Positions 1 through 64,000 of a stretch of DNA of 64,000 nt are shown here, in pieces. Origin of the DNA: Vairimorpha necatrix. Its lineage: Eukaryota. The stretch spans positions 434,001-498,000 of the forward strand of contig CP142731.1 of assembly GCA_036630325.1 (NCBI GenBank). Reading direction: 5' to 3'. The notes beneath the pieces are model-generated. The model was given only the letters and a program-made list of their open reading frames with translations. It made no database searches and had not been told where the DNA came from. Position 1 is the stretch's first letter; each line of letters opens with the position of its first letter. Both the position numbers and the translations under genes were made by a program.

Positions 1-308
1 CAAATTTGTCTTATTTGACATATATGATATTTATGACGTGTTTTATCCTTAAGATTTTGTTTGTTTACACCAATAAAAAATTTTACTTAAAAATATTGAC
101 AATTTAATCTTGTTTATATTGATAAGTATGATATTTATAGTATACTCTTGTATATAATTATATGTTAGAATAATGTAGTCTTGTTTTCATATATAAGTAT
201 GATATTGTTTATATAATCTTGTTTATAATACAATATTCCTTGTTTGTTTATATTGATAAATTAAAGAAAATATAATCTTGTTCTTAAATCTTTTATAGTA
301 ATTTTTTA

Positions 309-1187
309 TTAAGTGCTCTCCTCTCGTTTCGCTTTCTTTATTAATCCTTTATATTTCTTATAATCCCATTTAATTTCCACTCTTTCATTCTCATACCAAA
401 TATCTACACACTCTTCCAGTATATTTTTATACTTCTCAGATTGAATTATCTCCAAGACTAAAGTGGGGACCATCACATCTTTAAGGAATCCTGCTGCTAC
501 TTTCGCCATATCATTTTCCAGGGGATTTATGAAGTCATAATTTACTCCTATTCCATTATAAGCGATCTCTTGACTACACAGCCTCCAGAATTTCTCATAA
601 GAATCTTTAAAGAAGATACTTCCTTGATATTTAATATCTTTTTGATTTTTCTCATGATATTTGGTTTTTAATATATCGAAGAAGAGTTTCCCTAAGACTT
701 GACATCTGTAAGTTTCTTTATTCCTGTTTACTTTTTCAGGTTTGTCGTTTTTCCAGGGATTTACAGTTAAGGCGACTAGACCCTCCTCATTTGCTACTAT
801 GTGGTAAATTGGGGTAAAACATAGAGTCTTACTTTCTTCATTTTCAGCTTTCTCTAGTTCATTTGTAATTGTCGAGTCGTCTTCAGCTTCCTCTAGTTCA
901 TTTGTAATTGTCGAGTCGTCTTCTTCTTCATCTTGTTCATTTGCTATTGTCGAATCTTCGTCGTCGTAGTCTTCTTCTTCTGCTTCGTCTTGTTCATTTT
1001 CGCCGCCATGATCTTGTTTTTCTTCAACTTTGTCCAGTTGTTCATCTAGTTTTTCGCCTTGTTGTTCTTTATTATATAAATCGAGTCCCTTGCTTTTTCC
1101 TTTGATTTTCTCAAGTCCCCCTGGTTTTCCCGTTGCTGTACACATTTCCAGTAGATACAAAAATGATATTTTTTCCAGTACCTTCAT
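309..1187 (-). CDS. Hypothetical acidic protein, possibly secreted, with short D/E-rich tandem repeats
   Basis: 292-aa ORF; CCC motif 5 nt upstream of ATG (ccctaaaATG); weakly hydrophobic N-terminus; three (E/D)DST(I)(A/T)NE repeats; no family recognised. Confidence 0.7.
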   Translation of the reverse strand: MKVLEKISFLYLLEMCTATGKPGGLEKIKGKSKGLDLYNKEQQGEKLDEQLDKVEEKQDHGGENEQDEAEEEDYDDEDSTIANEQDEEEDDSTITNELEEAEDDSTITNELEKAENEESKTLCFTPIYHIVANEEGLVALTVNPWKNDKPEKVNRNKETYRCQVLGKLFFDILKTKYHEKNQKDIKYQGSIFFKDSYEKFWRLCSQEIAYNGIGVNYDFINPLENDMAKVAAGFLKDVMVPTLVLEIIQSEKYKNILEECVDIWYENERVEIKWDYKKYKGLIKKAKREEST

Positions 1188-1359
1188 TTTAGGGTGTAAA
1201 TATTACAATATAATATAATAATATAAAAAGTATATTTAAAATGTAAATATTAAAATGTTAATATTAATATCTACCATAATCTAAAAAGTATATTTAAAAT
1301 GTAAATATTACATTATAATATAATAATATATAAATATGCGTTTTTTATAAAATCCACTT

Positions 1360-3846
1360 TTATTTCTTAATGAAATACACCCCTGGGAAATTTAGCCCTG
1401 TCTCTTCCATTTGTAAAAGTGTACACCTCCCTCCACTTTTTATTTCTTCATCAGCTTTACTTATTTTTTCTTCTTCTACCACTGGTCTCGCTTTAAATTT
1501 CCTACTCTTTTTCAAATCTGGTACTTTTATTAATTCATTATCATAATTCTTATTATATTTCACATTTCTTTCTTGTAGATCTAAATTCTGATCAAATACA
1601 AAGAAGCCTGTTTCTTTCATATTTAGACTTATTAGATTTATAAAAGGATACCAGTACCAGTAATTTAGAAATAAGACTGCTCCGCATATTCTTTCTTTAG
1701 TAATTTTATTACATAGATTAGTAATACTAAATATTATATTTCTACCACCTGCTTCACTTAATCCTCTACCCAGCATAGCACCAAATTTGACAGAATTCTC
1801 TTCTGATCTGTCTATTATGATTTTATTAATTCTGTTTATAATTCTCTTGTAGTTTTTTACTAAGTGGTCATTACATTGCATGAGGACGAGGCCTATGCCA
1901 ATTAGAGCAGACTGCCTTACTAAAGGACATGAGTCATAAATGAGACCTTCTAGTAGATCACAGACCTTATTATTCCCTGTACCAGAGAAGAAGAATCCCA
2001 AAGTGACTCCTACTCCTGCTCTTACAGACATATTATGATTTTCTGCTAGTGGTTCGAGAGTAGAAATCAAGAGATCTCTGTCTAGACAGCAGACCAGACC
2101 CAAAGAAATGACAGCATTTCTCTTTATGTCATCATTTTCATTATTAATAAAAGGGAGTATTTTACTAATAACGAGTAAATTACCAGTACCCACGTACATA
2201 GTACCCCAACTTAGAATATTCATACTATTACTAGTACTATTAGATATATTATGTAATATATTTGTATTATGTAATATATTTGTATTATGTAATATATTAG
2301 ATACATTAGTACATACATTACTAGTACTATTAGATACATTTGTACTATTAAAACTTTGTAGTAGTGATTGAGATATACTTATTGATCTTTTGACTCTTTC
2401 ATATTCTGTCGTCTTATTTATCTCTTCTAAATACGCCATTAAGTTATCATCCCCTGTTCCACATCCTATAAGTCCCAGTCCGAGTACTGCCGCCTCATTA
2501 TAAATCGTATTCTTAAACTTAATCATCTTTTTTAATTTATCTACTATAAATTGATTATTAGACCCTAAATTAATAAGCCCTAAACCCATACAAACTCCAA
2601 ATACTAAATCTTCAGATAAGAACTCATCAGACTCAATAAAATAAAGAAGTAATTCATTATCTACTTCATTATAAGTACAATGATTTATAAGACCAAGAGC
2701 TTGTAAAGATCCACCATATGAACTAGTACTAGTAGTTTCTTTGTATGTTGACGATCTATCTTCTTTTTTAGTATACAAGGCGCTAGACTCATTTGGTATA
2801 TAATTCTTTAATATTTCATAAGGATTATCATTTTTAAAATGTATCATCCCTAAATTAGATATATCAGAATATCTTGACCATTCCTTAAGATTCCCAAATA
2901 TATCAGAATTATTCCTATAAAATGTATCATTTGTAGTACCAAGATTCATTAGAGAATTAACAAGACTAATATAAGGAGATCTAGATTTAGCAAGGGAATC
3001 TAGAAATTTAAAACTTGTAAGATTCTCTTGAACCATAAATTTAGTAAAGACTTCTTTTTTAAACTGACCTGATAAAATTAACATTAAACAATCTAAATCA
3101 GAACTATCAATATTATTATTATCATTTATATTATTATCAATAATATTGGGTAAGTTGTGGGTCTCTTGAATATAAAATGATAAACTATAACAAAGTGAAA
3201 TATCTGAACATAATAATTCTAATAATAACTTCTTAATTTCATTATGAGAATTAAAATACATGTAAGCATCTACTAAGACACATAATGTATCATAATTCTC
3301 CTTATTCTGATTTTTAATAATAAATTTAAAGAATCTTTCTTTGTCCTCAATTTCATTTACAATGAAATTGAGTAAAGATTTGTTTGTAATTTGTTTGCTG
3401 AAATATTTCTCAAATAAGTCAAATTCACCAATTGAGAACAAGAAGCCTATGCGATCTAAGTCATCTAAATCATTATTATTATTAATATTATTATTAATAT
3501 TGGTTATTAGGTTGATTATAAAGTCTTTACATTTATGATTATTATCTAATAATAATCTACTCATCATTCTCTCTATAAGTGCTTTACTATAAAAACTCTT
3601 CTCTTTTAAAAAGATCTCCCCGCTTTTTATGGCATAATCAATAGAAACTTCATAATCTTGGAGAATGAAATGTATCTTACTTAGACACAAAAGTGACTCA
3701 GGAGTAGAAGCAGAGAAGAGACTTATAAGGTCCTTCATATACAAAGCGAGTGTGTCAATATTGGGATTAATAATAGAAATGGCTTCTTGTTCTTTATTAT
3801 TTTCAAGAAGGTATTTTATATTTGGAAGAATTTTCAGAGACTGCAT
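1360..3846 (-). CDS. RPN2: 26S proteasome regulatory subunit Rpn2 (PSMD1)
   Basis: Rpn2-type N-terminal SKIHFILQDYEVSIDYAIKSG and PC repeats (NDDIKRNAVISLGL, NHNMSVRAGVGVTLG, PLVRQSALIGIGLV, VKFGAMLGRGL). Start moved to ATG 3846 (MQSLK), which follows a CCCCC motif. Confidence 0.92.
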   Translation of the reverse strand: MQSLKILPNIKYLLENNKEQEAISIINPNIDTLALYMKDLISLFSASTPESLLCLSKIHFILQDYEVSIDYAIKSGEIFLKEKSFYSKALIERMMSRLLLDNNHKCKDFIINLITNINNNINNNNDLDDLDRIGFLFSIGEFDLFEKYFSKQITNKSLLNFIVNEIEDKERFFKFIIKNQNKENYDTLCVLVDAYMYFNSHNEIKKLLLELLCSDISLCYSLSFYIQETHNLPNIIDNNINDNNNIDSSDLDCLMLILSGQFKKEVFTKFMVQENLTSFKFLDSLAKSRSPYISLVNSLMNLGTTNDTFYRNNSDIFGNLKEWSRYSDISNLGMIHFKNDNPYEILKNYIPNESSALYTKKEDRSSTYKETTSTSSYGGSLQALGLINHCTYNEVDNELLLYFIESDEFLSEDLVFGVCMGLGLINLGSNNQFIVDKLKKMIKFKNTIYNEAAVLGLGLIGCGTGDDNLMAYLEEINKTTEYERVKRSISISQSLLQSFNSTNVSNSTSNVCTNVSNILHNTNILHNTNILHNISNSTSNSMNILSWGTMYVGTGNLLVISKILPFINNENDDIKRNAVISLGLVCCLDRDLLISTLEPLAENHNMSVRAGVGVTLGFFFSGTGNNKVCDLLEGLIYDSCPLVRQSALIGIGLVLMQCNDHLVKNYKRIINRINKIIIDRSEENSVKFGAMLGRGLSEAGGRNIIFSITNLCNKITKERICGAVLFLNYWYWYPFINLISLNMKETGFFVFDQNLDLQERNVKYNKNYDNELIKVPDLKKSRKFKARPVVEEEKISKADEEIKSGGRCTLLQMEETGLNFPGVYFIKK

Positions 3847-4166
3847 GAATAAAATGGGGGTAAACAAAAAAAAGAAAAATAAAAAAAAACAAAATAGTGA
3901 AAACATTATAATTATTAGAATGAAGATATACAAATTAGAAGATAATATTGTATAAATTAGATTGAAAACATTGTAATAATTAGAATGAAAACATCATAAT
4001 TATTAGAATGAAAACATGGGTTTATTTATTATAAGATAATGTCAACATCTACAAAGACAAACATAATAGAAACATAATAGAAACATATTACAAACATAAT
4101 ACTGAACTATATTAATACAACTAGAATAATAATACTGAACTATAATATTATTTTAAACTTTATTGG

Positions 4167-5852
4167 TTAAAAATGCTTCACTTTGTAAATGTATAGACCT
4201 CTAGTACAGTCATACTCTTCATACTCCTTAACTCCATCCTTCTTAAGGTCATATATAAATCTATCCTGTATTCCTTTACTAGGATACTTCTCAGCCTTGC
4301 CTATTATCATCCCTTCCTCTGTCTTACTCAAAGGATAAACCTTCTCTATTGTAACTCTAGCAGGCTTATTTAATCCTTCTCCTGGTTTATCTGTCAAATA
4401 CACATGACTCCCACTAAATAAGATCTTCTTATTAACATTCTCTACTGTCAAATCTGATACAGAAACAGGCTCTAAATACTCTATCTTCCCTTTACTAGGG
4501 AAGATAAGTGTCATATTATTAATCCTGTTCATACCTCTGATCTCATTGAGATCAGGAGAGAAATAAACTTCAAGAAGTTTATTACTCTCTGGGGATCTGT
4601 AATCAAGAGTGTGCTCGACTGGCAACTTAGAAGGGACAAGGGGCTCGGCAAGGAGTCTCTGGAAAGGAGAGAGCTCTTTCTCAATGAAGTGGAACTTCAT
4701 GTCTTTAGTCCCGTAGGGATCAGACTTGTCTACTTGTGTACAAGACACTGACGGGTTTAAAAGGGGAGATTGAGTCATATTAGACTGATCAAGTTTCTGC
4801 TGAGGGAAAATAGATTGATTAGAAATGAAAGATTGACTGGTGACTTCATTCACAGGAGGATTTGTAGTCTGGAATATATTACCACTTGGTTGAGGCACAT
4901 TGCCGAAAATGGTATTAGTAGGGGCTGGTTGGGGGACATTGGAGAATATGTTACCACTCGGCTGAGGCACATTGGAGAATATATTATTGCTTGGCTGGGG
5001 TACATTGGAGAATATGTTATTGCTTGGTGTATTTGGCTGAGGCACATTGGAGAATATGTTTGTACTTGGCGCACTTGACTGAGGCACATTGGCAAATATA
5101 TTTCCATTTGGCGCACTCGGCTGAGGCACATTGGCAAATATATTATTGTTTGGCTGAGGCATATTACTATTTGGCTGGGGTACATTGCTGAATACATTTG
5201 TACTTGGCGCACTTGGCTGGGGTACATTGCTGAATACATTTGTACTTGGTACACTTGGTTGATTATTTGTTTGTGTCGTAGAAGTAAATAAGGCTGGAGG
5301 TTGTCTCTGGGCATTTGCAGTCGGGAGACTGAAGGAATCTGTGGCTGTAGCAGAAGAAGTCTGATTAAATGGCCATGCTGTACTACTCGTCGTGTTACTA
5401 TTAATAGTGGTACTTGGGACTGGCAGGGTATTATTTACACTTGTCATATTAGAAAGCATATTATTTGGGCCTGGTAACATATTACTTGTAGTCAATACAT
5501 TACTAGTAGTAATACTAGTATTACTACTTATATTACTACTTATATTACTTTGATTTGTAGTAGATTGTAAGGCGGGATTGGGTCTTCTTCCTAAATTATA
5601 ATCTTCATATCTTAACTCATCACAACTCTTCTCTGAATACTCTTTCATCACATTAATATGACGAAACTCTAATAATCCAAATCCCCTATCATCTCTAATC
5701 TTCTGTGGCTCATATTGTTTAACTCTAGTCCCATTCTTAGGAGTCAAACTAGTCTGATTAAAAATACTCCCTATTCCTTGATTATACGAATTAGAACTAG
5801 GCTGATTATTGTAAATTCCACTACTGAACAAATTATTCATATTATTCTGCAT
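4167..5852 (-). CDS. NUP98: Nup98/Nup145N/Nup116-like nucleoporin (GLEBS motif, repeat region, autopeptidase-like domain)
   Basis: GLEBS-like HINVMKEYSEKSCDELRYEDY; C-terminal KPGEGLNKPARVTIEKVYP...YKVKHF; ATG 5852 follows cccttcaaa. Confidence 0.88.
   Translation of the reverse strand: MQNNMNNLFSSGIYNNQPSSNSYNQGIGSIFNQTSLTPKNGTRVKQYEPQKIRDDRGFGLLEFRHINVMKEYSEKSCDELRYEDYNLGRRPNPALQSTTNQSNISSNISSNTSITTSNVLTTSNMLPGPNNMLSNMTSVNNTLPVPSTTINSNTTSSTAWPFNQTSSATATDSFSLPTANAQRQPPALFTSTTQTNNQPSVPSTNVFSNVPQPSAPSTNVFSNVPQPNSNMPQPNNNIFANVPQPSAPNGNIFANVPQSSAPSTNIFSNVPQPNTPSNNIFSNVPQPSNNIFSNVPQPSGNIFSNVPQPAPTNTIFGNVPQPSGNIFQTTNPPVNEVTSQSFISNQSIFPQQKLDQSNMTQSPLLNPSVSCTQVDKSDPYGTKDMKFHFIEKELSPFQRLLAEPLVPSKLPVEHTLDYRSPESNKLLEVYFSPDLNEIRGMNRINNMTLIFPSKGKIEYLEPVSVSDLTVENVNKKILFSGSHVYLTDKPGEGLNKPARVTIEKVYPLSKTEEGMIIGKAEKYPSKGIQDRFIYDLKKDGVKEYEEYDCTRGLYIYKVKHF
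4870..5250 (-). repeat. Coding tandem repeat, nine (N/T)(I/V)F(S/A/G)NVPQ units
   Basis: Visible in the translation and as repeated ggctgaggcacattgg DNA units; boundaries approximate. Confidence 0.9.
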
Positions 5853-5911
5853 TTTGAAGGGTATCAAAAAAAATAAAAAATATTTTCATTTTTTTACCCC
5901 TTAAAAATAAT
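5853..5911. promoter_or_regulatory. 59-bp bidirectional promoter region (NUP98-like / TFIIA-gamma)
   Basis: Divergent ATGs at 5852 and 5912, each preceded by a CCC motif on its own strand, with an A/T tract between them. Confidence 0.7.
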
Positions 5912-6253
5912 ATGGACGAATTTTATAGACAATCAGTCATAGGCCTGGCACTAGTAAACGCTATAGACGTGAGAGTCGAGCAAAACATACTAACACCTAA
6001 ACAGGCAAAATTTATATTAAAGAAATTTGATGAAAGTATACCAGTAGTCTTTAATAGAACAGTGAGTGGTACTTTAAGTTTTAAAGGGAAAATAGTGTCT
6101 TATAATTATGTGGAAGGTGTATGGAAATTCGTGGTTAAAAATTTTTGTATGTACGTTAATAATGAATATTATAAAACTAATTTGATAAAAATAGTGGCAT
6201 GTGATGCGGAAACTAATGCTGAAGTGACTAGACGAAGGAAAAAGAAAAATTAG
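5912..6253 (+). CDS. TOA2: Transcription initiation factor IIA gamma (small) subunit
   Basis: FYRQSVIGLAL...KFDESI...LSFKGKIVSYNYVEGVWKFVVKN...IKIVACD matches the TFIIA-gamma consensus. Confidence 0.93.
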   Translation: MDEFYRQSVIGLALVNAIDVRVEQNILTPKQAKFILKKFDESIPVVFNRTVSGTLSFKGKIVSYNYVEGVWKFVVKNFCMYVNNEYYKTNLIKIVACDAETNAEVTRRRKKKN

Positions 6254-6459
6254 AAAAAAAAATAAAATGTAAAAAAAAAGAAAAATTTATATAATCTTTA
6301 ATTATATATATATATATTTTATTTGTAGTACTAATAAATTAATGTTATAGAACTACAATAATGTATAATTAATTTAATAATATATTATTAATATTAACAG
6401 TGTATAAATTTATAAATAATTTGATTTATCATTTTTCAGTTATTAATTTATACTGTCAT

Positions 6460-6680
6460 AGACAGTATAAATTAATTTTAAAGAATACTAGTAAATTAAA
6501 TTGGAATTTAAACTATTAATTTTAAAGAATACTAGTATGTTAAAAGTAATACTATTAATTTTAAAGAATACTAGTATGTTAAAAGTAATACTATTAATTT
6601 TAAGATTAATTTTAAAGAATAATATGACAGTAAATTAAAATAAAAGTAATACTATTGATTTTAAGATTAATTTTAAATAA
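6460..6680. repeat. AT-rich intergenic tandem repeat (~39-bp unit actattaattttaaagaatactagtatgttaaaagtaat and variants)
   Basis: Two exact copies at ~6512-6590 plus degenerate flanking copies. Confidence 0.75.
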
Positions 6681-6762
6681 TAATTTAGTTACAAGGTCAC
6701 CACTGAATTTAATAATACAAGATTTTATTTAATATTTCCGTTATTAATATTTTTATCCCCAA

Positions 6763-8349
6763 ATGAAATATATTCTAAAGAACATCATTGGCGAAGGCGC
6801 TTGTGGTAAAGTTTATAAAGGTCTATCAAATAATAACGAACTCGTTAGTATAAAAATTATACCGAAAAATAAAAAATCGCAAAAAGAAATAAATATTTTA
6901 TCTACTATAAATCACGAAAACATTGTAAAATTCATAGACGTCTGTAAAGACTCTCAAGATTTCTGGCTTATAACTGAACTATGTGAATACAACTTGATAA
7001 CTTTTATAAACCAATACAACGTAGACTGTAATATAGCAAAAAAAATAATCAGAATGGTTTTATTAGGACTAGAATATTTACACTCTCATAATATAATTCA
7101 TAGAGATATAAAACTAGGTAATATTCTTATAAATGACAACTCAATCAAAATCTGCGATTTTGGTTTGAGTTGCTATGAAAACAAAAATAAATTTACTGTG
7201 TGTGGTACTGAAGACTATGTAGCACCAGAAGTCATAAATAAAACATCATATACTAAAAGTATAGACATTTATTCAACTGGTAAAGTTTTTAAAACTTTAT
7301 TGAGTCTTAAAAATCAATATGATAATAATTGTAACGATCTAATGATGAAAATGTTAGAAGAAAATCCATTAAGAAGAATTACAGCATACGAAGCATTGCG
7401 TCATCCTGTGTTTGAAGATTTTTTGCCTAAATTTTGCGATTTTAGATATTTGAAAAATTTTAAAATTAATGAAAGATGCGGAATAATAGAAAAAATAGAC
7501 AATGTTGTCTATTTTGATAATTCAAAAGTAGAAATATATGATCTAAGAAGTGCAGGATTAACTAAACGGAATATTATAAATATTGCAAAATCTAAAAATT
7601 CTGAAGATTTTAATACTTCAAATTTGTATAATATGACTTATAATAACATTTTAGATTACGAATTCGTCTTTTATTATAAAAATATAAAAACAGAAATATT
7701 CTTGTTTACTAATTCTGAACTTAAAAAAATTATCTATGGTATGGCTTACCTGAATATTAATATGGAGAGACTTACTTTAATAATCATAGAAGATAAAGAT
7801 TACAAATTTACATATCGATTAAATGATACATACGTTTATATTGAAGATAAAATGACTATAAAGAGAAGATATGATAAAGGAAAAAAAATATTTTTTTACG
7901 AAAAAACAGACATGGTCACAAGAGCCAAAACACAATTTGAAACATTACCTGAAATGTTTAAAAAAAGAAAAATGGATGACTTATATCAAAAATGTAGGAG
8001 AAATTTGATAAATATTGATTTAAAAAACCTTCCATTATTAATTAGGCCGGAAGATTTGAAATCAAATATTAATTTAAAGAATTTACCTACTGTAAGTTCA
8101 TTTGGAAGTTTTATGGATATGAAATTAATTGAGGACATTATTTATCGCCACAAATTTGACATAGGCTGGTGTATAAAGAAAAAAACTAATTTAATAATTT
8201 TATTAAATAACGGTGAGCGTCTAGAAATCGAATTATTAGAAATGCTTGTCATTTATCGTCATGACAAATTCATTATTAACAATAATCTGCCGATAGATAT
8301 AAAAAAGTATTTAAAAACCATTCGTCCTTTATTACTTATGTATTTATGA
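6763..8349 (+). CDS. Polo-like Ser/Thr kinase, PLK4/SAK-like
   Basis: Kinase motifs GEGACGKV, HRDIKLGN, DFG, TVCGTEDYVAPE; C-terminal IGWC...LLNNGERLEI...NLPIDIKKYL resembles the single PB3 polo box of PLK4; ccccaaATG start. Kinase call is firm, subfamily is less so. Confidence 0.75.
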   Translation: MKYILKNIIGEGACGKVYKGLSNNNELVSIKIIPKNKKSQKEINILSTINHENIVKFIDVCKDSQDFWLITELCEYNLITFINQYNVDCNIAKKIIRMVLLGLEYLHSHNIIHRDIKLGNILINDNSIKICDFGLSCYENKNKFTVCGTEDYVAPEVINKTSYTKSIDIYSTGKVFKTLLSLKNQYDNNCNDLMMKMLEENPLRRITAYEALRHPVFEDFLPKFCDFRYLKNFKINERCGIIEKIDNVVYFDNSKVEIYDLRSAGLTKRNIINIAKSKNSEDFNTSNLYNMTYNNILDYEFVFYYKNIKTEIFLFTNSELKKIIYGMAYLNINMERLTLIIIEDKDYKFTYRLNDTYVYIEDKMTIKRRYDKGKKIFFYEKTDMVTRAKTQFETLPEMFKKRKMDDLYQKCRRNLINIDLKNLPLLIRPEDLKSNINLKNLPTVSSFGSFMDMKLIEDIIYRHKFDIGWCIKKKTNLIILLNNGERLEIELLEMLVIYRHDKFIINNNLPIDIKKYLKTIRPLLLMYL

Positions 8350-8431
8350 TAACTTATAAATTGATACGTTATTAATTAAATTTATTGTAAATAGAAAGAC
8401 TTCCTATAAAAATTTTTAATTTTTTACCCAT

Positions 8432-8701
8432 ATGAAAATGGTCGAAACTCAAATGCTTTTCGTTGATAATATTCCCAGGGTATCAATTCCGAGACTAAGA
8501 AAAATGTTCTGTAAATATGGTACCATTTTGAAAGCGGGTATTGGGAATAGAGCTGATACTCAAGGTATAGGGTTTATTGTTTATGAGAAGGTGAGTGAAG
8601 CCGTAGAAGCTTATAATGCAATGAATAATGTTACTTATGAAAATAAGTATATAAAAATAAGATTTTATCAGCCATTTAACTTGGGAAATAGGAGTCTTTA
8701 A
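8432..8701 (+). CDS. SF3B6: Splicing factor SF3B14/p14 (SF3B6)-like RRM protein
   Basis: LFVDNIP...MFCKYGTI...IGNRADTQGIGFIVYE...KYIKIRFYQP parallels p14 (LYIRNLP...IFGKYGPI...VGNTPETRGTAYVVYE); cccatATG start. Confidence 0.8.
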   Translation: MKMVETQMLFVDNIPRVSIPRLRKMFCKYGTILKAGIGNRADTQGIGFIVYEKVSEAVEAYNAMNNVTYENKYIKIRFYQPFNLGNRSL

Positions 8702-9448
8702 ACATTGTTAATAAATTATTTATTTTTTTCAAACCAATATCGCATTATGTCTTGGTTATGTAGTCGAATTAATTAGTTATATTTCTACTAATAAAAATCT
8801 TATAGGTATTTAACCTCTAAATTATCTTAAAAATGGTAATTTTTTTGCTGCTGAAGATTCTAACTAGGCTTTAACTTTTTGAGCAGATAAAAAAACTACT
8901 GTATTTGGCGATTTAAAAGAAATATTGCGATTCCGCAATTTTGTTGCACTCAGTGACTGTTTATACACATAAAATCTTTATATTATGTATAACCAATATT
9001 AATGGCTATCTTGTGCATTGTTATTATTAGTTTGTTTATATTTTTTTCTTCAAATCAAAATATAGAACCACTTTGCAGTTTATATAATATTTAAATTTTA
9101 AAATGTGATATTATTACCATCTCATCAGTTTTTTAGTTGAAACCTCAATTTTGAAAAAAAATCTTTTTTTTGGTTTTTAGCTTTAATTTTTTGTGTATTA
9201 AATGTACAAAATTTTAATTATAAAATTCTTAATATTTTTTTTAAGATTTTAATTTACACTACTTAATATATCTTTGTTACTACTTTTTTCTTTTACTCTG
9301 ACGTCATGTGGTTTTGTATTATATTGTGATATATCTACTCTTTTTTAATAATTTACCCCTGCCTCATTCTAATTAAGATTTTATATTCTTTTTAAAGTTT
9401 AACGGTAACGGCTTTACTTAATTTTAAAATTAAACTGCCCCAAAGACA

Positions 9449-11734
9449 ATGAACCATTTCATTAAAAAAGAAGGACACTTAAAAGATGGTGAAGTATACG
9501 ATAATAAAGTTAAAGATAATAGAAAAAATTCTTCGGGCTATAAAAAAAATAGTACTAAGAAATCAGATGATACTAATACTATATTTAATTTTGACGACGA
9601 ATTCGGAACAAGATTCAATTTTTCTTTCTCTAACAATATCGAACGCAATGAAGCTATCATTGACCCGAGAGATATTTTTACAGAAAATAATAATTCTAAA
9701 GATACTAATTTAAATCTTAATATTTTTAACGAAAAAAATCCTATGTTTGACCAAAAAAATATTTCACAGCCAGATTCGGATTATAAAAATCCGAATCAAT
9801 CTTCTGCTTTAGGATTTCAATATAATACTGATTATTATATTTTTCAAGATAATAATATTAATAGGGGTACTGTATCTAATAATAGGAGTACATTGAAAAG
9901 CGAGAATATAAACAAAAAACCAAGTGAATTTAATAGTAATTCATATATAAATAACAATCTTAATGGTAGTACTGTAAATAAAAAAGAATCAAGATCTGCA
10001 GATTTTAATAGCAGAAAAATCAATGAAGTGGCTGCGAAACGACCACAACATCCAAATCCACAAATGAATCAGAGGCATCAAAATTATTATAATGGAAATC
10101 CGCAAATGATGAACTATCCTCCACAATATCGCTCTCATATGCCAAACTCATTTGGTTATTCAAGAAACCAACCAAATTTTAGCAAATCAAATCCAAATAT
10201 GCCACCAGCTCCTTATAATCATCCAATGTTTTATAATCCTGCGCAAATGAAACAATATCCACAAAATACTATAGGAGTAAGATTTACTTCACATAGAATC
10301 AACCCTACTAATAACTCAGTCTTAAATTTGAATAGAATTTTTGTACCGCCTGTCAACAAAACTAAACCGTTAAAAAAAATAATAAAAAAAGTAATAAGAT
10401 TGATGGTTGACGGAAAATCATTACATGATTTCAGAACTATTAATATTAGCAGTAATTATAAAAATCCAAATATGGGACACAATGAGATGTCCTTTCTTGG
10501 TAACGTAAATGCATTTAATGAAAAGCACGGCATTATGAAAATTCCATATAAATATGGCACTGTTTTAAATTTTGTGTTCACTGAATTAAAAAAATTTAAT
10601 GGGTATTATAAAACTAGTCTGGTGACATGGAATCAATTGTCACAAGTTATAAAACATTTTAGTTGGATAAATCAGATTTATTTATTCCTTGTGTATCCTT
10701 TTGAACAATATGTTTTTGGAATAAAACAAGTTCGTGTTTATGAAGATAAAAAAATTCAAAAAAAATTTGAAGAAGATTTTTCAAGATTTACAACTACTGA
10801 TATAGACATTTGTTTGAGTAAAGGTAAAATTTCAGATATTCTGTTTTTAATGGAATCTATAGATCCTCATAAGATTAAGATAGAAGGAATTAGTATTTTG
10901 TTAAATTTTTTTGTAGATATAATTCATGTCAAATATAGTCAACTTTTTAAAGATAATCCATTTTTCTTACGTGAAAAGGAAGTTCCATACAATAAACTTG
11001 ATTTTGAAGGAGGTTCTCTGTTTGATAAAATCAGAAAAATATTTTTTATTAAATTAGAAGAAATTAATGAAGAAAAAAGTCTTATATTGTTAAAAAAGTG
11101 TATTTCTATTAGTGTAGCACATGGCGAAATGTGTAAAATGAAGTATCTGGGATTTAATATTGATCAAAATTTTTTAAATAAGATTTTTAATATTATGGTT
11201 ATATTGAAAAATAATAATATAATAGAAACTAACTTGATATTGGATTTTATTAGAGTTTGTAGCAAGACATATTTTTATGAGAATCATTTTATTAATAAGC
11301 TATGTTATAAGCTTTGCAAAACAGATCCAATTGCAACTCTTGAAATTTTGACCACTGTCAAGTTTAGTAAAAGACATAACAAGAAATTCTTGAAAGAACT
11401 TAGGAAATTTATCATTCCAAAAATAGAATATTTCAGTAAAGCGCTCTTTAATCATGATATGCTGGACGATAATAAGTTATTAGAAAATATTATAATTTCT
11501 TTTGCGTGTATAAAAAGCATGAAGAATATTTTTAAAGAAATCTTTAAAGGAATTCTTTTACACTATGAGTTTGTGTATACAAACAGATTGTACTATAAGA
11601 AGAAATCATCATCAGATCTATTCAAAATTATTCTGGTAATGGTCTCATATGATGATGTAAAAAGTTTTTTGTACTCTGACTCTGAGTTAATGAGAAAACT
11701 AAAAAATATTCCTGGAATAAGAGATTTAATTTAA
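9449..11734 (+). CDS. ARID/BRIGHT-domain protein with N/Q/P-rich low-complexity N-terminus (Swi1-like architecture)
   Basis: FLGNVNAFNEKHG..P...LNFVFTELKKFNGY...TWNQL...IYLFLVYPFEQY follows the ARID pattern; CCCC motif upstream of ATG. Confidence 0.65.
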   Translation: MNHFIKKEGHLKDGEVYDNKVKDNRKNSSGYKKNSTKKSDDTNTIFNFDDEFGTRFNFSFSNNIERNEAIIDPRDIFTENNNSKDTNLNLNIFNEKNPMFDQKNISQPDSDYKNPNQSSALGFQYNTDYYIFQDNNINRGTVSNNRSTLKSENINKKPSEFNSNSYINNNLNGSTVNKKESRSADFNSRKINEVAAKRPQHPNPQMNQRHQNYYNGNPQMMNYPPQYRSHMPNSFGYSRNQPNFSKSNPNMPPAPYNHPMFYNPAQMKQYPQNTIGVRFTSHRINPTNNSVLNLNRIFVPPVNKTKPLKKIIKKVIRLMVDGKSLHDFRTINISSNYKNPNMGHNEMSFLGNVNAFNEKHGIMKIPYKYGTVLNFVFTELKKFNGYYKTSLVTWNQLSQVIKHFSWINQIYLFLVYPFEQYVFGIKQVRVYEDKKIQKKFEEDFSRFTTTDIDICLSKGKISDILFLMESIDPHKIKIEGISILLNFFVDIIHVKYSQLFKDNPFFLREKEVPYNKLDFEGGSLFDKIRKIFFIKLEEINEEKSLILLKKCISISVAHGEMCKMKYLGFNIDQNFLNKIFNIMVILKNNNIIETNLILDFIRVCSKTYFYENHFINKLCYKLCKTDPIATLEILTTVKFSKRHNKKFLKELRKFIIPKIEYFSKALFNHDMLDDNKLLENIIISFACIKSMKNIFKEIFKGILLHYEFVYTNRLYYKKKSSSDLFKIILVMVSYDDVKSFLYSDSELMRKLKNIPGIRDLI

Positions 11735-13336
11735 AATTTTATTAAGATAAAACCTCCAATTATGTTATTATTAAATATTTATTCATCATTGACAATATTT
11801 AATTTTTATATTTTTGATCATTTATAATAATAGAATGATAATTAGGATTTTATATGGCTATTTAATTATATCATGAATTAATATTCTAATTTAATGCTAG
11901 TTTATAAGGCACATATTTGCATATGTTAATACGTCAGTGCAATTATTATATATAAAACTACCACCAAAAGATAATTGTTGTAAATATTTGAATGAAAGAA
12001 GTATCGCAGAAATCATGCACATGACATGAAAACTTAAAAAGTTTTTTTATTGGAATTGAAATCTAAATAGATACAATAATTTAAGAAACATATGCTTGTC
12101 AGGTCTTGTTTGCGCATTAGATAAAAACAATATAAGTTCTATTTAGTATGATTTATGCTAACACCAATGTCGAGTTAAATATGTATAAGATATTAAAGAC
12201 ATCATAATTCGACTCTAACTTATGAAAACTTAAAGTCTTGGAAGTATATTGACAATTCTCGCACTGTGATGTCACAAATTAATTAGGAAAATTTCTTCAT
12301 AAAACGTCGGTACCAATTATCAACTGAAAACGCTAAAAACGCTTTAGGTTTATATTGAGTAATGCAAATTAACAATAGAAATAGAAATAACTAAGAAAAT
12401 CTGATTATACTTTTATGTGATATGATCTAACTACAATACTTAATCTTTAAACCTTAAGTAGTAAAGACTGCGATAATAGGTTATATATATAATAACTTGT
12501 TGTTAGATCCAAATAAAAAACATGCGCAGTAGAATAGTTCTGTACAACGGGCAGTTTAGATTGTTCAAGAATTATAGTTCGAAGGTCGCTTATTGATCTT
12601 TTAGCTAAAGATTTTTGATTTATATTTCGAACTCATAAAAAAGCAATTATTACTTAATATTAGAAATCAAAATCACTAAAAGTATTTTATTTAAGTTTTT
12701 GGCGACTAAAATATATTTCTGCGTATAAAATAAAATCTCGAACTTTACTGTCAATCTACCAGAAGATATGATGACTATTAAATAACAAAAATTCAATTTT
12801 TTAATGAAACAGACAATCTTTGTTATGTTTATTAAGCAAATCATGCGTTTAATAAATTAACACGCCGGATTTTTTTTGATAAATAAAAAACACATAATAG
12901 AATTCAATGACCAAAAAAAATTCAATTTTAATTATACATTTAAGTATAAAAACAGAAGAATATTACCTGTTGCGTTACGATTTTCTCACAATATTATATA
13001 AATATTGTGTCTCTTTAAAGCTTTAAAATCAATTAAAGGTTTGTACTCAAGAGCTTTAATTACATACTATTAAACAAATTAAATTTTCCAAAGATTTCGT
13101 TCAACGATAATTTTATGTACTGATCGAATCATGTGATTTTTTGAATTTTGCATTATACAATATTACAAATATAGTTTTGTACGATTATATTTTTTTTGTA
13201 TAACTTCTATTGTTAGTGTGTAACAATAAAACTCATATTTCTAGAATTACATGAGGTTTATGAATCCCTTATAAAATATACAAGTTTCTAGCCATTATTT
13301 TTTCTGTTTCAAATATAAATGTCATCATATATTTTA

Positions 13337-15631
13337 TCATCTAGTTTTTTCTAACACCTTTAACAAATCGCTATTTAATGAAATACCAATTTCCCCGTTA
13401 ATAATTTCTAATATATCATCCGTAGACAATTTTAAAAGAATTTTCTCTAATTTTTCTCCACAGTCTATTTTTAAACTTTGTTTGTTTTGTAAGCTACTTT
13501 CAAAGAATGTAACGAGCTCCTTTGTCAAATCTTTTTTACAAATTTTTTGTACATTTTTTGTAATATTGATTCTCAAGATCTTATAAAATTTTTCTTTTAC
13601 TTCTTTTTTGTATTCATTTATCAAATCTTTATCAACAACATCAATCGTCTCTCTTAATTCATTGATGACTTTGTCATTTTTAAATATGTCTTCGATTTCT
13701 CTTACGCCCTCTTTTATTAATTCATTTTCGAATTTAGTACTTATATCATTGATATATAGTTTTTCCACTGATTTATTTAAAGCTTCCTTTTCAAATTTAC
13801 TCAATCGAAAAGAGAATATCATTTTATTTAATTTATGTAGTCTCTCTTTTACTTTGTTTTTAAAATTTTGTAGGTCTACTTTTTTAAATGTTTTTTCTTC
13901 GATTTTGATTTGTATATCCTTAATATCCTTTTCCAGGCGTTTCAATTCTTCTTTTTTTGCATCTTCTCGCGAATTTGTTGCCAATTTTTCTAGGATAATA
14001 TAATTATTTTGAGTAATTTCATCCTCATTAAATCCTAAAATAGTGAGAACTTCTTCTTTTAAAATGTAAAAACTATCATATAAAATTTCGCATGTGTTTT
14101 TTTTCATTCCTGTAACCAATGATGCTATATTAAATATATATTTCCAAATGCTCATCTTAAATTTTTCAATATGAACGAAATGATGCTTTAAAAATTCTTG
14201 ATAAATCCGAATCAAATCAAAAGTTTGATTTTTTGATGATGTTATAGATACATTTTCTGAGAATTTTTCATTATTGTTTTTTGATTTCATAAGAATTCCT
14301 ATTTTTTTCAAAGAACCAAAAAGTGATTCATCAATTATATCACTTTCATTTAAGTAAAATTCTGCTTCTAAAAATAAACATATTTTCATTATACAGATAC
14401 TCCATTTACATTCGGAATCCGATAGTTTTTTCTGTATTTTTTTTATAAGTCGTTTCCGTTTAGTTTCGTCTAGTTGCCCATGCTCTATAATTTTTTTTGA
14501 TTCACATTTTTCTATCAAACCTTGTTCTAACAACAGATGCACAAATATTATATTTAAAGAGCTTCCTGTTTTATTAAAAATCATATGTATAAGAAACTCT
14601 ACTTTTCCATCCCTCTCTAATAACCTGTAAAACAATTCGACGCCTTTGAGATTTTCGCGATCTTGATCAGATGCATAAATTTTTTTAAAAAAATTCAGAA
14701 ATGATGAACAACTATTATCTTTTAAAAGATAAAAATAAGGGTCGGAGCTGTGTGTAATGCATATTCTATCGTTTTCTATAATAATTTCGAATTTTGTATC
14801 TTTTAATTTTAGTGTATCAAAAGTACAAACTTCGAAATAAGAAAGGGTGCATATGTCAATATCATCAACATATGTAAACTTATACAAATCATGAAAATAC
14901 ATGCCAATTGTCTTGTCATATTCATTTTTATATTCCGTCTTTATCTCAACTAGCGGGAAAAGGTTTTCAACGCAAAGATCTTCAACATTTACATCGAAGA
15001 AATAGTAAATACTCTCTAAATTTATACAAAAACTTAAGTATCTCGCATCGTACTTCTTTATATATGTAATTGGTATAGCAGGATCAATACCCATGCAATT
15101 AAAATCAGGTCGGAAGAATTTTAACCGTGGGAACATTCTTTCACAAAGTACTCCTTGCTCAATTATATATTCATATATAATATCGTCACATTTCGTCAGA
15201 TTCTTCCTGCCTTTATTAATTTTTTTTAGTTGTTTAATTATTTTTCTGAAAATCTGGTTATACTTATAGTCCCATTGTATATATTTTAAGATTATATAGT
15301 CTGGCCGATGACTGTATTGGTTGTATAACCACAACAACTTGTCTTCAAAAGTTCTAATTATTGTTTCAATAGATTGATCAATCATGGTTATTTTGAGTCT
15401 TTTGTATACATCTTTGTATGTATAATCATAATTTTTCATTAACGTTATTATATTAAGTTCGTTATGACATTCATCGACTTCCAATATTACTCTCAGATAT
15501 CGTTTTTCTAAATTGATTGTAAGATAATCTTTAATTTTAATTTTATTTAAGAGCACGGAATTAAATAATTCAAATGCATACTTACTGGCTTGTACAAAAA
15601 AGAATGTGGAAATTATCTTTTTAATATCCAT
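13337..15631 (-). CDS. Lineage-specific hypothetical protein, predicted signal peptide and C-terminal coiled coil
   Basis: 764-aa ORF; MDIKKIISTFFFVQAS signal-like start; cccatATG; K/E-rich heptad region. Confidence 0.75.
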   Translation of the reverse strand: MDIKKIISTFFFVQASKYAFELFNSVLLNKIKIKDYLTINLEKRYLRVILEVDECHNELNIITLMKNYDYTYKDVYKRLKITMIDQSIETIIRTFEDKLLWLYNQYSHRPDYIILKYIQWDYKYNQIFRKIIKQLKKINKGRKNLTKCDDIIYEYIIEQGVLCERMFPRLKFFRPDFNCMGIDPAIPITYIKKYDARYLSFCINLESIYYFFDVNVEDLCVENLFPLVEIKTEYKNEYDKTIGMYFHDLYKFTYVDDIDICTLSYFEVCTFDTLKLKDTKFEIIIENDRICITHSSDPYFYLLKDNSCSSFLNFFKKIYASDQDRENLKGVELFYRLLERDGKVEFLIHMIFNKTGSSLNIIFVHLLLEQGLIEKCESKKIIEHGQLDETKRKRLIKKIQKKLSDSECKWSICIMKICLFLEAEFYLNESDIIDESLFGSLKKIGILMKSKNNNEKFSENVSITSSKNQTFDLIRIYQEFLKHHFVHIEKFKMSIWKYIFNIASLVTGMKKNTCEILYDSFYILKEEVLTILGFNEDEITQNNYIILEKLATNSREDAKKEELKRLEKDIKDIQIKIEEKTFKKVDLQNFKNKVKERLHKLNKMIFSFRLSKFEKEALNKSVEKLYINDISTKFENELIKEGVREIEDIFKNDKVINELRETIDVVDKDLINEYKKEVKEKFYKILRINITKNVQKICKKDLTKELVTFFESSLQNKQSLKIDCGEKLEKILLKLSTDDILEIINGEIGISLNSDLLKVLEKTR

Positions 15632-16860
15632 ATGGGACTAACAAAATATTATTTTAATCAAAAATATTGATTTTTATGTAAGGAATGACATTTTTACGAT
15701 TTATATATTTAAATACTTTGATGTTCCATACGCATGAAATTTACACTGTATTTTTAGTAGAGATCTTTAATAACATAAAATAAAATCTAATATATCATTT
15801 TTTTTGTTAGATGTTTGAAATTAATCTATATAAAAATAAAAGAATGTATAATTAAAAAGGTAATAATATTATACATGACAATTTACGTTTTTTAAATTCC
15901 ATGACGATTTTGGTCATGTTTGAATTTTTATCAAATGTTTTAGGTTTTCATAGTATGTCCTAGATTTAACATCATTAAATTTAACAACTCATAATGTAAA
16001 GTTACATTGCTAGAGAAACAAACTTCTCTTGTGTCTTTACAATACTTGAATAATGTATATATATGTATACTGGATTTTTGTAGAGTGTTATATTATAATT
16101 TTAATTCCTTATTGTTGTTTTTATTTATCGGCATACAATAATATAAGCTGCTTAATAAAATGTTCCATCTTATTAAAGCCATGTATTTTAAAATGTAATT
16201 CCACTATCGTATCTAATGAATTATTGTCTATTTTGTGATTTTCATATTAAAAGACTTAACCAACCCCCTCGTAATATGTATTTTTTTTAATTAAATTATA
16301 ATTCGTTGCTCCTATTTAAAAAATAAAAAAACTTGTAGAATTCCGCTTATATCTATTAAATCATAAAAATTTGTGCTTTTGATCTTTTATAGTTATAAAT
16401 TTATGTCTAAATAGTTTATGAGGCCCTTTCCAAACAAATCTTTTAACCAGGACATTTATATCTAGAATGCTGGTTTCAGATTTAAAAAAATATTCCTTTT
16501 AGAAAGACTCTCAAAACATCCCGCATGACTTCTTAGCCACACAAAATGCTGTTGATATTACTTATGCTCGTATTATATTTAGATTTCTATCGAACGTGTC
16601 TCTTTCTTCAATATATATCATATTATTTATTACCTACAAAACATCATCACAGTCTAAATAATTAAAACAGTTTCAAATTTATAAATTGAGGCATGTTTTT
16701 TATGAGAATACCACTTTTTCTAACTTTTCTATTAAAATTTTGGTGCGTTCAATCGATAATATACCGATTAAATAATCCTTATTTCATTCATATTAACAAA
16801 AACTATCGAACAAATTAATTTAGAAGAATTTCAAATTCTGTTACAACAATTAATTTTACT

Positions 16861-17648
16861 TTTTTTCTTGCAAGTAAGAGGTAGGGAGAAACCTTACATA
16901 GGGACAAGAGGGATTTGGGTGTGATCCTCTTCTCTCTGATACTGCGAGATTCTTACTCACTAAAACTACTTCCATACAACTTGTCGGCGCAGCAAGCTCC
17001 GCTGTATCCATTGGGCTTTGGCTCTAGGAGAACACTCCCCATTTATAGCTCAAATCGCGTCCAGAGTGACCTCACAGCGGATATACTTAACGGGCATGGT
17101 TATCTATAACCCGAGGAGAGACATCATCGTACTTTCTCATAGGTCCCTACAATCATCTGTATTGCACACACGGGGTCTTACACGACCACATCACCAGCCC
17201 GGCGGTTTTATTGGGCTGCTTTGACCGCCAGTCTCCCACTAGTTTCGTCCACCGTGTTACAGAATCTTGTAGGATAGGGTCCACGAGACCTTCTAATGCC
17301 CTACTCGTCTAGTCTCTTAGTTAGCTCTAGGATCCCACTCTAGAGTACACCAGCCATGGCCTCCAACTAGGCCGTACCCATTAGATACTTTTATGTATCA
17401 TTAAGTCACCAAAGGGTGATACTGTTTTATGGCTTTGAGGTGCGTTCCTACACTAGATGCTAATCCCCTTGTGGCTGAACACACACAAGTTTCATTGAAT
17501 CAACTTAATGATTATCGTGGACATTTTCATCATCTGAGTTCTTCTAACTGCATCATAGAAAGTAGAAACAATTTTGGTGCCCCTAGGAATCGAACCCAGC
17601 CATTGCTCAATGGAAGCATTGCATTCTACCACTAAGCTAAGGGCACCT
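16861..17648 (-). mobile_element. tRNA-derived SINE (~790 bp) with structured GC-rich body, R1-like tail motif and short A tail
   Basis: tRNA-like head at 17575-17647; A-rich 3' end; flanking direct repeats caattaattttact (16847-16860) and caaataatcttact (17649-17662) match at 12/14; GC clearly above the flanks. Confidence 0.7.
17575..17647 (-). tRNA. Degenerate tRNA-Gly(TCC)-like sequence (SINE head / Pol III promoter), probably not a functional tRNA
   Basis: A box TAGCTTAGTGG, B box GGTTCGATTCC, acceptor stem GGTGCCC/GGGCACC and T stem intact; anticodon arm around CT-TCC-AT does not pair canonically. Confidence 0.75.
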
Positions 17649-17689
17649 CAAATAATCTTACTGTTAGTAAATGATTTTTTAGTTGTAGT

Positions 17690-17930
17690 TATATATGATT
17701 TCCTACGTAATCACTTGGGATGGTATAGTGAAAAGGTTTCACAAATCTTATACCACAAGACTTGAAATCCCTAAGAAGGTAGAAGCGTACATCTAGATGA
17801 TCACGCTAAAGAAGACGCTAGAAAGCATTTCTCTGGACTACCAAAGGAGAGGAGACGAAGCCGATGCGAAAGAACTATGGAAGATAGAAGCTAACTACAA
17901 GCAGGAGACGTTAACGCGAAACTTAATATT
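17690..17930 (+). pseudogene. 3' fragment of an RLE-type (R4/Dong-like) non-LTR retrotransposon ORF
   Basis: Translates ISYVITWDGIVKRFHKSYTTRLEIPKKVEAYI*MITLKKTLESISLDYQRRG, homologous to the C-terminus of the 60.7-62 kb element. Confidence 0.75.
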
Positions 17931-18359
17931 GTTTGGCCAGAAAATAAAATACATCAAACGTAATCCTATTAAATTATTTTATTTAGTTGTAGTTATTCTT
18001 CGCAAACTACAATTAGAAAATCTTCACGCTTAATGTATGTATGGTAGTAACTTCTAATTTATTTTTACTTTTTAATATACATTTACTGTGTAAATATTTC
18101 AAAATTAAATTTTACGCATTTAAAAACTAAATTATCTGCGACTGAAAGATTTAATTGTTGGATGTCTGGTGTAGTTTATATAAAGTTGATTTTATGAGTT
18201 TTATCATTAATTAGTAGAATGTAAATACAATATATTATTATATGCTACGTTAAAAAATCGTAAAACCAATATCTTGGGTTTTTATATTTGTTTGTTTATG
18301 TTTCGTATTGACAACAAAGTGTTTCGTATCTCTATAAAAAAAACAACACATTGTAAACA

Positions 18360-19343
18360 ATGATTGAAGAAATATTTATAATTTTAAACAATGAAGTATT
18401 AATAGGGGACATCTCTTTGTATCCAAAAAATCCATTATATCCTACACACGTATGCAACAATAAACAGCTTACGCAGCTTAAATGCAATAATATTATATTA
18501 GCTATTTTATACAGCAATATTGATGTTTTTATCGTGAATTCATATCTGAATATTATAAAAAATAATTTAGAACAAAAAATTTGTATTTTGAATGCTAAAA
18601 ATATATCAGATAATTATTTTCTAGTTAGAGAAATAATATCCGAAAAAATGATATGCGAAAATAAAATTCAAAATAAACTCCCGACTTTATCGACTAATGA
18701 AATATTTATTGATGTTATCGAGACATATAATGGTGTCTTAGGTAAGAATTATAGTACGTGTCAAATTTATGGATATTGTTTTCTAAAACCAAGATTTAAC
18801 GAAGAAAATTTTTTAAAACTGATAATACAAAATAATAAAAATATAAATTTTCTATCAGATTATAAAATAACTGAAAGATTCAATAAATTAGAACTGGAAC
18901 TTGATGTGTATGATAAAGATATACAATGTTTAAAATATAAAACCTCCGGAAAATTACCATTTAAATTTGAACCAATTAAAGATGGATATGTATTAGAAAC
19001 AGAAGATATATTCTTTGATTTTCTTGAGGTTCATATTCCAATTTCTTCAAATAATTATAACATAAATGTCGAGACATCAAAAGGAGCTGCACAAATATCA
19101 GAAGAATGCGATGAACTCAGGTGGATATTTAAAAAACAAAAAATTGGGAAAGGGGTTTTAAAAGTTATAAGGAAAGATTTAAGTGATAAAAAATACCGAA
19201 ATATTTATTTTAAATTTAAAATATCGAGAACTAATATAAATATATTAAATATTGAAAAGGCTGTGTGTATTGATAACCAATATGTTAATATTTGGATTAG
19301 ATATGATGCCTGTAATTCTAAAATTGAATTTAGAGAGTATTAA
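18360..19343 (+). CDS. Adaptor protein complex mu subunit-like (mu homology domain), divergent
   Basis: NEIFIDVIE...QIYG, VETSKGAA...LRWIFK and C-terminal WIRY motifs of AP mu chains. Confidence 0.75.
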   Translation: MIEEIFIILNNEVLIGDISLYPKNPLYPTHVCNNKQLTQLKCNNIILAILYSNIDVFIVNSYLNIIKNNLEQKICILNAKNISDNYFLVREIISEKMICENKIQNKLPTLSTNEIFIDVIETYNGVLGKNYSTCQIYGYCFLKPRFNEENFLKLIIQNNKNINFLSDYKITERFNKLELELDVYDKDIQCLKYKTSGKLPFKFEPIKDGYVLETEDIFFDFLEVHIPISSNNYNINVETSKGAAQISEECDELRWIFKKQKIGKGVLKVIRKDLSDKKYRNIYFKFKISRTNINILNIEKAVCIDNQYVNIWIRYDACNSKIEFREY

Positions 19344-21574
19344 TAAAATCTTTACAATAATAATATATAATATCATAAAAATTATAATGATCAAAATGAA
19401 AACTTTTTTTTATATTACTACCGCAACCGTTTAGAACTGAACTTAGCAAGCTTGGTTTAATTTATGATGGTTATTTTTCTCGAGAATTTCTAGCAATTTA
19501 AAGAATGTATAAGTGGGCCTATGGTCTTATGACAGTCAAATAAGAGGTTACATGCGCCAGTTGATTCCTTATTGGCATTAAGGGGGGACATATTCTTTTG
19601 ATTTTAAAAGAATGAATATTATGTTCATGAGAAGGAAACATGATTATTTCTAGTGCATACACATTTGTTAGTATTTTCTGGCCTCCTAGATAATTTAAGT
19701 ATGGTTTTATGTCTATACCGGATCATCTAGTGTCAATTTTGGCTTATTTTAAGTATAGAATAAATTTATATCCCGAAATTAAACTGCTTTTTATGTTCAT
19801 CCAAATCAAAAAACCAACCTCCAAGTATATTTTTACAAGATGTTTATCTCTAAAATTTTATAAAGGCATATCCTTAAAAACTTTGTATAAGTAAACAGTG
19901 TAATAATTAAGATGCATAGTTTCATTTTTGTGTGTAATATCCTAAAAGACGACATGTTATTTTAGTACAGGGTCAGGCCATCTTTAGTTACAGAAATTTA
20001 CCAACAACATATAATGGCTTGTTCTAAATCTAAATCGAGCTTAATAATCTCATATTTCATTCGAAATTCTATCTTTTCAGATCAAATATGAGCACTTCGT
20101 GCAAGAACCCTTAGCTTGATTATTTCGTAAACACAGTAAAATACGTATAAATTAAAATTAATTCCATTTAAAAAAAATGCAGTATTTTGGACTAGTGATC
20201 ATTTAGTAACTACAATTTTTTGATTTTACGGAATCAAAGAAAGACGACAAGATTTAAAAATTACATGTCTTGAGTTGGAATTTAAGTATTTCGATACAGT
20301 TTTATTTAAAGATAGTTAATTTTGTTATCACGTTAAAATATATGTATTTTCATAGAAGTTTACGCTCTCGGAATTTGTATTCTTATTACCAACCCATATT
20401 ATTAAACAAAACATTAAATTTGCTAATTTTTTATAAAAAAATACATAGAGCGTTACAACTTTTCTTATGATGATGCGGCCTACTTAATAAAGAAGGCGAA
20501 GCCAAGGACTCGCAAAAATTTCAAGCACAAACGTTGGATCGTTAAATTTTTTTGTATAAATATGCTTAAACTAGTCGGAATGTAATCAGCGATGTCTCTT
20601 TAAACGTTAAATTTTATGCTTCTTCGAATTATTTATAGAATTAATTAAGAAACAAATTGATCTAAACAGTATAATGAGGTCTATTTGAGGCCTTAAGATC
20701 GTCCCTGATTTTATTACGCGCGTTTTTTTGTTTACTATTGTGATTTTAAACAGGAAAGAGTGCTTTATTGATACAAGATACTACATATTGGTAATTTTTC
20801 ATAAAGCGGATTGTCGCAGTCTAATAAACGTTTGAAGATATAAAATAGATAGAATGTTTACATTTATTCATTGAAATAGATTATGTTTTTTTTGTTCATA
20901 CGAAGTTTATGTTTATACTATAGTAGGTTTATCATATTTATACACAATATAAAAATATATGGAGAACGTTTAAATTTAATTTTGTATTTTAATTCGTAAC
21001 GGTTTTAAATGTTATAAAATAAAAAAACAATTGCAAATTTTTTTAAATATTTTGGATAAAACGCAGAAGTAATATCAACAATCTATGAGAATTGTTCTCA
21101 CATATAATTTTTCATAAGTTAGATAGACGTTATCACAGTAGAAATATTTTATACAAATATATCACAGTAGAATGTTTTATTTTCATAGATCACAAAATTA
21201 ATAAGTTAAATTATGCAACAAACTGTTTCTGACATTAATATTTCATGTTTGTTTACATAAATTTAAAATTTAAACTTGGTAGGAACAATCGTTGCACTGG
21301 TAGACAAATTAAACATTGTTCGACAGAAGCTTGAACACTTTTGTGTCGATATTAAAAGTAAAATTTTGCAAAAACCCAAAATTTTTAAAACCTTTATTGT
21401 ATCATCAGATTACACGATATAAAATTAAGTTGAAATTTATCTAGTTATGAGAATTGAAAAACAAAACCTATTTTAGTCATGTTAAGCATTATAATACCTT
21501 CTAGCAATGGGGAACAAGCCAGTTGGCTCTGATATGTCTCTTGTACGGAAAAATTCAATACGATCAATATGGAC

Positions 21575-24500
21575 TTTCAAGTTGTTTATTCTCATTTTCC
21601 AACCCTTCCTTTAGAAATGTTTTTGTATAGTTTCAGTAGTCAATTAAATACGTCCAATTGTTGGAAGATGATTGGCCAGTTTTGGTGGGTTACGACACCC
21701 CTCGCTCAGTTTTTGACGTATCTCTTTTTATGTGGCTTTTATTAACTCTAAATTCATCTTTGTTGTTCATTGACTTCCCCTTGTAAGCGTCTTTCGATAG
21801 TATTTCTAATATTTTGTATCCGGAAAGCCATTTTGAGCTTAATTAATCCTTTCCAAGTAGATATATAGATCATCACGAGTACACAGCTTCTAGTTTTTCT
21901 TAAATATCAGCTTTTCCTTTAATTATATCTTTTTTGTTCTAACTGAGTTTTTGTTTGCTTTCTCAAGCAAGTGTTGTTTGGAATATCGTTTAAGAATAAT
22001 TTCAAGTTTCTTATCTACTTCGATTCACATATGATGCCGATACTTCATTATTTACGGGAAGGTTCCGTAGGCACGATTAAAAGAAAGGTTGATAGCCAAT
22101 GTTGCTTTTTTAAGAAAAGGCTCCAATCTCGTTCTCCATATAACGACATTCTTCTTAGCGCATTTCATAGAATTTGATTGATTCTTTTATCTGCACCTGT
22201 TGTCTGATGGTGATATGGGGAACCAAATCCCCAAATTTACAGTATATTTTTCCTGTAATGAAGATACTTCTTGGTTAACAGAAACAAAACCTGTTATCCG
22301 TCAAAATCTTTTCTGGTATTCCGTGTTTTCTTATAATTAGCTCTCCTACAGTGTAAAAAATTTCTTTTGAGATTTTGTTATTTAATATCTTAGTCTTTAT
22401 CCATTTCGTGTAATGATAAATGGCTACAAAAACGGATTTCAATTCTGTAGTTTTGTACATTTACCCAGTAAATAAATTTTTCCGAGTTCGTTTGGTCTTT
22501 CTGAAAAAATTACTTTATTTGTTGTTTTAGTTCTTGGTTCCCTTGACGTAAGACATATTGCGCATTGTGAGCAAAAATTTTCTAGATCTCTATGCATGTT
22601 CTTACGCGTAATTTTAGGAAATCATAAATTTCAGGTGTTTGTGGAGCCATGGTCCAAAATATTATTGTGTTCTTTCAGAATATTGTTACTATCCTCTACA
22701 CTTATTATTTTTGTATTTACGTTATTCATTTCTTTTTTATGACTGAATCTGCTTAATCCGTCTGCTATATTATCATCTCCCTTTACGTGTTCTATTTTGA
22801 AATCGTATTCGGCAAGTTTTAATGACCATCTTAATAGTCGGCTGGATTGGTCTTTGTTTGCATGAGGTAGATAAGTGCTTCGAGATTAGTTCTAAAAGTA
22901 AATTTTTTCCCAATGGGTGATGTAGAAAGTGACCTATTCCTTTTATAAAGCCCAATAATTTTTGTCCGCTAATGAATAATTTTGACATTTATCAAGTCTT
23001 TTTCTGTATGCCGCGAACATTTTTTCATCGCCCTTTTCGTTCTCTTGTAATAAGACAGCACCTATTCCCGAATCTGAGGCATCCGTCTTGAGTATGAATT
23101 GCTTCTGAAAATCGGTCTAAGTCCTAATTGTGCTTTCCCCATCACCAATTTTGTATTATTAAATGATTCTATTTGTTTTAGTTTAGATGGATTTTTAATT
23201 TGATTTTAATTTTTCTTTTTTCAATATGTCGTATAGCAGCACTGTAAGGGTTGCTATATCTTTTATAAAGTCTCTGCAATAATTAACGCTACCTAAGAAC
23301 TTCCTATTTCCTCTATGTAGTAGGTGTTGGGTAGGAGTTTATTTGACTGATTCTTATTGGATCAACTTTTATTTATGCGCTTCTTATGATGTTTTCTAAA
23401 ATTTTAATTTCATTTTTATAGAACTTACATTTTTAAAAATTAAGTGATAACCCAGCAGCTCAAATTTTTCCCCAACGCTATTTATAAGTGTTTATCGTGG
23501 TCGTCCTTGGCTTTATTATATATAATGATACCATCTAAATAAGGGATTATAAAGTTTCTGTTTTCGCATCTGAAAATATTGTCCATTGCACGCTGAAATG
23601 TGGCCGGAGCATTGCAAAGTCAAACGGCAACCTATTGTATTCGTATAAACGACCCCTAAATGAAAAGGTCGTTTTCTCTTTGTTTTTTTTTCCATAGGTA
23701 AATGTTGGAATCCACTTGTAGCGTCTAAGATTATAAAACATGAAGCTTTACAACAACTATCTAAATTTCGTCAATTCTAGGGGACATATATGAGTCCTTG
23801 ATTGTTATGGGATTTAATCCCTATAATCTTTACACATTCTCCAAGTTTTATTGGGGTTCGGAACCATGACTATCCTACTGCACCAGCGGCTTTTACTATC
23901 TCTAATTATTCCCTGCTAAAGTAATTTCGGAATTTCTTGATAATTATGTACTCTTGTGCAACCGGTATCCTACATTTCTGTGGCAAATTGTTATTTTGCA
24001 ACTAACTTCTACGCTATGTTTACCAGCTGTAGATAGATTAAATTCTCTTATTTCTGTCTTAAATAAATCTATATATACTTCCTCTATTTTTGATTTCATT
24101 AGATCGTTACAGTATTTAACTTTTTGTTTAGCATTTGGAGACATTTCTGTAAATATCTCGGTGACTAATTTCAAGTTTCTTTTTATAACTTCGAATCCTA
24201 GAAATCATGTATCTTGTAATATTAGTGGCGAGGTTGTGATGGTTTTATTTTTTTATTGTTATGGTATAATTTTTAGTTGCCCAACAATTTTATATGTGTT
24301 ATTTTGTGCTCCCTTAACGATGTCCAAATATGTGTTAATATGTTTATGTAGATGTTTCGGGATATCGATATATCTTGTAAGTGATACATCTTCGTTCGTA
24401 TCTATTAAAACGCTTTTCTTTTTATTATATACATAACCTTCTATAAAAAAGGATTGTCTTTGTTAATAACTCTGCATAAGGAATAATAAATACCATAATT

Positions 24501-25437
24501 GATTTTTTTGTTTAGTTTCGCTTCTTCTTCTACTATATTTGCATTGCTAGGATATTTTCTTCTTTTATCCTCGATAAATTTCGTCAATTTATTGGATTCT
24601 TTAATAGCATGAGATCCTTTTCCATGTACGATAAAATACTTTTTGTTTTTAAAGAGTTTCCTGCTTGGTTTTCTCCGTTAAACGGTCCCTTGCTGTTTTT
24701 GCTGTTTCTAGATGGCCCTTTGCCATATTTTTCTTTGTTAGTTGGCTCATTGCCATAGCTATAAGTGTTAACTGTGTTATTTCCGCAATCTTCTACTTTT
24801 ATCAACATTTTGTCCATGTGAGCTATCCAAGATATTTCTTCTGCCATCTGAATTGAGTCTTCCCATGTTTCAGCAGATTTTGAGGCTTGGAATAACAATG
24901 GCTTAATCAGGATTGGTGATTCATTTATGCTCATTTTGCACAATGCATTTAAATATGTTTAATTTCTTCCCGAGATAAAAATTGCTTGTGTTAGCATTTT
25001 GGAAAAATCTTCCTTTGTTTTTGGGATGACGAGAAAGAGGAATCTGCCTAAAAAAATATCATCGTCCTTGCTTGCACTAAATCTGACTTTTACAATTTTT
25101 ACAAAGTCTTCTAGACGTATAGACTTTATCTTTTCAGAAAAAATTTGTGATCTCAGGATAAAGCTTCCCCTTTCATTTTAAAATTAAAGCTTTTTTTATT
25201 TCTTGCTCTGTCCATTTAGAGACAACCCCCAACAACATGATATTCTCAACCAAGTGTTAACATCTTCATTTGGCTCCCGCGAAAAATAATTGGCATTTTT
25301 GTAGTTGTCTCCATGTCAAGTTGTTAATTCTTATTTTTCATCCCCTCTTTTGGAAATGTTTTGATATAGTTTTAGTAGCCAATCAAATACGTCCAATTGT
25401 TCGAAAGATGATTTGCCAGTTTTGATGGGCTACGACA
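21575..25437 (-). mobile_element. Old, degenerate Ty3/gypsy LTR retrotransposon
   Basis: Diverged ~124-bp LTRs (25314-25437; 21575-21697) starting TGTCGTA; PBS-like TGGAGACAAC; purine tract before the 3' LTR; RT (YEYNRLPF), RNase H (KTDASDSGIGAVL) and integrase (HGIPEKILTDN) fragments with many stops. Confidence 0.85.
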
Positions 25438-26359
25438 TAAACTATCTTATTAACATTATTCACGATACGGCGAAAATTAGCCTTACGAAATTCTATTAGC
25501 TGACAATGATGTATGTTTATCCTTACAGGAAAACAAGACCTAACTTTTTAATATCGAGTCCATAATATATGTGTTAGAAATAATGTGTAGAGGTATTGAT
25601 TTAAAAAGGTATGTTTTTTATGAAGTGAAATTTGCACAAAAGTATATTTAAATCAGACTATTTCTGCATTAGACAAAGCAGTGGTGCGGTCTTTTATGCA
25701 TTCTAAAGTATGTTGATTATTTAGACTTTCGGAAATATCGTAATTAACAAATAATTTTATTAGCATATCTTGTATTTTAAAACCTCGGCTCTTGTTTTGT
25801 AGCATTTCAACGATATATACATTATTAACATTTAGCTTATGAAAATGTATCATTTTGTAAGTTCAACCCCCCTTAATATGTATGAATACTTTTGTCATTT
25901 TGCTAATACTATATCTAAGATAGTGTCACATGACATTTTTTCAGACCCTCTAAGATAGTAGAGGAGCCATAAATATTAATTCTATAGTTAGAACTGTCAA
26001 ATGACTGAGACGACATTGTTTAAAATGACTAATTGCATACAAATAATGGACAGAAGACAAAGTATTTAGAATAGCTACAACACTCAAATATGCTAATATC
26101 TATAATTCATAAAGTTCCAGCCATTTCTTGAAATAGTTGGCAGGGTGGGAAAATAAAACTATAAAAAGATCTATTTTTAATCCTGACACCGATGATGAAA
26201 AAAATTAGCATAAAGAACGTTAATAAAAACATTGGATCATGAATATTATACGACAAATACATAAAAAATGACCATTTGGCAGACCAGTATAAAAAACTGA
26301 TTATGTAACGATTTAAACTGGAAACAGACGAAACCCCAGTTCAATAGAAGACTGTGGCT

Positions 26360-27230
26360 TCTATATTTATCTTTAAACATGATTTCACAAGATAATCTTG
26401 CGTACTTCTTTTTTCATACCTTCATTTTTTTATGAATAATTTGCTTGACCCAGTATGATTTACATGTTGAGTATGAATTCTTAAGTATGGATTCCCAAAA
26501 TTAAGAAAATAATTTTCTGTATAATGTTCAAAGCCTGATATTTCCTGGATTTTTTTGTAGGCAGCCCTTTAGTTGCTGTATATAATAGTCCCCCTTCACA
26601 AACAGTTTTAATATTATGTAACAAAGTTTCACAAGTTCTATTATTTACAACTTCCATGTATCCTTGTGGCGGTATAAAGCTTACATTAACAATACCGAAT
26701 ACCCACACTTGATAATTTTAAACCTTATCAACATGATATTTCTGCGTGTGGCAATATGCAAAGTCGCCCACTAGGCATACAATTCCTATTAGTTCTCACA
26801 AAATAAGATCTATAAATAAGTGTTCTGAAATAAAATACATAATTTAGAGTATATCGTGAAGTCGATTTTTCGATTGATGTCATAACTATTGAAATCTGTC
26901 ATTATATTTTTCTTTTCCAACCACATAATTATGACGGCCAAACGTCAGATAGACTCAATTTATAATCGTAAAAAAAAGAATTGGTGGGTATGCTATAAGT
27001 CGACAATTTTTTTAAACATTTAGAATTATTTAAACCAAAAGTTCTTTCACAAATTGCATTTTTATTGGCTCTCGTAGACATATATTTACGTTACAAACAG
27101 TAAGTAATAAGTTCTTTCTTCTTAGAATCTTGATTAAAAAACCTAATTCATAGGTCTTAATGACAAAAGTTGTTCCAATCTTGAAGTTCTATTTCTTATT
27201 TTTTTGAGTAAAATAAAAAATATTTTTATG
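26360..27230 (-). pseudogene. Merlin/ISXO2-like transposase remnant
   Basis: WVFGIV...GYMEVVNNRTCETLL and IHTQHV motifs; heavily frameshifted; TIRs not resolved; boundaries approximate. Confidence 0.7.
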
Positions 27231-27266
27231 GGTATTATACGACGTAATATGTCGTATAATACCCAT
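27228..27266. repeat. Perfect 16-bp inverted repeat with 7-nt spacer
   Basis: atgggtattatacgac-gtaatat-gtcgtataatacccat. Confidence 0.95.
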
Positions 27267-27710
27267 GATCCAAAACATTAATTATGAATATATTTTAGAA
27301 ACAACGAGCAGCCAGGGAGGCAGCTCGTATCACAATGGCGACAACGCTAAATCCAATGATAATATAGAGGGTATTATCAAGAAGTTAGCAAGGATTCTAA
27401 CTATAGAAAAATTTTAAAAATTTAAAGGTACTAGAAGATTAAATCCAAAAGAATATATTACACGACTTACAGAAGTAGAGGGTACAGACACACGAACAAA
27501 TATACAAAATTAATAAAACCAAACTTGATTTTGAAGCTTTATCATGGTTGAAGCTAAAAAAGCATCGAGATTACAGATTTAGAAAGTTTTATTAAAGAAT
27601 TCAAAGAGGAATATCTTCCAGCAGAAGAAGCCGATGACAATGAGAAATCATTCTGGGACCTGATACTTAAAAGCCCAAGTTTTCAAGATATAATTACATA
27701 TTGTGGTATT
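27250..27710 (+). mobile_element. Truncated gypsy 5' fragment (LTR end, tRNA PBS, gag remnant)
   Basis: LTR-like end ..TCACA at 27334; PBS TGGCGACAAC at 27336; gag remnant EKSFWDLILKSP resembles EKFWDLIREGP of the next element. Confidence 0.7.
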
Positions 27711-27893
27711 CATCGCCGAGGAAGTAATTAAAAGATTTTTATTTTGGTTCCCAATCTTCCTTTCCATCTTTTCGTGCCCTTATCTGGATAAAATTTTAAA
27801 ATAAATGTTGGAGGAAAAGTTGGACGGATTTTGAGGAAAGATTTGCAAAAATATTTTTTTACGATATTTTTATATTATACATATATATATATA

Positions 27894-30800
27894 TGTCAGG
27901 CTGCAGACCTGCACTGACGATACGGCTTCCAGTTAAACAATAATAATTGGACCTGTCAAACATCTCGAAGTAGTGTAAACAAACATTGAACATTTGACAT
28001 GCACAAACTAAAAGTAGGAAAAGTGCATGTCACATGAAGTACTACTACTTTAGTAGAACTTTGGTTTCTTGTTTGTTTGTTTACATCTCAAAGAGTTTGA
28101 CAGTTAATCTAATTAACTATTTAAACGGAATTTACCCCAAACCCACAATTCCGATGAGCAACAAAAAAGATAACAACTTAAATAAATATGTTAACTTAGA
28201 CTCACCCTCTTCTACTTCGGATCAGGCTACATGCCGGATCACAAATGGCGACAACGAAGAGATTTGTAAAGAAGAAAATATGGATTCAATACTCTTAAAA
28301 TTAAAAAATTTAATGTCAATGGAAAAGTAAATAACTTTTCAAGGACTAAAAACTGAAGATCCAAAGACATTTTTAGGGCAATTCTTAGAATATGAGAAGC
28401 AATGGCCTCAGAGCACCCTATATGCAAAAGCGACTTCAATGCTTAAGGGAAAAGCCGAACTATGGTTTAGAGCGAACGAAGAATCGATGCTCACATATAA
28501 GCAATTTGTTGAAAATTTTAAACGTAATTTTATTAAAAGAGAATCAGAAATAGATAAAACTGAAAAGTTCTGGGACCTAATCAGGGAAGGCCCAATTCAT
28601 CCAGATATGCTGTCATACAGTTACAGCCTACATATATACGCTGGAAAATCAGAATCCTTATTTAAAAGAAGTAAAGAGAAACTCAGAGATTTATTAGATG
28701 ACGAATACCTACGCGATGGTATAGAAAGATGTCATGATTGGAACGAGTTAGAGGAATTCATGAAATTAAAAGAAGAAAGATTGAATAAAAAAATTCGAAT
28801 CTTCTATAAAAAACAATTTAAAAATAAAAATGAATATAAAAATAAAAATGAATATAAAAGTAGTGAAATGAAAATAGACTACAGGGGTAACGAGACAAGA
28901 GTCAGCCCCGATTCAAAGCCTTATAAAAAAGAATTATTTAAAAAGAATGAGCAAAAGAAAGCTCTATTATCTCAGCAAAACTACTTAAAGTAAATGATCG
29001 AAGACCAAGAGTAAAATTAAATTTTGAAGATCAAGTTATAGTAGCATTATTGGACTCCGGGGCTAACGTATCAGTTATACGTAGAAAAGAAGCGGAAGAG
29101 CTGAGTGATGAATTTCTAAAGGAAAAAGGAGAAATAAAAGGTTTTAATGGAACAAGCAGAGTGATAGGCTCATGTAAACTTAAAATAAAACCAAATAATC
29201 GCTCAGGAGCGGAAACAATTACCTTATTAGTGGTGAATGATATGGAGGAAGCGATAATTCTTGGAATAGAAGAAATCGAAAAATTAAATATGATAGACTA
29301 TATCCCAATAAACCAAAAGAAAGTCGGTAAAAAAAGATCAATACCTAAGAAAAAAAGGATTGTATTAAACGCGGAAGTTACTACAAAGAAGGAAGATAGT
29401 AACCCGGATTTGAATGAATTAATTAAGAACATCAAATGTGAAAACACACTGTTAAGAAAGAAGTATACACACACTCTTGAAAAATATACTAAACTATTCT
29501 CTGATGATAATTCTTTAAATAATATCGAGATCGAACACGCGATCGAATTAGTAAATGGAGCTACTATGTCTCCATGCCCAAAGTATAAAAGATCCCCGGA
29601 AGAACACAAGATCATTCGAGAAGAAGTTAAGAAATTCATTGAAAAGGGCATAATTGAGGAGAGTGAAAGTCAGTATATATCACCAGTGGTACTAGTAAAA
29701 AAAAAAGGATGGAGGTATTAGGTTTTGTATAGACTTTCGACGATTGAATAAAATAACAATACCATATGAATATCCGATACCAAGGATTGATGAGACCCTG
29801 GATCAACTACAAGGGGCTAAAATATTCAGCACAATGGACGTTGAATCGGCATATAACCAGATATCTGTAAGGCAAGAAGATAGATTTAAGACTGCTTTTT
29901 ACACACGAGAAGGAATCTATCAATGGAGAAAAATGCCTTTCGGGTTAATTAATGCACCCTTCACATTTCAAAAGATCATGAATAAGTACTTTGCGAAATA
30001 TATGCATAAATTTGTAACAATATACTTAGATGATATTTTAGTATATTCAAACGATCATGATAGCCATCTACAACATTTAGAGACTATTCTGAGTATTATT
30101 AAGAAGGTAGGGCTGAAACTAAATAAGAAAAAATGGCTATTTGTACAGGAAAGTGTGGAATTTCTTGGATTTAGTGTGTGCAACGGAGAGATTTCAATAC
30201 CTTTGCAGCAAAAGATGCGTTCAATCAATTGGCCCTAACCGAAGACAAGAAGAGATGTCAGGGCTTTTAATGGATATTCTTCATTTTTTAGCAAGTTTAT
30301 TAATAATTACGCAGATAAAATGAATCCATTATACGATACGATTAAAGGAGCTAAAAATTCAAAACTGAAAATGACAGAAGAAGCTTTGCAAGCATTTAAT
30401 AATATGAAAAAAGAAATCGCCAATGCATCTGGCTTGAAACTACCAGGTTTTAGAAAGAAATTTTACTTATATACAGATGCATCGAATTTGGCATTGGGAG
30501 CAGTATTACAACAAGAAGATGAACATGGAGAATTGAGACCCATTATATGCATCTCAAGAACTTTGAGCCCAGCAGAAATTAACTACACGGTAACAGAAAA
30601 GGAGTGCCTAGGTGTAGTATGGGGAGTTAAAAAACTACGAGTTTATCTAACACAACAGTTTATAATAAGGACGGATCATCAAGCATTAAAATGGCTACTA
30701 AATCTAAAAGAGGCTACAGGTAGACTAATGAGATGGATATTGACCTTACAAGAGTATAAATATATAATTGAATACATACCTGGAGAAGAAAATGTAATGG

Positions 30801-32272
30801 CCGATGCACTCAGTAGAATTGTGATGATAGCATCAAATACTCAAGAAGAGGAAAAGCTATCCGCCGACGAGAAGGTTCGAGTAATACTAAAAAGTCATCA
30901 CGAGTGCGGACATGGCGGTGTTGATGCAACATACGTACTCACATTGAGAGAAAAAAAATGGAAAGGCATGTATAAGGACGTGATCGAAACGATAAGAAGA
31001 TGTAACATATGTAATCGACATTCACGTGGAGCCACTAATTTACAGAAAATCAGACTTCCACTGATGAATCCCCTGGATAGAATAGGGATAGACCTAGTAG
31101 GTCCTCTACCGAAAAGTTATAATGGAAATAGATACGTAGTAATCGCAACGGATTATGTAACTAGATGGTGCGAAGCAGAAGCGATAAAATCTAAATCTAC
31201 AAATGTAATTGCTTTATTTATACTAAAGAAGATAATTTGCCAACATGGACCCCCTAAGGAAATATTGTCTGATCAAGGGACGGAATTCACGAGTAGATTA
31301 ATAAAAACTATATGTGGCATGATGAATTGTAAGAAATCGTTTACTTCAAGTTACAACCCGAAATGTAATGGGTTGGCAGAGCGTACTAATCAACCCCTAA
31401 TAGGTAAACTAGCTAAATTAGTTGATGGTAGGTGGAAACAGTGGGATGAATACCTCCCCTATGCGATATTTGCTTACCGAATATCTCCAAGAAAACAATC
31501 TAAAAGGTCGCCGTATGAACTTTTATATGGGAGATTACCAAATTCGTTTCTAGAGGCTAAGATAGATGATAATATCCTTGAAGATAATGGCCTTATAGTT
31601 GAGAGATTGAACGAATTTCGTAAATTAATGATAAATGAAGAAAAAGAAATACGTGCAAAAGAAATAACAAAGGTTAAAAAAGGTAGAAGCCCTGACGATA
31701 TTGAAGAAAATGATTACGTAAGAAGGAAAAAACTGTTAACTGAAAAAGAGAATAAGTTAGATGCAAACTTTGATGGAATCTATAAAGTCATAAAAAAAGG
31801 GAAGAATGGAAACTATGAAATTGAAGGTTTAAATGGAATGCGATACTCAGTGAATCGAAAAGACTTAATGAAAATTGAAGAGTCAGATCCAATAGATTGG
31901 ATTTTTTCGAAGGAGGGGAGAGTGTCAGGCTGCAGACCTGCACTGACGATACGGCTTCCAGTTAAACAATAATAATTGGACCTGTCAAACATCTCGAAGT
32001 AGTGTAAACAAACATTGAACATTTGACATGCACAAACTAAAAGTAGGAAAAGTGCATGTCACATGAAGTACTACTACTTTAGTAGAACTTTGGTTTCTTG
32101 TTTGTTTGTTTACATCTCAAAGAGTTTGACAGTTAATCTAATTAACTATTTAAACGGAATTTACCCCAAACCCACAATTCCGATGAGCAACAAAAAAGAT
32201 AACAACTTAAATAAATATGTTAACTTAGACTCACCCTCTTCTACTTCGGATCAGGCTACATGCCGGATCACA
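27894..32272 (+). mobile_element. Full-length Ty3/gypsy element with tRNA-Ser-type PBS, coding region disrupted
   Basis: 350-bp LTRs (27894-28243; 31923-32272) with no difference found by eye; TG..CA; ATATA TSD in an (AT)n tract; PBS TGGCGACAAC 28246-28255; PPT 31909-31922; gag-PR(DSGA)-RT(YLDD)-RH-IN order; stops at 28328 and 30236, frameshift near 29700. Confidence 0.95.
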
Positions 32273-33149
32273 ATATATATACATGTACTCATAACAATCT
32301 CAAAACGAGAGGAAAAGGGGCAACCCGAATTTTTGGCCTAAGGCTAAAAAGTCGGCTTTTAAACTTAAAAAAATAAAATAAATACAAAAACCTAAAGAAC
32401 TAATGCTAATTTAATGATGTAAAGTGTATTCAAGAGTAAGGGGAAGTTGGACACAATAATCAAGACGCCTTTAGTTTAAAAAGTGGATACAATATCAAAT
32501 ATATATATTTTAAACAATTTTCATTTACTTTAAAGGACTTGTAATAAGCGCGTAGAATTTTTTGCCTGCTTTTCAAATGCTCCACATGTAATCTTTCTCC
32601 AAAAAATTCCAAGACTGAGTTTGCTACTTTAAAAGATTATAAGGCGACCTATGAAATTCTTCTAAACTATTCGTAATTTTTGGTAACTTATTTAATGTTC
32701 GTTCTTAAACATTCCAAGATAAAATCTCTGCTTCGTCGATGTCAATATAATTTTTAAATACAGATCCTAAAATTGTGCATATCTCTTTCTATCACTCCTT
32801 GACATAAGCTTTTCTTTAATTAAATTATAATAATTTAGAACCTCATCGGGTTTAACGGATCTTAACGCTAAAATACTTCTTATATTCATTTTAAATTCAA
32901 TATCATTTTGATATAATGTGCTCATTTTCATCACTTGCACTTTCCTATAAATAATCTGAGAAAAATGAAAGTTGCACCCATAGTAACTGCGGCAGGAAAA
33001 GCTTTTGAAAAGCTTTTCTTAGTGCTAATTCGAAATCTAACTTAAAGCATTTAAGCCTAAACTTGGATGCTTTTCTAATTTAAAATCACATATTTTCTTA
33101 ATGAAGCCTCATTTTTTTAACATTAGTATTGTTATGACCTTCAGCCATG

Positions 33150-36100
33150 TGTGGTATTAACCACATGAGATTATTGACATCACAACGAATTTTCTAGAAA
33201 TTATTTTTGTATAAATAAAAATAATTCGTTTAGAGGCAATTATTTCAAGAAGAATGAACAACAACAAAAACAACAATAAATATGACAGCAACTACAAAAC
33301 TTAAATTAAACAAAATTATAAAGCTATAACAAATATAGTAGAGAGTTTTCTCAGTACGGGGAAGGTCCCACTGAGAAATACCACATTGAATTCAATAAGA
33401 AAATCTCAAGAGAAACAATCTACATATGAGATGCATCAAGATAGATATTATAAATTTGAATATACGATTAAAGGCACTAATATAAATATTAAGGAAAAAA
33501 TTTACAAAATAAAAAATATAAAAAAAGAATGTAACTTTCAGCATTTAGAAAAGTTCGAAAAAATTGCAAAAAGCAATAGTTGGACAGACCAACAAATGGC
33601 CTTAGTATAAAAAAGTCTACTTGACGACGATATAAAACATAACTTATCCGATGAAAGTTATATAAAATTGAGAAAGGAATTAAATGAAATTATCTACCTG
33701 AAATATGAAATAAAATTATTATGTAAAAGATTGGAAATTATTAAACAGGTAAATTTTTAACCATTGAAGAATATTACAATGAAATTGATCAAAAGATTAC
33801 CCTTTTAAGTAACGTTAACAATTATAGCAGTAAAGAGAGAGAAAGAAAAAAGAATGAGATCTTCGAAAATGGATTAGGAGAATTTACTAGTTTAGAATTG
33901 CTGAAACAGAATTTAGAAGGAGAATCTTTAAAAAATATTATAGGATATTAAAAAAAAATAGAAGAAGGAATCGTAATCCAAACCGAGATAAAGAATCTAA
34001 ACATTTATGAAAAATTGAGAGAAGGTAATCACAATAAGGTATATAATGAAGGAAATATCAATCATAACAAGTGGTGTTCGATACATAAATCTCGATCACA
34101 CAACACTCGAGAATGTTTTTTAAATCTAAAACAAAATAATTAAATAACAGAGAAGATAATAGTAAACAAACATATAATGAAACAAGGAATCTAATTATAA
34201 ACGAAGAAAAATGTAAAACCTTAGAGAATATTACGATTGAAGAAGAGTTCGATAACAACAAAATCAATCTAATTATTGACACTGGTTCGAATTACAATTA
34301 CGTCAATGAAGAAAGTGTTAATAAATATAAATTAACAGTTGAAGAAACTAAACCCATACTATTAACATTCAGGGGAGGAAAGAACGAAACTAGCAAAAAG
34401 AAAATTACACTAAATGTTAAAATTGCAAAAGGTCAATTTTTAGTAGATTTTTATGTTCTTCAAGAATTACTCGTACCTTTTATTTTAGGAAATGAATTTT
34501 TAGTGAATAATAGTTGCATGATCAATTATAAAAAAAGAATAGTTAGTATTAATGAGGATAACATAGTAGCAATGAAGGGAAGTGAAAGAACTACAGAAGA
34601 GCTATTAAATGATCAACTTAGTGAAAAGGTTTGTCTGTCAATTATTCAGGATTATCCGGAGTTGAATAAAGTTTTAAAGTTTTACATGGCCCCAAATTGT
34701 AAATTCTCAAGTATAAAAGCACCATGTTGCAAATTTTTTATTAAGAATAATAATAAAGTTATACAGTCTAAAGGATACCCTGTACCTGTTAAATATGTAC
34801 AACAAGGCCGTGAAGAAATAAACAGATTACTTAGGGAAGGTATAATCGAGGAAAGTAATTCGTTATTTACTAGTCCGGCATTCTTTATAAAAAAGAAAAA
34901 TAATGACTTACGACTAGTTGTAGATTATAAAAAGATAAATGAAATGTTGGAAAATGATCCTTGGGTGTTGCCTAAAATAGATGACTGTTTATTAGAAATG
35001 GGGAAAATCAATATTTTTCGCAGTTGGACCTACAAAACGGATTCAACCAAATAAAAATTGAAGAACCGAGTCAAAAATACACCGCTTTTATGTTACTAGG
35101 ACAGCAATATGAGTACAAAAGAGTCCCCTTCGGTATTAAGCCCGGACCTAAACTATTTCAACGATATATTTCAACCATACTTTCAGAGATACCAAATTTA
35201 TTCGTATACATTGATGATATTGTTATATTTAGCAATACAAAAGAAGAGCATCAGAAAATACTACTTAGAACATTACAAACATTACAAAAAAGTGAAGTCA
35301 AAATAAATTTTGAAAAGTCAAAGTTTTTTGTCCAAGAAATAGACGTACTAGGATTTAAGGTAAACGAAAAGGGAATATTTCCTAATACTAATTGTCTAAA
35401 CAATAAAATTTTCAGTCAAGAAATAAGAACTAAAAGAGATATTCAAAGGTTGATAAGTGTAATAAATTGGTATCGGAGATTTATTCCAAATTTGTCTACA
35501 AGAGTAAAGGATATTACCAACTTATTAAAAAACGATAAAAAAATGTTTTCTCAACACAAATGAAATAAACAATTGAAAAGATAAAAAATGAGATTAAAAC
35601 AAATGCAAAAATCGAATACCCTGATTATAAAAAGAAGTTTATATTAGAGACAGATGCCTCTGACACAGGAATTGGAAGCGTGTTGAGTGGGAAAGAAAGA
35701 GTTATAAGTTATTACTCGAAAAGGCTTCATGCCGCAGAATTGAACTATAGTATAGTAGAAAAGGAATATCTTGCTATGCAACTGTCCATGATTCATTTTA
35801 AGAAAATAATACAAGGGACTTACGTAGAAATATACACCGATAGTCATAACTGTACATTTGATAACAAGAGTTCTGCATCAAGAATAAACAGATGGAAACT
35901 CTAATGGACGAATACAATTATTAAACATACCACATAAAAGGAGAAATAAATGTTGTTGCAAATGTTTTATTCAGATGTTTATATTCAAGTATAGATGATA
36001 TAAAAATAATATGAGCAAGAAGTAAATAATGCTAGACTTTAAAGTTGACAATAAAATACAATTTGACAACAAAGGAAAGATAATTATAGACAATAACAAA

Positions 36101-37252
36101 TCCGAAGAATTTTTAAAAACAATACATGAGTTGGGAGGACATAGAGGAATTACCTGTATGTATTATAATATATAGAATTATTTATATATAAAAAACATTG
36201 TTAAGAAAATACATCAAGTTGTTAAAAATTGCACAACATGTACTAGAGTAAAGATAAAAAATATTAAAACTGACAAAAACAATAACATCGAAAGTAGGAA
36301 AGCAATAGAACGGATTTCAACAGACATATATGGTCCATTTAATGTTAAAGATTATAAGTCGGATTTTTAGGAGAGACAGGATACATATTGTCCATAACAG
36401 ACTTATATACGAGATTTACGAATTTAACCGTGTTTGAAAAGGTTAATACGAGGAAAGTCATTAGAGCTATTGATGAATGGATTGAAAGATTTGAAAGCCC
36501 AAAGTACATTATATCCGATAATGGCAAACAGTACGACAACCAAGAATTAAGAAACTACTTTATGAATAAAAAAATAAAGCAAATATTAGTACCTGAATTC
36601 ACGCCATCATCAAACGGCACTTCAGAAAGATTAAATAAATACATATCGTTTTCGCTAACTATAAATAAAGGAAAGAGTTTAAAACAGGTAGTGAATAAAA
36701 CTGAGAATAACATATATGTCAATTATAATAGGACAATAAAAGCTTCTCCAAGAGCCTTAGCCAAAGGATATGATTTCTATGACGTCCTAGGAATATATGA
36801 ACCAAGAAAAATAATGTATAAAAAGAAAAAATTAAAAAAAAATCAATGTTGGAGTCTTGGTATATAAGCGAAATTTAAGAGCCCGAAAATTGAACCCACA
36901 ATTAAACCGCAAATACAAAAAGTGATTAAAGTCGGAGCAAAGGGATTTTGGATCAAACTATCAGATGATTATGGACGGACTCACGTCAAAAATGTTAAGC
37001 TGGTTAGGTAGGGTAGTATAGGTATTAACCACATGAGATTATTGACATCTCAACGAATTTTCTAGAAATTATTTTTGTATAAATAAAAATAATTCGTTTA
37101 GGGGCAAGTATTTCAAGAAGAATGAACAACAACAAAAACAACAATAAATATGTTAGCAACTACAAAACTTATATTAAACAAAATTATAAAGCTATAACAA
37201 ATATAGTAGAGAGTTTTTCAGTACGGGGAAGGTCCCACTGAGAAATACCACA
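33150..37252 (+). mobile_element. Degenerate Ty3/gypsy element, palindrome-PBS type
   Basis: LTRs 33150-33385 and ~37017-37252 with several differences; TSD CCATG; TTGAATTCAA directly after the 5' LTR; PR (DTGS), RT (YIDD), RH and IN fragments. Confidence 0.92.
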
Positions 37253-37359
37253 CCATGACTTTATGATTTTTATTTTATTTGTTTGTTTTTTTATTTTTTT
37301 TTTCTGTTTATTTATTTTTAGTATAAATATTTATTTTTGAAAGAAGGGGAACAAGAAAT

Positions 37360-38627
37360 GGGAGGTGAGGTACCACAGTACCCCCCCCTCTGAGGATGTT
37401 TACTTTATTTTTTCGAACCCCAAAAACGAAGTGCAAAAAAGGTGGAGCAGGATGGGGACAAAAATTACTAAAACTTTATGATAGTAAAAATACATAATAA
37501 AATAATGAATGACTTAAAATTGAATTTTAAACCAAATTTTGTTTCTAAATATATGATATAAAAAAATTAAAATTTATACAAATTTATTTACTTTATCCTA
37601 GTTTTTATTTAATAGCGCTTAAAAATGACAGATTTCTATAGGGATGTCGAGAAAATAATGGAAAAATGATTTTAAGTACATTAGAAGGCAGATTTTGTCT
37701 ATTATGTCTTGGAAATGTACATCGACGTTTGGAAATACAAAATCAAATGCGTTGTGCCACAAAAAGATGTCGAAAAGAATATATAATTTCGAAAAAGAAG
37801 CCTTTTTTTATGCTAAATTGTCTTGGTTAAAAATATGCCAGGTTCTATATCTATTGTTTGAAAATACAACATTCAGAATGATAAAAAACCTACTTAATAT
37901 CCACAAAAAAAACAATCTATAGAATTATCAGAAAATGTAGTAAACATATAACTGGCAATAAAAAAAATAGGAAGTTCAGGTATAGTTGTAGAGATTGATG
38001 AATCTAAATTCGGAAAGAGAAAATACAACAAAGGCCAGAAAGTTGACGGTGTGTGGGTAATTGGGATGGTGGAAAGAACAGCCGAAAGAAGTCTAGTGCT
38101 TCTAAAAGTAAAAAACAGAAAAGCCGAAACTTTTGAAAGATTAATAAAAAAATTTGTAAAACCGGAAGTATTATATTTACCGACTGTTAGAAAGGTTATT
38201 AAATTTAAATTAATTGGGGTTGTACGAACACTACACTGTTAACCATTCTCTTGGTTTTATAAATCCAGAGAATGGTGTTCATACTAACACGATTGAAGGG
38301 ACATGGGCTGGTGTCAAAAGAGTGATTCCTGCCAGACATCGGACTGAAAAGGATATAAATCGTTATCTTAATTTATTTACTTTTAAAAGAAATAAACCTA
38401 TAAATACGTTCGAAATGTTAATAATTAAAGGAATTTTACTAATTCATCTTATTTTAAAATCAATTTTTATATCTAAATATATAATTAATTATGCATTTTT
38501 ACTATTATAAAGTTCTAGTAATTTTTGTCCCCTCCATGCTCCTCCTTTTTTTGCACTTCGTTTTGGAGGTTCGAAAAATAAAGTAAACACCCTCAGAGGG
38601 GGGGGGGTACTGTGGTATCTTACACCC
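37360..38627 (+). mobile_element. Merlin DNA transposon with frameshifted transposase
   Basis: ~110-bp imperfect TIRs starting GG; 8-bp TSD CAAGAAAT; VEIDESKFGKRKYNKG, VNHS, HTNTIEGTW motifs. Confidence 0.92.
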
Positions 38628-38841
38628 CAAGAAATTAATAAGAGCAATAACCAACACAAAGAAAACGGTTAGAAAAATAAAAAGAAATTTAATAAAAATA
38701 TATTAGAAATTTATTTAAAAAATGGGGATCTAACCCCGGCTCATCACAAGTATAAATACCCCTAGGAATGTACTTAGTATTGATATACGCAACTAGAGTA
38801 TAGAGTTTCATGAACTTAGATGGAGCAAATTTCAAAGTACC

Positions 38842-41800
38842 TGTGACACGGGCTGCTCAGTGTGTCTAAAATGAGTTTTTACTAAACTGTTTATCTGTTT
38901 GTCGCTCTCTCATAACTCGGCGAAGGGCTGGAAATTCATCCTTTTATGTTTAATTTTTAATTAATGTCAAAGTGGTCAAGAATAGGAGGGAAAAGTATTC
39001 TAATAAAGAAAATCTTGAGCTTATGGCATTATAGATAAAAACATACACTTTATGGTTCGTCTTTTGTTTGGCGAGGATGACGCATTTGTTTACGCCGCTG
39101 GCTCGGCTGTAATTGAGATTTGACAGCCGGGCGATTTGAATTTAGAAGTATTTTTTTATTTCAAGAGCCCGAGGAAGGTCGTCGTGTGACACTCTCCCCT
39201 CCTCTCGGATGATCCATTCTGTTGGATCCGATTCTTCCATTAACATGATATCCTTCCTGTTTACTTTGATGATATTTCCATCTAGTGATTGAATTTTATA
39301 ACATCCACCCTTTAGCACTTCGGTAATTTTATAAATTCTTCAAACTTTGTGGCCAATATGTTCATTTTCTCAACTGCTGTTTTTTTTCTCCATATTATGT
39401 CTCCTTCTTGGAGATCCTCTGTATCGTTTCCTTTTTTTATTTTACTGATTTCTGCTTGTCTAATATTTTTCTCTCTTTCTAACCATAATTTCCGTGCCAA
39501 ATTTATTCTTTCGAATATTAGATCATTCGGTTCTTCGCTATCTATTATTTCATCATTGATGCTTGTCTGCATGTTTGGGACTCGTCCGTATAGTAGTTCG
39601 TATGGGGAAACTTTCGTTGCAGCCCTGGGGGATAATCTTACCGCATATAAAACGTATGGTAGATATTCATCCCAGTTGGTACTTATCATCTTAGCTAGCT
39701 TCCCAATTAAAGTTTGGTTTAATCTCTCCGTTGCACCGTTACATTTAGGATTAAAGGCTAAGTAGTTAATTTTTTTGATCCCATTATTTCGCAAACCTTT
39801 TTTACTGTCGAGTTTACAAATTCTTTCCCTTGATCGGAGATAATTTCTTTTGGTGGCCCGTGTTGTGTGAATATTTCATTTAGAATGAATTTCGCAACAT
39901 TTATCGCTGTCTTTGATTTTATAGCTTGGCCAAAGGCCACCTTGTAAGATAATCTGTAGCACAACTATATATCTGTTTACATCCGTCGTTTTTGGTAACG
40001 GGCCTACTAAGTCTATCCCGATTTTATCTAGTGGGTTAGTAAATTGGATTCTGAACTTTGTAATTTCTGCGGCCCTTTGTTGAATTTGTTGCATAATTCG
40101 CAGTTTTTTATTGTATCTTTAATATCTTTGTACATCCAGTCCAAGCAACTTGTCTGAGGACCAATGTATATGTTGCTTCTACTCCTCCATGTCCACAGTC
40201 GCAATGAATTCTAAACATCAATTCAAGTTTTTTTGTCTTCGATAAATCTGGTCTTTTCTTGGTTAATTTTATGTTATATATGATTTTTTTGCTTAGTGTA
40301 TCTGCGATTATGTTTTCTGAACCTTTTATGTGTTCTACCACAAAATTAAAATCTTGAATCTGTAGTATCCATCTCATCAGTCTCCCGCTTGTCTCTTAAA
40401 GACTTAACAGCCATTGTAATGATTTGTGGTCTGTTCTTGTGGTGAACTCGTTAGATAAGTATATTCTACTTTTTTTACTCGCCCATAAAATTGCAAGGCA
40501 TTCCTTTTACGTTACTGTGTAGTTTTTTTCTGCTGGTGACAATTTTCTTTACAGGAAAAATATGGGCCATAGTCCGTCTTCGTATTCTTGTATTAGCGCA
40601 GCTCCTACGGCCAAATCTGCTGCATACGTGTATAGTATAAATCTCTTTTTGAAATCTAGTAACGTTAGTACTACTGAATCAATGATCTCTTATTTTACTT
40701 GGAGAAACATTTGTCTTGTCTTATCGTTAAATCTTAATTTATCAGCTTTTTCCCCTTTGATGCTTTCGTATAACGGAACCATCTTGGCCGCATAATTTTT
40801 TATAAATCGGCTGAAAAAGGATGTAAATCCCATCCATGCTCTAACGGATTTCTTCGTTTTCGGCTCTGCAAATTTTAAAGCTTTGGTTTTCTGTTTCGGG
40901 GGTATTATCATTTCGCCCTTCGTTATCTCGTAGAATAGAAATTCTACTTTGGTTTTGAAGATATTGCATTTTTTATGTTCAGTTTGGAACCAATGTCTTT
41001 TATAATTCGGAATGCCGTGTCTAAGTGTAAAAGGCGTTCTTCTTTGGTTTTTGAATAGATTAGAACATCCTCCAGATAAATTACTACAAATTTATGTAGT
41101 ATTTCTTTGAATAGCCTATTCATAATTTTCTGGAAAGTAAATGGTGCGTTTATTGATCCAAACGGCATTCGTTTCACAGAAGATGCCTTCTCTTGTGTAA
41201 AATACCGATTTCTTCTTATCCCCATCTCTTAGATATACTTGGTGATAACCACTCTTCATGTCTAACGTGGTGTAGTACAGTGCTCCAGATAGTGAATCTA
41301 AGGTTTAATCGATTGTGGGATTGGATGCTCCATTTTAACTGTTAATTTATATAATTTGCGGCAATCAATGCAGAACCTAGGCTTTTACCTTATTTCTTTA
41401 CTATTACTACAGATGAAATGAAATCGCTATTACTTTATTCAATAAGCCCACACTCTAAAATTTTATTTACTTCTTTCTTAAACTCATGTTCTTCCATAGA
41501 ACTTTTTTATTTCACACATGTTATTTGACCGGGCAGTGGATAAGTTCGATCGTGTGCTGTAAGTCTAATGTATTCTTTGTGCTGCTTTCTTTAAAAATTT
41601 ATTATATTTGTTTAACATGCTTCGTATTTCGTCGATGTGTTCTTTAAAAAAAAGTTTTATCTAATTTCTAATCTTCTATATTAACTTCTGGTGCTTTTTC
41701 TTGTTGTTCATGTACCTGTTTTGAAACTAAGACTATCCTTTGTTCGTTTAGGTTCTTATTTTTCTTTCTGTTTGGTTATATATTTTGAAAGGTCTATTTC

Positions 41801-42030
41801 GGGGAATCCAAGAATAATTTCCTCGTCGACGTTTTCTAGCACTTGACATTATGAGGTTTTATGTCTTTCTTTATTTTTATGTATGGGGGTTTGTCCATAT
41901 ATTTTCATTTGCCCACTTATTCCCTTGATTGTAAATTTTGCTACAGTTATCTGTAATTTACATCTCCCTGCTATATTCTTTCTGATTATTGACTCAGCTG
42001 CTCCTATAATTAAAAATGTGTTTATTTTTC
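38842..42030 (-). mobile_element. Degenerate 5'-truncated Ty3/gypsy element related to the 27.9-kb element
   Basis: 3' LTR 38842-39191; PPT 39192-39206; integrase (IGIDLVGPLP, HGPPKEIISDQG), RH and RT (MPFG, IYLED) fragments. Confidence 0.88.
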
Positions 42031-42244
42031 TGTCAAAACTATCATAGAATTTTCTAGAGAAATATTTGTTATAAATAAAATCTCAGAAAGGAAGGGCACA
42101 AAAAAAAGGAGACATATGAGAGAAGAAGAGACTAAACAAGCTAAAGGAGCTTTGAACAACATATAATAATAAATAAAGATATTTATATTAAAAAAATTTT
42201 AGAGTTGTATTTACTCACCGGGGAAGTTGGCCCTAGATACCACA
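42031..42244 (+). mobile_element. Partial LTR related to the LTR of the 42578-44844 element
   Basis: Shares tgtcaaaact..., aaggaagggcac and terminal gataccaca with that LTR, in the opposite orientation. Confidence 0.7.
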
Positions 42245-42577
42245 GTACTTTATCAATTACTAATTTTGTTTTAGCAACTTCACCTTTTAGCTCTTTATTT
42301 ATTTCCTCCATATGCCTTTATACTACCGATAATTTTTAGCGTTGTTCTTTGGTCAAATATAATTTCTCTGTATTATTATCTTCATATCTATTAAAGAGCT
42401 CTTTATTACTCAAAACAAGACCTAATTTATATACTACATGTTTTTCCAACCAAGATTTAAATTCATCTTCCAAATTTTTAATGTCTCTAATTCTAATTGA
42501 CACGCTTCTGGCATTTCTATCGTAAAATTTCTATATTCTCTCAGTGTATTTATCAACAATGCAAATATCGAACAAAC

Positions 42578-44844
42578 TGTGGTATCCCGGGGAAACCCTC
42601 CCGGTTATAAAGTAATATTCTAAAATACTTTTAATAAATTGTTTTTTATTTGTTACAGTCCCTCTGGACTCTCTAACATGACGCTCTTTGGTCCTCTCAT
42701 CCATCTCCTTTTATGTGCCCTTCCTTTTCTGAAAATATATTTATAGTAAATTTTATTCATGAAAATTCAATGAGAGTTTTGACAGGGAGAGAAATAAAAT
42801 AAATGTTGAAGACTAACAGTCTACAACATCCTGCCCCCTCTCAAAGCTTTAGCTGTTTCCTGTGAAACCATCCTACTAATCCATGTACTTTGTACCATAA
42901 TCCATTTTTTCCCTTTTTGCACACCTTGTATGGTCCTATAAATTTTTTATCAAGTTTGTTTCTTGAAAAATTCTTCACATAAACAATGTCTTCGTTTTTT
43001 GGCACCTGGTCATAAATTTTTTACCTTGATCATTTTATTTCTAGATCTCTCTGTATTGGTATTTCCCTTTTTTTCTAAAAGGATCATAAAATCTTATATC
43101 GGTACTTTTATCTCGATATTTTACTACAGTATCGAACTGCTCTTTTAATTTTTTATTAGTAGTTTTAACAGCATTACATTCGCCTACTACTTCCATAATT
43201 TTATTATTTTTAATCCAACTACCTTTTCCAAATGCTTTATTTCTTTCATTCTTTGGTTTATTCCTGATATATTTAATATTAAAATCTTTAGTTTTCGCTG
43301 TATAATTTTTTACTTTTATCTTATCTTCTTTTTCGATTTTTTTATCTTCCACTATGCAAATTCTTTCAATCATTGCCTTGTCTGATGTCTTTTCTTCTAT
43401 TTCTTGGTATTCAATAAATTTAATCAATTTATTATCACACATTACCACTTTATTTTTGTAGTCTAGAATACAATTATTACCAAATAAAAAATCTCCACCT
43501 AAGATTACCTCATGCATACATTTATCAAAAATATATGGCTTAATAGTGTAATCTCTATCTACACCTTCAAATTTAAAATTAAATTCTGTTGATCTATTAG
43601 TAGCCATCACCTCGCCATTTGCTATAACTGTTTTAATTAACTTATTCTTTTTTGACTTTAAATTTAATTTATGGACTAGTTCTTTAGATATGAAGCTTCT
43701 GCTAGCTCCACTATCAAGTAATGTTTTTATTTTTAAGCCATTTATTTCGGCTCTTACCCTCGTTTCACTGATGGGATCTTTCACTTCTTCCATAATATTC
43801 ATTTCATCACTTCTTGTTTGGCGGTTATCATAATGCGCCTTTTTATCTTTATTTAGAAAACAATCAACTGAGTTGTGCCCATTGTGCTTACAATATCTGC
43901 ACCATTTCTTTTGTACAGGGAAATTATTGTCCCTAAAATTATTAGTAGCTTCTTCGTAGTTTCTCATATCCATGTTGTTGTTTCTTAACTTTAAAATTTC
44001 TTCCTCCATCGTCTTTAACTTCTTCATATATGCATCCAAATTATGCACATCAAGACTTTCAATTAGTATTCTCTTCGTTTTGCTACCTAAACCCTTCTTG
44101 AAGCATTCCCATAGCTTCCTGTTGTATTCTTCTCTGCTTATCTTATGGGCAATACTATAATATTTTATATAACTATTGATGTATTCATAATACTCACTTA
44201 TCGACTCAAAATTTTCTTGTCTTGCACTGGATAATTTATCAATCCATTCTTCCGCTCTATCAATACTATAAACTCTACTTAGAATTCTTTCGGTAATTTT
44301 ACTTAATTCTCCTTTAAATACTTTATCATCAATTGACTTATCACTTATTAAATCTCTTAGGATGAGCTCATACTGCTCACTGTTCCATTTATTTCTTAAA
44401 CTTATTTTTTCGAATGTTTCTAGCCATTCACACATATCAAAACTATAAATATCCTCTATGATATTTAACTCGGTCTCGATCTTCATATCCGTTCCTATAA
44501 CGGTGTAACTTAATTTCACTTTCTTCTTGTTAACCTCACTATGGTTAATCTTTTTGTAGCTCGTGCTCAAAATACTCGCACTTGAATTCAAGCTGTGGTA
44601 TCCCGGGGAAACCCTCCCGGTTATAAAGTAATATTCTAAAATACTTTTAATAAATTGTTTTTTATTTGTTACAGTCCCTCTGGACTCTCTAACATGACGC
44701 TCTTTGGTCCTCTCATCCATCTCCTTTTATGTGCCCTTCCTTTTCTGAAAATATATTTATAGTAAATTTTATTCATGAAAATTCAATGAGAGTTTTGACA
44801 GGGAGAGAAATAAAATAAATGTTGAAGACTAACAGTCTACAACA
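42578..44844 (-). mobile_element. Non-autonomous 2.27-kb LTR element encoding only Gag and protease
   Basis: 251-bp LTRs (44594-44844; 42578-42828) with no difference found by eye; TSD CAAAC; PPT 42829-42842; no RT, RH or IN core. Confidence 0.92.
43041..44720 (-). CDS. Gag-protease polyprotein (559 aa)
   Basis: CCHC knuckle WCRYCKHNGHNSVDC; LLDSGAS; ILGGDFL; starts inside the 5' LTR. Confidence 0.88.
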   Translation of the reverse strand: MDERTKERHVRESRGTVTNKKQFIKSILEYYFITGRVSPGYHSLNSSASILSTSYKKINHSEVNKKKVKLSYTVIGTDMKIETELNIIEDIYSFDMCEWLETFEKISLRNKWNSEQYELILRDLISDKSIDDKVFKGELSKITERILSRVYSIDRAEEWIDKLSSARQENFESISEYYEYINSYIKYYSIAHKISREEYNRKLWECFKKGLGSKTKRILIESLDVHNLDAYMKKLKTMEEEILKLRNNNMDMRNYEEATNNFRDNNFPVQKKWCRYCKHNGHNSVDCFLNKDKKAHYDNRQTRSDEMNIMEEVKDPISETRVRAEINGLKIKTLLDSGASRSFISKELVHKLNLKSKKNKLIKTVIANGEVMATNRSTEFNFKFEGVDRDYTIKPYIFDKCMHEVILGGDFLFGNNCILDYKNKVVMCDNKLIKFIEYQEIEEKTSDKAMIERICIVEDKKIEKEDKIKVKNYTAKTKDFNIKYIRNKPKNERNKAFGKGSWIKNNKIMEVVGECNAVKTTNKKLKEQFDTVVKYRDKSTDIRFYDPFRKKGKYQYREI

Positions 44845-46045
44845 CAAACATACCTAGAATCGCTCCCTATTTTCATACCAAGATCTGGATATATTTTTTT
44901 TTCATTTTTATGTTTAGGAATTTCCACGAATTTAGACTCAAGGGGTATAATCTTAACCCGCCTCCATAATGCATAATCAGTTGAGGAGAAGAAAGACAGA
45001 TCGTCCATGGCAATAACAAAATTAGTTCTTAATTTAAATCTTACTATAAAATTATCATATAAATTTCGAGCTGATATTTCATCTGAACCACATAATTTTT
45101 TAATGAATTCTGTTTTCAATTTACCAGCCTCTGGTTCAGAAACAAATGCTACCTTAATTGTTTTTAGTCCCTTGACAACGGGATTTGCAGTATTCCCGTT
45201 ATTACTTTCATTCGAAAAAAAACTTGACTTTAAAGTATCTGAAAACCTTCCAAAAACTAATGATAAAGAACGCATTAAAAGACTCTTTCCATCACTTCCT
45301 ACTCCTGTAAAAAATAATAAATTATCATTTGGTTTCCTACTATCCAACCAGTTTGCCATAGTGATTACTGCATATTTAAATACATTGGGATCAGAGAAAA
45401 TTGACTTTAACAGACTAAATGCCTTATGTGTATCTTCATCTTTTTTATAGTCAAAGTCGAAGCATTTGGAAAATAAATCGGCATCGGTGTATGCCCGACC
45501 CAAATACGTCTTCAAATCATATACGCATGTCTTCATCGGCAACACGTAAAGTCTTTGTCAAGTTTTTCTTCAAAACTCGAATCATCCATAGATAAGTATA
45601 ATCCCTACATGGCCTCCCCAGCCAAGCCTGCTCGGTCTATATCAGTCACAAATCTGTACCTTGCCCTTGCTAAATGGACTTCAATCTCATCACTTTGTAC
45701 AAAGTCAGTGAATGCCCGTAAAAAAATCCTTTAATGAATTAACAATAGCTGAATTAAGGCCTTTACTAGACACCTTCTTCCATATATACCTTTCTCGTTC
45801 AAAGAGTTGTAAGTTAGACAATTTAAATTTTTTAAAATAAGATGACAATTTAGATATTTCCTCCATTACTTCACCAACTGGTGTTCTAATGATCTTCAAT
45901 AATAATTTCATCTCGCTTTCTGTATATTTAGATATTATTTCATCCATTAACAATATTTGCTCTAAATTATCACACTTAGATTCACTTCTAGGAATCGCAG
46001 GTGGATTAATTTTAATTAACTTATTATAAATTTTGCTGTTATCTT

Positions 46046-49000
46046 TGTGGTAGACTACCACCTAGTAATCAGCAATGTAACCAATAATCAGCTTTTAAAC
46101 AGTTTCATGTTGAAACTCAAGATTCTCATCAATAATCTAAAACAATAGTTTCATAATAAAATATAAAAGAGAAAATTTTGTAAATAAATATGGTTTTCAA
46201 CAGAAACAACTCTTTTAACTACTCAGCTCACTCTTCACCTTACACCGGTTACCATACGTTGAATTCAACGTTCAAAGATTCAAGACCATCTAAAGCTTCA
46301 AGAAGAAACAACATCTTATCAACTCAACCTAACTTAACAACTCTACCTCAAGAACCAACGGAAGCATTTACATTCGCTACCAAAGTAGGCGAGCAAAAAG
46401 GACCAAATATTCAAATCGAAAAATTATACGATCTCGATTTGCAAGATGTCCATAAATGGACCGATAAATACAGAAACATAATCAACTTGTCGTCAATGGA
46501 AGAACCCACAGCATTATATACGTTACATCTCTTAATCAGTCCAGAACTTCTCTATATTATAAACCCAGCATTGGATGCAGAGGAAGCACTTCAACTTTTA
46601 GTAAACCACTATTATAACCCATCAAGATTTTCAATCTTCATCAACCAACTAAGGAATTTGAATTACAAAAACTACAACAATATACAGCAGTTTACAAAAG
46701 CATTTTTAACAATTCTAACTAAGTGTAATTTATGTTTACAAATTAATGAAAGGCTCACCACTCGAGAAAAGAATGAAATTTTTTGCAGAAGCTTGCCATT
46801 TTGGATGAAACAAGAAATAGTAAGAAGTTCAGAAAACAGCAACTTTGAAAGCCTAGCTAATCTTCTAGCACCCTTGGAACTATTACGCAACTCATCAAAC
46901 TATGAACAAAGGGAAGAAAAAACTGAAAGAAGATCTCATCTAAACTATTTTAGAAAAAACTCTTGTAGTACAAATCAAGACGATTTAAGACAACATAACC
47001 GAAATTCCCAGTTCCCATCACAAAAATCTATTAATCAATGGTGCAAATACCATAAAACCACGAAACATAGCACGGAAGAATGCAGGAAGATGAAATCATT
47101 CAATCAAAATAAAAGTCATAATAATTATTCATCTTTTAACCTAGTTCGAGAAAAACCTACAACACCAGACAAAATTGAATTTATGGGAACAATAGAAGGC
47201 GCACCAGTTACGATTCTATTCGACCCTGGGGCCACACTTTCATACATTTCAGAAAAAACATCCAGAAAATTAAATTTAAAACAAATCGAAGTGGATGGAA
47301 AATTGGTCGCAGAAGTCGCAAATGGAGACACCATCAAGATCAATCATAAGACCGATATAAAATTTAGATTGGACGCAATTAAAGATACAACATTCAAACT
47401 TTCCGCATTCATTATGCCAGGCATGAGACAAGACATTACTTTAGGACTCCAATTTTTAGGAGCACAAGACTTTAAGATGGACCTGAAGGAAGGATTGATC
47501 TCATTGAACAATAAGGAAATAGAAATTCCAGGTTTTAACACGTTCTATAAAACTCATCCTGATAAAGAAATTATAGATAAAATATTTAACATTCACTCAG
47601 AACTCATTAGTAACAAAATAAAAAAAGCTAAAAAAGAGAATAAGGAACTAGGAAAAATTGAGACGATTACACATAGTATTTCACTTAATTCTGCGCAACC
47701 AATAACCTCGAAACCGTACGCGATACCGACCAAATTGTATCAACAAGTTAAAGACGAAATTCATAATTTACTTAAAAATGGAATTATTCGAGAAAGTTAC
47801 TCACCCTTCGCATCTCCCGCTTTTCCAATCCAAAAGAAGAATGGCAACATAAGACTCGTTATCGATTATCGTAAACTTAATAGTATCACAGTAAAAGAGG
47901 CCTTTCCCTTCCCTAGCTTAAAGGACCAAGTTCACGGCTTATATGGATGCTCTAAATTTTCTCAGTTAGACTTAAACAAAGGTTATTATCAAATTCTCGT
48001 ATCAGAAGAGGACATACCGAAGACCTCCTTCATCACTCCGTTTGGTCAATACGAATTTTTACGGATGCCTTTCGGATTAACAAATGCACCAAGAACGTTC
48101 CAACGAGCAATGCAATCCATACTCGGCGACTTACCTTTTGTCAAAATATTTTTAGACGATATTTTAATACATAGTAAATCTACAGAAGAACATGCTATAC
48201 ACCTAAAAACAGTTATAGAAAAACTTCAAGGAGCAAATTGTTCTATCAATTTCGACAAATCCGTATTTAACAAGAGCGAAGTTAAATATTTAGGATTGAT
48301 TATCGACAAGGAAGGAATTAGAGCCGACACATCGAGAATTACATCTATTGATTTAATTAATAATCCAACTACAGTAAAGCAAGTACAAAGATTACTTGGA
48401 ATCTTTAATTGGTTTCGAGATTTTATTCCAAATTTAAGCACTAAACTCGCAAAACTGAACGCAAAATTATGTAAAAAAGACAAAGAAAAATTCTGTTGGA
48501 CAGACGAAGACACAAACATCAAACAAGAAATTATCCAAATTATTAAATCACAAATACTATTACATCATGCCGATCCCGAAAAAGAATTTCAGCTAAGAAC
48601 AGATGCAAGCGATCATGGTATAGGAGCTATCTTATGTCAAGACACAAAAATAATAGGAATCTTTAGCAAGAAATTCACATCTCCCGAAAAGAATTACACA
48701 ACTATTGAAAAAGAACTTTTAGCTATCATTGAAGGCCTTAAACATTTTAAAAATCTGATATTTGACACTAAAGTAACCATTTACACAGATTCAAAAAATT
48801 TAACCTTTCTTGGCTCAGCAAGCTCACAACGTGCCCAAAGATGGAAAATACTTCTAGAGGAATTTAATTCTTCAATAAAGCATATAAATGGCAGTGAAAA
48901 CCAAGGACCCGATTACTTTTCGAGAATATACAGCATCCAATCGATTACCAAAAATTCGAAATTTCCCATCTTTTACACTCTGAAATCATTATACAAGGCC

Positions 49001-50303
49001 CAAACCGATAACCCTGTGCCGCAACACATTAAAAATAATCTAGGGTTAAACTGTACACAATTTGACAATTACAATCTTCTCCATTCAAATTATAAAATAT
49101 ATGTTCCTGAAAGAAACGCCAAAAAATACATAAAAGAAATTCATGAATTCCTCAATCATGCCGGAATATCTCGGTTATACAGTACAATTGCCAAATTTCT
49201 TAAAATTTATCAGTTACGAAGTCTCATCGAAGAAGTAATAAAGAATTGCAGAGTTTGTGAAATAAATAAACCTAGGAGAACAAATTATGGCTACGTTTCT
49301 GGTTTCCTACATTCTACAACAAAGTTAAAAAACATTGCATCGGATTTATATGGACCGATAGATCTTCGTCATTTCCAAGAGGAAGGTAAAGGCTATATAC
49401 TATCAATAGTCGATAGCCACAGCAGATATACGAAATTAATTTTACTGTTGTCTATTACAGGGGAAAAGGTGGTTAAAGAAATAGAATCAAAATGGATCAA
49501 AGAATTCGGACCACCATCGAGTATACTTACTGATCAAGGACGTCAGTATACTTCAAGTGAATTTGAAAGATTTTGCCAAAGGTATCACATTAAGCATAAA
49601 ATGACATCAACCTACAACCCTACTTCTAACAGCATAACAGAAAGAACAAACCAACTCATCGGATTAGGACTACGATGCAATTTGGACAATAATATTGGTG
49701 ATGTGATTCACAAGATTCAGGAGGGAATAAATAACAGTCACAACCGATCAGTCGGATTTTCGCCAAACGAAATAATTAACAACCATAGTATCTTTGACCC
49801 AATTCAAAGACCTTTAAATTGCAGCGAGGGAAATGTAAACCGGATAGCAATTACAGAAGCGAAGAAAAATAATATTATATTAAATTCAAAACGGCAAACA
49901 CAATTTAAATTTAAAATTGGAAATTACGCTTATGAAAAAAATATATTTAGGACGAAGTTAGACCCTCATTGGTTAGGACCCTTTTTAATTATGGACGTGA
50001 AAGCGAACAACAATACAGTATTGGTAGATAAAATCGACAAGTTACAGTGGATCAATATAAAACGACTTAGACCCTCTCGACGGGGGGAAACCTGTGGTAG
50101 ACTACCACCTAGTAATCAGCAATGTAACCAATAATCAGCTTTTAAACAGTTTCATGTTGAAACTCAAGATTCTCATCAATAATCTAAAACAATAGTTTCA
50201 TAATAAAATATAAAAGAGAAAATTTTGCAAATAAATATGGTTTTCAACAGAAACAACTCTTTTAACTACTCAGCTCACTCTTCACCTTACACCGGTTACC
50301 ATA
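46046..50303 (+). mobile_element. Intact young Ty3/gypsy element, palindrome-PBS type
   Basis: 211-bp LTRs (46046-46256; 50093-50303) with one mismatch seen; TSD ATCTT; PPT ggggggaaa; termini TG..TA. Confidence 0.97.
46190..50134 (+). CDS. Single-ORF Gag-Pol polyprotein (Gag, PR, RT, RNase H, integrase)
   Basis: 1314 aa uninterrupted; WCKYHKTTKHSTEEC, LFDPGAT, FLDD, TDASD, HHCC, DLYGP/TDQGRQY/ITER, GPF. Confidence 0.96.
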   Translation: MVFNRNNSFNYSAHSSPYTGYHTLNSTFKDSRPSKASRRNNILSTQPNLTTLPQEPTEAFTFATKVGEQKGPNIQIEKLYDLDLQDVHKWTDKYRNIINLSSMEEPTALYTLHLLISPELLYIINPALDAEEALQLLVNHYYNPSRFSIFINQLRNLNYKNYNNIQQFTKAFLTILTKCNLCLQINERLTTREKNEIFCRSLPFWMKQEIVRSSENSNFESLANLLAPLELLRNSSNYEQREEKTERRSHLNYFRKNSCSTNQDDLRQHNRNSQFPSQKSINQWCKYHKTTKHSTEECRKMKSFNQNKSHNNYSSFNLVREKPTTPDKIEFMGTIEGAPVTILFDPGATLSYISEKTSRKLNLKQIEVDGKLVAEVANGDTIKINHKTDIKFRLDAIKDTTFKLSAFIMPGMRQDITLGLQFLGAQDFKMDLKEGLISLNNKEIEIPGFNTFYKTHPDKEIIDKIFNIHSELISNKIKKAKKENKELGKIETITHSISLNSAQPITSKPYAIPTKLYQQVKDEIHNLLKNGIIRESYSPFASPAFPIQKKNGNIRLVIDYRKLNSITVKEAFPFPSLKDQVHGLYGCSKFSQLDLNKGYYQILVSEEDIPKTSFITPFGQYEFLRMPFGLTNAPRTFQRAMQSILGDLPFVKIFLDDILIHSKSTEEHAIHLKTVIEKLQGANCSINFDKSVFNKSEVKYLGLIIDKEGIRADTSRITSIDLINNPTTVKQVQRLLGIFNWFRDFIPNLSTKLAKLNAKLCKKDKEKFCWTDEDTNIKQEIIQIIKSQILLHHADPEKEFQLRTDASDHGIGAILCQDTKIIGIFSKKFTSPEKNYTTIEKELLAIIEGLKHFKNLIFDTKVTIYTDSKNLTFLGSASSQRAQRWKILLEEFNSSIKHINGSENQGPDYFSRIYSIQSITKNSKFPIFYTLKSLYKAQTDNPVPQHIKNNLGLNCTQFDNYNLLHSNYKIYVPERNAKKYIKEIHEFLNHAGISRLYSTIAKFLKIYQLRSLIEEVIKNCRVCEINKPRRTNYGYVSGFLHSTTKLKNIASDLYGPIDLRHFQEEGKGYILSIVDSHSRYTKLILLLSITGEKVVKEIESKWIKEFGPPSSILTDQGRQYTSSEFERFCQRYHIKHKMTSTYNPTSNSITERTNQLIGLGLRCNLDNNIGDVIHKIQEGINNSHNRSVGFSPNEIINNHSIFDPIQRPLNCSEGNVNRIAITEAKKNNIILNSKRQTQFKFKIGNYAYEKNIFRTKLDPHWLGPFLIMDVKANNNTVLVDKIDKLQWINIKRLRPSRRGETCGRLPPSNQQCNQ

Positions 50304-50943
50304 ATCTTATTTATTATAATCTCGAAATTGTTGATTAACCTATAAGGTTCTGAATCTTTATACGCCAACAGTTATAACACGATCTTTAGGAGGAGAACTC
50401 ACAACATGCGTATTTTCTCTCAAAACATGTTTTAAATCATTCTTATTAGTAAATGCATTTAAAATAACATGATTCAAAAATTTTGTAGCTGGAATTTCTA
50501 TCACACCTTCCCCATCATATTCAAAACAAAACACCTTTATTACATGTTGATTGCCAGTAATCATCAACTGCTGCTAAATACAACCTACCTGATTCAAAAA
50601 TCAAATCTATTATCTTACAATCTAAAACATTTTCAGTTCTCATTTCTAGACCACCTTTACATTCTTCATCATAGCATTTTAAATTAATGTTATCTTTAAA
50701 AATCAAAATCATTCCATGATTTCGTTTATGGGGTCGTTCTTTTACTATACATGTACCCTCGTAAGGCACAATCACGCAATCGGTTTTAATGATATGTACT
50801 AATAATTTGATATAAGGCAGTCTATAAGCCGCCAAAATTGCTACAGATCAATTAAAAAAGCACATTTTACAATAAAAACCCCGTCTACATTCAAACTCGT
50901 TTGTTTTCTGGGAGTCGCAGGTGGCCTTCCTGGCATTATTGAA

Positions 50944-53738
50944 TATCACCGTCCGGAGCGGACGCAGGGGAAAATGCTTACTGGAGAAGGGTAAAAAATT
51001 AAGTAAAAAAATCGTTGGTTTTTCTTTGTAATTTGTATATTAAAAGTATAAATTTTAAAAGCATGAAAATAAAATTGGATAACAATGAAAGACAAGAAGT
51101 TTTTGTCTTTTTACAGACTGGTATCGTTCCAATAAGGTAGGTTGAAAGACAAGTAAGAGACGCTTTTAGGAAAAAAGCAAAAAAATTTATCCTTTTTGAG
51201 GATGTAATTGATGGTATCACAGAGCTCACGGTGAGATTTAAAGTAGGTCTAAAAAGAACGTTAAGATTCTTTACCACAAACGAGCAATGTTTACAAATTG
51301 ATCCACGTCTCAAATGGGCATTCGGGACGGGACAGATTATTTCCATTATTGCAAACAAAAGTCTACGACGCAACCAAAAATGATATCCAGAGAGTTTTGA
51401 ATAGCTGTGGAATATGTCAATCAAAGAGAAATCTAGTAACTAGACCAGTTATTAGACCAATTTTATCAAAATATCCAAGGGAAAGATATGTTGCAGACTT
51501 GATTGATCTCCGTCTAAATCACGAACTCAATGAAGTATATAAATGGTTATTAAATGTTGTAGATTCTTTTACCAAATTTTGTTGGACGGTACCAAAATAT
51601 GACAAATCAAGTATTAGTGTAGGGAATGCTTTTGAAACATTGTTTGGGACGTTTGGCCCTTGTTTTATACTTCATACTTATAACGGCAGAGAATTTGTAA
51701 ATCAAGTACTCGTCGATTTATGTCAGAAATATGAAATAAGACACGTAATGGGGAGAGCTAGATGTCCATGGATACAAGGACAGATAGAACGATGCAATAA
51801 AACAATAAAGTGGATGATTGCATCTACTTACAGGACAAAAAATATTTTGGGTCAATGGACCAAAGTACGTGAAGAAGTTACCTGGTCATATAATAATTTA
51901 AGACACATTACTACGAGACAAACACCATTCTCTTTAATGTTTGGAAGACCCATCAGGGAAATAATGAACGAATCTAGAATCACGGGTATTCTAGATTCGT
52001 TTAATAGCGAAAATCAAAAACAATAAAGTGAGAACGAAGAACGCGCCGAAGAAAGTTTATCAGATGTTCTAGATTGCAACACCAATGAAGAAATACAGTA
52101 ACTATATGCTCTTAATAAACAAAACCTTTTTTTAAATGAAATTTATTATGAAGGAGCTAGAATTCATACACAAACTGCTGCAGATAGAATGGTACAAAGA
52201 AGTATGTGGAGAAATGATTTCTTAGAATTTAAAATAGGAGTTAGAGTCCTTATAAGACCTTATCTGGACAACAATGTCAATACCAGAAGCCATTCGCTTT
52301 ATGAACATTTAGATGCAGAAATCTATGTTGTAACCGACATAATACAATTTAATAAAGTGAAATTATGCAGAGAAGATTATAATAGAATTATTATAGATGA
52401 AATAAGTACTAGGGATCTTAGGTTGCTTGGAAATGAATAAAGTACTAAAAATTTTGTTTATAATATTTTTCTCCTTTTTTCATTATTCCCTCCCATTATT
52501 ATAAAAAAATAGCAAAAATTTACCTCTCAAAAGATCGAGACAAAATTTGGGCAATCATTTAAGACGAACATTTGGCTAAAAACAGCTTTAGTGTAAAAAA
52601 AATGGGGGGGGGGGTCAAAATTTTTAAAAAATTGCCCCTTTTTTTAAAAAAGGAAGGGAATGCTGAGCAATGAAGAAATTATAGATTTTTATGAAAACCT
52701 ACAAAATAAAAAATATAAACAAAAATGTACAATTTGTGGTTGGAATACATCTAGAGTATCCAATGAAACAGCTTTTCTTAGATGTAAGTTTCTCAAATGC
52801 GGCCAAAGATTTTCAATATGGAATAATACTCTATTTTCAAATAGTAAGATAGATCATATTCTTATGCTGAAAATTGTTAATCTATGAACAATGGGACTTA
52901 AAGTAGCGCATATTTCTAAAATTTTGGACTGTAACATACAAAATGTAACTTCTACACTGGAAAAATTATATAAATTAAAAATATATGAGAAATATATAAA
53001 TAAAACAAAGCAAATAGGAGGCGAAAATACTATAGTGGAGATCTATGAAAGTAAAATTGGCAAAAATAAGCATCATAGGGGAAGATTAGTTAAGGGGGTT
53101 TGGTGTTTCGGTATGGTGGAACGAACCGAAGCAAAGAAGATTATATTCATAATTATAAAGAAAAGAGACAGGGATACATTATTTCCAATCATGTTTAAGC
53201 AGGTAAAATGCGAATCCGTAATTCATTCGGATATGTGGAGGGCGTATGCAACGTTAAAAAATCATTATGCGGACCATAGGACTGTGAATCACAGTCAACC
53301 CTTTAGAGACAGAGAGACAGGTGTGCATACAAACACCATAGAAGGAAATTGGAGGTCTTTAAAGGCCTCTATACCTAATAGGTGGAGGACTTATAAACTT
53401 GCTGAAATATATTTAGTTCTATATATGATTAAAAGAAACGAGAGCAAAGAAATCTTCGAAGCATTATTAAAATTATGTTTTTGATATATTTTATTTATTT
53501 TAAATTTAATTTTCATGCATTTTTATATCTTAATTATATTTTATTTTTTTTCTTCATTGCTCAGCATTCCCTTCCTTTTTTAAAAAAAGGGGCAATTTTT
53601 TAAAAATTTTGACCCCCCATTTTTTTTACACTAAAGCTGTTTTTAGCCGAACATTTATTTGTTCTTATTTTTTGGTTCGATCCTCACTGAAGAGATTTTT
53701 TTGAATTTTTTTCATGGCATCCGCTCTGGACTGTGACA
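50944..53738 (+). mobile_element. Ginger-like (retroviral-type integrase) DNA transposon A, pseudogenised, with nested Merlin
   Basis: 22-bp TIRs (tatcaccgtccggagcggacgc / gcatccgctctggactgtgaca, 18/22); integrase 51063-52440 with HHCC, ADLID, HTYNGREF, QGQIER; no RT or gag. Confidence 0.82.
52574..53648 (+). mobile_element. Merlin DNA transposon (transposase 52660-53484, one in-frame TGA)
   Basis: ~100-bp TIRs starting GG; perfect 8-bp TSD GAACATTT; HSDMWRAY and HTNTIEGNW motifs. Confidence 0.95.
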
Positions 53739-55827
53739 TTTGTCACGAGCCCAGCTGGTTACCAAAAAAAAGAATTTTTTCTAAAAATAACCTCAAAAAG
53801 GTATTTAAAACGCTCTGGGGAGTTGTTTGACAGGTTTAACATAAAACCTATTTCAATAACACTCAATATTTTAATTTAATTATAAAAAATATTCGAAAAA
53901 AAATAAAGACATTTTTCTTAAGAATTTTCACTACTGTTATTTCTAATTTTTATAAAAATTTATCTTCTATTTGGTATTTTGGATTTAAAAAACTTACAAA
54001 ATTTCAATTAATATTTTTATCAGTATAATTTTTATTATAATACGCATTTTAAAATTATACAAATATTTTCAATTATAAAAGTTGTTTGTTATAAATTTAA
54101 ATACTAATATTTTACTAAAAAAACTATATTTTAATAAATTAAAACTGGTTACACGTCGAATTATATTTCAATTTTATTTTAGAATAGTTTGTAATTGTTG
54201 AAAAGTTAAAAATATCATTTACACAATGAGTTAGTGAATATCAATGATTGGTCTTGAGCATCGTAAACAAAGATTATAAATCTAGATTTCTGTAATTAAA
54301 TTAATTGTACAATGAAAATGTGACAATCTAAAAATATTATCAGTTGTTTAAATATAATTCGATATACTAATGACACATATATTTTTTATGATGAATTATA
54401 TTAACGCTGGAATAGAAATATGATAAGTATTGTAAAAAAAAAACTAGTTTAAATTTAAAAGTAAATTATAAAGAATAAAAACTCAATTTAACAAAGCTTA
54501 ACTATTTTTTTATTTTTTTTTACCAAATTCATAAACCAAATTTCTTTAGAATCTTTAAACTTAACCTTTAACCTATTATTAGATAAAATTTCTATTACTT
54601 CTCCAGGTTCAAAATAAAACGGGCTTAATTTTGAATTTTTTGTTTTGGAATTAGCATCAAAATCTTTTTTTAATATTACTTTATCTCCTATAACAAAATT
54701 ATTGATAGAACGATGAACGCATTTTTTGTCCATTCTTAAGAGATATTTTCCGTCTACCATAGATCTATTTTCTCGCCCAAAGTCAAAATCCAAGTCTTCA
54801 TCTTTGATTTCCTCATCGTTAATACTGCTTTTACAAGTATTATATCCTGTGGTATAATGTATCATACCACATGATTGTTAAAACCAATAAATACTTAAAC
54901 GCTGATGCTTCTCCGGAACGATCAGTTATGATCGACTATTATTGGTCAGCCAAATCTTATTTCTTTCTATTGGTTACTATGTTATATAAATAGAGAAATT
55001 TTATGAACAACATGGTACAACATCAGAACGCAAACAAACACTCTTCCTTCTACAAATCAGATAAATAAAACTCTTTTCATAACAATAAACAATCCTTTCC
55101 CTCTAACTCTTTTAACTCCGGTTTTCACGGCTCTCCAAACCGTAGCATCATTGAATGCTTTCTTGCTACAGGCAAGCTTCCCGGTAAACACGCCATATCC
55201 CTTTCTTCCATAAAATAATTCAAATGGAGATTTTTTAGTTGCAGATTATACTGCGACGTTGTATTGATAAACAACTGTGTCAATGAATAAGACCCAGTTT
55301 TTATTATTTGGACCAAATTCTGCTTAGAGGTGTTTTTGTAAGTATCGAGTAATTGTTTGATTTAATCTCTCAACTTGACCTTGACTCTGAGGATGCCCGA
55401 GTCTGCCATGAACTAGTAAAATTTTATTCTGATCGCAGAATTCAGGTAAAAGTGAATTTTTAAATTCTTTACCATTATCACACTGAAGTTCACTAGCAAG
55501 CCCGTACCGATTAAAATTAAATTTTAAATGTAATAAAACTTCCGAAGCAGTTTTAGTTTTCATCACAGAAGTAAATGCATACTTAGAATACACATCTATA
55601 GCAGTAGTAACAAACTATTTCCTTCGTTTTGGTCGACATAAACCTTCATGTCTACCAGGTCGATAATAATCCTCTCAAGGGGCCTTTTAGCTAATATATG
55701 CTTGTAGGTTTCCTTTGTTTTTAGAGGTTGTGCCTGTGAACAAACATTGCACTCTTTGCAAACCTCACACACAAGACTTCTTGAAATAGTGAAGTAAAAT
55801 TACTTACACAACACACATAAACGATTG

Positions 55828-57055
55828 GGCGCTACTTCATTTTCTTGCCCCCCCCCCCCTAAAAAAAACATTAATAAAAAGATACGAAATCGTGTTATTT
55901 TTCAAATCTAAACATTTTTTTTTTTTTTTGAGGGGGGCAAGAAAATGAAGTTAAGGTATTTTTTGTCGATTTGAAAATTTTTAAATGCCTCCTGCAGATT
56001 CCTCATTAAGGGGATAAAAAATTTTAATTTTTTATCCCCTTAATGAGGAATCTGCAGGAGGCTATTCGAGAGCTAAATATCTGCGAAGATGCGTGCTTTA
56101 GGAACAATGAAGCAGCAATTGATTTTTTTTAGATAATGGTCTTCTAAAAAGATCGATTGCTTGCAGACATTGTTCGACATCAGAACGAACTGTTCTTATG
56201 AACATTAGTGGATGTTCCGGCTACATTGACGGTAAAGCTTATCGTTGTGTTAATAAAAAGTGTAGTTCGAAGAGCTCACTTAAAAATGGTACGATGTTTA
56301 AAGGAATAAGCGTTCCATTTCACAAAATTCTTAGAGCATTCTATTGCTGGGTATTTAATTATACTACTTACCAAGCAATAGATCTGTGCAAAATATGTGA
56401 AAATTCATATATTAAAATCAAGGATACAGTGATGGAAATCATTGCTTCTAAAAAGCGAAGATAGCTACCAAATTGGAGGAACTTCTGTTCGTGTACAATT
56501 TGATGAAACCGCCATATGCAACGGGTTAATTGTATCTAATCCTTCTTCAAGTTTGGATTCCATGCCTGGAATTCAATGGATTATAGGCGGCATAGTAGAA
56601 GGTAATTGTAGAGAATTTGTTCTTGAATTGCTACCTAACCGATAATCTAGTACTATAGAAGACTTTTTTAGACGCAGAGTAAAACCTGGCTCTATTATAA
56701 TTACTGATGGATACCCTTCATATCCATCAGCCTCTAGAAATTTTGGCAGTGAACATTACATAGTAAATCATTCGCTTGGATTTATAAATGCAGAAGGAGA
56801 CCACACAAATAATATAGAAAATTTGTGGTCCCATTTGAAGAATGAGTATAGATCTAGAAGTGGGCTTAAAAGGCATAGGATTAATTTATTTCTAAAAGAA
56901 TTTGCTTGGAAAAAAAGAAATATCAATCATTCTAATAATGATGATCATAGATGTGCCTTTATAAAAATTTTAGAACTTTGTAGGTTTGAATAAATAAAAT
57001 TTCCTCTAAATAATTTTTTTTTTCTAGGGGGGGGGCAAGAAAATGAAGTAGCGCC
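55828..57055 (+). mobile_element. Merlin DNA transposon inserted in the Ginger B zinc finger (transposase ~56043-56993, disrupted)
   Basis: TIR GGCGCTACTTCATTTTCTTGCCCCCC; perfect 8-bp TSD AACGATTG; VQFDETA, ITDGYPSY, HTNNIENLW motifs. Confidence 0.95.
55987..56062. repeat. Perfect 37-bp-arm palindrome with 2-nt loop over the transposase CCC motif and ATG
   Basis: gcctcctgcagattcctcattaaggggataaaaaatt-tt-aattttttatccccttaATGaggaatctgcaggaggc. Confidence 0.97.
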
Positions 57056-57979
57056 AACGATTGTGTCCATAATGACACTTACTATGTAGAGTTTGTACTT
57101 CCAATTTCATTGACTGTACCTTACTCTCTACAACTACCCTATTATGTAAGCCAGAAATATCTCTTAGAAAGAGAATATTATCTGCAAGAAGGAACTTTTC
57201 GGCATTTTACCTCGGCCTATACCTTGCTTGTTTGTCGATGATCGTGGTAAAATCATCTCCTTAAACGATTTTTACCAGAAGATCATACTCTTCTTGAGTT
57301 TTGATTCTTTTCATTGATGGGATAAAAAAATATTTTCCAAAAAAGTTAAAATTTGTTTGAATATACTAATTTTTCTTTATGCTTAAGCTTTTTGGCTCAG
57401 TGGTTACTATTGCGTCTTTGACTTTAGTATTTTGGATCAAGCATCATATGGGTAAAAATTTAGTAGAAAAATTAAAAATAGTTCACGTGATACAACTAAC
57501 GAAACTTGGCATAAATTATGAAAATATAGATCATAAATAAAAATTAAAAAATACAAGAAAATAATCTGGTAACAGTCCGGCTCGGGCAACCAGTTGGGCT
57601 CGCGACATTTAATACTCCAATAACACCAAGTTTTTTAATAACATTTTACATACAACAGAATGTACTTCGTTTTTATATTATTGAAATATAGGTTGCTAGT
57701 AATTTTGGCCTTCGCTTTTCTATTTTTAAAACTCATTTTGTGTTGTAATTTTATAAAAATTGAATGTCCAAAAAAATCGATTTAAAAGTATACAACCCTA
57801 TGTCATATATATATTGGACGCATCCAACGGCGGAGCTCGTGTGCCACAATAATGCAAAAATAATTAAAAATGATAGAATTTTGATATCAATAAATTTAAA
57901 AGAAAATCGGAAATTGTGTAAAAAAAACATCAGTTTAAAATTTAATTGGCCCTTTTACAGGGAAAGAAAAGAATGAATG

Positions 57980-59117
57980 GGTCAATTTCCACTTTACACT
58001 CCCCTTCTACATATAAAAATACAAATTTTAAAAATATCCCTTTTTTGGAAAACCAAAATGGAAAAAAAAGGAGGAGAAAATTTTAAAATAATAAATTTAT
58101 TAATTCATCAAAATAATTAAGTTTTGAATTTCTAAGCAACATAAATCTTAATAAATAGGGTAGTATTAAATCTTTTGTTATACATCTTACCGGTGTTATG
58201 CGTCTAACGGCAGACCAATTCCCTTCTATAGTGTTAGTATGAACACCTGTGATAGGATCTACAATCACTTACTATGGTTAACTGTTTTGTGAGACCCAAG
58301 TCTCGATCATTTTCGAATATCCTTTCCACGTATCAGAATAGACTGTTGATTGTTTATCAACATATGTGGAAATTAGACTTAATAACGTATCTTTATCTTT
58401 ATTTGGAACAGGAACTAAAAGAATTTTTCTTTCTAAAGTCCTTTCGACCATCCTAAATACCCACACTCCCTCTACTTTATGTCCAACGTTGTATTTACGA
58501 TTTCCAAATTTGCTTTCGTCTACTTCGACTATTATCTCCGAACCGCCTAGTGTTCCTTTTGCCTTTTTCATGTATTTATGATAAACTTCATCAAGCAAAA
58601 ACTGTTGAAGACATCTCGATACAATGCTGGGTGAAATACTTAACAACTTGGCGATTAGGAGAGGCGGAATTTTCGTAAGCCAGAGGTTTAGAATCTTTAA
58701 CATTAGTATATAATCCAAGTGGGTTTTTGCAAATATCGTATCTGTAAAAAGGTTCCTCTCTTTTTTTTTGCATTTTTTACCAATGTATCTGACAGCGTTT
58801 CCCTTTTGCTGTATTTTCTTAACATCTTTACCACATTTGCTGCATTTTTTAAAAAGTTTTTCTTTTATCTTTTCGTATGCTATGTTAATTTCCTCGTTGG
58901 TAAGCATAAAATAGGGTACAGGAAAAAAAATCTATAATCGGTGCTACTAAAGAACTAAGAACTTATTTTTACTTATAAAACAAAGAAATAAGTCCAATAA
59001 ATAACTTATTCGATTGTTTTGTTTATTCATTATCTATAAAAAAAACAAAATATATACTAATAAATATGTAACATAAGGTGAATTATAGTATCATATTTGT
59101 TTTTATATGGTAAAATT

Positions 59118-59155
<38 letters not shown>

Positions 59156-59297
59156 CATTTGTATAAAAGATAATTTAAACAGTACTTTTTTTATTTTTTT
59201 TCTCCTCCTTTTTTTCCATTTTGGTTTTCCAAAAAAGGGAAATTTTTAAAAATTTGTAATTAAATATGTGGGGGGGGGTGTAAAGTGGAAATGCTCC
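57980..59297 (-). mobile_element. Merlin DNA transposon (transposase 58907-58083, one frameshift)
   Basis: ~100-bp imperfect TIRs; VEVDESKFG, YSDTWKGY, HTNTIEGNW motifs; TSD degenerate; (AT)n tract in the 5' part. Confidence 0.9.
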
Positions 59298-60659
59298 GAG
59301 TGATGCTATAAATTATGATATGGAAGATTTTTACATCTGTTTGGAAGCATCAGATGTATACAAAAAGCATGAAATATGTCATTGCACGTTCATAGTATCT
59401 AATGAAACTGCCCGTTTAGATTTTAGAATTCCAAATGTGATAAGGGGTTAAATTCGATATTATTATTATTTTAAGACGATTCGTAGGCGTTTATTTGTCT
59501 TAATAATATTGAATTTAAGGACACAAAAAACTATTCAACATATATATATATATATTAAGAATATTAGAGTGTATAAAACAAGATGTAACTTACATATTAG
59601 AAAAAATGTGTGTGGTATTTGAATAATATAGAAAGATGTGAGATAATTCCTTAATAGAGAATGAAACGTTTCAAAATAAAAATGATGAAGGATATAAAAA
59701 GAAAGCTCATATTGTTTTAGTATGTTAAGTGGTTCAAGAAAAAGAAAATCGTTGTAATAACAAATAAAGTCCGTTACGATTTATTGTTGATTTTTATTGT
59801 TCAAATATATATTTTTTCATTCATTGTTTCGTGGAGAGATTGCATAACCTTTAAAGATAATTATAGTACTACAAAGTTGTGAATTGCAGTCTAACACTAG
59901 AATATTTAAACAAATTTTTTAACCCTTCATTATAAAATGATTTTTATCATCACTTCACAATATCAATAGATGTGTGACATATTTACTTGTTTAAATCTAT
60001 TTGTCTAATTATATGAAATATTCAAAAGCGTGAGGATTTTTCCTTAAATTCCTCTTAACATATGAATAGTAAAAATATATATTTTAGCTTGATTTTGAAA
60101 CTTAGAAAAAAATGTGAAGTTGCAATTTCGAAAAATTGTTTTTTAAATCGCATAAATCTCAAAAATTTAGTTTTTTTTCTTGTTTTATTACATTTATCTT
60201 CTCCTATTTAATCGAGACTTCATTCTATTATCACATTCATCGTATAATAAAATAAGTCTTGATCAGCAAAAACTCAAAAGGGCTAAATTCGAATATAGTT
60301 GCGGATTTTCGATATATTGGCTCTTTTTTCGAGTAAAAAAGGTCAAAAAAAAGAAAAAACTCTATATCGAAATTCACTTTATACTCGACTTGAACAAAAA
60401 AAACGACAATGGACGATTACAATATTACAAATGATATTGTCTTCCAGTGTTTATGTCGTTATTTCGAAAACCTTACAAGAGCTCTTGCTTCTTTCTAGAA
60501 ATCTAAAAAGTATTTCTCCACATCTCTTTATACAATATACTCAACTAGTTTTAGTATGATAATAGTTAAAATATGAAAAATTACATTTAGGAAAAAGTTT
60601 ATGTTCTTCAAAGCATATATATAAAAATTTATTGAGATATTTTACCCCAAAGCTTATAT

Positions 60660-61974
60660 ATTAATAGCACGGCTTTCCCCGGTATCGCTCATGGGATTAA
60701 GCTCTATACAGACTTTGGTTTCTATGGAATTATTTATGTTTTTCAACTTTAAACTTTCAGCTTAATTCCTCTTTCCCGACACCACTTCTTTAACAGTTGC
60801 CATATTCGCTAGTGCGCTTACAGCTCTAGCCACTTCTTCCTCTCCTGCATCCTCCTAACCATAACCTCGTTGTCGTTCCAAAGAGATGAACTCTAGAGTC
60901 TTCTTCATTACAATAGATTTGATATATGCATCCAGGTAGGGTTAGATTTCCAGATCCCGATGTAATTATGTGATATTTGTTCACCGCTCAATTCCATGTC
61001 ATTACATAAGGAGCTATACTTGTCCAGGATTTATTTATTAGTCCCAGTTCATATGCAAGAAGGTCCATGTTCTAAGTTTGCCGTTCTCGGCTATAGTAAG
61101 TCGATCCCGGAAGGTTGTACCAACTTTAACTATTTAAATTTCTTTCTTCTTCTTGTCAAACACAAGAATATCAGGCTTATTATGGGTCACCTTTATATTA
61201 GTGAATATTCTCGTATCTACTCTTATGTCTGCACGATCATTTTCCATGATATCTTGTACTGAGTGTCCACGTGTTTTTTTTTGTCCTTTTAAACCCATAT
61301 TTATTACATAGTAAGAGATGAATGCATCTAACTACCTCGTTGTGTCTTTTCATATAATCAAAGCCATCATTCGATCACACTTGGGAGGTAAATGATCCAC
61401 GGTCTTCCTATGAGATCCATAATGGGAACATTGTCCTTCTTGGCCACAGAAAATAGTTCTATTCTGTAGGAAGCAGTAAATTGCTTCGGATTTAGCCCGA
61501 TTGTTTCCTTTAACCAGCCAGTTAGAAGAGTCCTTAATGCTGACCAAAATATTGTCACTGACCTTCAAAAATTTTCCATGGTTTGTCCTTATGTCAATTT
61601 TGTTGTATAGCGCTTCTTTTTGTGATTCTATTAGCATCTTCTAGGTTATCTCTCCTACAAAGCTATACCTAATCCTTAGATACTCGTTAAATGTAAACAA
61701 GTGGGATTTGCTCTATGTCTCTACTTTAAGTATCGCTAACAGTCTTAGTGAGCTCTTTCTAGAACCATCTAATGTTATTTAAATATTCAGAAGCATACCT
61801 TCGCTTCTATCTTCGATACTTATGAGACCTCTACCCATTTCGGATCTAGGTAGGTATAGTCTTTCCTTGCAGGCAGGCAGTAGATGGACCTGGTACTTGA
61901 TAAGTACCTGTCGTATATCAAAATCAAGATTTTTGTAATCTATTGGTTCTAATTTTAATAATCCTAAATGCTAG
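60660..61974 (-). mobile_element. 3' portion of a degenerate RLE-type (R4/Dong-like) non-LTR retrotransposon
   Basis: ERLYLPRSEMGRGL, CCHC-like QCSH..RKTVDHL..KC, HNEVVRCIH, NKPDILVFDKKKKE, PYVMTW; interrupted by the next gypsy. Confidence 0.85.
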
Positions 61975-61976
61975 TG

Positions 61977-64000
61977 TGATGACTTTTATTAATGAATGTG
62001 AAACATCATCACATTAATCATTTAGTTTACAATATTTTCTCAAACTAAATGTCATTCATTTGTTTGTTTGTTTACAAACAATTAAATATTTAAAAATAGC
62101 CCCTCACCAAAAAAAAGGATGATGAACCATAAAAATAATAAATCTCAATATAGTAAAAATAACATGTACAAACAACAATTAAATAATCTCATTGAGACGT
62201 ACCTCCGCTTGGGGTACGTCAAGTTGAATTCAACGAGTGAAATCCCAAGCAAGGTGAAACTGTCGAAATACCAAGGGAAGCAGGCAGAAAAACTAAAAGG
62301 AAAATATATTACATTTGAAACCAAAATAGAAGGTTTAGAACAAAGGTTCACTACAGACATCTATTACATTGAAGATATACGGTCAATAGATATTATAGAA
62401 TGGTTAAAAGAGATCGAGAAAATCTCAGAAGAAAACCAATGGAATTCTAAACAGCTCATGATGGTAATTAGGAAAATGAGTAAAGACTCATTGATCGAGC
62501 AAGAGAGGATAGTGGAAGATTTTTTCTCCACACGCGATTATCTGATCGGTCTTAGATTTCCGATAGAACATAGCAGAAGCATATTAACAGAACTAGCTTC
62601 TATCAAACAGTTAAGCTATGAAACCATACAAGAATACGTTCAAGAAATTAAGGAACTTGTTAACATTTATGCTGTAATTAATAAACTTTCAAAAACAGAG
62701 TTCAATAGGCGAGTAGAAGAGACTTTTTACAATGGACTTGGTCCATATACAGATGGAGAGCTTTTCAAGCATGAATTTAAAGACTATAAAGATGCAATTA
62801 GATTTCTTTACACGTTAGAAAAGAAAATAGTATCTAAACAAGTAATACTAGAGAAGAAAGTTTTAGATCCTATAAGGAAAGAACCCTATAAAGGGACTTT
62901 AGAGGTAGTAAGCAATAACAAGTGGTGCAAATACCACAAGAAGAATGATCACGATTCAAAGGATTGCGAGACTTACCAGAAATTTATAAACGAAAAAATT
63001 AAGAATAGGGATGAAAAACAGAAAGGAGAGACTAGGAACTTGATTATTAGCGAGAAAGGAATAAATACTAAAACACCCGAACTACAAGGGGTAATTAAAA
63101 AATACCAAACGTCATTTTTTATGGACTCGGGAGCTTCAAGGAACTTCATAAAAAGAGAAGTTGCCCTTAAGCTAAAAATACCTATCGTCGAGGATTCTCC
63201 AATAACTATAAAATACGGAAATGATGACATGGAAGAGTGTACTGAGACAGTTAATGAGGAAATTAAAATAATAGGAGCTAAGTCAAGCCACGTAGTTAAA
63301 TTTTACTTACTGAATAACTTACCAGTCGAATTTGTATTAGGAAACGAATTTCTTAGTAGTAACGAAGTAATAATGAATTATAAGAATCAGACTATAATAA
63401 TCAACGGTGATGTGATCAGTACAAAGAACCAAGAAGACAGTGAATCAGACATCGAAGATTTAGATAAAATTTTAATTGAAAGCCTGTGTCTGTCTTTAGA
63501 AAATCTCAATAACGACGAATTAAAACGTTTCATTTATTCATATGTAAAAACCAATTCTTCTTATAAACAAATAAAAATAGCACCGATAGAAATAAGGATG
63601 AGACAAGACATTAAAACACCTAAACCAAAATTCTACAGTGTTCCACATAAACATACAGTCGGAGCTAAACGAGAACTACAAAGGTTACTAGAAAATGATA
63701 TAATCGAACTCTCAGATTCGCCATATGCCAGCCCGGCATTTTTAATAGAAAAAAAGAATAAAGATTTGAGACTGGTGGTCGATTATAGAGAAATAAACGA
63801 ATATGTCATAGATGAGGTTGCGGCAATACCCAATATAACAGAAAATATTATGCAAATGGGAAGCGCTAAATGGTATACAAAAATCGATCTGAAGAACGGT
63901 TTCAACCAACTATACATAAAACCCGAAAGTCGGAAATTTACGGCGTTTACATTATTGGGAAGACAATACCAATACAAAAGGGTCCCATTTGGAATTCGTT
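61977..64000 (+). mobile_element. Ty3/gypsy element, palindrome-PBS type, running off the window
   Basis: 5' LTR ~61977-62221 (start uncertain by ~2 bp); GTTGAATTCAAC at 62223-62234. Confidence 0.88.
62119..64000 (+). CDS. Gag-Pol polyprotein, partial (absent from the ORF track because there is no stop in the window)
   Basis: Open frame from ATG 62119: WCKYHKKNDHDSKDC, MDSGAS, SPAF, LRLVVDYR, KIDLKNGFNQ, YKRVPFG. Confidence 0.9.
   Translation, partial: MMNHKNNKSQYSKNNMYKQQLNNLIETYLRLGYVKLNSTSEIPSKVKLSKYQGKQAEKLKGKYITFETKIEGLEQRFTTDIYYIEDIRSIDIIEWLKEIEKISEENQWNSKQLMMVIRKMSKDSLIEQERIVEDFFSTRDYLIGLRFPIEHSRSILTELASIKQLSYETIQEYVQEIKELVNIYAVINKLSKTEFNRRVEETFYNGLGPYTDGELFKHEFKDYKDAIRFLYTLEKKIVSKQVILEKKVLDPIRKEPYKGTLEVVSNNKWCKYHKKNDHDSKDCETYQKFINEKIKNRDEKQKGETRNLIISEKGINTKTPELQGVIKKYQTSFFMDSGASRNFIKREVALKLKIPIVEDSPITIKYGNDDMEECTETVNEEIKIIGAKSSHVVKFYLLNNLPVEFVLGNEFLSSNEVIMNYKNQTIIINGDVISTKNQEDSESDIEDLDKILIESLCLSLENLNNDELKRFIYSYVKTNSSYKQIKIAPIEIRMRQDIKTPKPKFYSVPHKHTVGAKRELQRLLENDIIELSDSPYASPAFLIEKKNKDLRLVVDYREINEYVIDEVAAIPNITENIMQMGSAKWYTKIDLKNGFNQLYIKPESRKFTAFTLLGRQYQYKRVPFGIR

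Follow-up and report, generated by a model that had tools for sequence, protein, structure and literature searches.

tRNA-derived SINEs combine a head carrying A and B boxes with a non-coding body, an A-rich tail and a flanking duplication, and they occur in many dispersed copies. SINEBase, in the portion of its description used here, places SINEs below 700 bp, with a range of 75-662 nt among 175 families, and gives as the commonest layout (41% of families) a tRNA head followed by a body of unidentified origin and an A-rich tail (PMC3531059). In the fungal lineage, AfuSINE2 of Aspergillus fumigatus is described, in the available part of its report, as tRNA-related and accompanied by short direct repeats of 4-14 bp (PMC5063351), and the lepidopteran elements PxSE1-3 and HaSE1-2, as presented in the accessible sections of PMC8010984 and PMC3272025, also consist of a tRNA-related head and then a body. 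In the literature that we found for microsporidia, the main texts of which were searched, no SINE is described. The main texts of the broad microsporidian surveys PMC7313128 and (within the part available) PMC4202319 do not contain the term, nor does that of PMC12449221; the genome paper of Microsporidia sp. MB reports zero SINEs (PMC11585130), and SINEs appear in PMC13702014 as a RepeatMasker category only.

Here we analyze a non-coding repeat unit of 787 nt that lies on the minus strand, from 17647 to 16861, of a 64-kb stretch of DNA from the microsporidian Vairimorpha necatrix; the whole of this stretch is called the window hereafter. Comparison of its sequence suggests, with a probability that we put at roughly 0.85, that the unit is a moderately old copy of a multi-copy family of tRNA-derived SINEs in this microsporidian. 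With the tRNA-derived SINEs it shares a Pol III-type head with A and B boxes, the lack of coding capacity, an A-rich tail with target-site duplication and many dispersed copies with common ends, the latter recovered in the contigs of three sequencing runs (X1, X2 and X3). It differs from them in its length, which at 787 nt exceeds the bound of 700 bp, in its microsporidian host and in that its transcription by Pol III is predicted. The original prediction had called it an unusually long SINE, and this description stands for an element that is present in high copy in independent runs and is bracketed by a target-site duplication; its length stretches the usual limit of SINEs, the concept being an ordinary one. 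Likened by description to AfuSINE2 and similar fungal SINEs, as the available text presents them, it has in common with them a tRNA-related head, short direct repeats and a fungal lineage, and it is distinguished by being much GC-richer than its own genome and by a 14-bp duplication. The arrangement of head and body is also that of the lepidopteran elements, for which no homology is claimed. A Nosema-like parasite with a high-copy, 0.8-kb retroposon of Pol III type would extend the transposons of microsporidia by one class and would imply active LINE machinery working in trans, and a SINE so rich in copies could serve as a marker for strain typing and for tests of DNA exchange between host and parasite.

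Anatomy of the unit and marks of its insertion

Read on the minus strand, the unit opens with GGTGCCC at 17647 and ends in a run of A at 16866-16860. Its degenerate tRNA-like head (17575-17647, minus strand), the putative Pol III promoter module, is the single tRNA-like gene that ARAGORN recognizes in the whole 64-kb window. The program reads it as tRNA-Met(CAT), so that, of the tRNA-Gly-like head originally predicted, the likeness to tRNA is upheld and the assignment to Gly is not; the isotype may be either Gly or Met. With the Rfam tRNA model the head scores 26.6 bits, below the gathering score of 29, and its similarity to the mascRNA model is weak (23.3 bits vs a gathering score of 42.5). 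The head retains an intact 7-bp acceptor stem, T arm and T loop, with perfect pairing in the acceptor and T arms, and the D and anticodon regions form one long hairpin in which the anticodon arm is aberrant. The head thus has neither the functional anticodon arm nor the score above the Rfam threshold that characterize a genuine tRNA. Its predicted fold has a z value of -3.50, none of 200 shuffled sequences being equally stable.

The textbook consensus of the two promoter boxes is TRGCNNAGTGG for the A box and GGTTCGANNCC for the B box. Both are matched exactly in the head, as predicted, by the A box TAGCTTAGTGG at 17629-17639 and the B box GGTTCGATTCC at 17586-17596 (both on the minus strand), which lie 32 nt apart. 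The A-box pattern has two matches in the window, vs 0.19 expected, and the B-box pattern has one, vs 0.09 expected. The second A-box match, at 57393-57403, is not accompanied by a B box and was rejected as another head.

The body (16867-17574, minus strand) is non-coding, with a GC content of 45.5% and a length of ~707 nt, close to the ~710 nt initially estimated, and its origin is unassigned by similarity. Its longest stop-to-stop reading frames encode 55 aa in the sense and 86 aa in the antisense direction; the search for homologues of the 86-aa antisense frame found none, and lacking relatives it was rejected as a real gene. No similarity was found between the body and the rest of the 64-kb window, and comparison of the window with P0002, a reverse transcriptase protein considered below, gave no match inside the SINE. 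The body folds no better than shuffled sequence: its minimum free energy is -208.1 kcal/mol, vs -199.9 +/- 6.8 kcal/mol for the shuffles, 3 of 20 of which reach the same stability (z -1.21). The A7 tail that follows the body (16860-16866, minus strand) agrees with the A-rich end of the original prediction, and its last A doubles as the opening letter of the 3' duplication.

On the transcribed strand the first run of four T (T4) is found at 16965-16962, after 682 nt without internal T4, which is the position given by the original prediction. The accompanying argument, namely that such a late T4 is unlikely in AT-rich DNA and fits Pol III read-through, does not survive, because the relevant background is the element's own composition (46% GC) and not AT-rich DNA. 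A T4 as late as this occurs in 2,011 of 20,000 composition shuffles (10%) and therefore carries no weight as evidence of selection for Pol III read-through. Situated 105 nt before the 3' end of the SINE, this T4 could stop Pol III early.

The unit is bracketed by the two arms of a target-site duplication, both read on the minus strand: AGTAAGATTATTTG at 17649-17662, directly before the head, and AGTAAAATTAATTG at 16847-16860, directly after the A run. AGTAAGATTATTTG and AGTAAAATTAATTG are identical at 12 of 14 positions, in agreement with the flanking direct repeat already predicted, and of the 125,346 other 14-mers in the window only 1 is equally similar to AGTAAGATTATTTG (p ~1.7e-4 allowing 21 offsets). 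The duplication encloses head and body as one unit. A 764-aa ORF and an adaptor-complex mu-like gene, which are divergently oriented, flank the element in an intergenic space of 2.7 kb, and the copy at 17647-16861 gives no sign of having a function.

Copies of the unit in public sequencing runs

The presence of a repeat family was evaluated by aligning the contigs of public sequencing runs to the stretch at an identity of at least 80%. Three of the five runs listed, none of which is recorded as RNA, contain part of the stretch, namely X1, X2 and X3, the last being a bat-gut metagenome. Run X1 contributes 504 contigs (67 at 99% identity or above, 157 at 95-99%, 153 at 90-95% and 127 below 90%), with a summed depth of 4,812-306,016 over positions 16856-17653 vs 20.3 in the unique flank at 16457-16741. 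The corresponding values are 301 contigs (32, 53, 85 and 131 in the same identity classes) and a depth of 206-904 vs 3.64 for the same flank in X2, and 21 contigs (1, 1, 10 and 9) and a depth of 1.6-24 vs a flank depth of 0 in X3; run X4 has no contigs and zero depth in both unit and flank. The summed depth of the unit is thus 60 to 15,000 times that of the unique flanks in X1 and X2, and the contigs that cover the unit number hundreds in each of these two runs.

The contigs of X1 and X2 cover exactly the SINE unit, at 80-100% identity, and their loose ends pile up at both of its edges, 16860 and 17648. Before 16860 the loose ends are T runs on the plus strand (n = 37 in X1), from which it follows that other copies possess longer A tails. 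Behind 17648 they consist of unrelated flanks (X2). The common 5' edge of the family coincides with the first base of the head, and the head is joined to the body in contigs of X1, X2 and X3. Because it belongs to a multi-copy family with common ends, we classify the unit as a SINE-type retroposon and not as a single-copy gene for a non-coding RNA.

The copy at 17647-16861 is diverged and moderately old, as judged from at least 28 sites within the element at which it departs from a letter common to most other copies, together with the two mismatches of its duplication. Its divergent sites comprise 12 AT-to-GC and 10 GC-to-AT differences from the majority letters, with no net AT drift. Shorter, internally deleted relatives also exist, as follows from 29 internal-deletion joints in X1, which skip 68-339 nt among the 15 listed, and from the middle of the unit (17198-17425), which is shallower in this run than the head-proximal and tail parts. 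The window itself contains one copy of the SINE, and no bridge between this copy and its flanks is present among the contigs listed, an absence that carries no weight.

LINE fragments and the 3' tail

We infer transcription by Pol III, mobilization with a LINE partner and the timing of the insertions. Pol III would transcribe the SINE from the internal promoter in its head, and the resulting A-tailed transcript of ~0.8 kb would then be copied into AT-rich DNA by a resident LINE reverse transcriptase; this step would proceed by target-primed reverse transcription and would leave a target-site duplication of 14-15 bp.

The DNA adjacent to the SINE contains a LINE fragment that is not part of it (17693-17981, plus strand). 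This is the C-terminal, 5'-truncated piece of a non-LTR element of the type with reverse transcriptase, CCHC motif and restriction-like endonuclease, in which 38 of 54 aa (70%) are identical to residues 1064-1117 of P0002 and an in-frame TAG is found at 17794-17796. P0002 has 1148 aa and contains RVT_1, a CCHC motif and a PD-(D/E)xK-like C-terminus, without an APE domain (Pfam), and its reverse transcriptase matches L1 ORF2 and R2 proteins in PDB. The fragment has its own target-site duplication, TTTAGTTGTAGTTAT, the 5' arm of which (17678-17692) is identical at 15 of 15 positions to the 3' arm (17982-17996, both on the plus strand); the extended duplication matches at 17 of 18 positions (17675-17692 vs 17979-17996). 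Because this duplication is perfect, the LINE fragment probably inserted after the SINE did. In X1 and X2 it, too, is present in multiple copies, and its other copies extend beyond 17698 in the upstream direction as coding sequence. The window contains another, different piece of a LINE (60867-61970, minus strand), with 37% aa identity to residues 744-1113 of P0002. Two LINE fragments, one of them with a perfect 15-bp duplication, show that LINE machinery which makes 15-bp duplications exists in this genome, but they do not identify it as the partner of the SINE.

The fragment adjacent to the SINE faces it in head-to-head orientation, and 45 nt separate its 5' end from the tRNA-like head, upstream of which it lies. 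In Dictyostelium, TRE5 elements are located upstream of tRNA genes and target Pol III promoters. By analogy, the spacing of 45 nt and the orientation of the fragment may reflect targeting of a Pol III promoter, although the arrangement was seen once and could be a coincidence.

Near the 3' end of the SINE we found, as predicted, a string of 27 nt (16943-16969, minus strand) that contains the only T4, at 16965-16962. The original prediction likened this string to the hairpin motif in the 3' UTR of insect R1-clade LINEs and their partner SINEs, and the likeness to such tails is confined to its presence. In contrast to those systems, the window offers no LINE of R1 or APE type as a counterpart, and the tail has no similarity to those of the resident LINE fragments and forms no significant hairpin. 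Scanning 38 ORFs of the window against Pfam retrieved no APE endonuclease domain and no LINE of R1 or APE type; the retroelements among these ORFs are gypsy-type and are accompanied by Merlin-like DDE transposases. The last 200 nt of the SINE, aligned with the 3' ends of the two LINE fragments, give local scores of 20 and 17, where shuffled sequences average 18.3 and 15.9 and reach at most 25 and 27; the tail of the SINE therefore resembles neither LINE 3' end in the window. In the minimum free energy structure of the tail (the last 140 nt), GUGAGUAAGA pairs with UCUUACUUGC near the 3' end, and this hairpin was rejected as a significant structure with z -0.15 over the same 140 nt. A full-text search for the letters of the motif in the papers available produced nothing relevant, its single match being a potato primer. 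The R1-clade tail motif of the original prediction is consequently not substantiated.

Two possible relatives outside the sequencing runs were considered and read as chance, the chance matches expected per scan being ~0.05-0.1 by rough arithmetic. The GC-rich metagenome contig L001 (654-682) shares only 27 of 29 nt of the tail motif and has no informative ORF or Rfam match, and L002, a bacterial MAG contig from a prokaryote collection, shares a 22-mer of the body, extending over only 23 nt. At one site of the tail motif L001 carries the letter of the majority of copies.

Alternative readings, residence and surrounding DNA

A functional single-copy gene for a telomerase, RNase P/MRP or SRP-like RNA, in which the tRNA-like leader acts as promoter and processing signal, would account for a GC island within AT-rich DNA, for a head with intact acceptor and T arms and weak mascRNA resemblance, and for the 682 nt without internal T4. 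We nevertheless consider such a gene hardly credible, given multiple copies with variable flanks and A tails, the target-site duplication, a fold with z -1.21 that 3 of 20 shuffles equal and a T4 position found in 10% of shuffles. The scan of the window with Rfam 15 returned no match at gathering score and none for the body at E below 3, and hence no structured RNA of the RNase P/MRP, SRP, telomerase RNA or other families; the telomerase-RNA reading was dropped in view of the repeat family and the lack of excess structure. The RNA gene driven by a tRNA leader, offered as an option in the original prediction, is thus disfavoured, and the locus is not of the single-copy, Rfam-matching kind which that prediction regarded as incompatible with a SINE. 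The tRNA call of ARAGORN could also be taken at face value, the locus then being a real tRNA gene next to which, directly downstream, an unrelated piece of a retroelement happened to insert; in some organisms retroelements are clustered in the vicinity of Pol III genes. This, too, is extremely improbable: the head scores below the Rfam threshold for tRNA and lacks a properly formed anticodon arm, contigs of three runs carry head and body without interruption, the 5' edge of the family is the first base of the head, and the duplication brackets head and body together. Wrong joining of host DNA into a parasite contig, by chimera or contamination, would in turn explain why the insert is a GC outlier with junctions that remain uncrossed among the X1 and X2 contigs listed, but it is very improbable in the face of a 12/14 duplication of parasite-type, AT-rich sequence at both edges and of parasite genes on both sides in one contig; moreover, unitigs break at repeats anyway.

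The alternative with most bearing on the history of the family is that the SINE arrived recently by horizontal transfer from an arthropod host, or is shared with it, the parasite copies being a side branch of an insect family. Its GC content of 45.9% (up to 53.5% in 200-nt windows) makes the SINE the GC-richest feature in the window, which averages 30%, compared with 30-37% for the other transposons, 24-38% for the genes and 23% for the adjoining intergenic DNA. The ratio of element to flank depth differs at least 10-fold between X1 and X2, on account of which part of the depth signal could stem from another genome, such as that of the host. Moreover, X3, the gut metagenome of an insect-eating bat, contains the element at a depth of 1.6-24 with none of the unique flanks. 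Precedents are documented for transposon exchange between microsporidia and animals (in the available part of PMC4202319) and for transfer of a SINE between baculovirus and moths (in that of PMC8010984). On the other hand, a thinly covered microsporidian in X3 would likewise be visible through its high-copy repeats only, so that the empty flank bins of this run carry no weight, and X3 also holds a trace of the neighbouring LINE family. Some SINE contigs are at the single-copy depth of the parasite, four words of the element searched in viral contigs found no match, and this copy displays no net AT drift relative to the majority letters (12 vs 10 sites). We therefore regard a recent exchange with an arthropod as unlikely; if it occurred, the family would provide the first demonstrated case of a SINE passing between an animal and a microsporidian.

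The SINE family that we favour as a resident of the parasite is represented by contigs at the depth of the unique flanks, with values of 16.6 and 20.2 vs 20.3 in X1 and of 3.7-5.3 vs 3.64 in X2, where the parity is close to the assembly floor and constitutes weak evidence. Across X1, X2 and X3 the abundance of the neighbouring LINE family varies in parallel with that of the SINE. The genes around the copy are microsporidian. RPN2 (1360-3906, minus strand), a Nup98-like protein and a kinase are further products encoded on this contig, and among named proteins those of Encephalitozoon and Ordospora come closest to RPN2, at 41-43% identity; comparison of RPN2 and the kinase with PDB found no microsporidian entry. 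Unnamed proteins reach 57-60% identity to RPN2, and the parasite thus seems to lack a closely related named organism within the set of 8,000 candidates that were scored.

The right-hand 40 kb of the window (23900-64000) is a transposon graveyard. It contains one intact gypsy-type element of 1314 aa (46190-50134) and broken gypsy-type elements at 28-32 kb, 34-37 kb, 43-45.5 kb, 51-52 kb and 62-64 kb, together with pieces of ISXO2/Merlin-like DDE transposases at 52891-53484, 56646-56990 and 58278-58907.

Follow-up and report, generated by a model that had tools for sequence, protein, structure and literature searches.

The window analysed here, a 64,000-nt stretch of Vairimorpha necatrix DNA (contig CP142731.1, positions 434,001 to 498,000), contains four gypsy elements, A to D, whose polyproteins are only 22-44% identical to one another (Table 1). 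Element C has a single ORF, which encodes gag with a CCHC knuckle followed, in Ty3/gypsy order, by protease, RT, RNase H and integrase; Pfam finds no chromodomain in it. Element B consists of gag and protease only, the aspartyl protease being the sole Pfam match in its 559-aa ORF, and A is a decayed copy, since a stop lies 30 codons upstream of the site discussed below in the gag frame. The ORF of D starts within the LTR, and the start of this LTR (61975) is supported by loose contig ends in sequencing run X1. TG...CA LTRs with 5-bp target duplications delimit A, B and C, except that C ends in TA, not CA. Run X1 also contains an empty-site form of C; together with the identical LTRs of B and C, this shows that palindrome-bearing copies have recently been mobile. 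No variants at the palindrome sites are found among the listed contig rows of the DNA sequencing runs.

A tRNA-complementary primer-binding site (PBS, TGG...) is absent beside the 5' LTR of these elements, and a palindrome stands in its place. A sequence-only reading of the window had described four such copies 0-2 nt past the 5' LTR, within the gag frame and with co-varying flanking bases, and this is confirmed: LTR pairs and 5-bp target duplications set the LTR ends of A, B and C, the site encodes Leu-Asn-Ser in all four elements, and the outer pairs are A-T, C-G, G-C and G-C in A to D. The window holds four exact matches to TTGAATTCAA where 0.56 are expected, a count reached by 0 of 100 shuffles; the excess is gone once a single mismatch is tolerated (10 matches, 13.25 expected). 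At 8517, 44362 and 57881 the window has further xTG....CAx palindromes, none of which adjoins an LTR end, and the degenerate motif copies seen in U3 of B and C (LTR position ~62) do not exceed chance. An ordinary PBS had been ascribed to other gypsies of the window, and TGGCGACAAC does lie 2 nt past an LTR; it recurs at 27336, with a one-mismatch copy at 25304 on the minus strand.

Table 1. Features of the palindrome-bearing elements and of the ordinary PBS (positions in the window)
Feature	Position	Strand	Remarks
TTGAATTCAA cores	33386-33395, 44582-44591, 46259-46268, 62224-62233		exact-match count
Ordinary PBS TGGCGACAAC	28246..28255	+	2 nt past LTR 27894-28243; other lineage
A 5' LTR	33150..33385	+	236 nt, TGTGG...CCACA; pair 97% identical
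A target duplication CCATG	33145-33149 and 37253-37257		
A palindrome ATTGAATTCAAT	33385..33396	+	core directly after LTR; first A is last LTR base; junction ...ATACCACA, then TTGAATTCAAT without spacer
A 3' LTR	37018..37252	+	LTR pair, target duplication
B 5' LTR	44594..44844	-	251 nt; pair 100% identical; duplication GTTTG
B palindrome CTTGAATTCAAG	44581..44592	-	core 2 nt (GC) past LTR; junction (minus strand) ...ATACCACA, spacer GC, then TTGAATTCAAG
B ORF	43041..44720	-	559 aa, gag + protease; start within 5' LTR
B 3' LTR	42578..42828	-	LTR pair, target duplication
C 5' LTR	46046..46256	+	211 nt, TGTGG...CCATA; pair 100% identical; duplication ATCTT
C palindrome ACGTTGAATTCAACGT	46256..46271	+	self-complementary over 16 nt; 12-nt portion common to all copies 46258-46269; junction ...TTACCATA, spacer CG, then TTGAATTCAACGT
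C single ORF	46190..50134	+	1314 aa; start in 5' LTR, end in 3' LTR
C 3' LTR	50093..50303	+	purine run GACGGGGGGAAACC just before
D 5' LTR	61975..62221	+	247 nt; 3' LTR beyond window
D palindrome GTTGAATTCAAC	62223..62234	+	core 2 nt (AG) past LTR; junction ...GTACGTCA, spacer AG, then TTGAATTCAAC
D ORF	62119..63999	+	627 aa to window end: gag, protease, RT start

The palindrome trait is confirmed to be more widespread than the four elements first noted: five more DNA copies were recovered from relatives in public contigs, with TTGAATTCAA (twice), ATGAATTCAT, ATGACGTCAT and CTGATATCAG (once each) at the equivalent place. In all nine DNA copies the 10-nt core follows the LTR end (...CA; TA in C), at a distance of 2 nt in eight copies and 0 nt in A. 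The ends are fixed only in A, B and C, through their LTR pairs and target duplications; in D and the five relative loci they are putative, as read from the sequence. The claimed absence of a TGG-type PBS holds throughout, as all nine copies are followed by neither TGG nor another conserved candidate. A metagenome scan kept 80 loci, two of them with the gag of this clade; L060 carries the site, and L059 is a decayed copy reading Ser-Asn-Ser-Phe, with only the central 6 nt (GAATTC) left. The other TTGAATTCAA matches in metagenome loci lie within ORFs and are attributed to chance. A scan of viral contigs for an LTR end plus palindrome gave 58 matches, none with polyprotein similarity and all therefore attributed to chance, and a protein-based scan of the viral contigs yielded 80 loci, none with clade gag.

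Comparison of the nine sites reveals a 12-nt helix in which all 54 cells are complementary and three positions have changed on both sides, so that pairing is kept by two-sided changes in every DNA copy. The covariation score was reached by none of 500 shuffles, and slid registers pair in just 22-53% of cells. The outermost pair is GC in four sites, AU in two, UA in two and CG in one; the second is UA in six, AU in two and CG in one; and the central pair is AU in seven, CG in one and UA in one. T, G and A at positions 2-4 and T, C and A at positions 7-9 are invariant. Four of the sites (L220, L221, L259 and L293) were found by a perfect-palindrome search, so that their inner pairs are in part a product of selection; in eight of the nine, the search made no demand on the outermost pair. 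Two further outer pairs beyond the 12 nt each hold in only 4/8 copies, indicating a helix of defined length. The two adjacent central bases are themselves complementary, a feature that no hairpin can produce and that fits a two-strand duplex. Constraint also shows in codon choice: given Leu-Asn-Ser, the codons TTG AAT TCA are expected at 0.9-2.2% from each element's own codon usage, with a product over four intact ORFs of 7e-8, supporting the view that the site is kept at the nucleotide level beyond the needs of the protein.

About 30 further relatives have protein N-termini that fit the same rule, their codons being deduced from the protein. A tripeptide readable as xTG-NNN-NCA-x precedes the gag anchor in 31 of 43 N-terminally complete relatives, against a shuffle mean of 11.5 and maximum of 22 (1000 shuffles) and 7/43 in each of two control stretches. 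When the tripeptide starts with Met (ATG), T is possible as the first base of the following codon in 8/8 cases, versus 21/65 elsewhere in the proteins (Fisher 3e-4). Across 30 aligned relatives, Leu-Asn-Ser is the sole consensus in an otherwise unconserved N-terminus. All palindrome types fall into one group of the tree (37 rows, support 99), and the TGG-PBS element of the window groups outside it, together with TGG-PBS loci, which makes the palindrome a trait of one clade. The site was not found in five full-length clade proteins (P0049, P0081, P0093, P0140 and P0159), and word-based protein searches returned distant gypsy elements only. A generic test for any in-frame 10-nt palindrome proved too permissive (4.7% background), and the narrower anchored tests were used instead; an independent-pairs tree test (7/7) is circular, the sites having been called by palindrome compatibility, and was given no weight.

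Taken together, a palindrome kept by compensatory changes in the PBS slot points to a tRNA-independent start of reverse transcription, and it may also link genomic RNAs. Self-complementarity at this slot is very probably under selection, and the palindrome probably works through intermolecular nucleic-acid pairing. We estimate at roughly 0.45 the probability of the reading that we favour, namely that two genomic RNAs pair with each other through the site, which acts as dimer link and primer site alike. The 12-nt palindrome would then be the PBS equivalent of the clade, acting by pairing with itself. Two copies of the genomic RNA would anneal through the palindrome abutting U5 into a 12-bp duplex that would hold the RNA dimer together; cleavage of one strand where the duplex ends on its 3' side, with the RNase H of the element as the presumed enzyme, as in Tf1, would leave a 3'-OH base-paired with the partner RNA, and from it reverse transcriptase could copy U5-R. 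Such self-priming in trans would need no host tRNA. The sequence-only reading had proposed tRNA-independent priming; slot position, nucleotide constraint, covariation and restriction to a clade partly support it, and the pairing of RNAs in trans, the cleavage and the priming itself we infer. A shade more tentatively, this may be a third priming mode beside tRNA priming and Tf1-type cis priming, in which packaged RNAs prime each other and dimerisation equals priming. In the Met-type variants the duplex would also span the gag start codon, which could serve as a switch from translation to packaging. The predicted (cofold) gain from homodimer formation is matched by many shuffles, and the energy model is therefore uninformative here. 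Trans priming would face difficulties of its own: a long RNA primer (R-U5-PBS) complicates the synthesis of plus-strand strong-stop DNA, and two strong-stop DNAs could anneal to one another where the PBS is palindromic.

The best-surviving alternative, though an unlikely one, is that the palindrome is a dimer-linkage or packaging signal only, like the palindromes of retroviral leaders, and that reverse transcription is primed by another molecule or at another site. Covarying self-complementarity is what a dimer site needs, and the 5' sequence has indeed stayed self-complementary in evolution (54/54 cells paired); according to PMC5874298, retroviruses dimerise by palindromes of 6-16 nt, some of them inside the PBS in HIV-2 and MMTV. 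However, the site always lies 0-2 nt from the LTR end, where the start of minus-strand DNA is defined; the nine copies offer no TGG-type or other conserved candidate, no LTR complement beyond chance level exists in the five elements tested, and a second primer site would need to overlap the palindrome. Nor is the palindrome presented as a kissing loop, as its only fold is a mini-hairpin of 4-6 bp. Upstream, a strong U5 hairpin is present in three of eight contexts (A, D and L259; z -2.5 to -3.3) and absent in the other five, and is therefore not a general feature.

Less likely again is a role of the dyad in DNA, as a binding site for a dimeric protein or the integrase or as a single-stranded DNA structure during strand transfer. 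Perfect dyads are typical of dimeric-protein sites, and the TGA..TCA bases, invariant in 9/9 copies, resemble bZIP half-sites, L220 carrying TGACGTCA. Positions outside TGA..TCA nevertheless vary freely, though always in a complementary manner, and the outermost pair takes four forms, whereas protein contact needs no such pairing. Moreover, the codons (xTG Axx TCA) also hold the invariant bases in place, and the site is part of the transcript, beyond the start codon.

Two other primers can be considered, both very improbable. The element's transcript could fold back in cis so that its 5' end pairs with the site, as in Tf1 and Tj1, with which these elements share a single gag-pol ORF, short LTRs and the lack of TGG (PMC4600332). 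Long LTR complements had been reported lacking here, and the longest Watson-Crick complement of the 5' LTR indeed measures 5-7 nt in 5/5 elements tested, a length matched by 66-289 of 300 shuffled LTRs; this argues against Tf1-type cis self-priming, which moreover would not require a palindrome, and Pfam gives no chromodomain match in the clade protein P0001. LTR elements as a rule use an ordinary trans primer, which here could be a host tRNA, a small RNA of another kind or, as in copia and Ty5, an internal half of a tRNA, the last of which lacks TGG (PMC6317226). A fixed partner would, however, freeze positions that differ between copies at three pairs, always symmetrically, and the outermost pair differs even among the four window copies. 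TTGAATTCAA, ATGAATTCAT, ATGACGTCAT and CTGATATCAG are all present among contigs from a single genome bin, which is evidence against a fixed host primer, and a dyad perfect through its centre is unlike a tRNA arm with a 7-nt loop. The sole tRNA-like call in the window has no match and is unconfirmed by Rfam, which returned no matches in the window.

Finally, coding constraint or chance, with the palindrome a by-product of a conserved Leu-Asn-Ser gag motif, has a negligible chance of being correct, for although a conserved peptide, h-x-x-[YF]-[LF]-x-x-G, encoded by differing nucleotides, lies just upstream, the codon choice contradicts it, the residues vary (LNS, MNS, MTS, LIS) while the dyad stays, and the outermost pair links a third codon position with the second position of another codon.

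Priming sets the ends of every LTR element and binds the element to host tRNAs. If self-priming in trans is correct, this clade would be free of host tRNAs, which is of interest given the reduced genomes of microsporidia, and one 12-nt motif would unite genome dimerisation and priming. Element C (4258 bp, intact, one ORF, recently mobile) offers a model with which the long-standing question of the origin of non-tRNA priming could be put to the test. Annotation tools that seek tRNA-complementary PBSs will miss or misplace palindrome elements, for which the succession ...CA, 2 nt and xTG-NNN-NCA-x in the gag frame provides a clade marker.

In the literature searched we found no description of a palindromic PBS-slot system, and the closest known systems each share part of it. 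Ty3 and Ty1 resemble these elements in Ty3/gypsy architecture with a 5-bp target duplication; Ty1 gag starts inside the LTR, and the Ty3 PBS is short (8 nt) and lies 2 nt from U5. Both use initiator tRNA-Met, and their palindromes (the PAL sequences of Ty1) are separate from the PBS. Retroviral dimer-linkage palindromes, such as the 10-nt palindrome of SL-A in MuLV and the PBS palindromes of HIV-2 and MMTV, are likewise self-complementary over 6-16 nt, are situated towards the 5' end of the genomic RNA, in some cases within the PBS, and pair between two genomes (PMC5874298), as the sites of this clade may do. Retroviruses, however, keep a full tRNA PBS, whereas here the palindrome alone fills the PBS slot, within the gag frame. 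In Skipper of dictyostelids, also of the Ty3/gypsy lineage, the TGG PBS is lost without an LTR complement, a polypyrimidine stretch takes its place, and the authors proposed an unknown kind of self-priming (PMC5006619); Skipper differs in having a pyrimidine run and in being a chromovirus, the sequence after the LTR in the palindrome clade being mixed. The PBS of Tf1 and Tj1 pairs in cis, its partner being the initial bases of the transcript (PMC4600332, PMC6317226). The likeness lies in the lack of a tRNA PBS, a duplex of ~11-12 nt abutting U5 and a single gag-pol ORF, and in that the primer would come from the element's own RNA, with its RNase H as the natural candidate for cleavage. The palindrome clade, by contrast, is a separate, microsporidia-associated one that lacks both the chromodomain and the LTR complement; because its palindrome pairs with itself, the partner would have to be a second molecule, unlike in Tf1 and Tj1.

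[quoted passage not shown] As the sequence-only reading had claimed, no TGG follows the 5′ LTR in any of them; the core adjoins the LTR in A and lies 2 nt from it in B, C and D. These four copies compare with 0.56 expected in the 64 kb, and at least four were found in 0 of 100 shuffles, whereas copies with one mismatch are not in excess (10 found, 13.25 expected); they are therefore four specific sites and not a common word of this AT-rich genome (GC 30%). LTR pairs of A, B and C were taken from direct repeats, and their ends were set by five-base target duplications; the LTRs of all four elements measure 211-251 nt and terminate in CA (TA in C). For D, only the 5′ LTR lies inside the window, and its start fits the point at which contigs of sequencing run X1 break away. 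As previously read, an ordinary PBS, TGGCGACAAC, also occurs in the window: it stands 2 nt from the LTR in another gypsy lineage.

Positions in the window of the palindrome-bearing elements and of other features discussed
Feature	Position	Strand	Remarks
Element A, LTRs	33150-33385 and ~37018-37252	+	97% identical; duplication CCATG
Element B, LTRs	44844-44594 and 42828-42578	-	100% identical; duplication GTTTG
Element B, whole	42573-44849	-	2.3 kb; 559-aa ORF
Element C, LTRs	46046-46256 and 50093-50303	+	100% identical; duplication ATCTT
Element C, empty site	46040-50308		X1 contigs join 46040 to 50307, 3 letters between
Element D, 5′ LTR	61975-62221	+	X1 contigs break away at 61975
U5 hairpin of A	33339-33384
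U5 hairpin of D	62196-62221
TTTCTAGAAA in U3 of A	33190-33201		Upstream of TATA box
TTGAATTTTCA in U3 of B	~44770-44786	-	GAAnnTTC; upstream of TATA box
tRNA-Met call	17575-17647	-	ARAGORN
Tandem 42-nt repeats	4981-5262		62-77% identical; inside 561-aa ORF (4167-5852, minus strand)
Patchwork of highly repeated families	50468-62400		X2 contig depth up to ~10,000

Element C is intact: a single ORF of 1314 aa, starting in the 5′ LTR and ending in the 3′ LTR, encodes protease, RT, RNase H and integrase, with no chromodomain, and the other three palindrome-bearing elements are distant from it, with 22-44% amino acid identity over the aligned pieces. Element B encodes gag and protease only and has kept its target duplication and its palindrome; it is probably non-autonomous and mobilised in trans. 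The X1 contigs contain the empty site of C, which makes C an insertion polymorphism in that sample. Together with the identical LTRs of B, this empty site indicates that palindrome-bearing copies moved recently.

Several other features of these sequences were recorded. The U3 motifs of A and B resemble heat-shock elements. In A, in D and in L259 (1911-1925), a locus from public contigs, a stable U5 hairpin (z -2.5 to -3.3) directly precedes the palindrome; no comparable hairpin was seen in B, C or the public loci L060, L220 and L221. The same U5 stretch encodes a conserved motif of the gag N-terminus, h-x-x-[YF]-[LF]-x-x-G-x-x-P, common to many relatives with differing nucleotides. In the patchwork region that includes the 5′ LTR of D, the depth of contigs from sequencing run X2 is very high and uneven, with many joints.

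The site is read in the gag frame as Leu-Asn-Ser in 4/4 window elements. From each element's own codon usage, the codons TTG AAT TCA would be expected for this tripeptide at 0.9-2.2%, giving a product of 7e-8 over four intact ORFs (B, C, D and L060), so the identical codons noted earlier are kept beyond expectation. The bases flanking the core are complementary in A to D (A-T, C-G, G-C and G-C), this pair being formed by the third position of one codon and the second position of another.

Relatives with the same arrangement were found in public DNA. A metagenome scan kept 80 loci, two of them with gag of this clade, a microsporidia-associated gypsy group with a palindrome in place of the TGG-type tRNA PBS. 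L060 reads ...GGTTGACA, TT, TTGAATTCAA and A in succession, in frame and 26 codons after an ATG; L059, a decayed copy with 18 in-frame stops, has TCGAATTCAT at the homologous place. Scanning prokaryote genome records retrieved eukaryotic contigs mis-binned there. Three of these loci extend over the gag N-terminus, and each of the three carries a perfect palindrome, in frame and 2 nt downstream of ...CA (L220, ATGACGTCAT; L221, CTGATATCAG; L259, ATGAATTCAT). A renewed search of the same genome bin added L293 (ATTGAATTCAAT). Among nine loci examined in that bin, the site is present in L293 and L284 (the contig of L259); the other seven, three of which lack the N-terminus, are without a 12-nt palindrome around the start of the ORF and, for contigs covered by an earlier comparison, show no clade gag similarity. 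Public genome collections list dozens of eukaryotic gypsy contigs, the clade included, as parts of bacterial MAGs (Clostridium sp., Anaerovoracaceae, Aeromonas sp.), for example loci L219-L222, L231, L243, L259 and L276-L304 and proteins P0029 and P0056; the bins are contaminated.

The sequence-only reading had proposed looking for covariation in relatives and mapping it on an RT tree, and the covariation held. Across nine DNA sites (A to D, L060, L220, L221, L259 and L293), the 12-nt helix formed by the core and one flanking base on each side is complementary in 54/54 cells, four of the sites having been found by looking for perfect palindromes and the outermost pair having been no search criterion in eight. 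Three of the six pairs show changes on both sides: the outermost (GC 4, AU 2, UA 2, CG 1), the next (UA 6, AU 2, CG 1) and the central pair (AU 7, CG 1, UA 1). The covariation score was matched by 0/500 shuffles, 22-53% of cells pair when the register is slid, and about 0.07 palindromes of this class would be expected by chance per locus in the stretch searched. Two further outward pairs hold in only 4/8 copies each, which defines the length of the helix. A hairpin was rejected: the RNA alone folds into a stem of only 4-6 bp, and the two central bases that co-vary are adjacent, which only a two-strand duplex explains. An RT-RNase H tree unites every row whose palindrome is DNA-confirmed or inferred in one 37-row group (support 99; FastTree, local supports only); the TGG-PBS element of the window lies outside it together with a related fragment, beside loci with canonical TGG sites.

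With residues 1-1200 of C as the query, a full HMMER search yielded 150 representatives, about 45 of them single-ORF proteins of 1000-1370 aa. Those of the latter that carry a name came from Nosema granulosis, Enteropsectra breve, a Mikrocytos transcriptome and contigs filed under bacterial MAGs. In a 30-protein alignment with otherwise unalignable N-termini, Leu-Asn-Ser is the consensus, and each variant (LNS, MNS, MSS, LSS, LIS, MIS, LHA, LDP and LNL) can be read with its next residue as an in-frame 10-nt palindrome; the types inferred in this way from proteins include TTGAGCTCAA, TTGATATCAA, TTGCATGCAA, CTGGATCCAG and TTAAATTTAA. Because a generic test for any in-frame 10-nt palindrome is weak (4.7% background), the narrow class xTG-NNN-NCA-x upstream of the gag anchor was used instead. 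It is found in 31/43 proteins, against a shuffle mean of 11.5 (maximum 22, 1000 shuffles) and 7/43 in either of two control stretches taken from these proteins. Five full-length clade proteins show no such site; in them it may be located upstream of the annotated start. A further test called sites without use of the outer pair: where the first codon is Met, the codon of the next residue can begin with T in 8/8 N-terminal cases versus 21/65 elsewhere (Fisher 3e-4); the same test for Leu has no power (30/38 versus 262/365). A tree-based result of 7/7 independent pairs was circular and was given no weight. In Met-type variants (P0029, P0070, P0131, P0081, L259 and L220) an ATG lies inside the palindrome, and several database proteins begin exactly there; the palindrome may cover the gag start codon there, a picture that gene callers could blur by treating TTG starts as Met. 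P0033, a clade member with Met-Asn-Ser-Ser, is from the transcriptome of Mikrocytos mackini (Rhizaria), and could reflect horizontal transfer, a co-infecting microsporidian or contamination.

Since the site sits where minus-strand synthesis must begin, one RNA priming on another is the simplest model. The palindromes of two genomic RNAs would anneal to each other, and cleavage of one RNA at the duplex's 3′ edge would let it prime on the other: a Tf1-like self-priming, acting in trans and combined with dimer linkage. What the sequences establish is the position, the constraint, the covariation, the restriction to one clade and the recent mobility; annealing in trans, cleavage and priming are an inference. 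We put the probability of this reading at about 0.45. It would have to account for the handling of a long RNA primer during plus-strand synthesis, and for strong-stop DNAs with a palindromic end not annealing to one another. A protein-binding dyad, which the invariant TGA..TCA, recalling bZIP half-sites, would suit, is unlikely, as protein contact needs no complementarity at the variable positions, yet these stay complementary. Less probable still is Tf1-type self-priming in cis, with the site pairing to the 5′ LTR part of its own transcript: the longest Watson-Crick complement in the 5′ LTR, already described as short, is 5-7 nt in 5/5 elements, and 66-289 of 300 shuffled LTRs reach the same. 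A fixed host primer, tRNA or small RNA, is equally hard to credit, since the site varies from element to element both in the window and in a single genome bin, always symmetrically, and the window's single ARAGORN tRNA call, unconfirmed by Rfam, does not match it. That call, a tRNA-Met with an irregular anticodon arm and no match to the Rfam tRNA model at the gathering score, may represent a pseudogene or else an unusual tRNA.

A survey of microsporidian transposable elements notes gypsy groups that are specific to microsporidia and encode one polyprotein (PMC4202319), and its main text makes no mention of PBS, primer, tRNA or palindrom. The palindromic PBS is undescribed in the full-text literature searched on microsporidian LTR/gypsy elements (Nosema bombycis Nbr included), self-complementary PBSs and PBS-less self-priming or dimers; outside that scope, the stretch that follows the LTR may be treated in the supplements of PMC4202319 and in a 2006 paper on Nosema bombycis LTR elements. 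Among known systems, three come closest. Two are Skipper, in which the PBS is replaced by a pyrimidine run (PMC5006619), and the dimer palindromes of retroviruses, some of which lie within the PBS of HIV-2 and MMTV (PMC5874298). The third is Tf1/Tj1, where self-priming occurs in cis (PMC4600332, PMC6317226), whereas the palindrome of A to D and their relatives would act between two RNAs.

What the first reader, a model, noticed from the sequence alone, without database searches (positions are those of the whole stretch)
42245..50936. Hidden virus-like Zn-finger + D5/SF3 helicase gene reassembled from three pieces
Seen: removing the LTR elements 46046-50303 (TSD ATCTT) and 42578-44844 (TSD CAAAC) joins three minus-strand segments into one decayed gene of about 2.15 kb. 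It reads putative start MPGRPPATPRK (50936), then C-x6-H-x-x-N...KCYDEEC, then a D5_N-like segment, the SF3 ATPase (GVGSDGKS, FVSE, ALWRRVKIIP) and a helical C-terminus. The frame reads SDSRYV|CSIFALL across the second junction; the first junction has a nearby frameshift. Established: D5-type helicases are replication proteins of nucleocytoviruses, virophages, Polinton-like viruses and some plasmids, not fungal core genes. The Zn finger pattern is that of PrimPol/UL52 primases. Inference: this is a relic of an unrecognised endogenous virus or self-replicating element in a microsporidian. No AEP catalytic domain is visible, so the architecture may itself be unusual.
Basis: partly seen in the sequence, partly recalled or inferred. 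Interest (0 to 1): 0.82.

Follow-up and report, generated by a model that had tools for sequence, protein, structure and literature searches.

The report
Transposon-shattered virus-type helicase pseudogene
A dead copy of a giant-virus-type DNA replication helicase gene sits in a microsporidian chromosome, broken up by jumping genes; it belongs to a small, already annotated but undiscussed gene family that hints at past contact between these parasites and large DNA viruses.

Summary
Two LTR retrotransposons, 42578-44844 (target-site duplication, TSD, CAAAC) and 46046-50303 (TSD ATCTT), split one minus-strand gene. Intact paralogues align colinearly across both junctions. I add a third LTR-like sequence that cuts the gene at 42244/42245, removing about 25 final codons.

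The window is Vairimorpha necatrix chromosome 6. The gene is partly annotated as VNE69_06099 'primase', a 394-aa model that splices over one retrotransposon.

The product was a UL52/PrimPol-type zinc finger (C-x6-H-x17-C-x4-C), then D5_N, an SF3 ATPase and a C-terminal domain, with no archaeo-eukaryotic primase (AEP) domain. It belongs to a four-copy V. necatrix family with relatives in V. apis. The family nests among about 950-aa AEP + Zn + D5 primase-helicases of giant-virus metagenomic contigs. A relative's model matches mpox E5, vaccinia D5 and ASFV C962R.

I found no other viral gene in the window. The published gene table lists only host or transposon neighbours for the paralogues. All four V. 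necatrix copies carry ATPase-core lesions.

Best reading: a decaying relic of a gene acquired from a large DNA virus, not a hidden multi-gene provirus. Interest is moderate.

The parts
50309..50936 (-). 5' segment of the pseudogene: putative start codon at 50936, a frame change, the zinc-finger ORF, a further frame change and stops
   Evidence: Three-frame reading. P0004 50-110 aligns to 50772-50587 with E 3.8e-13. Profile of relatives' N-termini gives E 7.5e-12.
50659..50751 (-). UL52/PrimPol-type zinc finger, C-x6-H-x17-C-x4-C
   Evidence: Read from the ORF; the spacing is the same in P0004. Pfam Herpes_UL52 scores E 0.012, 15.9 bits, below the 21-bit cut-off. The relative P0155 passes at 22 bits.
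46046..50303 (+). LTR retrotransposon B (Ty3/gypsy type, intact 1316-aa gag-pol ORF), TSD ATCTT
   Evidence: An empty-site contig in run X2 gives weak support.
44850..46040 (-). Middle segment: linker region, D5_N end and SF3 ATPase core. Two frame changes and stops lie at about 45730-45558.
   Evidence: PHROG 'DNA primase' 5.8e-22. ASFV C962R 1.3e-5. tblastn of paralogues.
45282..45305 (-). Walker A motif, GVGSDGKS
   Evidence: ORF. Aligned to the P-loop of C962R and of relatives.
42578..44844 (-). LTR retrotransposon A (gag-protease ORF only, no RT or IN), TSD CAAAC, LTRs 251 of 251 identical
42245..42577 (-). 3' segment: C-terminal domain, with one frame change near 42480 and two in-frame stops (42333-35 and 42315-17)
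   Evidence: P0003 402-444 and 427-510, and P0002 487-591, align here.
41996..42244 (.). Third LTR-like sequence (about 71% like LTR A, opposite orientation) that ends the gene. Its lower boundary is uncertain.
   Evidence: alignment; blastn, 80% over 94 nt. Helicase homology stops at 42246.

Best explanation
This is a dead paralogue, public locus tag VNE69_06099 on chromosome 6 of Vairimorpha necatrix. It belongs to a small Vairimorpha gene family that encodes an AEP-less, D5/C962R-type replicative helicase. The domain order is a UL52-like zinc finger, a D5_N collar, an SF3 AAA+ ATPase and a C-terminal domain.

The ancestral protein was the primase-helicase of a large DNA virus of the Nucleocytoviricota kind: a hexameric ring that unwinds DNA at the viral fork. 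The microsporidian lineage acquired the gene horizontally, by integration of viral DNA or by transfer. It lost the primase (AEP) domain and spread to four chromosomes. In V. necatrix the family is now decaying.

This copy was first inactivated by frameshifts and stops, or at least carries them now. It was then cut by an older LTR sequence at its 3' end and by two very recent LTR retrotransposon insertions. It has no function now.

Shown: the anatomy, the family membership, the lack of AEP, and the affinity to giant-virus-type proteins. Inferred: the direction and vehicle of transfer, and the order of the decay events.
For: Identity of the locus:
- A 100% identical stretch occurs in WUR03778.1 'primase [V. 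necatrix]'.
- The gene order AP-2 mu, RT, primase matches the window.

Junctions and colinearity.

Family:
- PHROG DNA primase, 5.8e-22.
- ASFV C962R, 1.3e-5.
- 14,442 database proteins at E<=0.001.
- An AlphaFold model of the V. apis member P0153 (pLDDT 88) matches mpox E5, ASFV PrimPol and vaccinia D5 323-785 at E 1e-21 to 1e-24, probability 1.0.

No AEP:
- Among 2551 six-frame ORFs, only 50524-50847 hits the AEP+Zn profile, and only at profile positions 251-313.
- P0004 likewise matches only positions 236-318.

Phylogeny (74 rows):
- The window copy plus three V. necatrix copies form one clade (99*).
- With V. apis, three unnamed Logan proteins and the AEP-bearing P0012 they form a 96* clade.
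- That clade nests in a 98* clade of AEP+Zn+D5 proteins. Bacillus P4-type primases lie far outside.

Viral relatives: 57 of 79 IMG/VR loci encode about 950-1000-aa proteins with the same AEP+Zn N-terminus, and 42 of 79 contig names carry 'GVMAG'.

Decay:
- Window copy: motif C reads AMD where relatives have AMN.
- P0002: SNPE for SEPE, AME for AMN, VWSQF for ARNLY.
- P0003's gene model lacks the P-loop lysine region.
- P0004's gene model lacks about 33 aa before the P-loop and the C-terminus.
Against: - No named cultured virus is among the near relatives. The closest proteins (P0009-P0013, P0017, P0026, P0033) come from unnamed 2.8-4.9-kb contigs whose organism is unknown, so a viral donor is inferred from more distant GVMAG-type relatives (28-33% identity).
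- No hallmark giant-virus gene was seen in the 10-kb flanks of six IMG/VR loci: 0 of 44 ORFs scanned, out of 66 ORFs of 200 aa or more.
- Intact catalytic motifs in V. apis P0153 and in P0007, and spore RNA counts of 16-1920 for the four V. necatrix genes, leave room for a retained host function elsewhere in the family.
- Pfam D5_N and Herpes_UL52 hits on the window pieces are below the curated cut-offs.
Confidence: 0.72

Rival explanations
1. The gene is the surviving part of a multi-gene endogenous virus, or of an unrecognised self-replicating or mobile element, that lies here and at the paralogous sites.
For: - The family is dispersed on four chromosomes.
- Two of the four copies lie in transposon-rich regions.
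- VNE69_10050 has four 'hypothetical' neighbours of unknown nature.
- An integrase gene starts about 200 bp from the helicase start, on the other strand.
Against: - No capsid, packaging ATPase, polymerase or recombinase other than transposon ones appears among the window's large ORFs and flanks.
- That integrase is a stand-alone family of about 300-330 aa, also present in Dictyocoela and Nosema granulosis. In V. necatrix it sits on contigs of 1,094,101 and 1,297,884 bp, not on those of the helicase paralogues.
- VNE69_03300 sits between an AAA ATPase and aquaporin among core genes.
- The 'integrase' beside VNE69_07096 is a Ty3 pol with RT and RNase H.
- Paralogues are only 42-58% identical, which does not look like a recently active repeat.
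Confidence: 0.1
2. The family is a domesticated host gene family (an ATPase/helicase or DNA-binding factor used by the microsporidian), and this locus is simply one dead duplicate.
For: - V. apis P0153 and the unnamed P0007 keep Walker A, Walker B, motif C and the arginine pair.
- The P0153 model is well folded, pLDDT 88.
- P0002 is an uninterrupted 624-aa ORF with a spore RNA count of 1920.
- The family is kept in at least two species.
Against: - All 4 of 4 V. necatrix copies have lesions in the ATPase core or gapped gene models.
- Among the 20 hits whose sources I looked up, only V. necatrix and V. apis are named microsporidia.
- RNA counts are low beside neighbouring genes, for example 97 against 89,430 and 2,776.
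Confidence: 0.15
3. The gene derives from a bacterial phage or plasmid P4-type primase, as the database names 'phage primase' and 'P4 family' suggest.
For: Source names for relatives read 'P4 family phage/plasmid primase-like' and 'phage primase'. PHROG phage families match at 1e-20 to 1e-22.
Against: - Bacillus P4-type primases form a distant outgroup on a branch of 1.87.
- The UL52-type zinc finger and the C-terminal ...RG[YWF]K.L tail are shared with the roughly 950-aa AEP+Zn proteins of GVMAG contigs.
- The best structural matches are poxvirus D5/E5 and ASFV C962R.
Confidence: 0.03

Closest known systems
Nucleocytoviricota D5-type primase-helicases (vaccinia D5, mpox E5, ASFV C962R; GVMAG homologues)
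   Same: D5_N collar, SF3 ATPase with Walker A, Walker B, motif C and an arginine pair, and a C-terminal domain. A UL52-like zinc finger lies upstream, as in the roughly 950-aa GVMAG-type relatives. The fold of a family member matches these structures at E about 1e-23.
   Different: There is no AEP primase domain. The gene is chromosomal in a microsporidian, solitary, and in this copy broken by three LTR sequences plus frameshifts and stops. Sequence identity to viral relatives is only about 30%.
Endogenous giant-virus elements in fungi and protists (for example the Rhizophagus viral region and Mycodnaviridae insertions)
   Same: A virus-type replication gene is embedded in a fungus-related genome. 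D5-like helicase-primase is one of the marker genes used in that work (passage of PMC13533422, listing and abstract of PMC10640383).
   Different: Those regions hold many hallmark genes (MCP, PolB, A32). Here only one gene type is present, in four diverged copies, with none of those neighbours.
PrimPol / herpesvirus UL52 zinc finger
   Same: A Cys-His-Cys-Cys pattern with a 6-residue first spacer and a 4-residue last spacer. Pfam Herpes_UL52 matches the window weakly and matches the relative P0155 above its cut-off.
   Different: In PrimPol and UL52 the finger follows an AEP catalytic domain. Here it stands at the N-terminus, about 60 residues after the start.

Membership tests
SF3 helicase, D5/C962R type | Walker A P-loop (G-x4-GK[ST]) | tested here: met
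   GVGSDGKS at 45305-45282, aligned to the P-loop of C962R and relatives.
SF3 helicase, D5/C962R type | Walker B acidic residue and the arginine pair after motif C | tested here: met
   AFVSEPE and ALWRRV are present and aligned to relatives.
SF3 helicase, D5/C962R type | Motif C asparagine | tested here: not met
   The window copy reads AMD where 9 of 10 sequences in alignment A3 have N (P0002 has E). This fits a dead copy; the family as a whole meets the feature.
SF3 helicase, D5/C962R type | Overall fold of collar, ATPase and C-terminal domain | tested here: met
   Tested on the V. apis relative P0153, not on the window copy. Foldseek gives E 7.8e-24 to mpox E5, 2.9e-23 to ASFV PrimPol and 3.1e-21 to vaccinia D5 323-785.
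Pfam D5_N (PF08706) | Score above the curated cut-off (22.4 bits) | tested here: inconclusive
   The window piece scores 15.6 bits, E 0.021. Paralogues P0002 (28.9), P0004 (26.7) and P0007 (27.3) pass; P0003 (19.7) and P0153 (21.8) do not.
UL52/PrimPol-type zinc finger (PF03121) | C-H-C-C ligands with the family's spacing, and a score above 21 bits | tested here: inconclusive
   The ligands are present (C-x6-H-x17-C-x4-C). Pfam gives 15.9 bits, below the cut-off. My own profile of 37 relatives gives E 7.5e-12. The relative P0155 scores 22 bits.
Primase-helicase (AEP + D5), as the name 'primase' implies | AEP catalytic domain | tested here: not met
   No AEP match anywhere in the window: the best non-zinc-finger hit has E 0.72 among 2551 ORFs. 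P0004 matches only the zinc-finger part of the profile. No AEP Pfam family hits any of 5 microsporidian-clade proteins.
Endogenous Nucleocytoviricota element | Other hallmark genes (major capsid protein, A32 ATPase, PolB, VLTF3) nearby | tested here: not met
   Pfam on the window's ORFs of 130 aa or more and on the flanking ORFs gives only host genes and transposon proteins (ORF lists). Short or very decayed remnants were not excluded.
Ty3/gypsy LTR retrotransposon (the inserted elements) | Paired LTRs, 5-bp TSD, PR-RT-RNaseH-IN order | tested here: met
   Element B meets all features. Element A has LTRs, a TSD and gag-PR only, so it is a non-autonomous derivative.

The most novel reading that the evidence does not exclude
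Vairimorpha/Nosema microsporidia were, or still are, hosts of (or co-residents in insect cells with) a large DNA virus or a helicase-driven replicon. The AEP-less Zn-finger-D5 helicase, intact in V. apis and in unnamed relatives, would then be the replication protein of a still unrecognised element, and the V. necatrix copies would be its fossils. That would be the first trace of a DNA virus association for Microsporidia.
Probability: 0.15. Interest if true: 0.75.

Novelty: new member of a known kind. Interest (0 to 1): 0.42.

Why it matters
No DNA virus of microsporidia turned up in my four literature searches and passage look-ups. The two genome papers I checked never use the word 'primase' in their main text.

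A four-copy family of giant-virus-type helicase genes in Vairimorpha is therefore a concrete lead. It points to past contact between these insect parasites and large DNA viruses, either viruses of the parasite itself or viruses sharing the insect cell.

There are two practical points as well. The public gene model VNE69_06099 treats a retrotransposon as an intron and should be flagged as a pseudogene. The name 'primase' is also misleading, because the primase domain is absent.

Tried and rejected
- Whole genome: not held, so I could not run tBLASTn for further copies or read the paralogues' flanks. I used the published gene table instead.
- Search with P0010 for named viral relatives: only 5 proteins, none named.
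- Metagenome scan with alignment A6: 401 relatives among 595 stretches. The best 80 are 21-32% identical to P0012, no closer than the IMG/VR hits, so no context was gained for the nearest clade.
- Flanks of six IMG/VR loci: 0 of 44 ORFs scanned matched a capsid, packaging ATPase or PolB family. Found instead: Bro-N/T5orf172, sugar epimerases/dehydratases, kinases, UvdE, caspase and a methyltransferase.
- Integrase next door as part of the element: rejected.
- VNE69_01065 'Zf-primase' (a ProtNLM guess): it is a C2H2 zinc-finger protein and unrelated.
- The conserved C-terminal tail beyond the third LTR: not found. The stretch after 38612 gives no convincing match. I could not resolve how the LTR-like pieces at 41996-42244 and 38612-38748 and the minus-strand pol remnants at 41700-39312 belong together; the LTR orientation does not fit a single element.
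- RNA runs: no RNA holder listed.
- Contigs of run X1 reach 26-30 letters into the LTRs at three junctions, under the tool's 31-letter rule.
- Rfam and tRNA scans around 50500-51500: nothing above chance.
- The two 766-aa ORFs at 9434-11734 and 13337-15637 are unrelated to each other.
Full report
**What the window is.** The 242-aa minus-strand ORF 44829-45557 is 100% identical to part of WUR03778.1, 'primase [Vairimorpha necatrix]', a 394-aa model on a 1.28-Mb contig. The published gene table lists AP-2 mu (VNE69_06097), a reverse transcriptase, then 'primase' VNE69_06099, then transposon genes. This matches the window, where an AP mu-type ORF lies at 18357-19343 and transposons follow. So the window is chromosome 6 of this microsporidian, a parasite of moths. 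No whole genome was available to me.

- Element A is 42578-44844, with 251-nt LTRs that are 251 of 251 identical and CAAAC on both sides.
- Element B is 46046-50303, with 211-nt LTRs 99.5% identical and ATCTT on both sides.
- B encodes an uninterrupted 1316-aa protease-RT-RNaseH-integrase protein. A encodes only gag-protease.

Intact paralogues align to the three minus-strand segments in order and without overlap:
- P0004 50-110 maps to 50772-50587.
- P0004 214-525 maps to 45965-44895.
- P0003 38-396 maps to 46040-44859, 402-444 to 42571-42443, and 427-510 to 42497-42246.

P0003 leaves the middle segment at residue 396 and resumes at 402 directly across element A. This confirms the reading SDSRYV|CSIFALL.

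One 315-nt contig of run X2 lies on 50307-50599 and then, after 3 other letters, at 46040. That is an empty site for element B. By subtraction only about 19 letters lie on the far side, so this is weak support.

**Additions to the anatomy.**
- A third LTR-like sequence, about 71% like LTR A and in the opposite orientation, begins at 42244. Helicase homology stops at 42246. The last 25 or so codons, which in relatives hold a conserved ...RG[YWF]K.L tail, are missing. I could not find them beyond the transposon debris.
- Apart from the insertions, the reading frame changes at least four times: near 50850, near 50550, at about 45720 and 45600, and near 42480.
- Several in-frame stops occur, for example at 42333-35 and 42315-17.
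- The public 394-aa model avoids these by 'introns'. One of them spans the whole of element A. The zinc-finger segment beyond element B is not part of that model.

**What the gene encoded.**
- The middle ORF matches phage 'DNA primase' PHROGs at 5.8e-22.
- It matches ASFV C962R at 1.3e-5 over the ATPase core.
- It matches 14,442 database proteins at E<=0.001.
- Walker A (GVGSDGKS), Walker B (VSEPE) and the arginine pair (WRR) are present. Motif C reads AMD where relatives have AMN.
- The 5' segment carries C-x6-H-x17-C-x4-C, identical in spacing to paralogue P0004. Pfam Herpes_UL52 matches weakly, at 15.9 bits against a cut-off of 21.
- A profile built from the N-termini of 37 relatives matches it at E 7.5e-12.
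- An AlphaFold model of the intact V. apis member (pLDDT 88) matches mpox E5, ASFV PrimPol and vaccinia D5 323-785 at E 1e-21 to 1e-24 over about 500 columns.

**No primase domain.** The profile of relatives covers an AEP domain (positions 1-235) and the zinc finger.
- Among 2551 six-frame ORFs of the window, only 50524-50847 matches, and only at positions 251-313. The next best hit has E 0.72.
- P0004 matches only positions 236-318.
- The putative start at 50936 aligns with the start of P0004, about 60 residues before the finger.

The AEP-less architecture is therefore real in two independent copies.

**Relatives.** The annotated family in V. necatrix has four members:
- VNE69_03300 (P0003)
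- VNE69_06099 (this locus)
- VNE69_07096 (P0002)
- VNE69_10050 (P0004)

V. apis has two ('primase' and 'phage primase').

In a 74-row tree the four V. necatrix sequences form one clade (99*). They join V. apis, three unnamed Logan proteins and the AEP-bearing P0012 at 96*. That group nests in a 98* clade of AEP+Zn+D5 proteins, and Bacillus P4-type primases are a distant outgroup.

In IMG/VR, 113 of 161 candidate stretches encode relatives. Of the 79 loci kept, 42 have contig names with 'GVMAG'. This label denotes giant-virus metagenome bins; I recall that meaning, it comes from no call. Of the same 79 loci, 57 encode proteins of about 950-1000 aa with the same AEP+Zn N-terminus.

The very nearest proteins come from unnamed contigs of 2.8-4.9 kb, so their carriers are unknown. 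A metagenome scan gave nothing closer.

**Context argues against a hidden provirus.**
- The window's other large ORFs are host genes (RPN2, Nup98, a kinase, AP mu) or transposon proteins (Ty3/gypsy, IS1595/Merlin-like).
- The integrase that starts about 200 bp from the helicase start belongs to a stand-alone family of about 300-330 aa. It is also found in Dictyocoela and Nosema granulosis, and in V. necatrix it sits on other chromosomes.
- By the published table, VNE69_03300 lies among core genes (SMC4, RPA43, RPN9, AAA ATPases, aquaporin).
- VNE69_07096 lies between two complete USP paralogues, beside a Ty3 pol.
- VNE69_10050 lies among transposons and hypothetical genes.
- Spore RNA counts are 97, 367, 1920 and 16 for VNE69_03300, VNE69_06099, VNE69_07096 and VNE69_10050.

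**Decay across the family.**
- P0002 has SNPE for SEPE, AME for AMN and VWSQF for ARNLY.
- P0003's model lacks the P-loop lysine region.
- P0004's model lacks about 33 aa before the P-loop and the C-terminus.
- V. apis P0153 and the unnamed P0007 keep all motifs.

So in V. necatrix all 4 of 4 copies look defective, while the family may still be functional elsewhere.

**Literature.** Four searches (listings and abstracts only) found no paper on such genes in microsporidia. The V. necatrix and N. apis genome papers have 0 occurrences of 'primase' in the main text. The Mycodnaviridae paper has 0 occurrences of 'microsporidia'. From the supplement of PMC10759460 I read passages and part 20 only.

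**Verdict.** This is a real, well-described pseudogene of a giant-virus-type D5 helicase lacking its primase domain. It is one of a small, annotated but undiscussed Vairimorpha family. It is most likely a relic of a gene acquired from a large DNA virus, and I found no evidence of a larger viral or self-replicating element.

Noticed in passing
window 42336-45965 (public model VNE69_06099 / WUR03778.1): The public 394-aa 'primase' gene model bridges frameshifts with introns, and one intron contains the whole LTR element A. The locus should be annotated as a pseudogene, and no primase domain is present.
   Followed up: yes
window 51141-52440 (+), and 54488-55800 (-): A stand-alone H2C2 + rve integrase with no RT or RNase H upstream, of a family with proteins of about 300-330 aa in V. 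necatrix, Dictyocoela muelleri and Nosema granulosis. It is distantly like insect KRBA2-type proteins and may be a Ginger-like DNA transposon. A 32%-identical fragment lies inverted at 55327-55614.
   Followed up: partly
window 38612-42244: Transposon debris below the gene: an LTR-like piece at 41996-42244, minus-strand Ty3 RT and integrase remnants at 41700-39312, and another LTR-like piece at 38612-38748. The LTR orientation does not fit the pol remnants, so more than one element is nested here.
   Followed up: partly
window 37659-38510, 52648-53484, 56123-56993, 58278-58931: Four IS1595/Merlin-like DDE transposase copies or fragments surround the locus.
   Followed up: partly
window 27894-32222 and 33153-37217: Two further LTR retrotransposons. 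The first has 300-nt LTRs 100% identical. The second has 197-nt LTRs 97% identical and a fragmented pol.
   Followed up: no
window 50816-51100 and 42304-42607: In run X1 the summed contig depth jumps to about 20,000 and about 5,000, against 30-45 elsewhere. The first spot is an A/T-rich stretch just upstream of the putative start. This is probably low-complexity or high-copy sequence. Rfam and tRNA scans found nothing.
   Followed up: partly
V. necatrix VNE69_07095-07098 (from the paper's table, not in the window): Paralogue VNE69_07096 and a Ty3 pol lie between two complete ubiquitin carboxyl-terminal hydrolase genes, each with a USP domain at 86-365. This suggests a local duplication around the helicase gene.
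   Followed up: no
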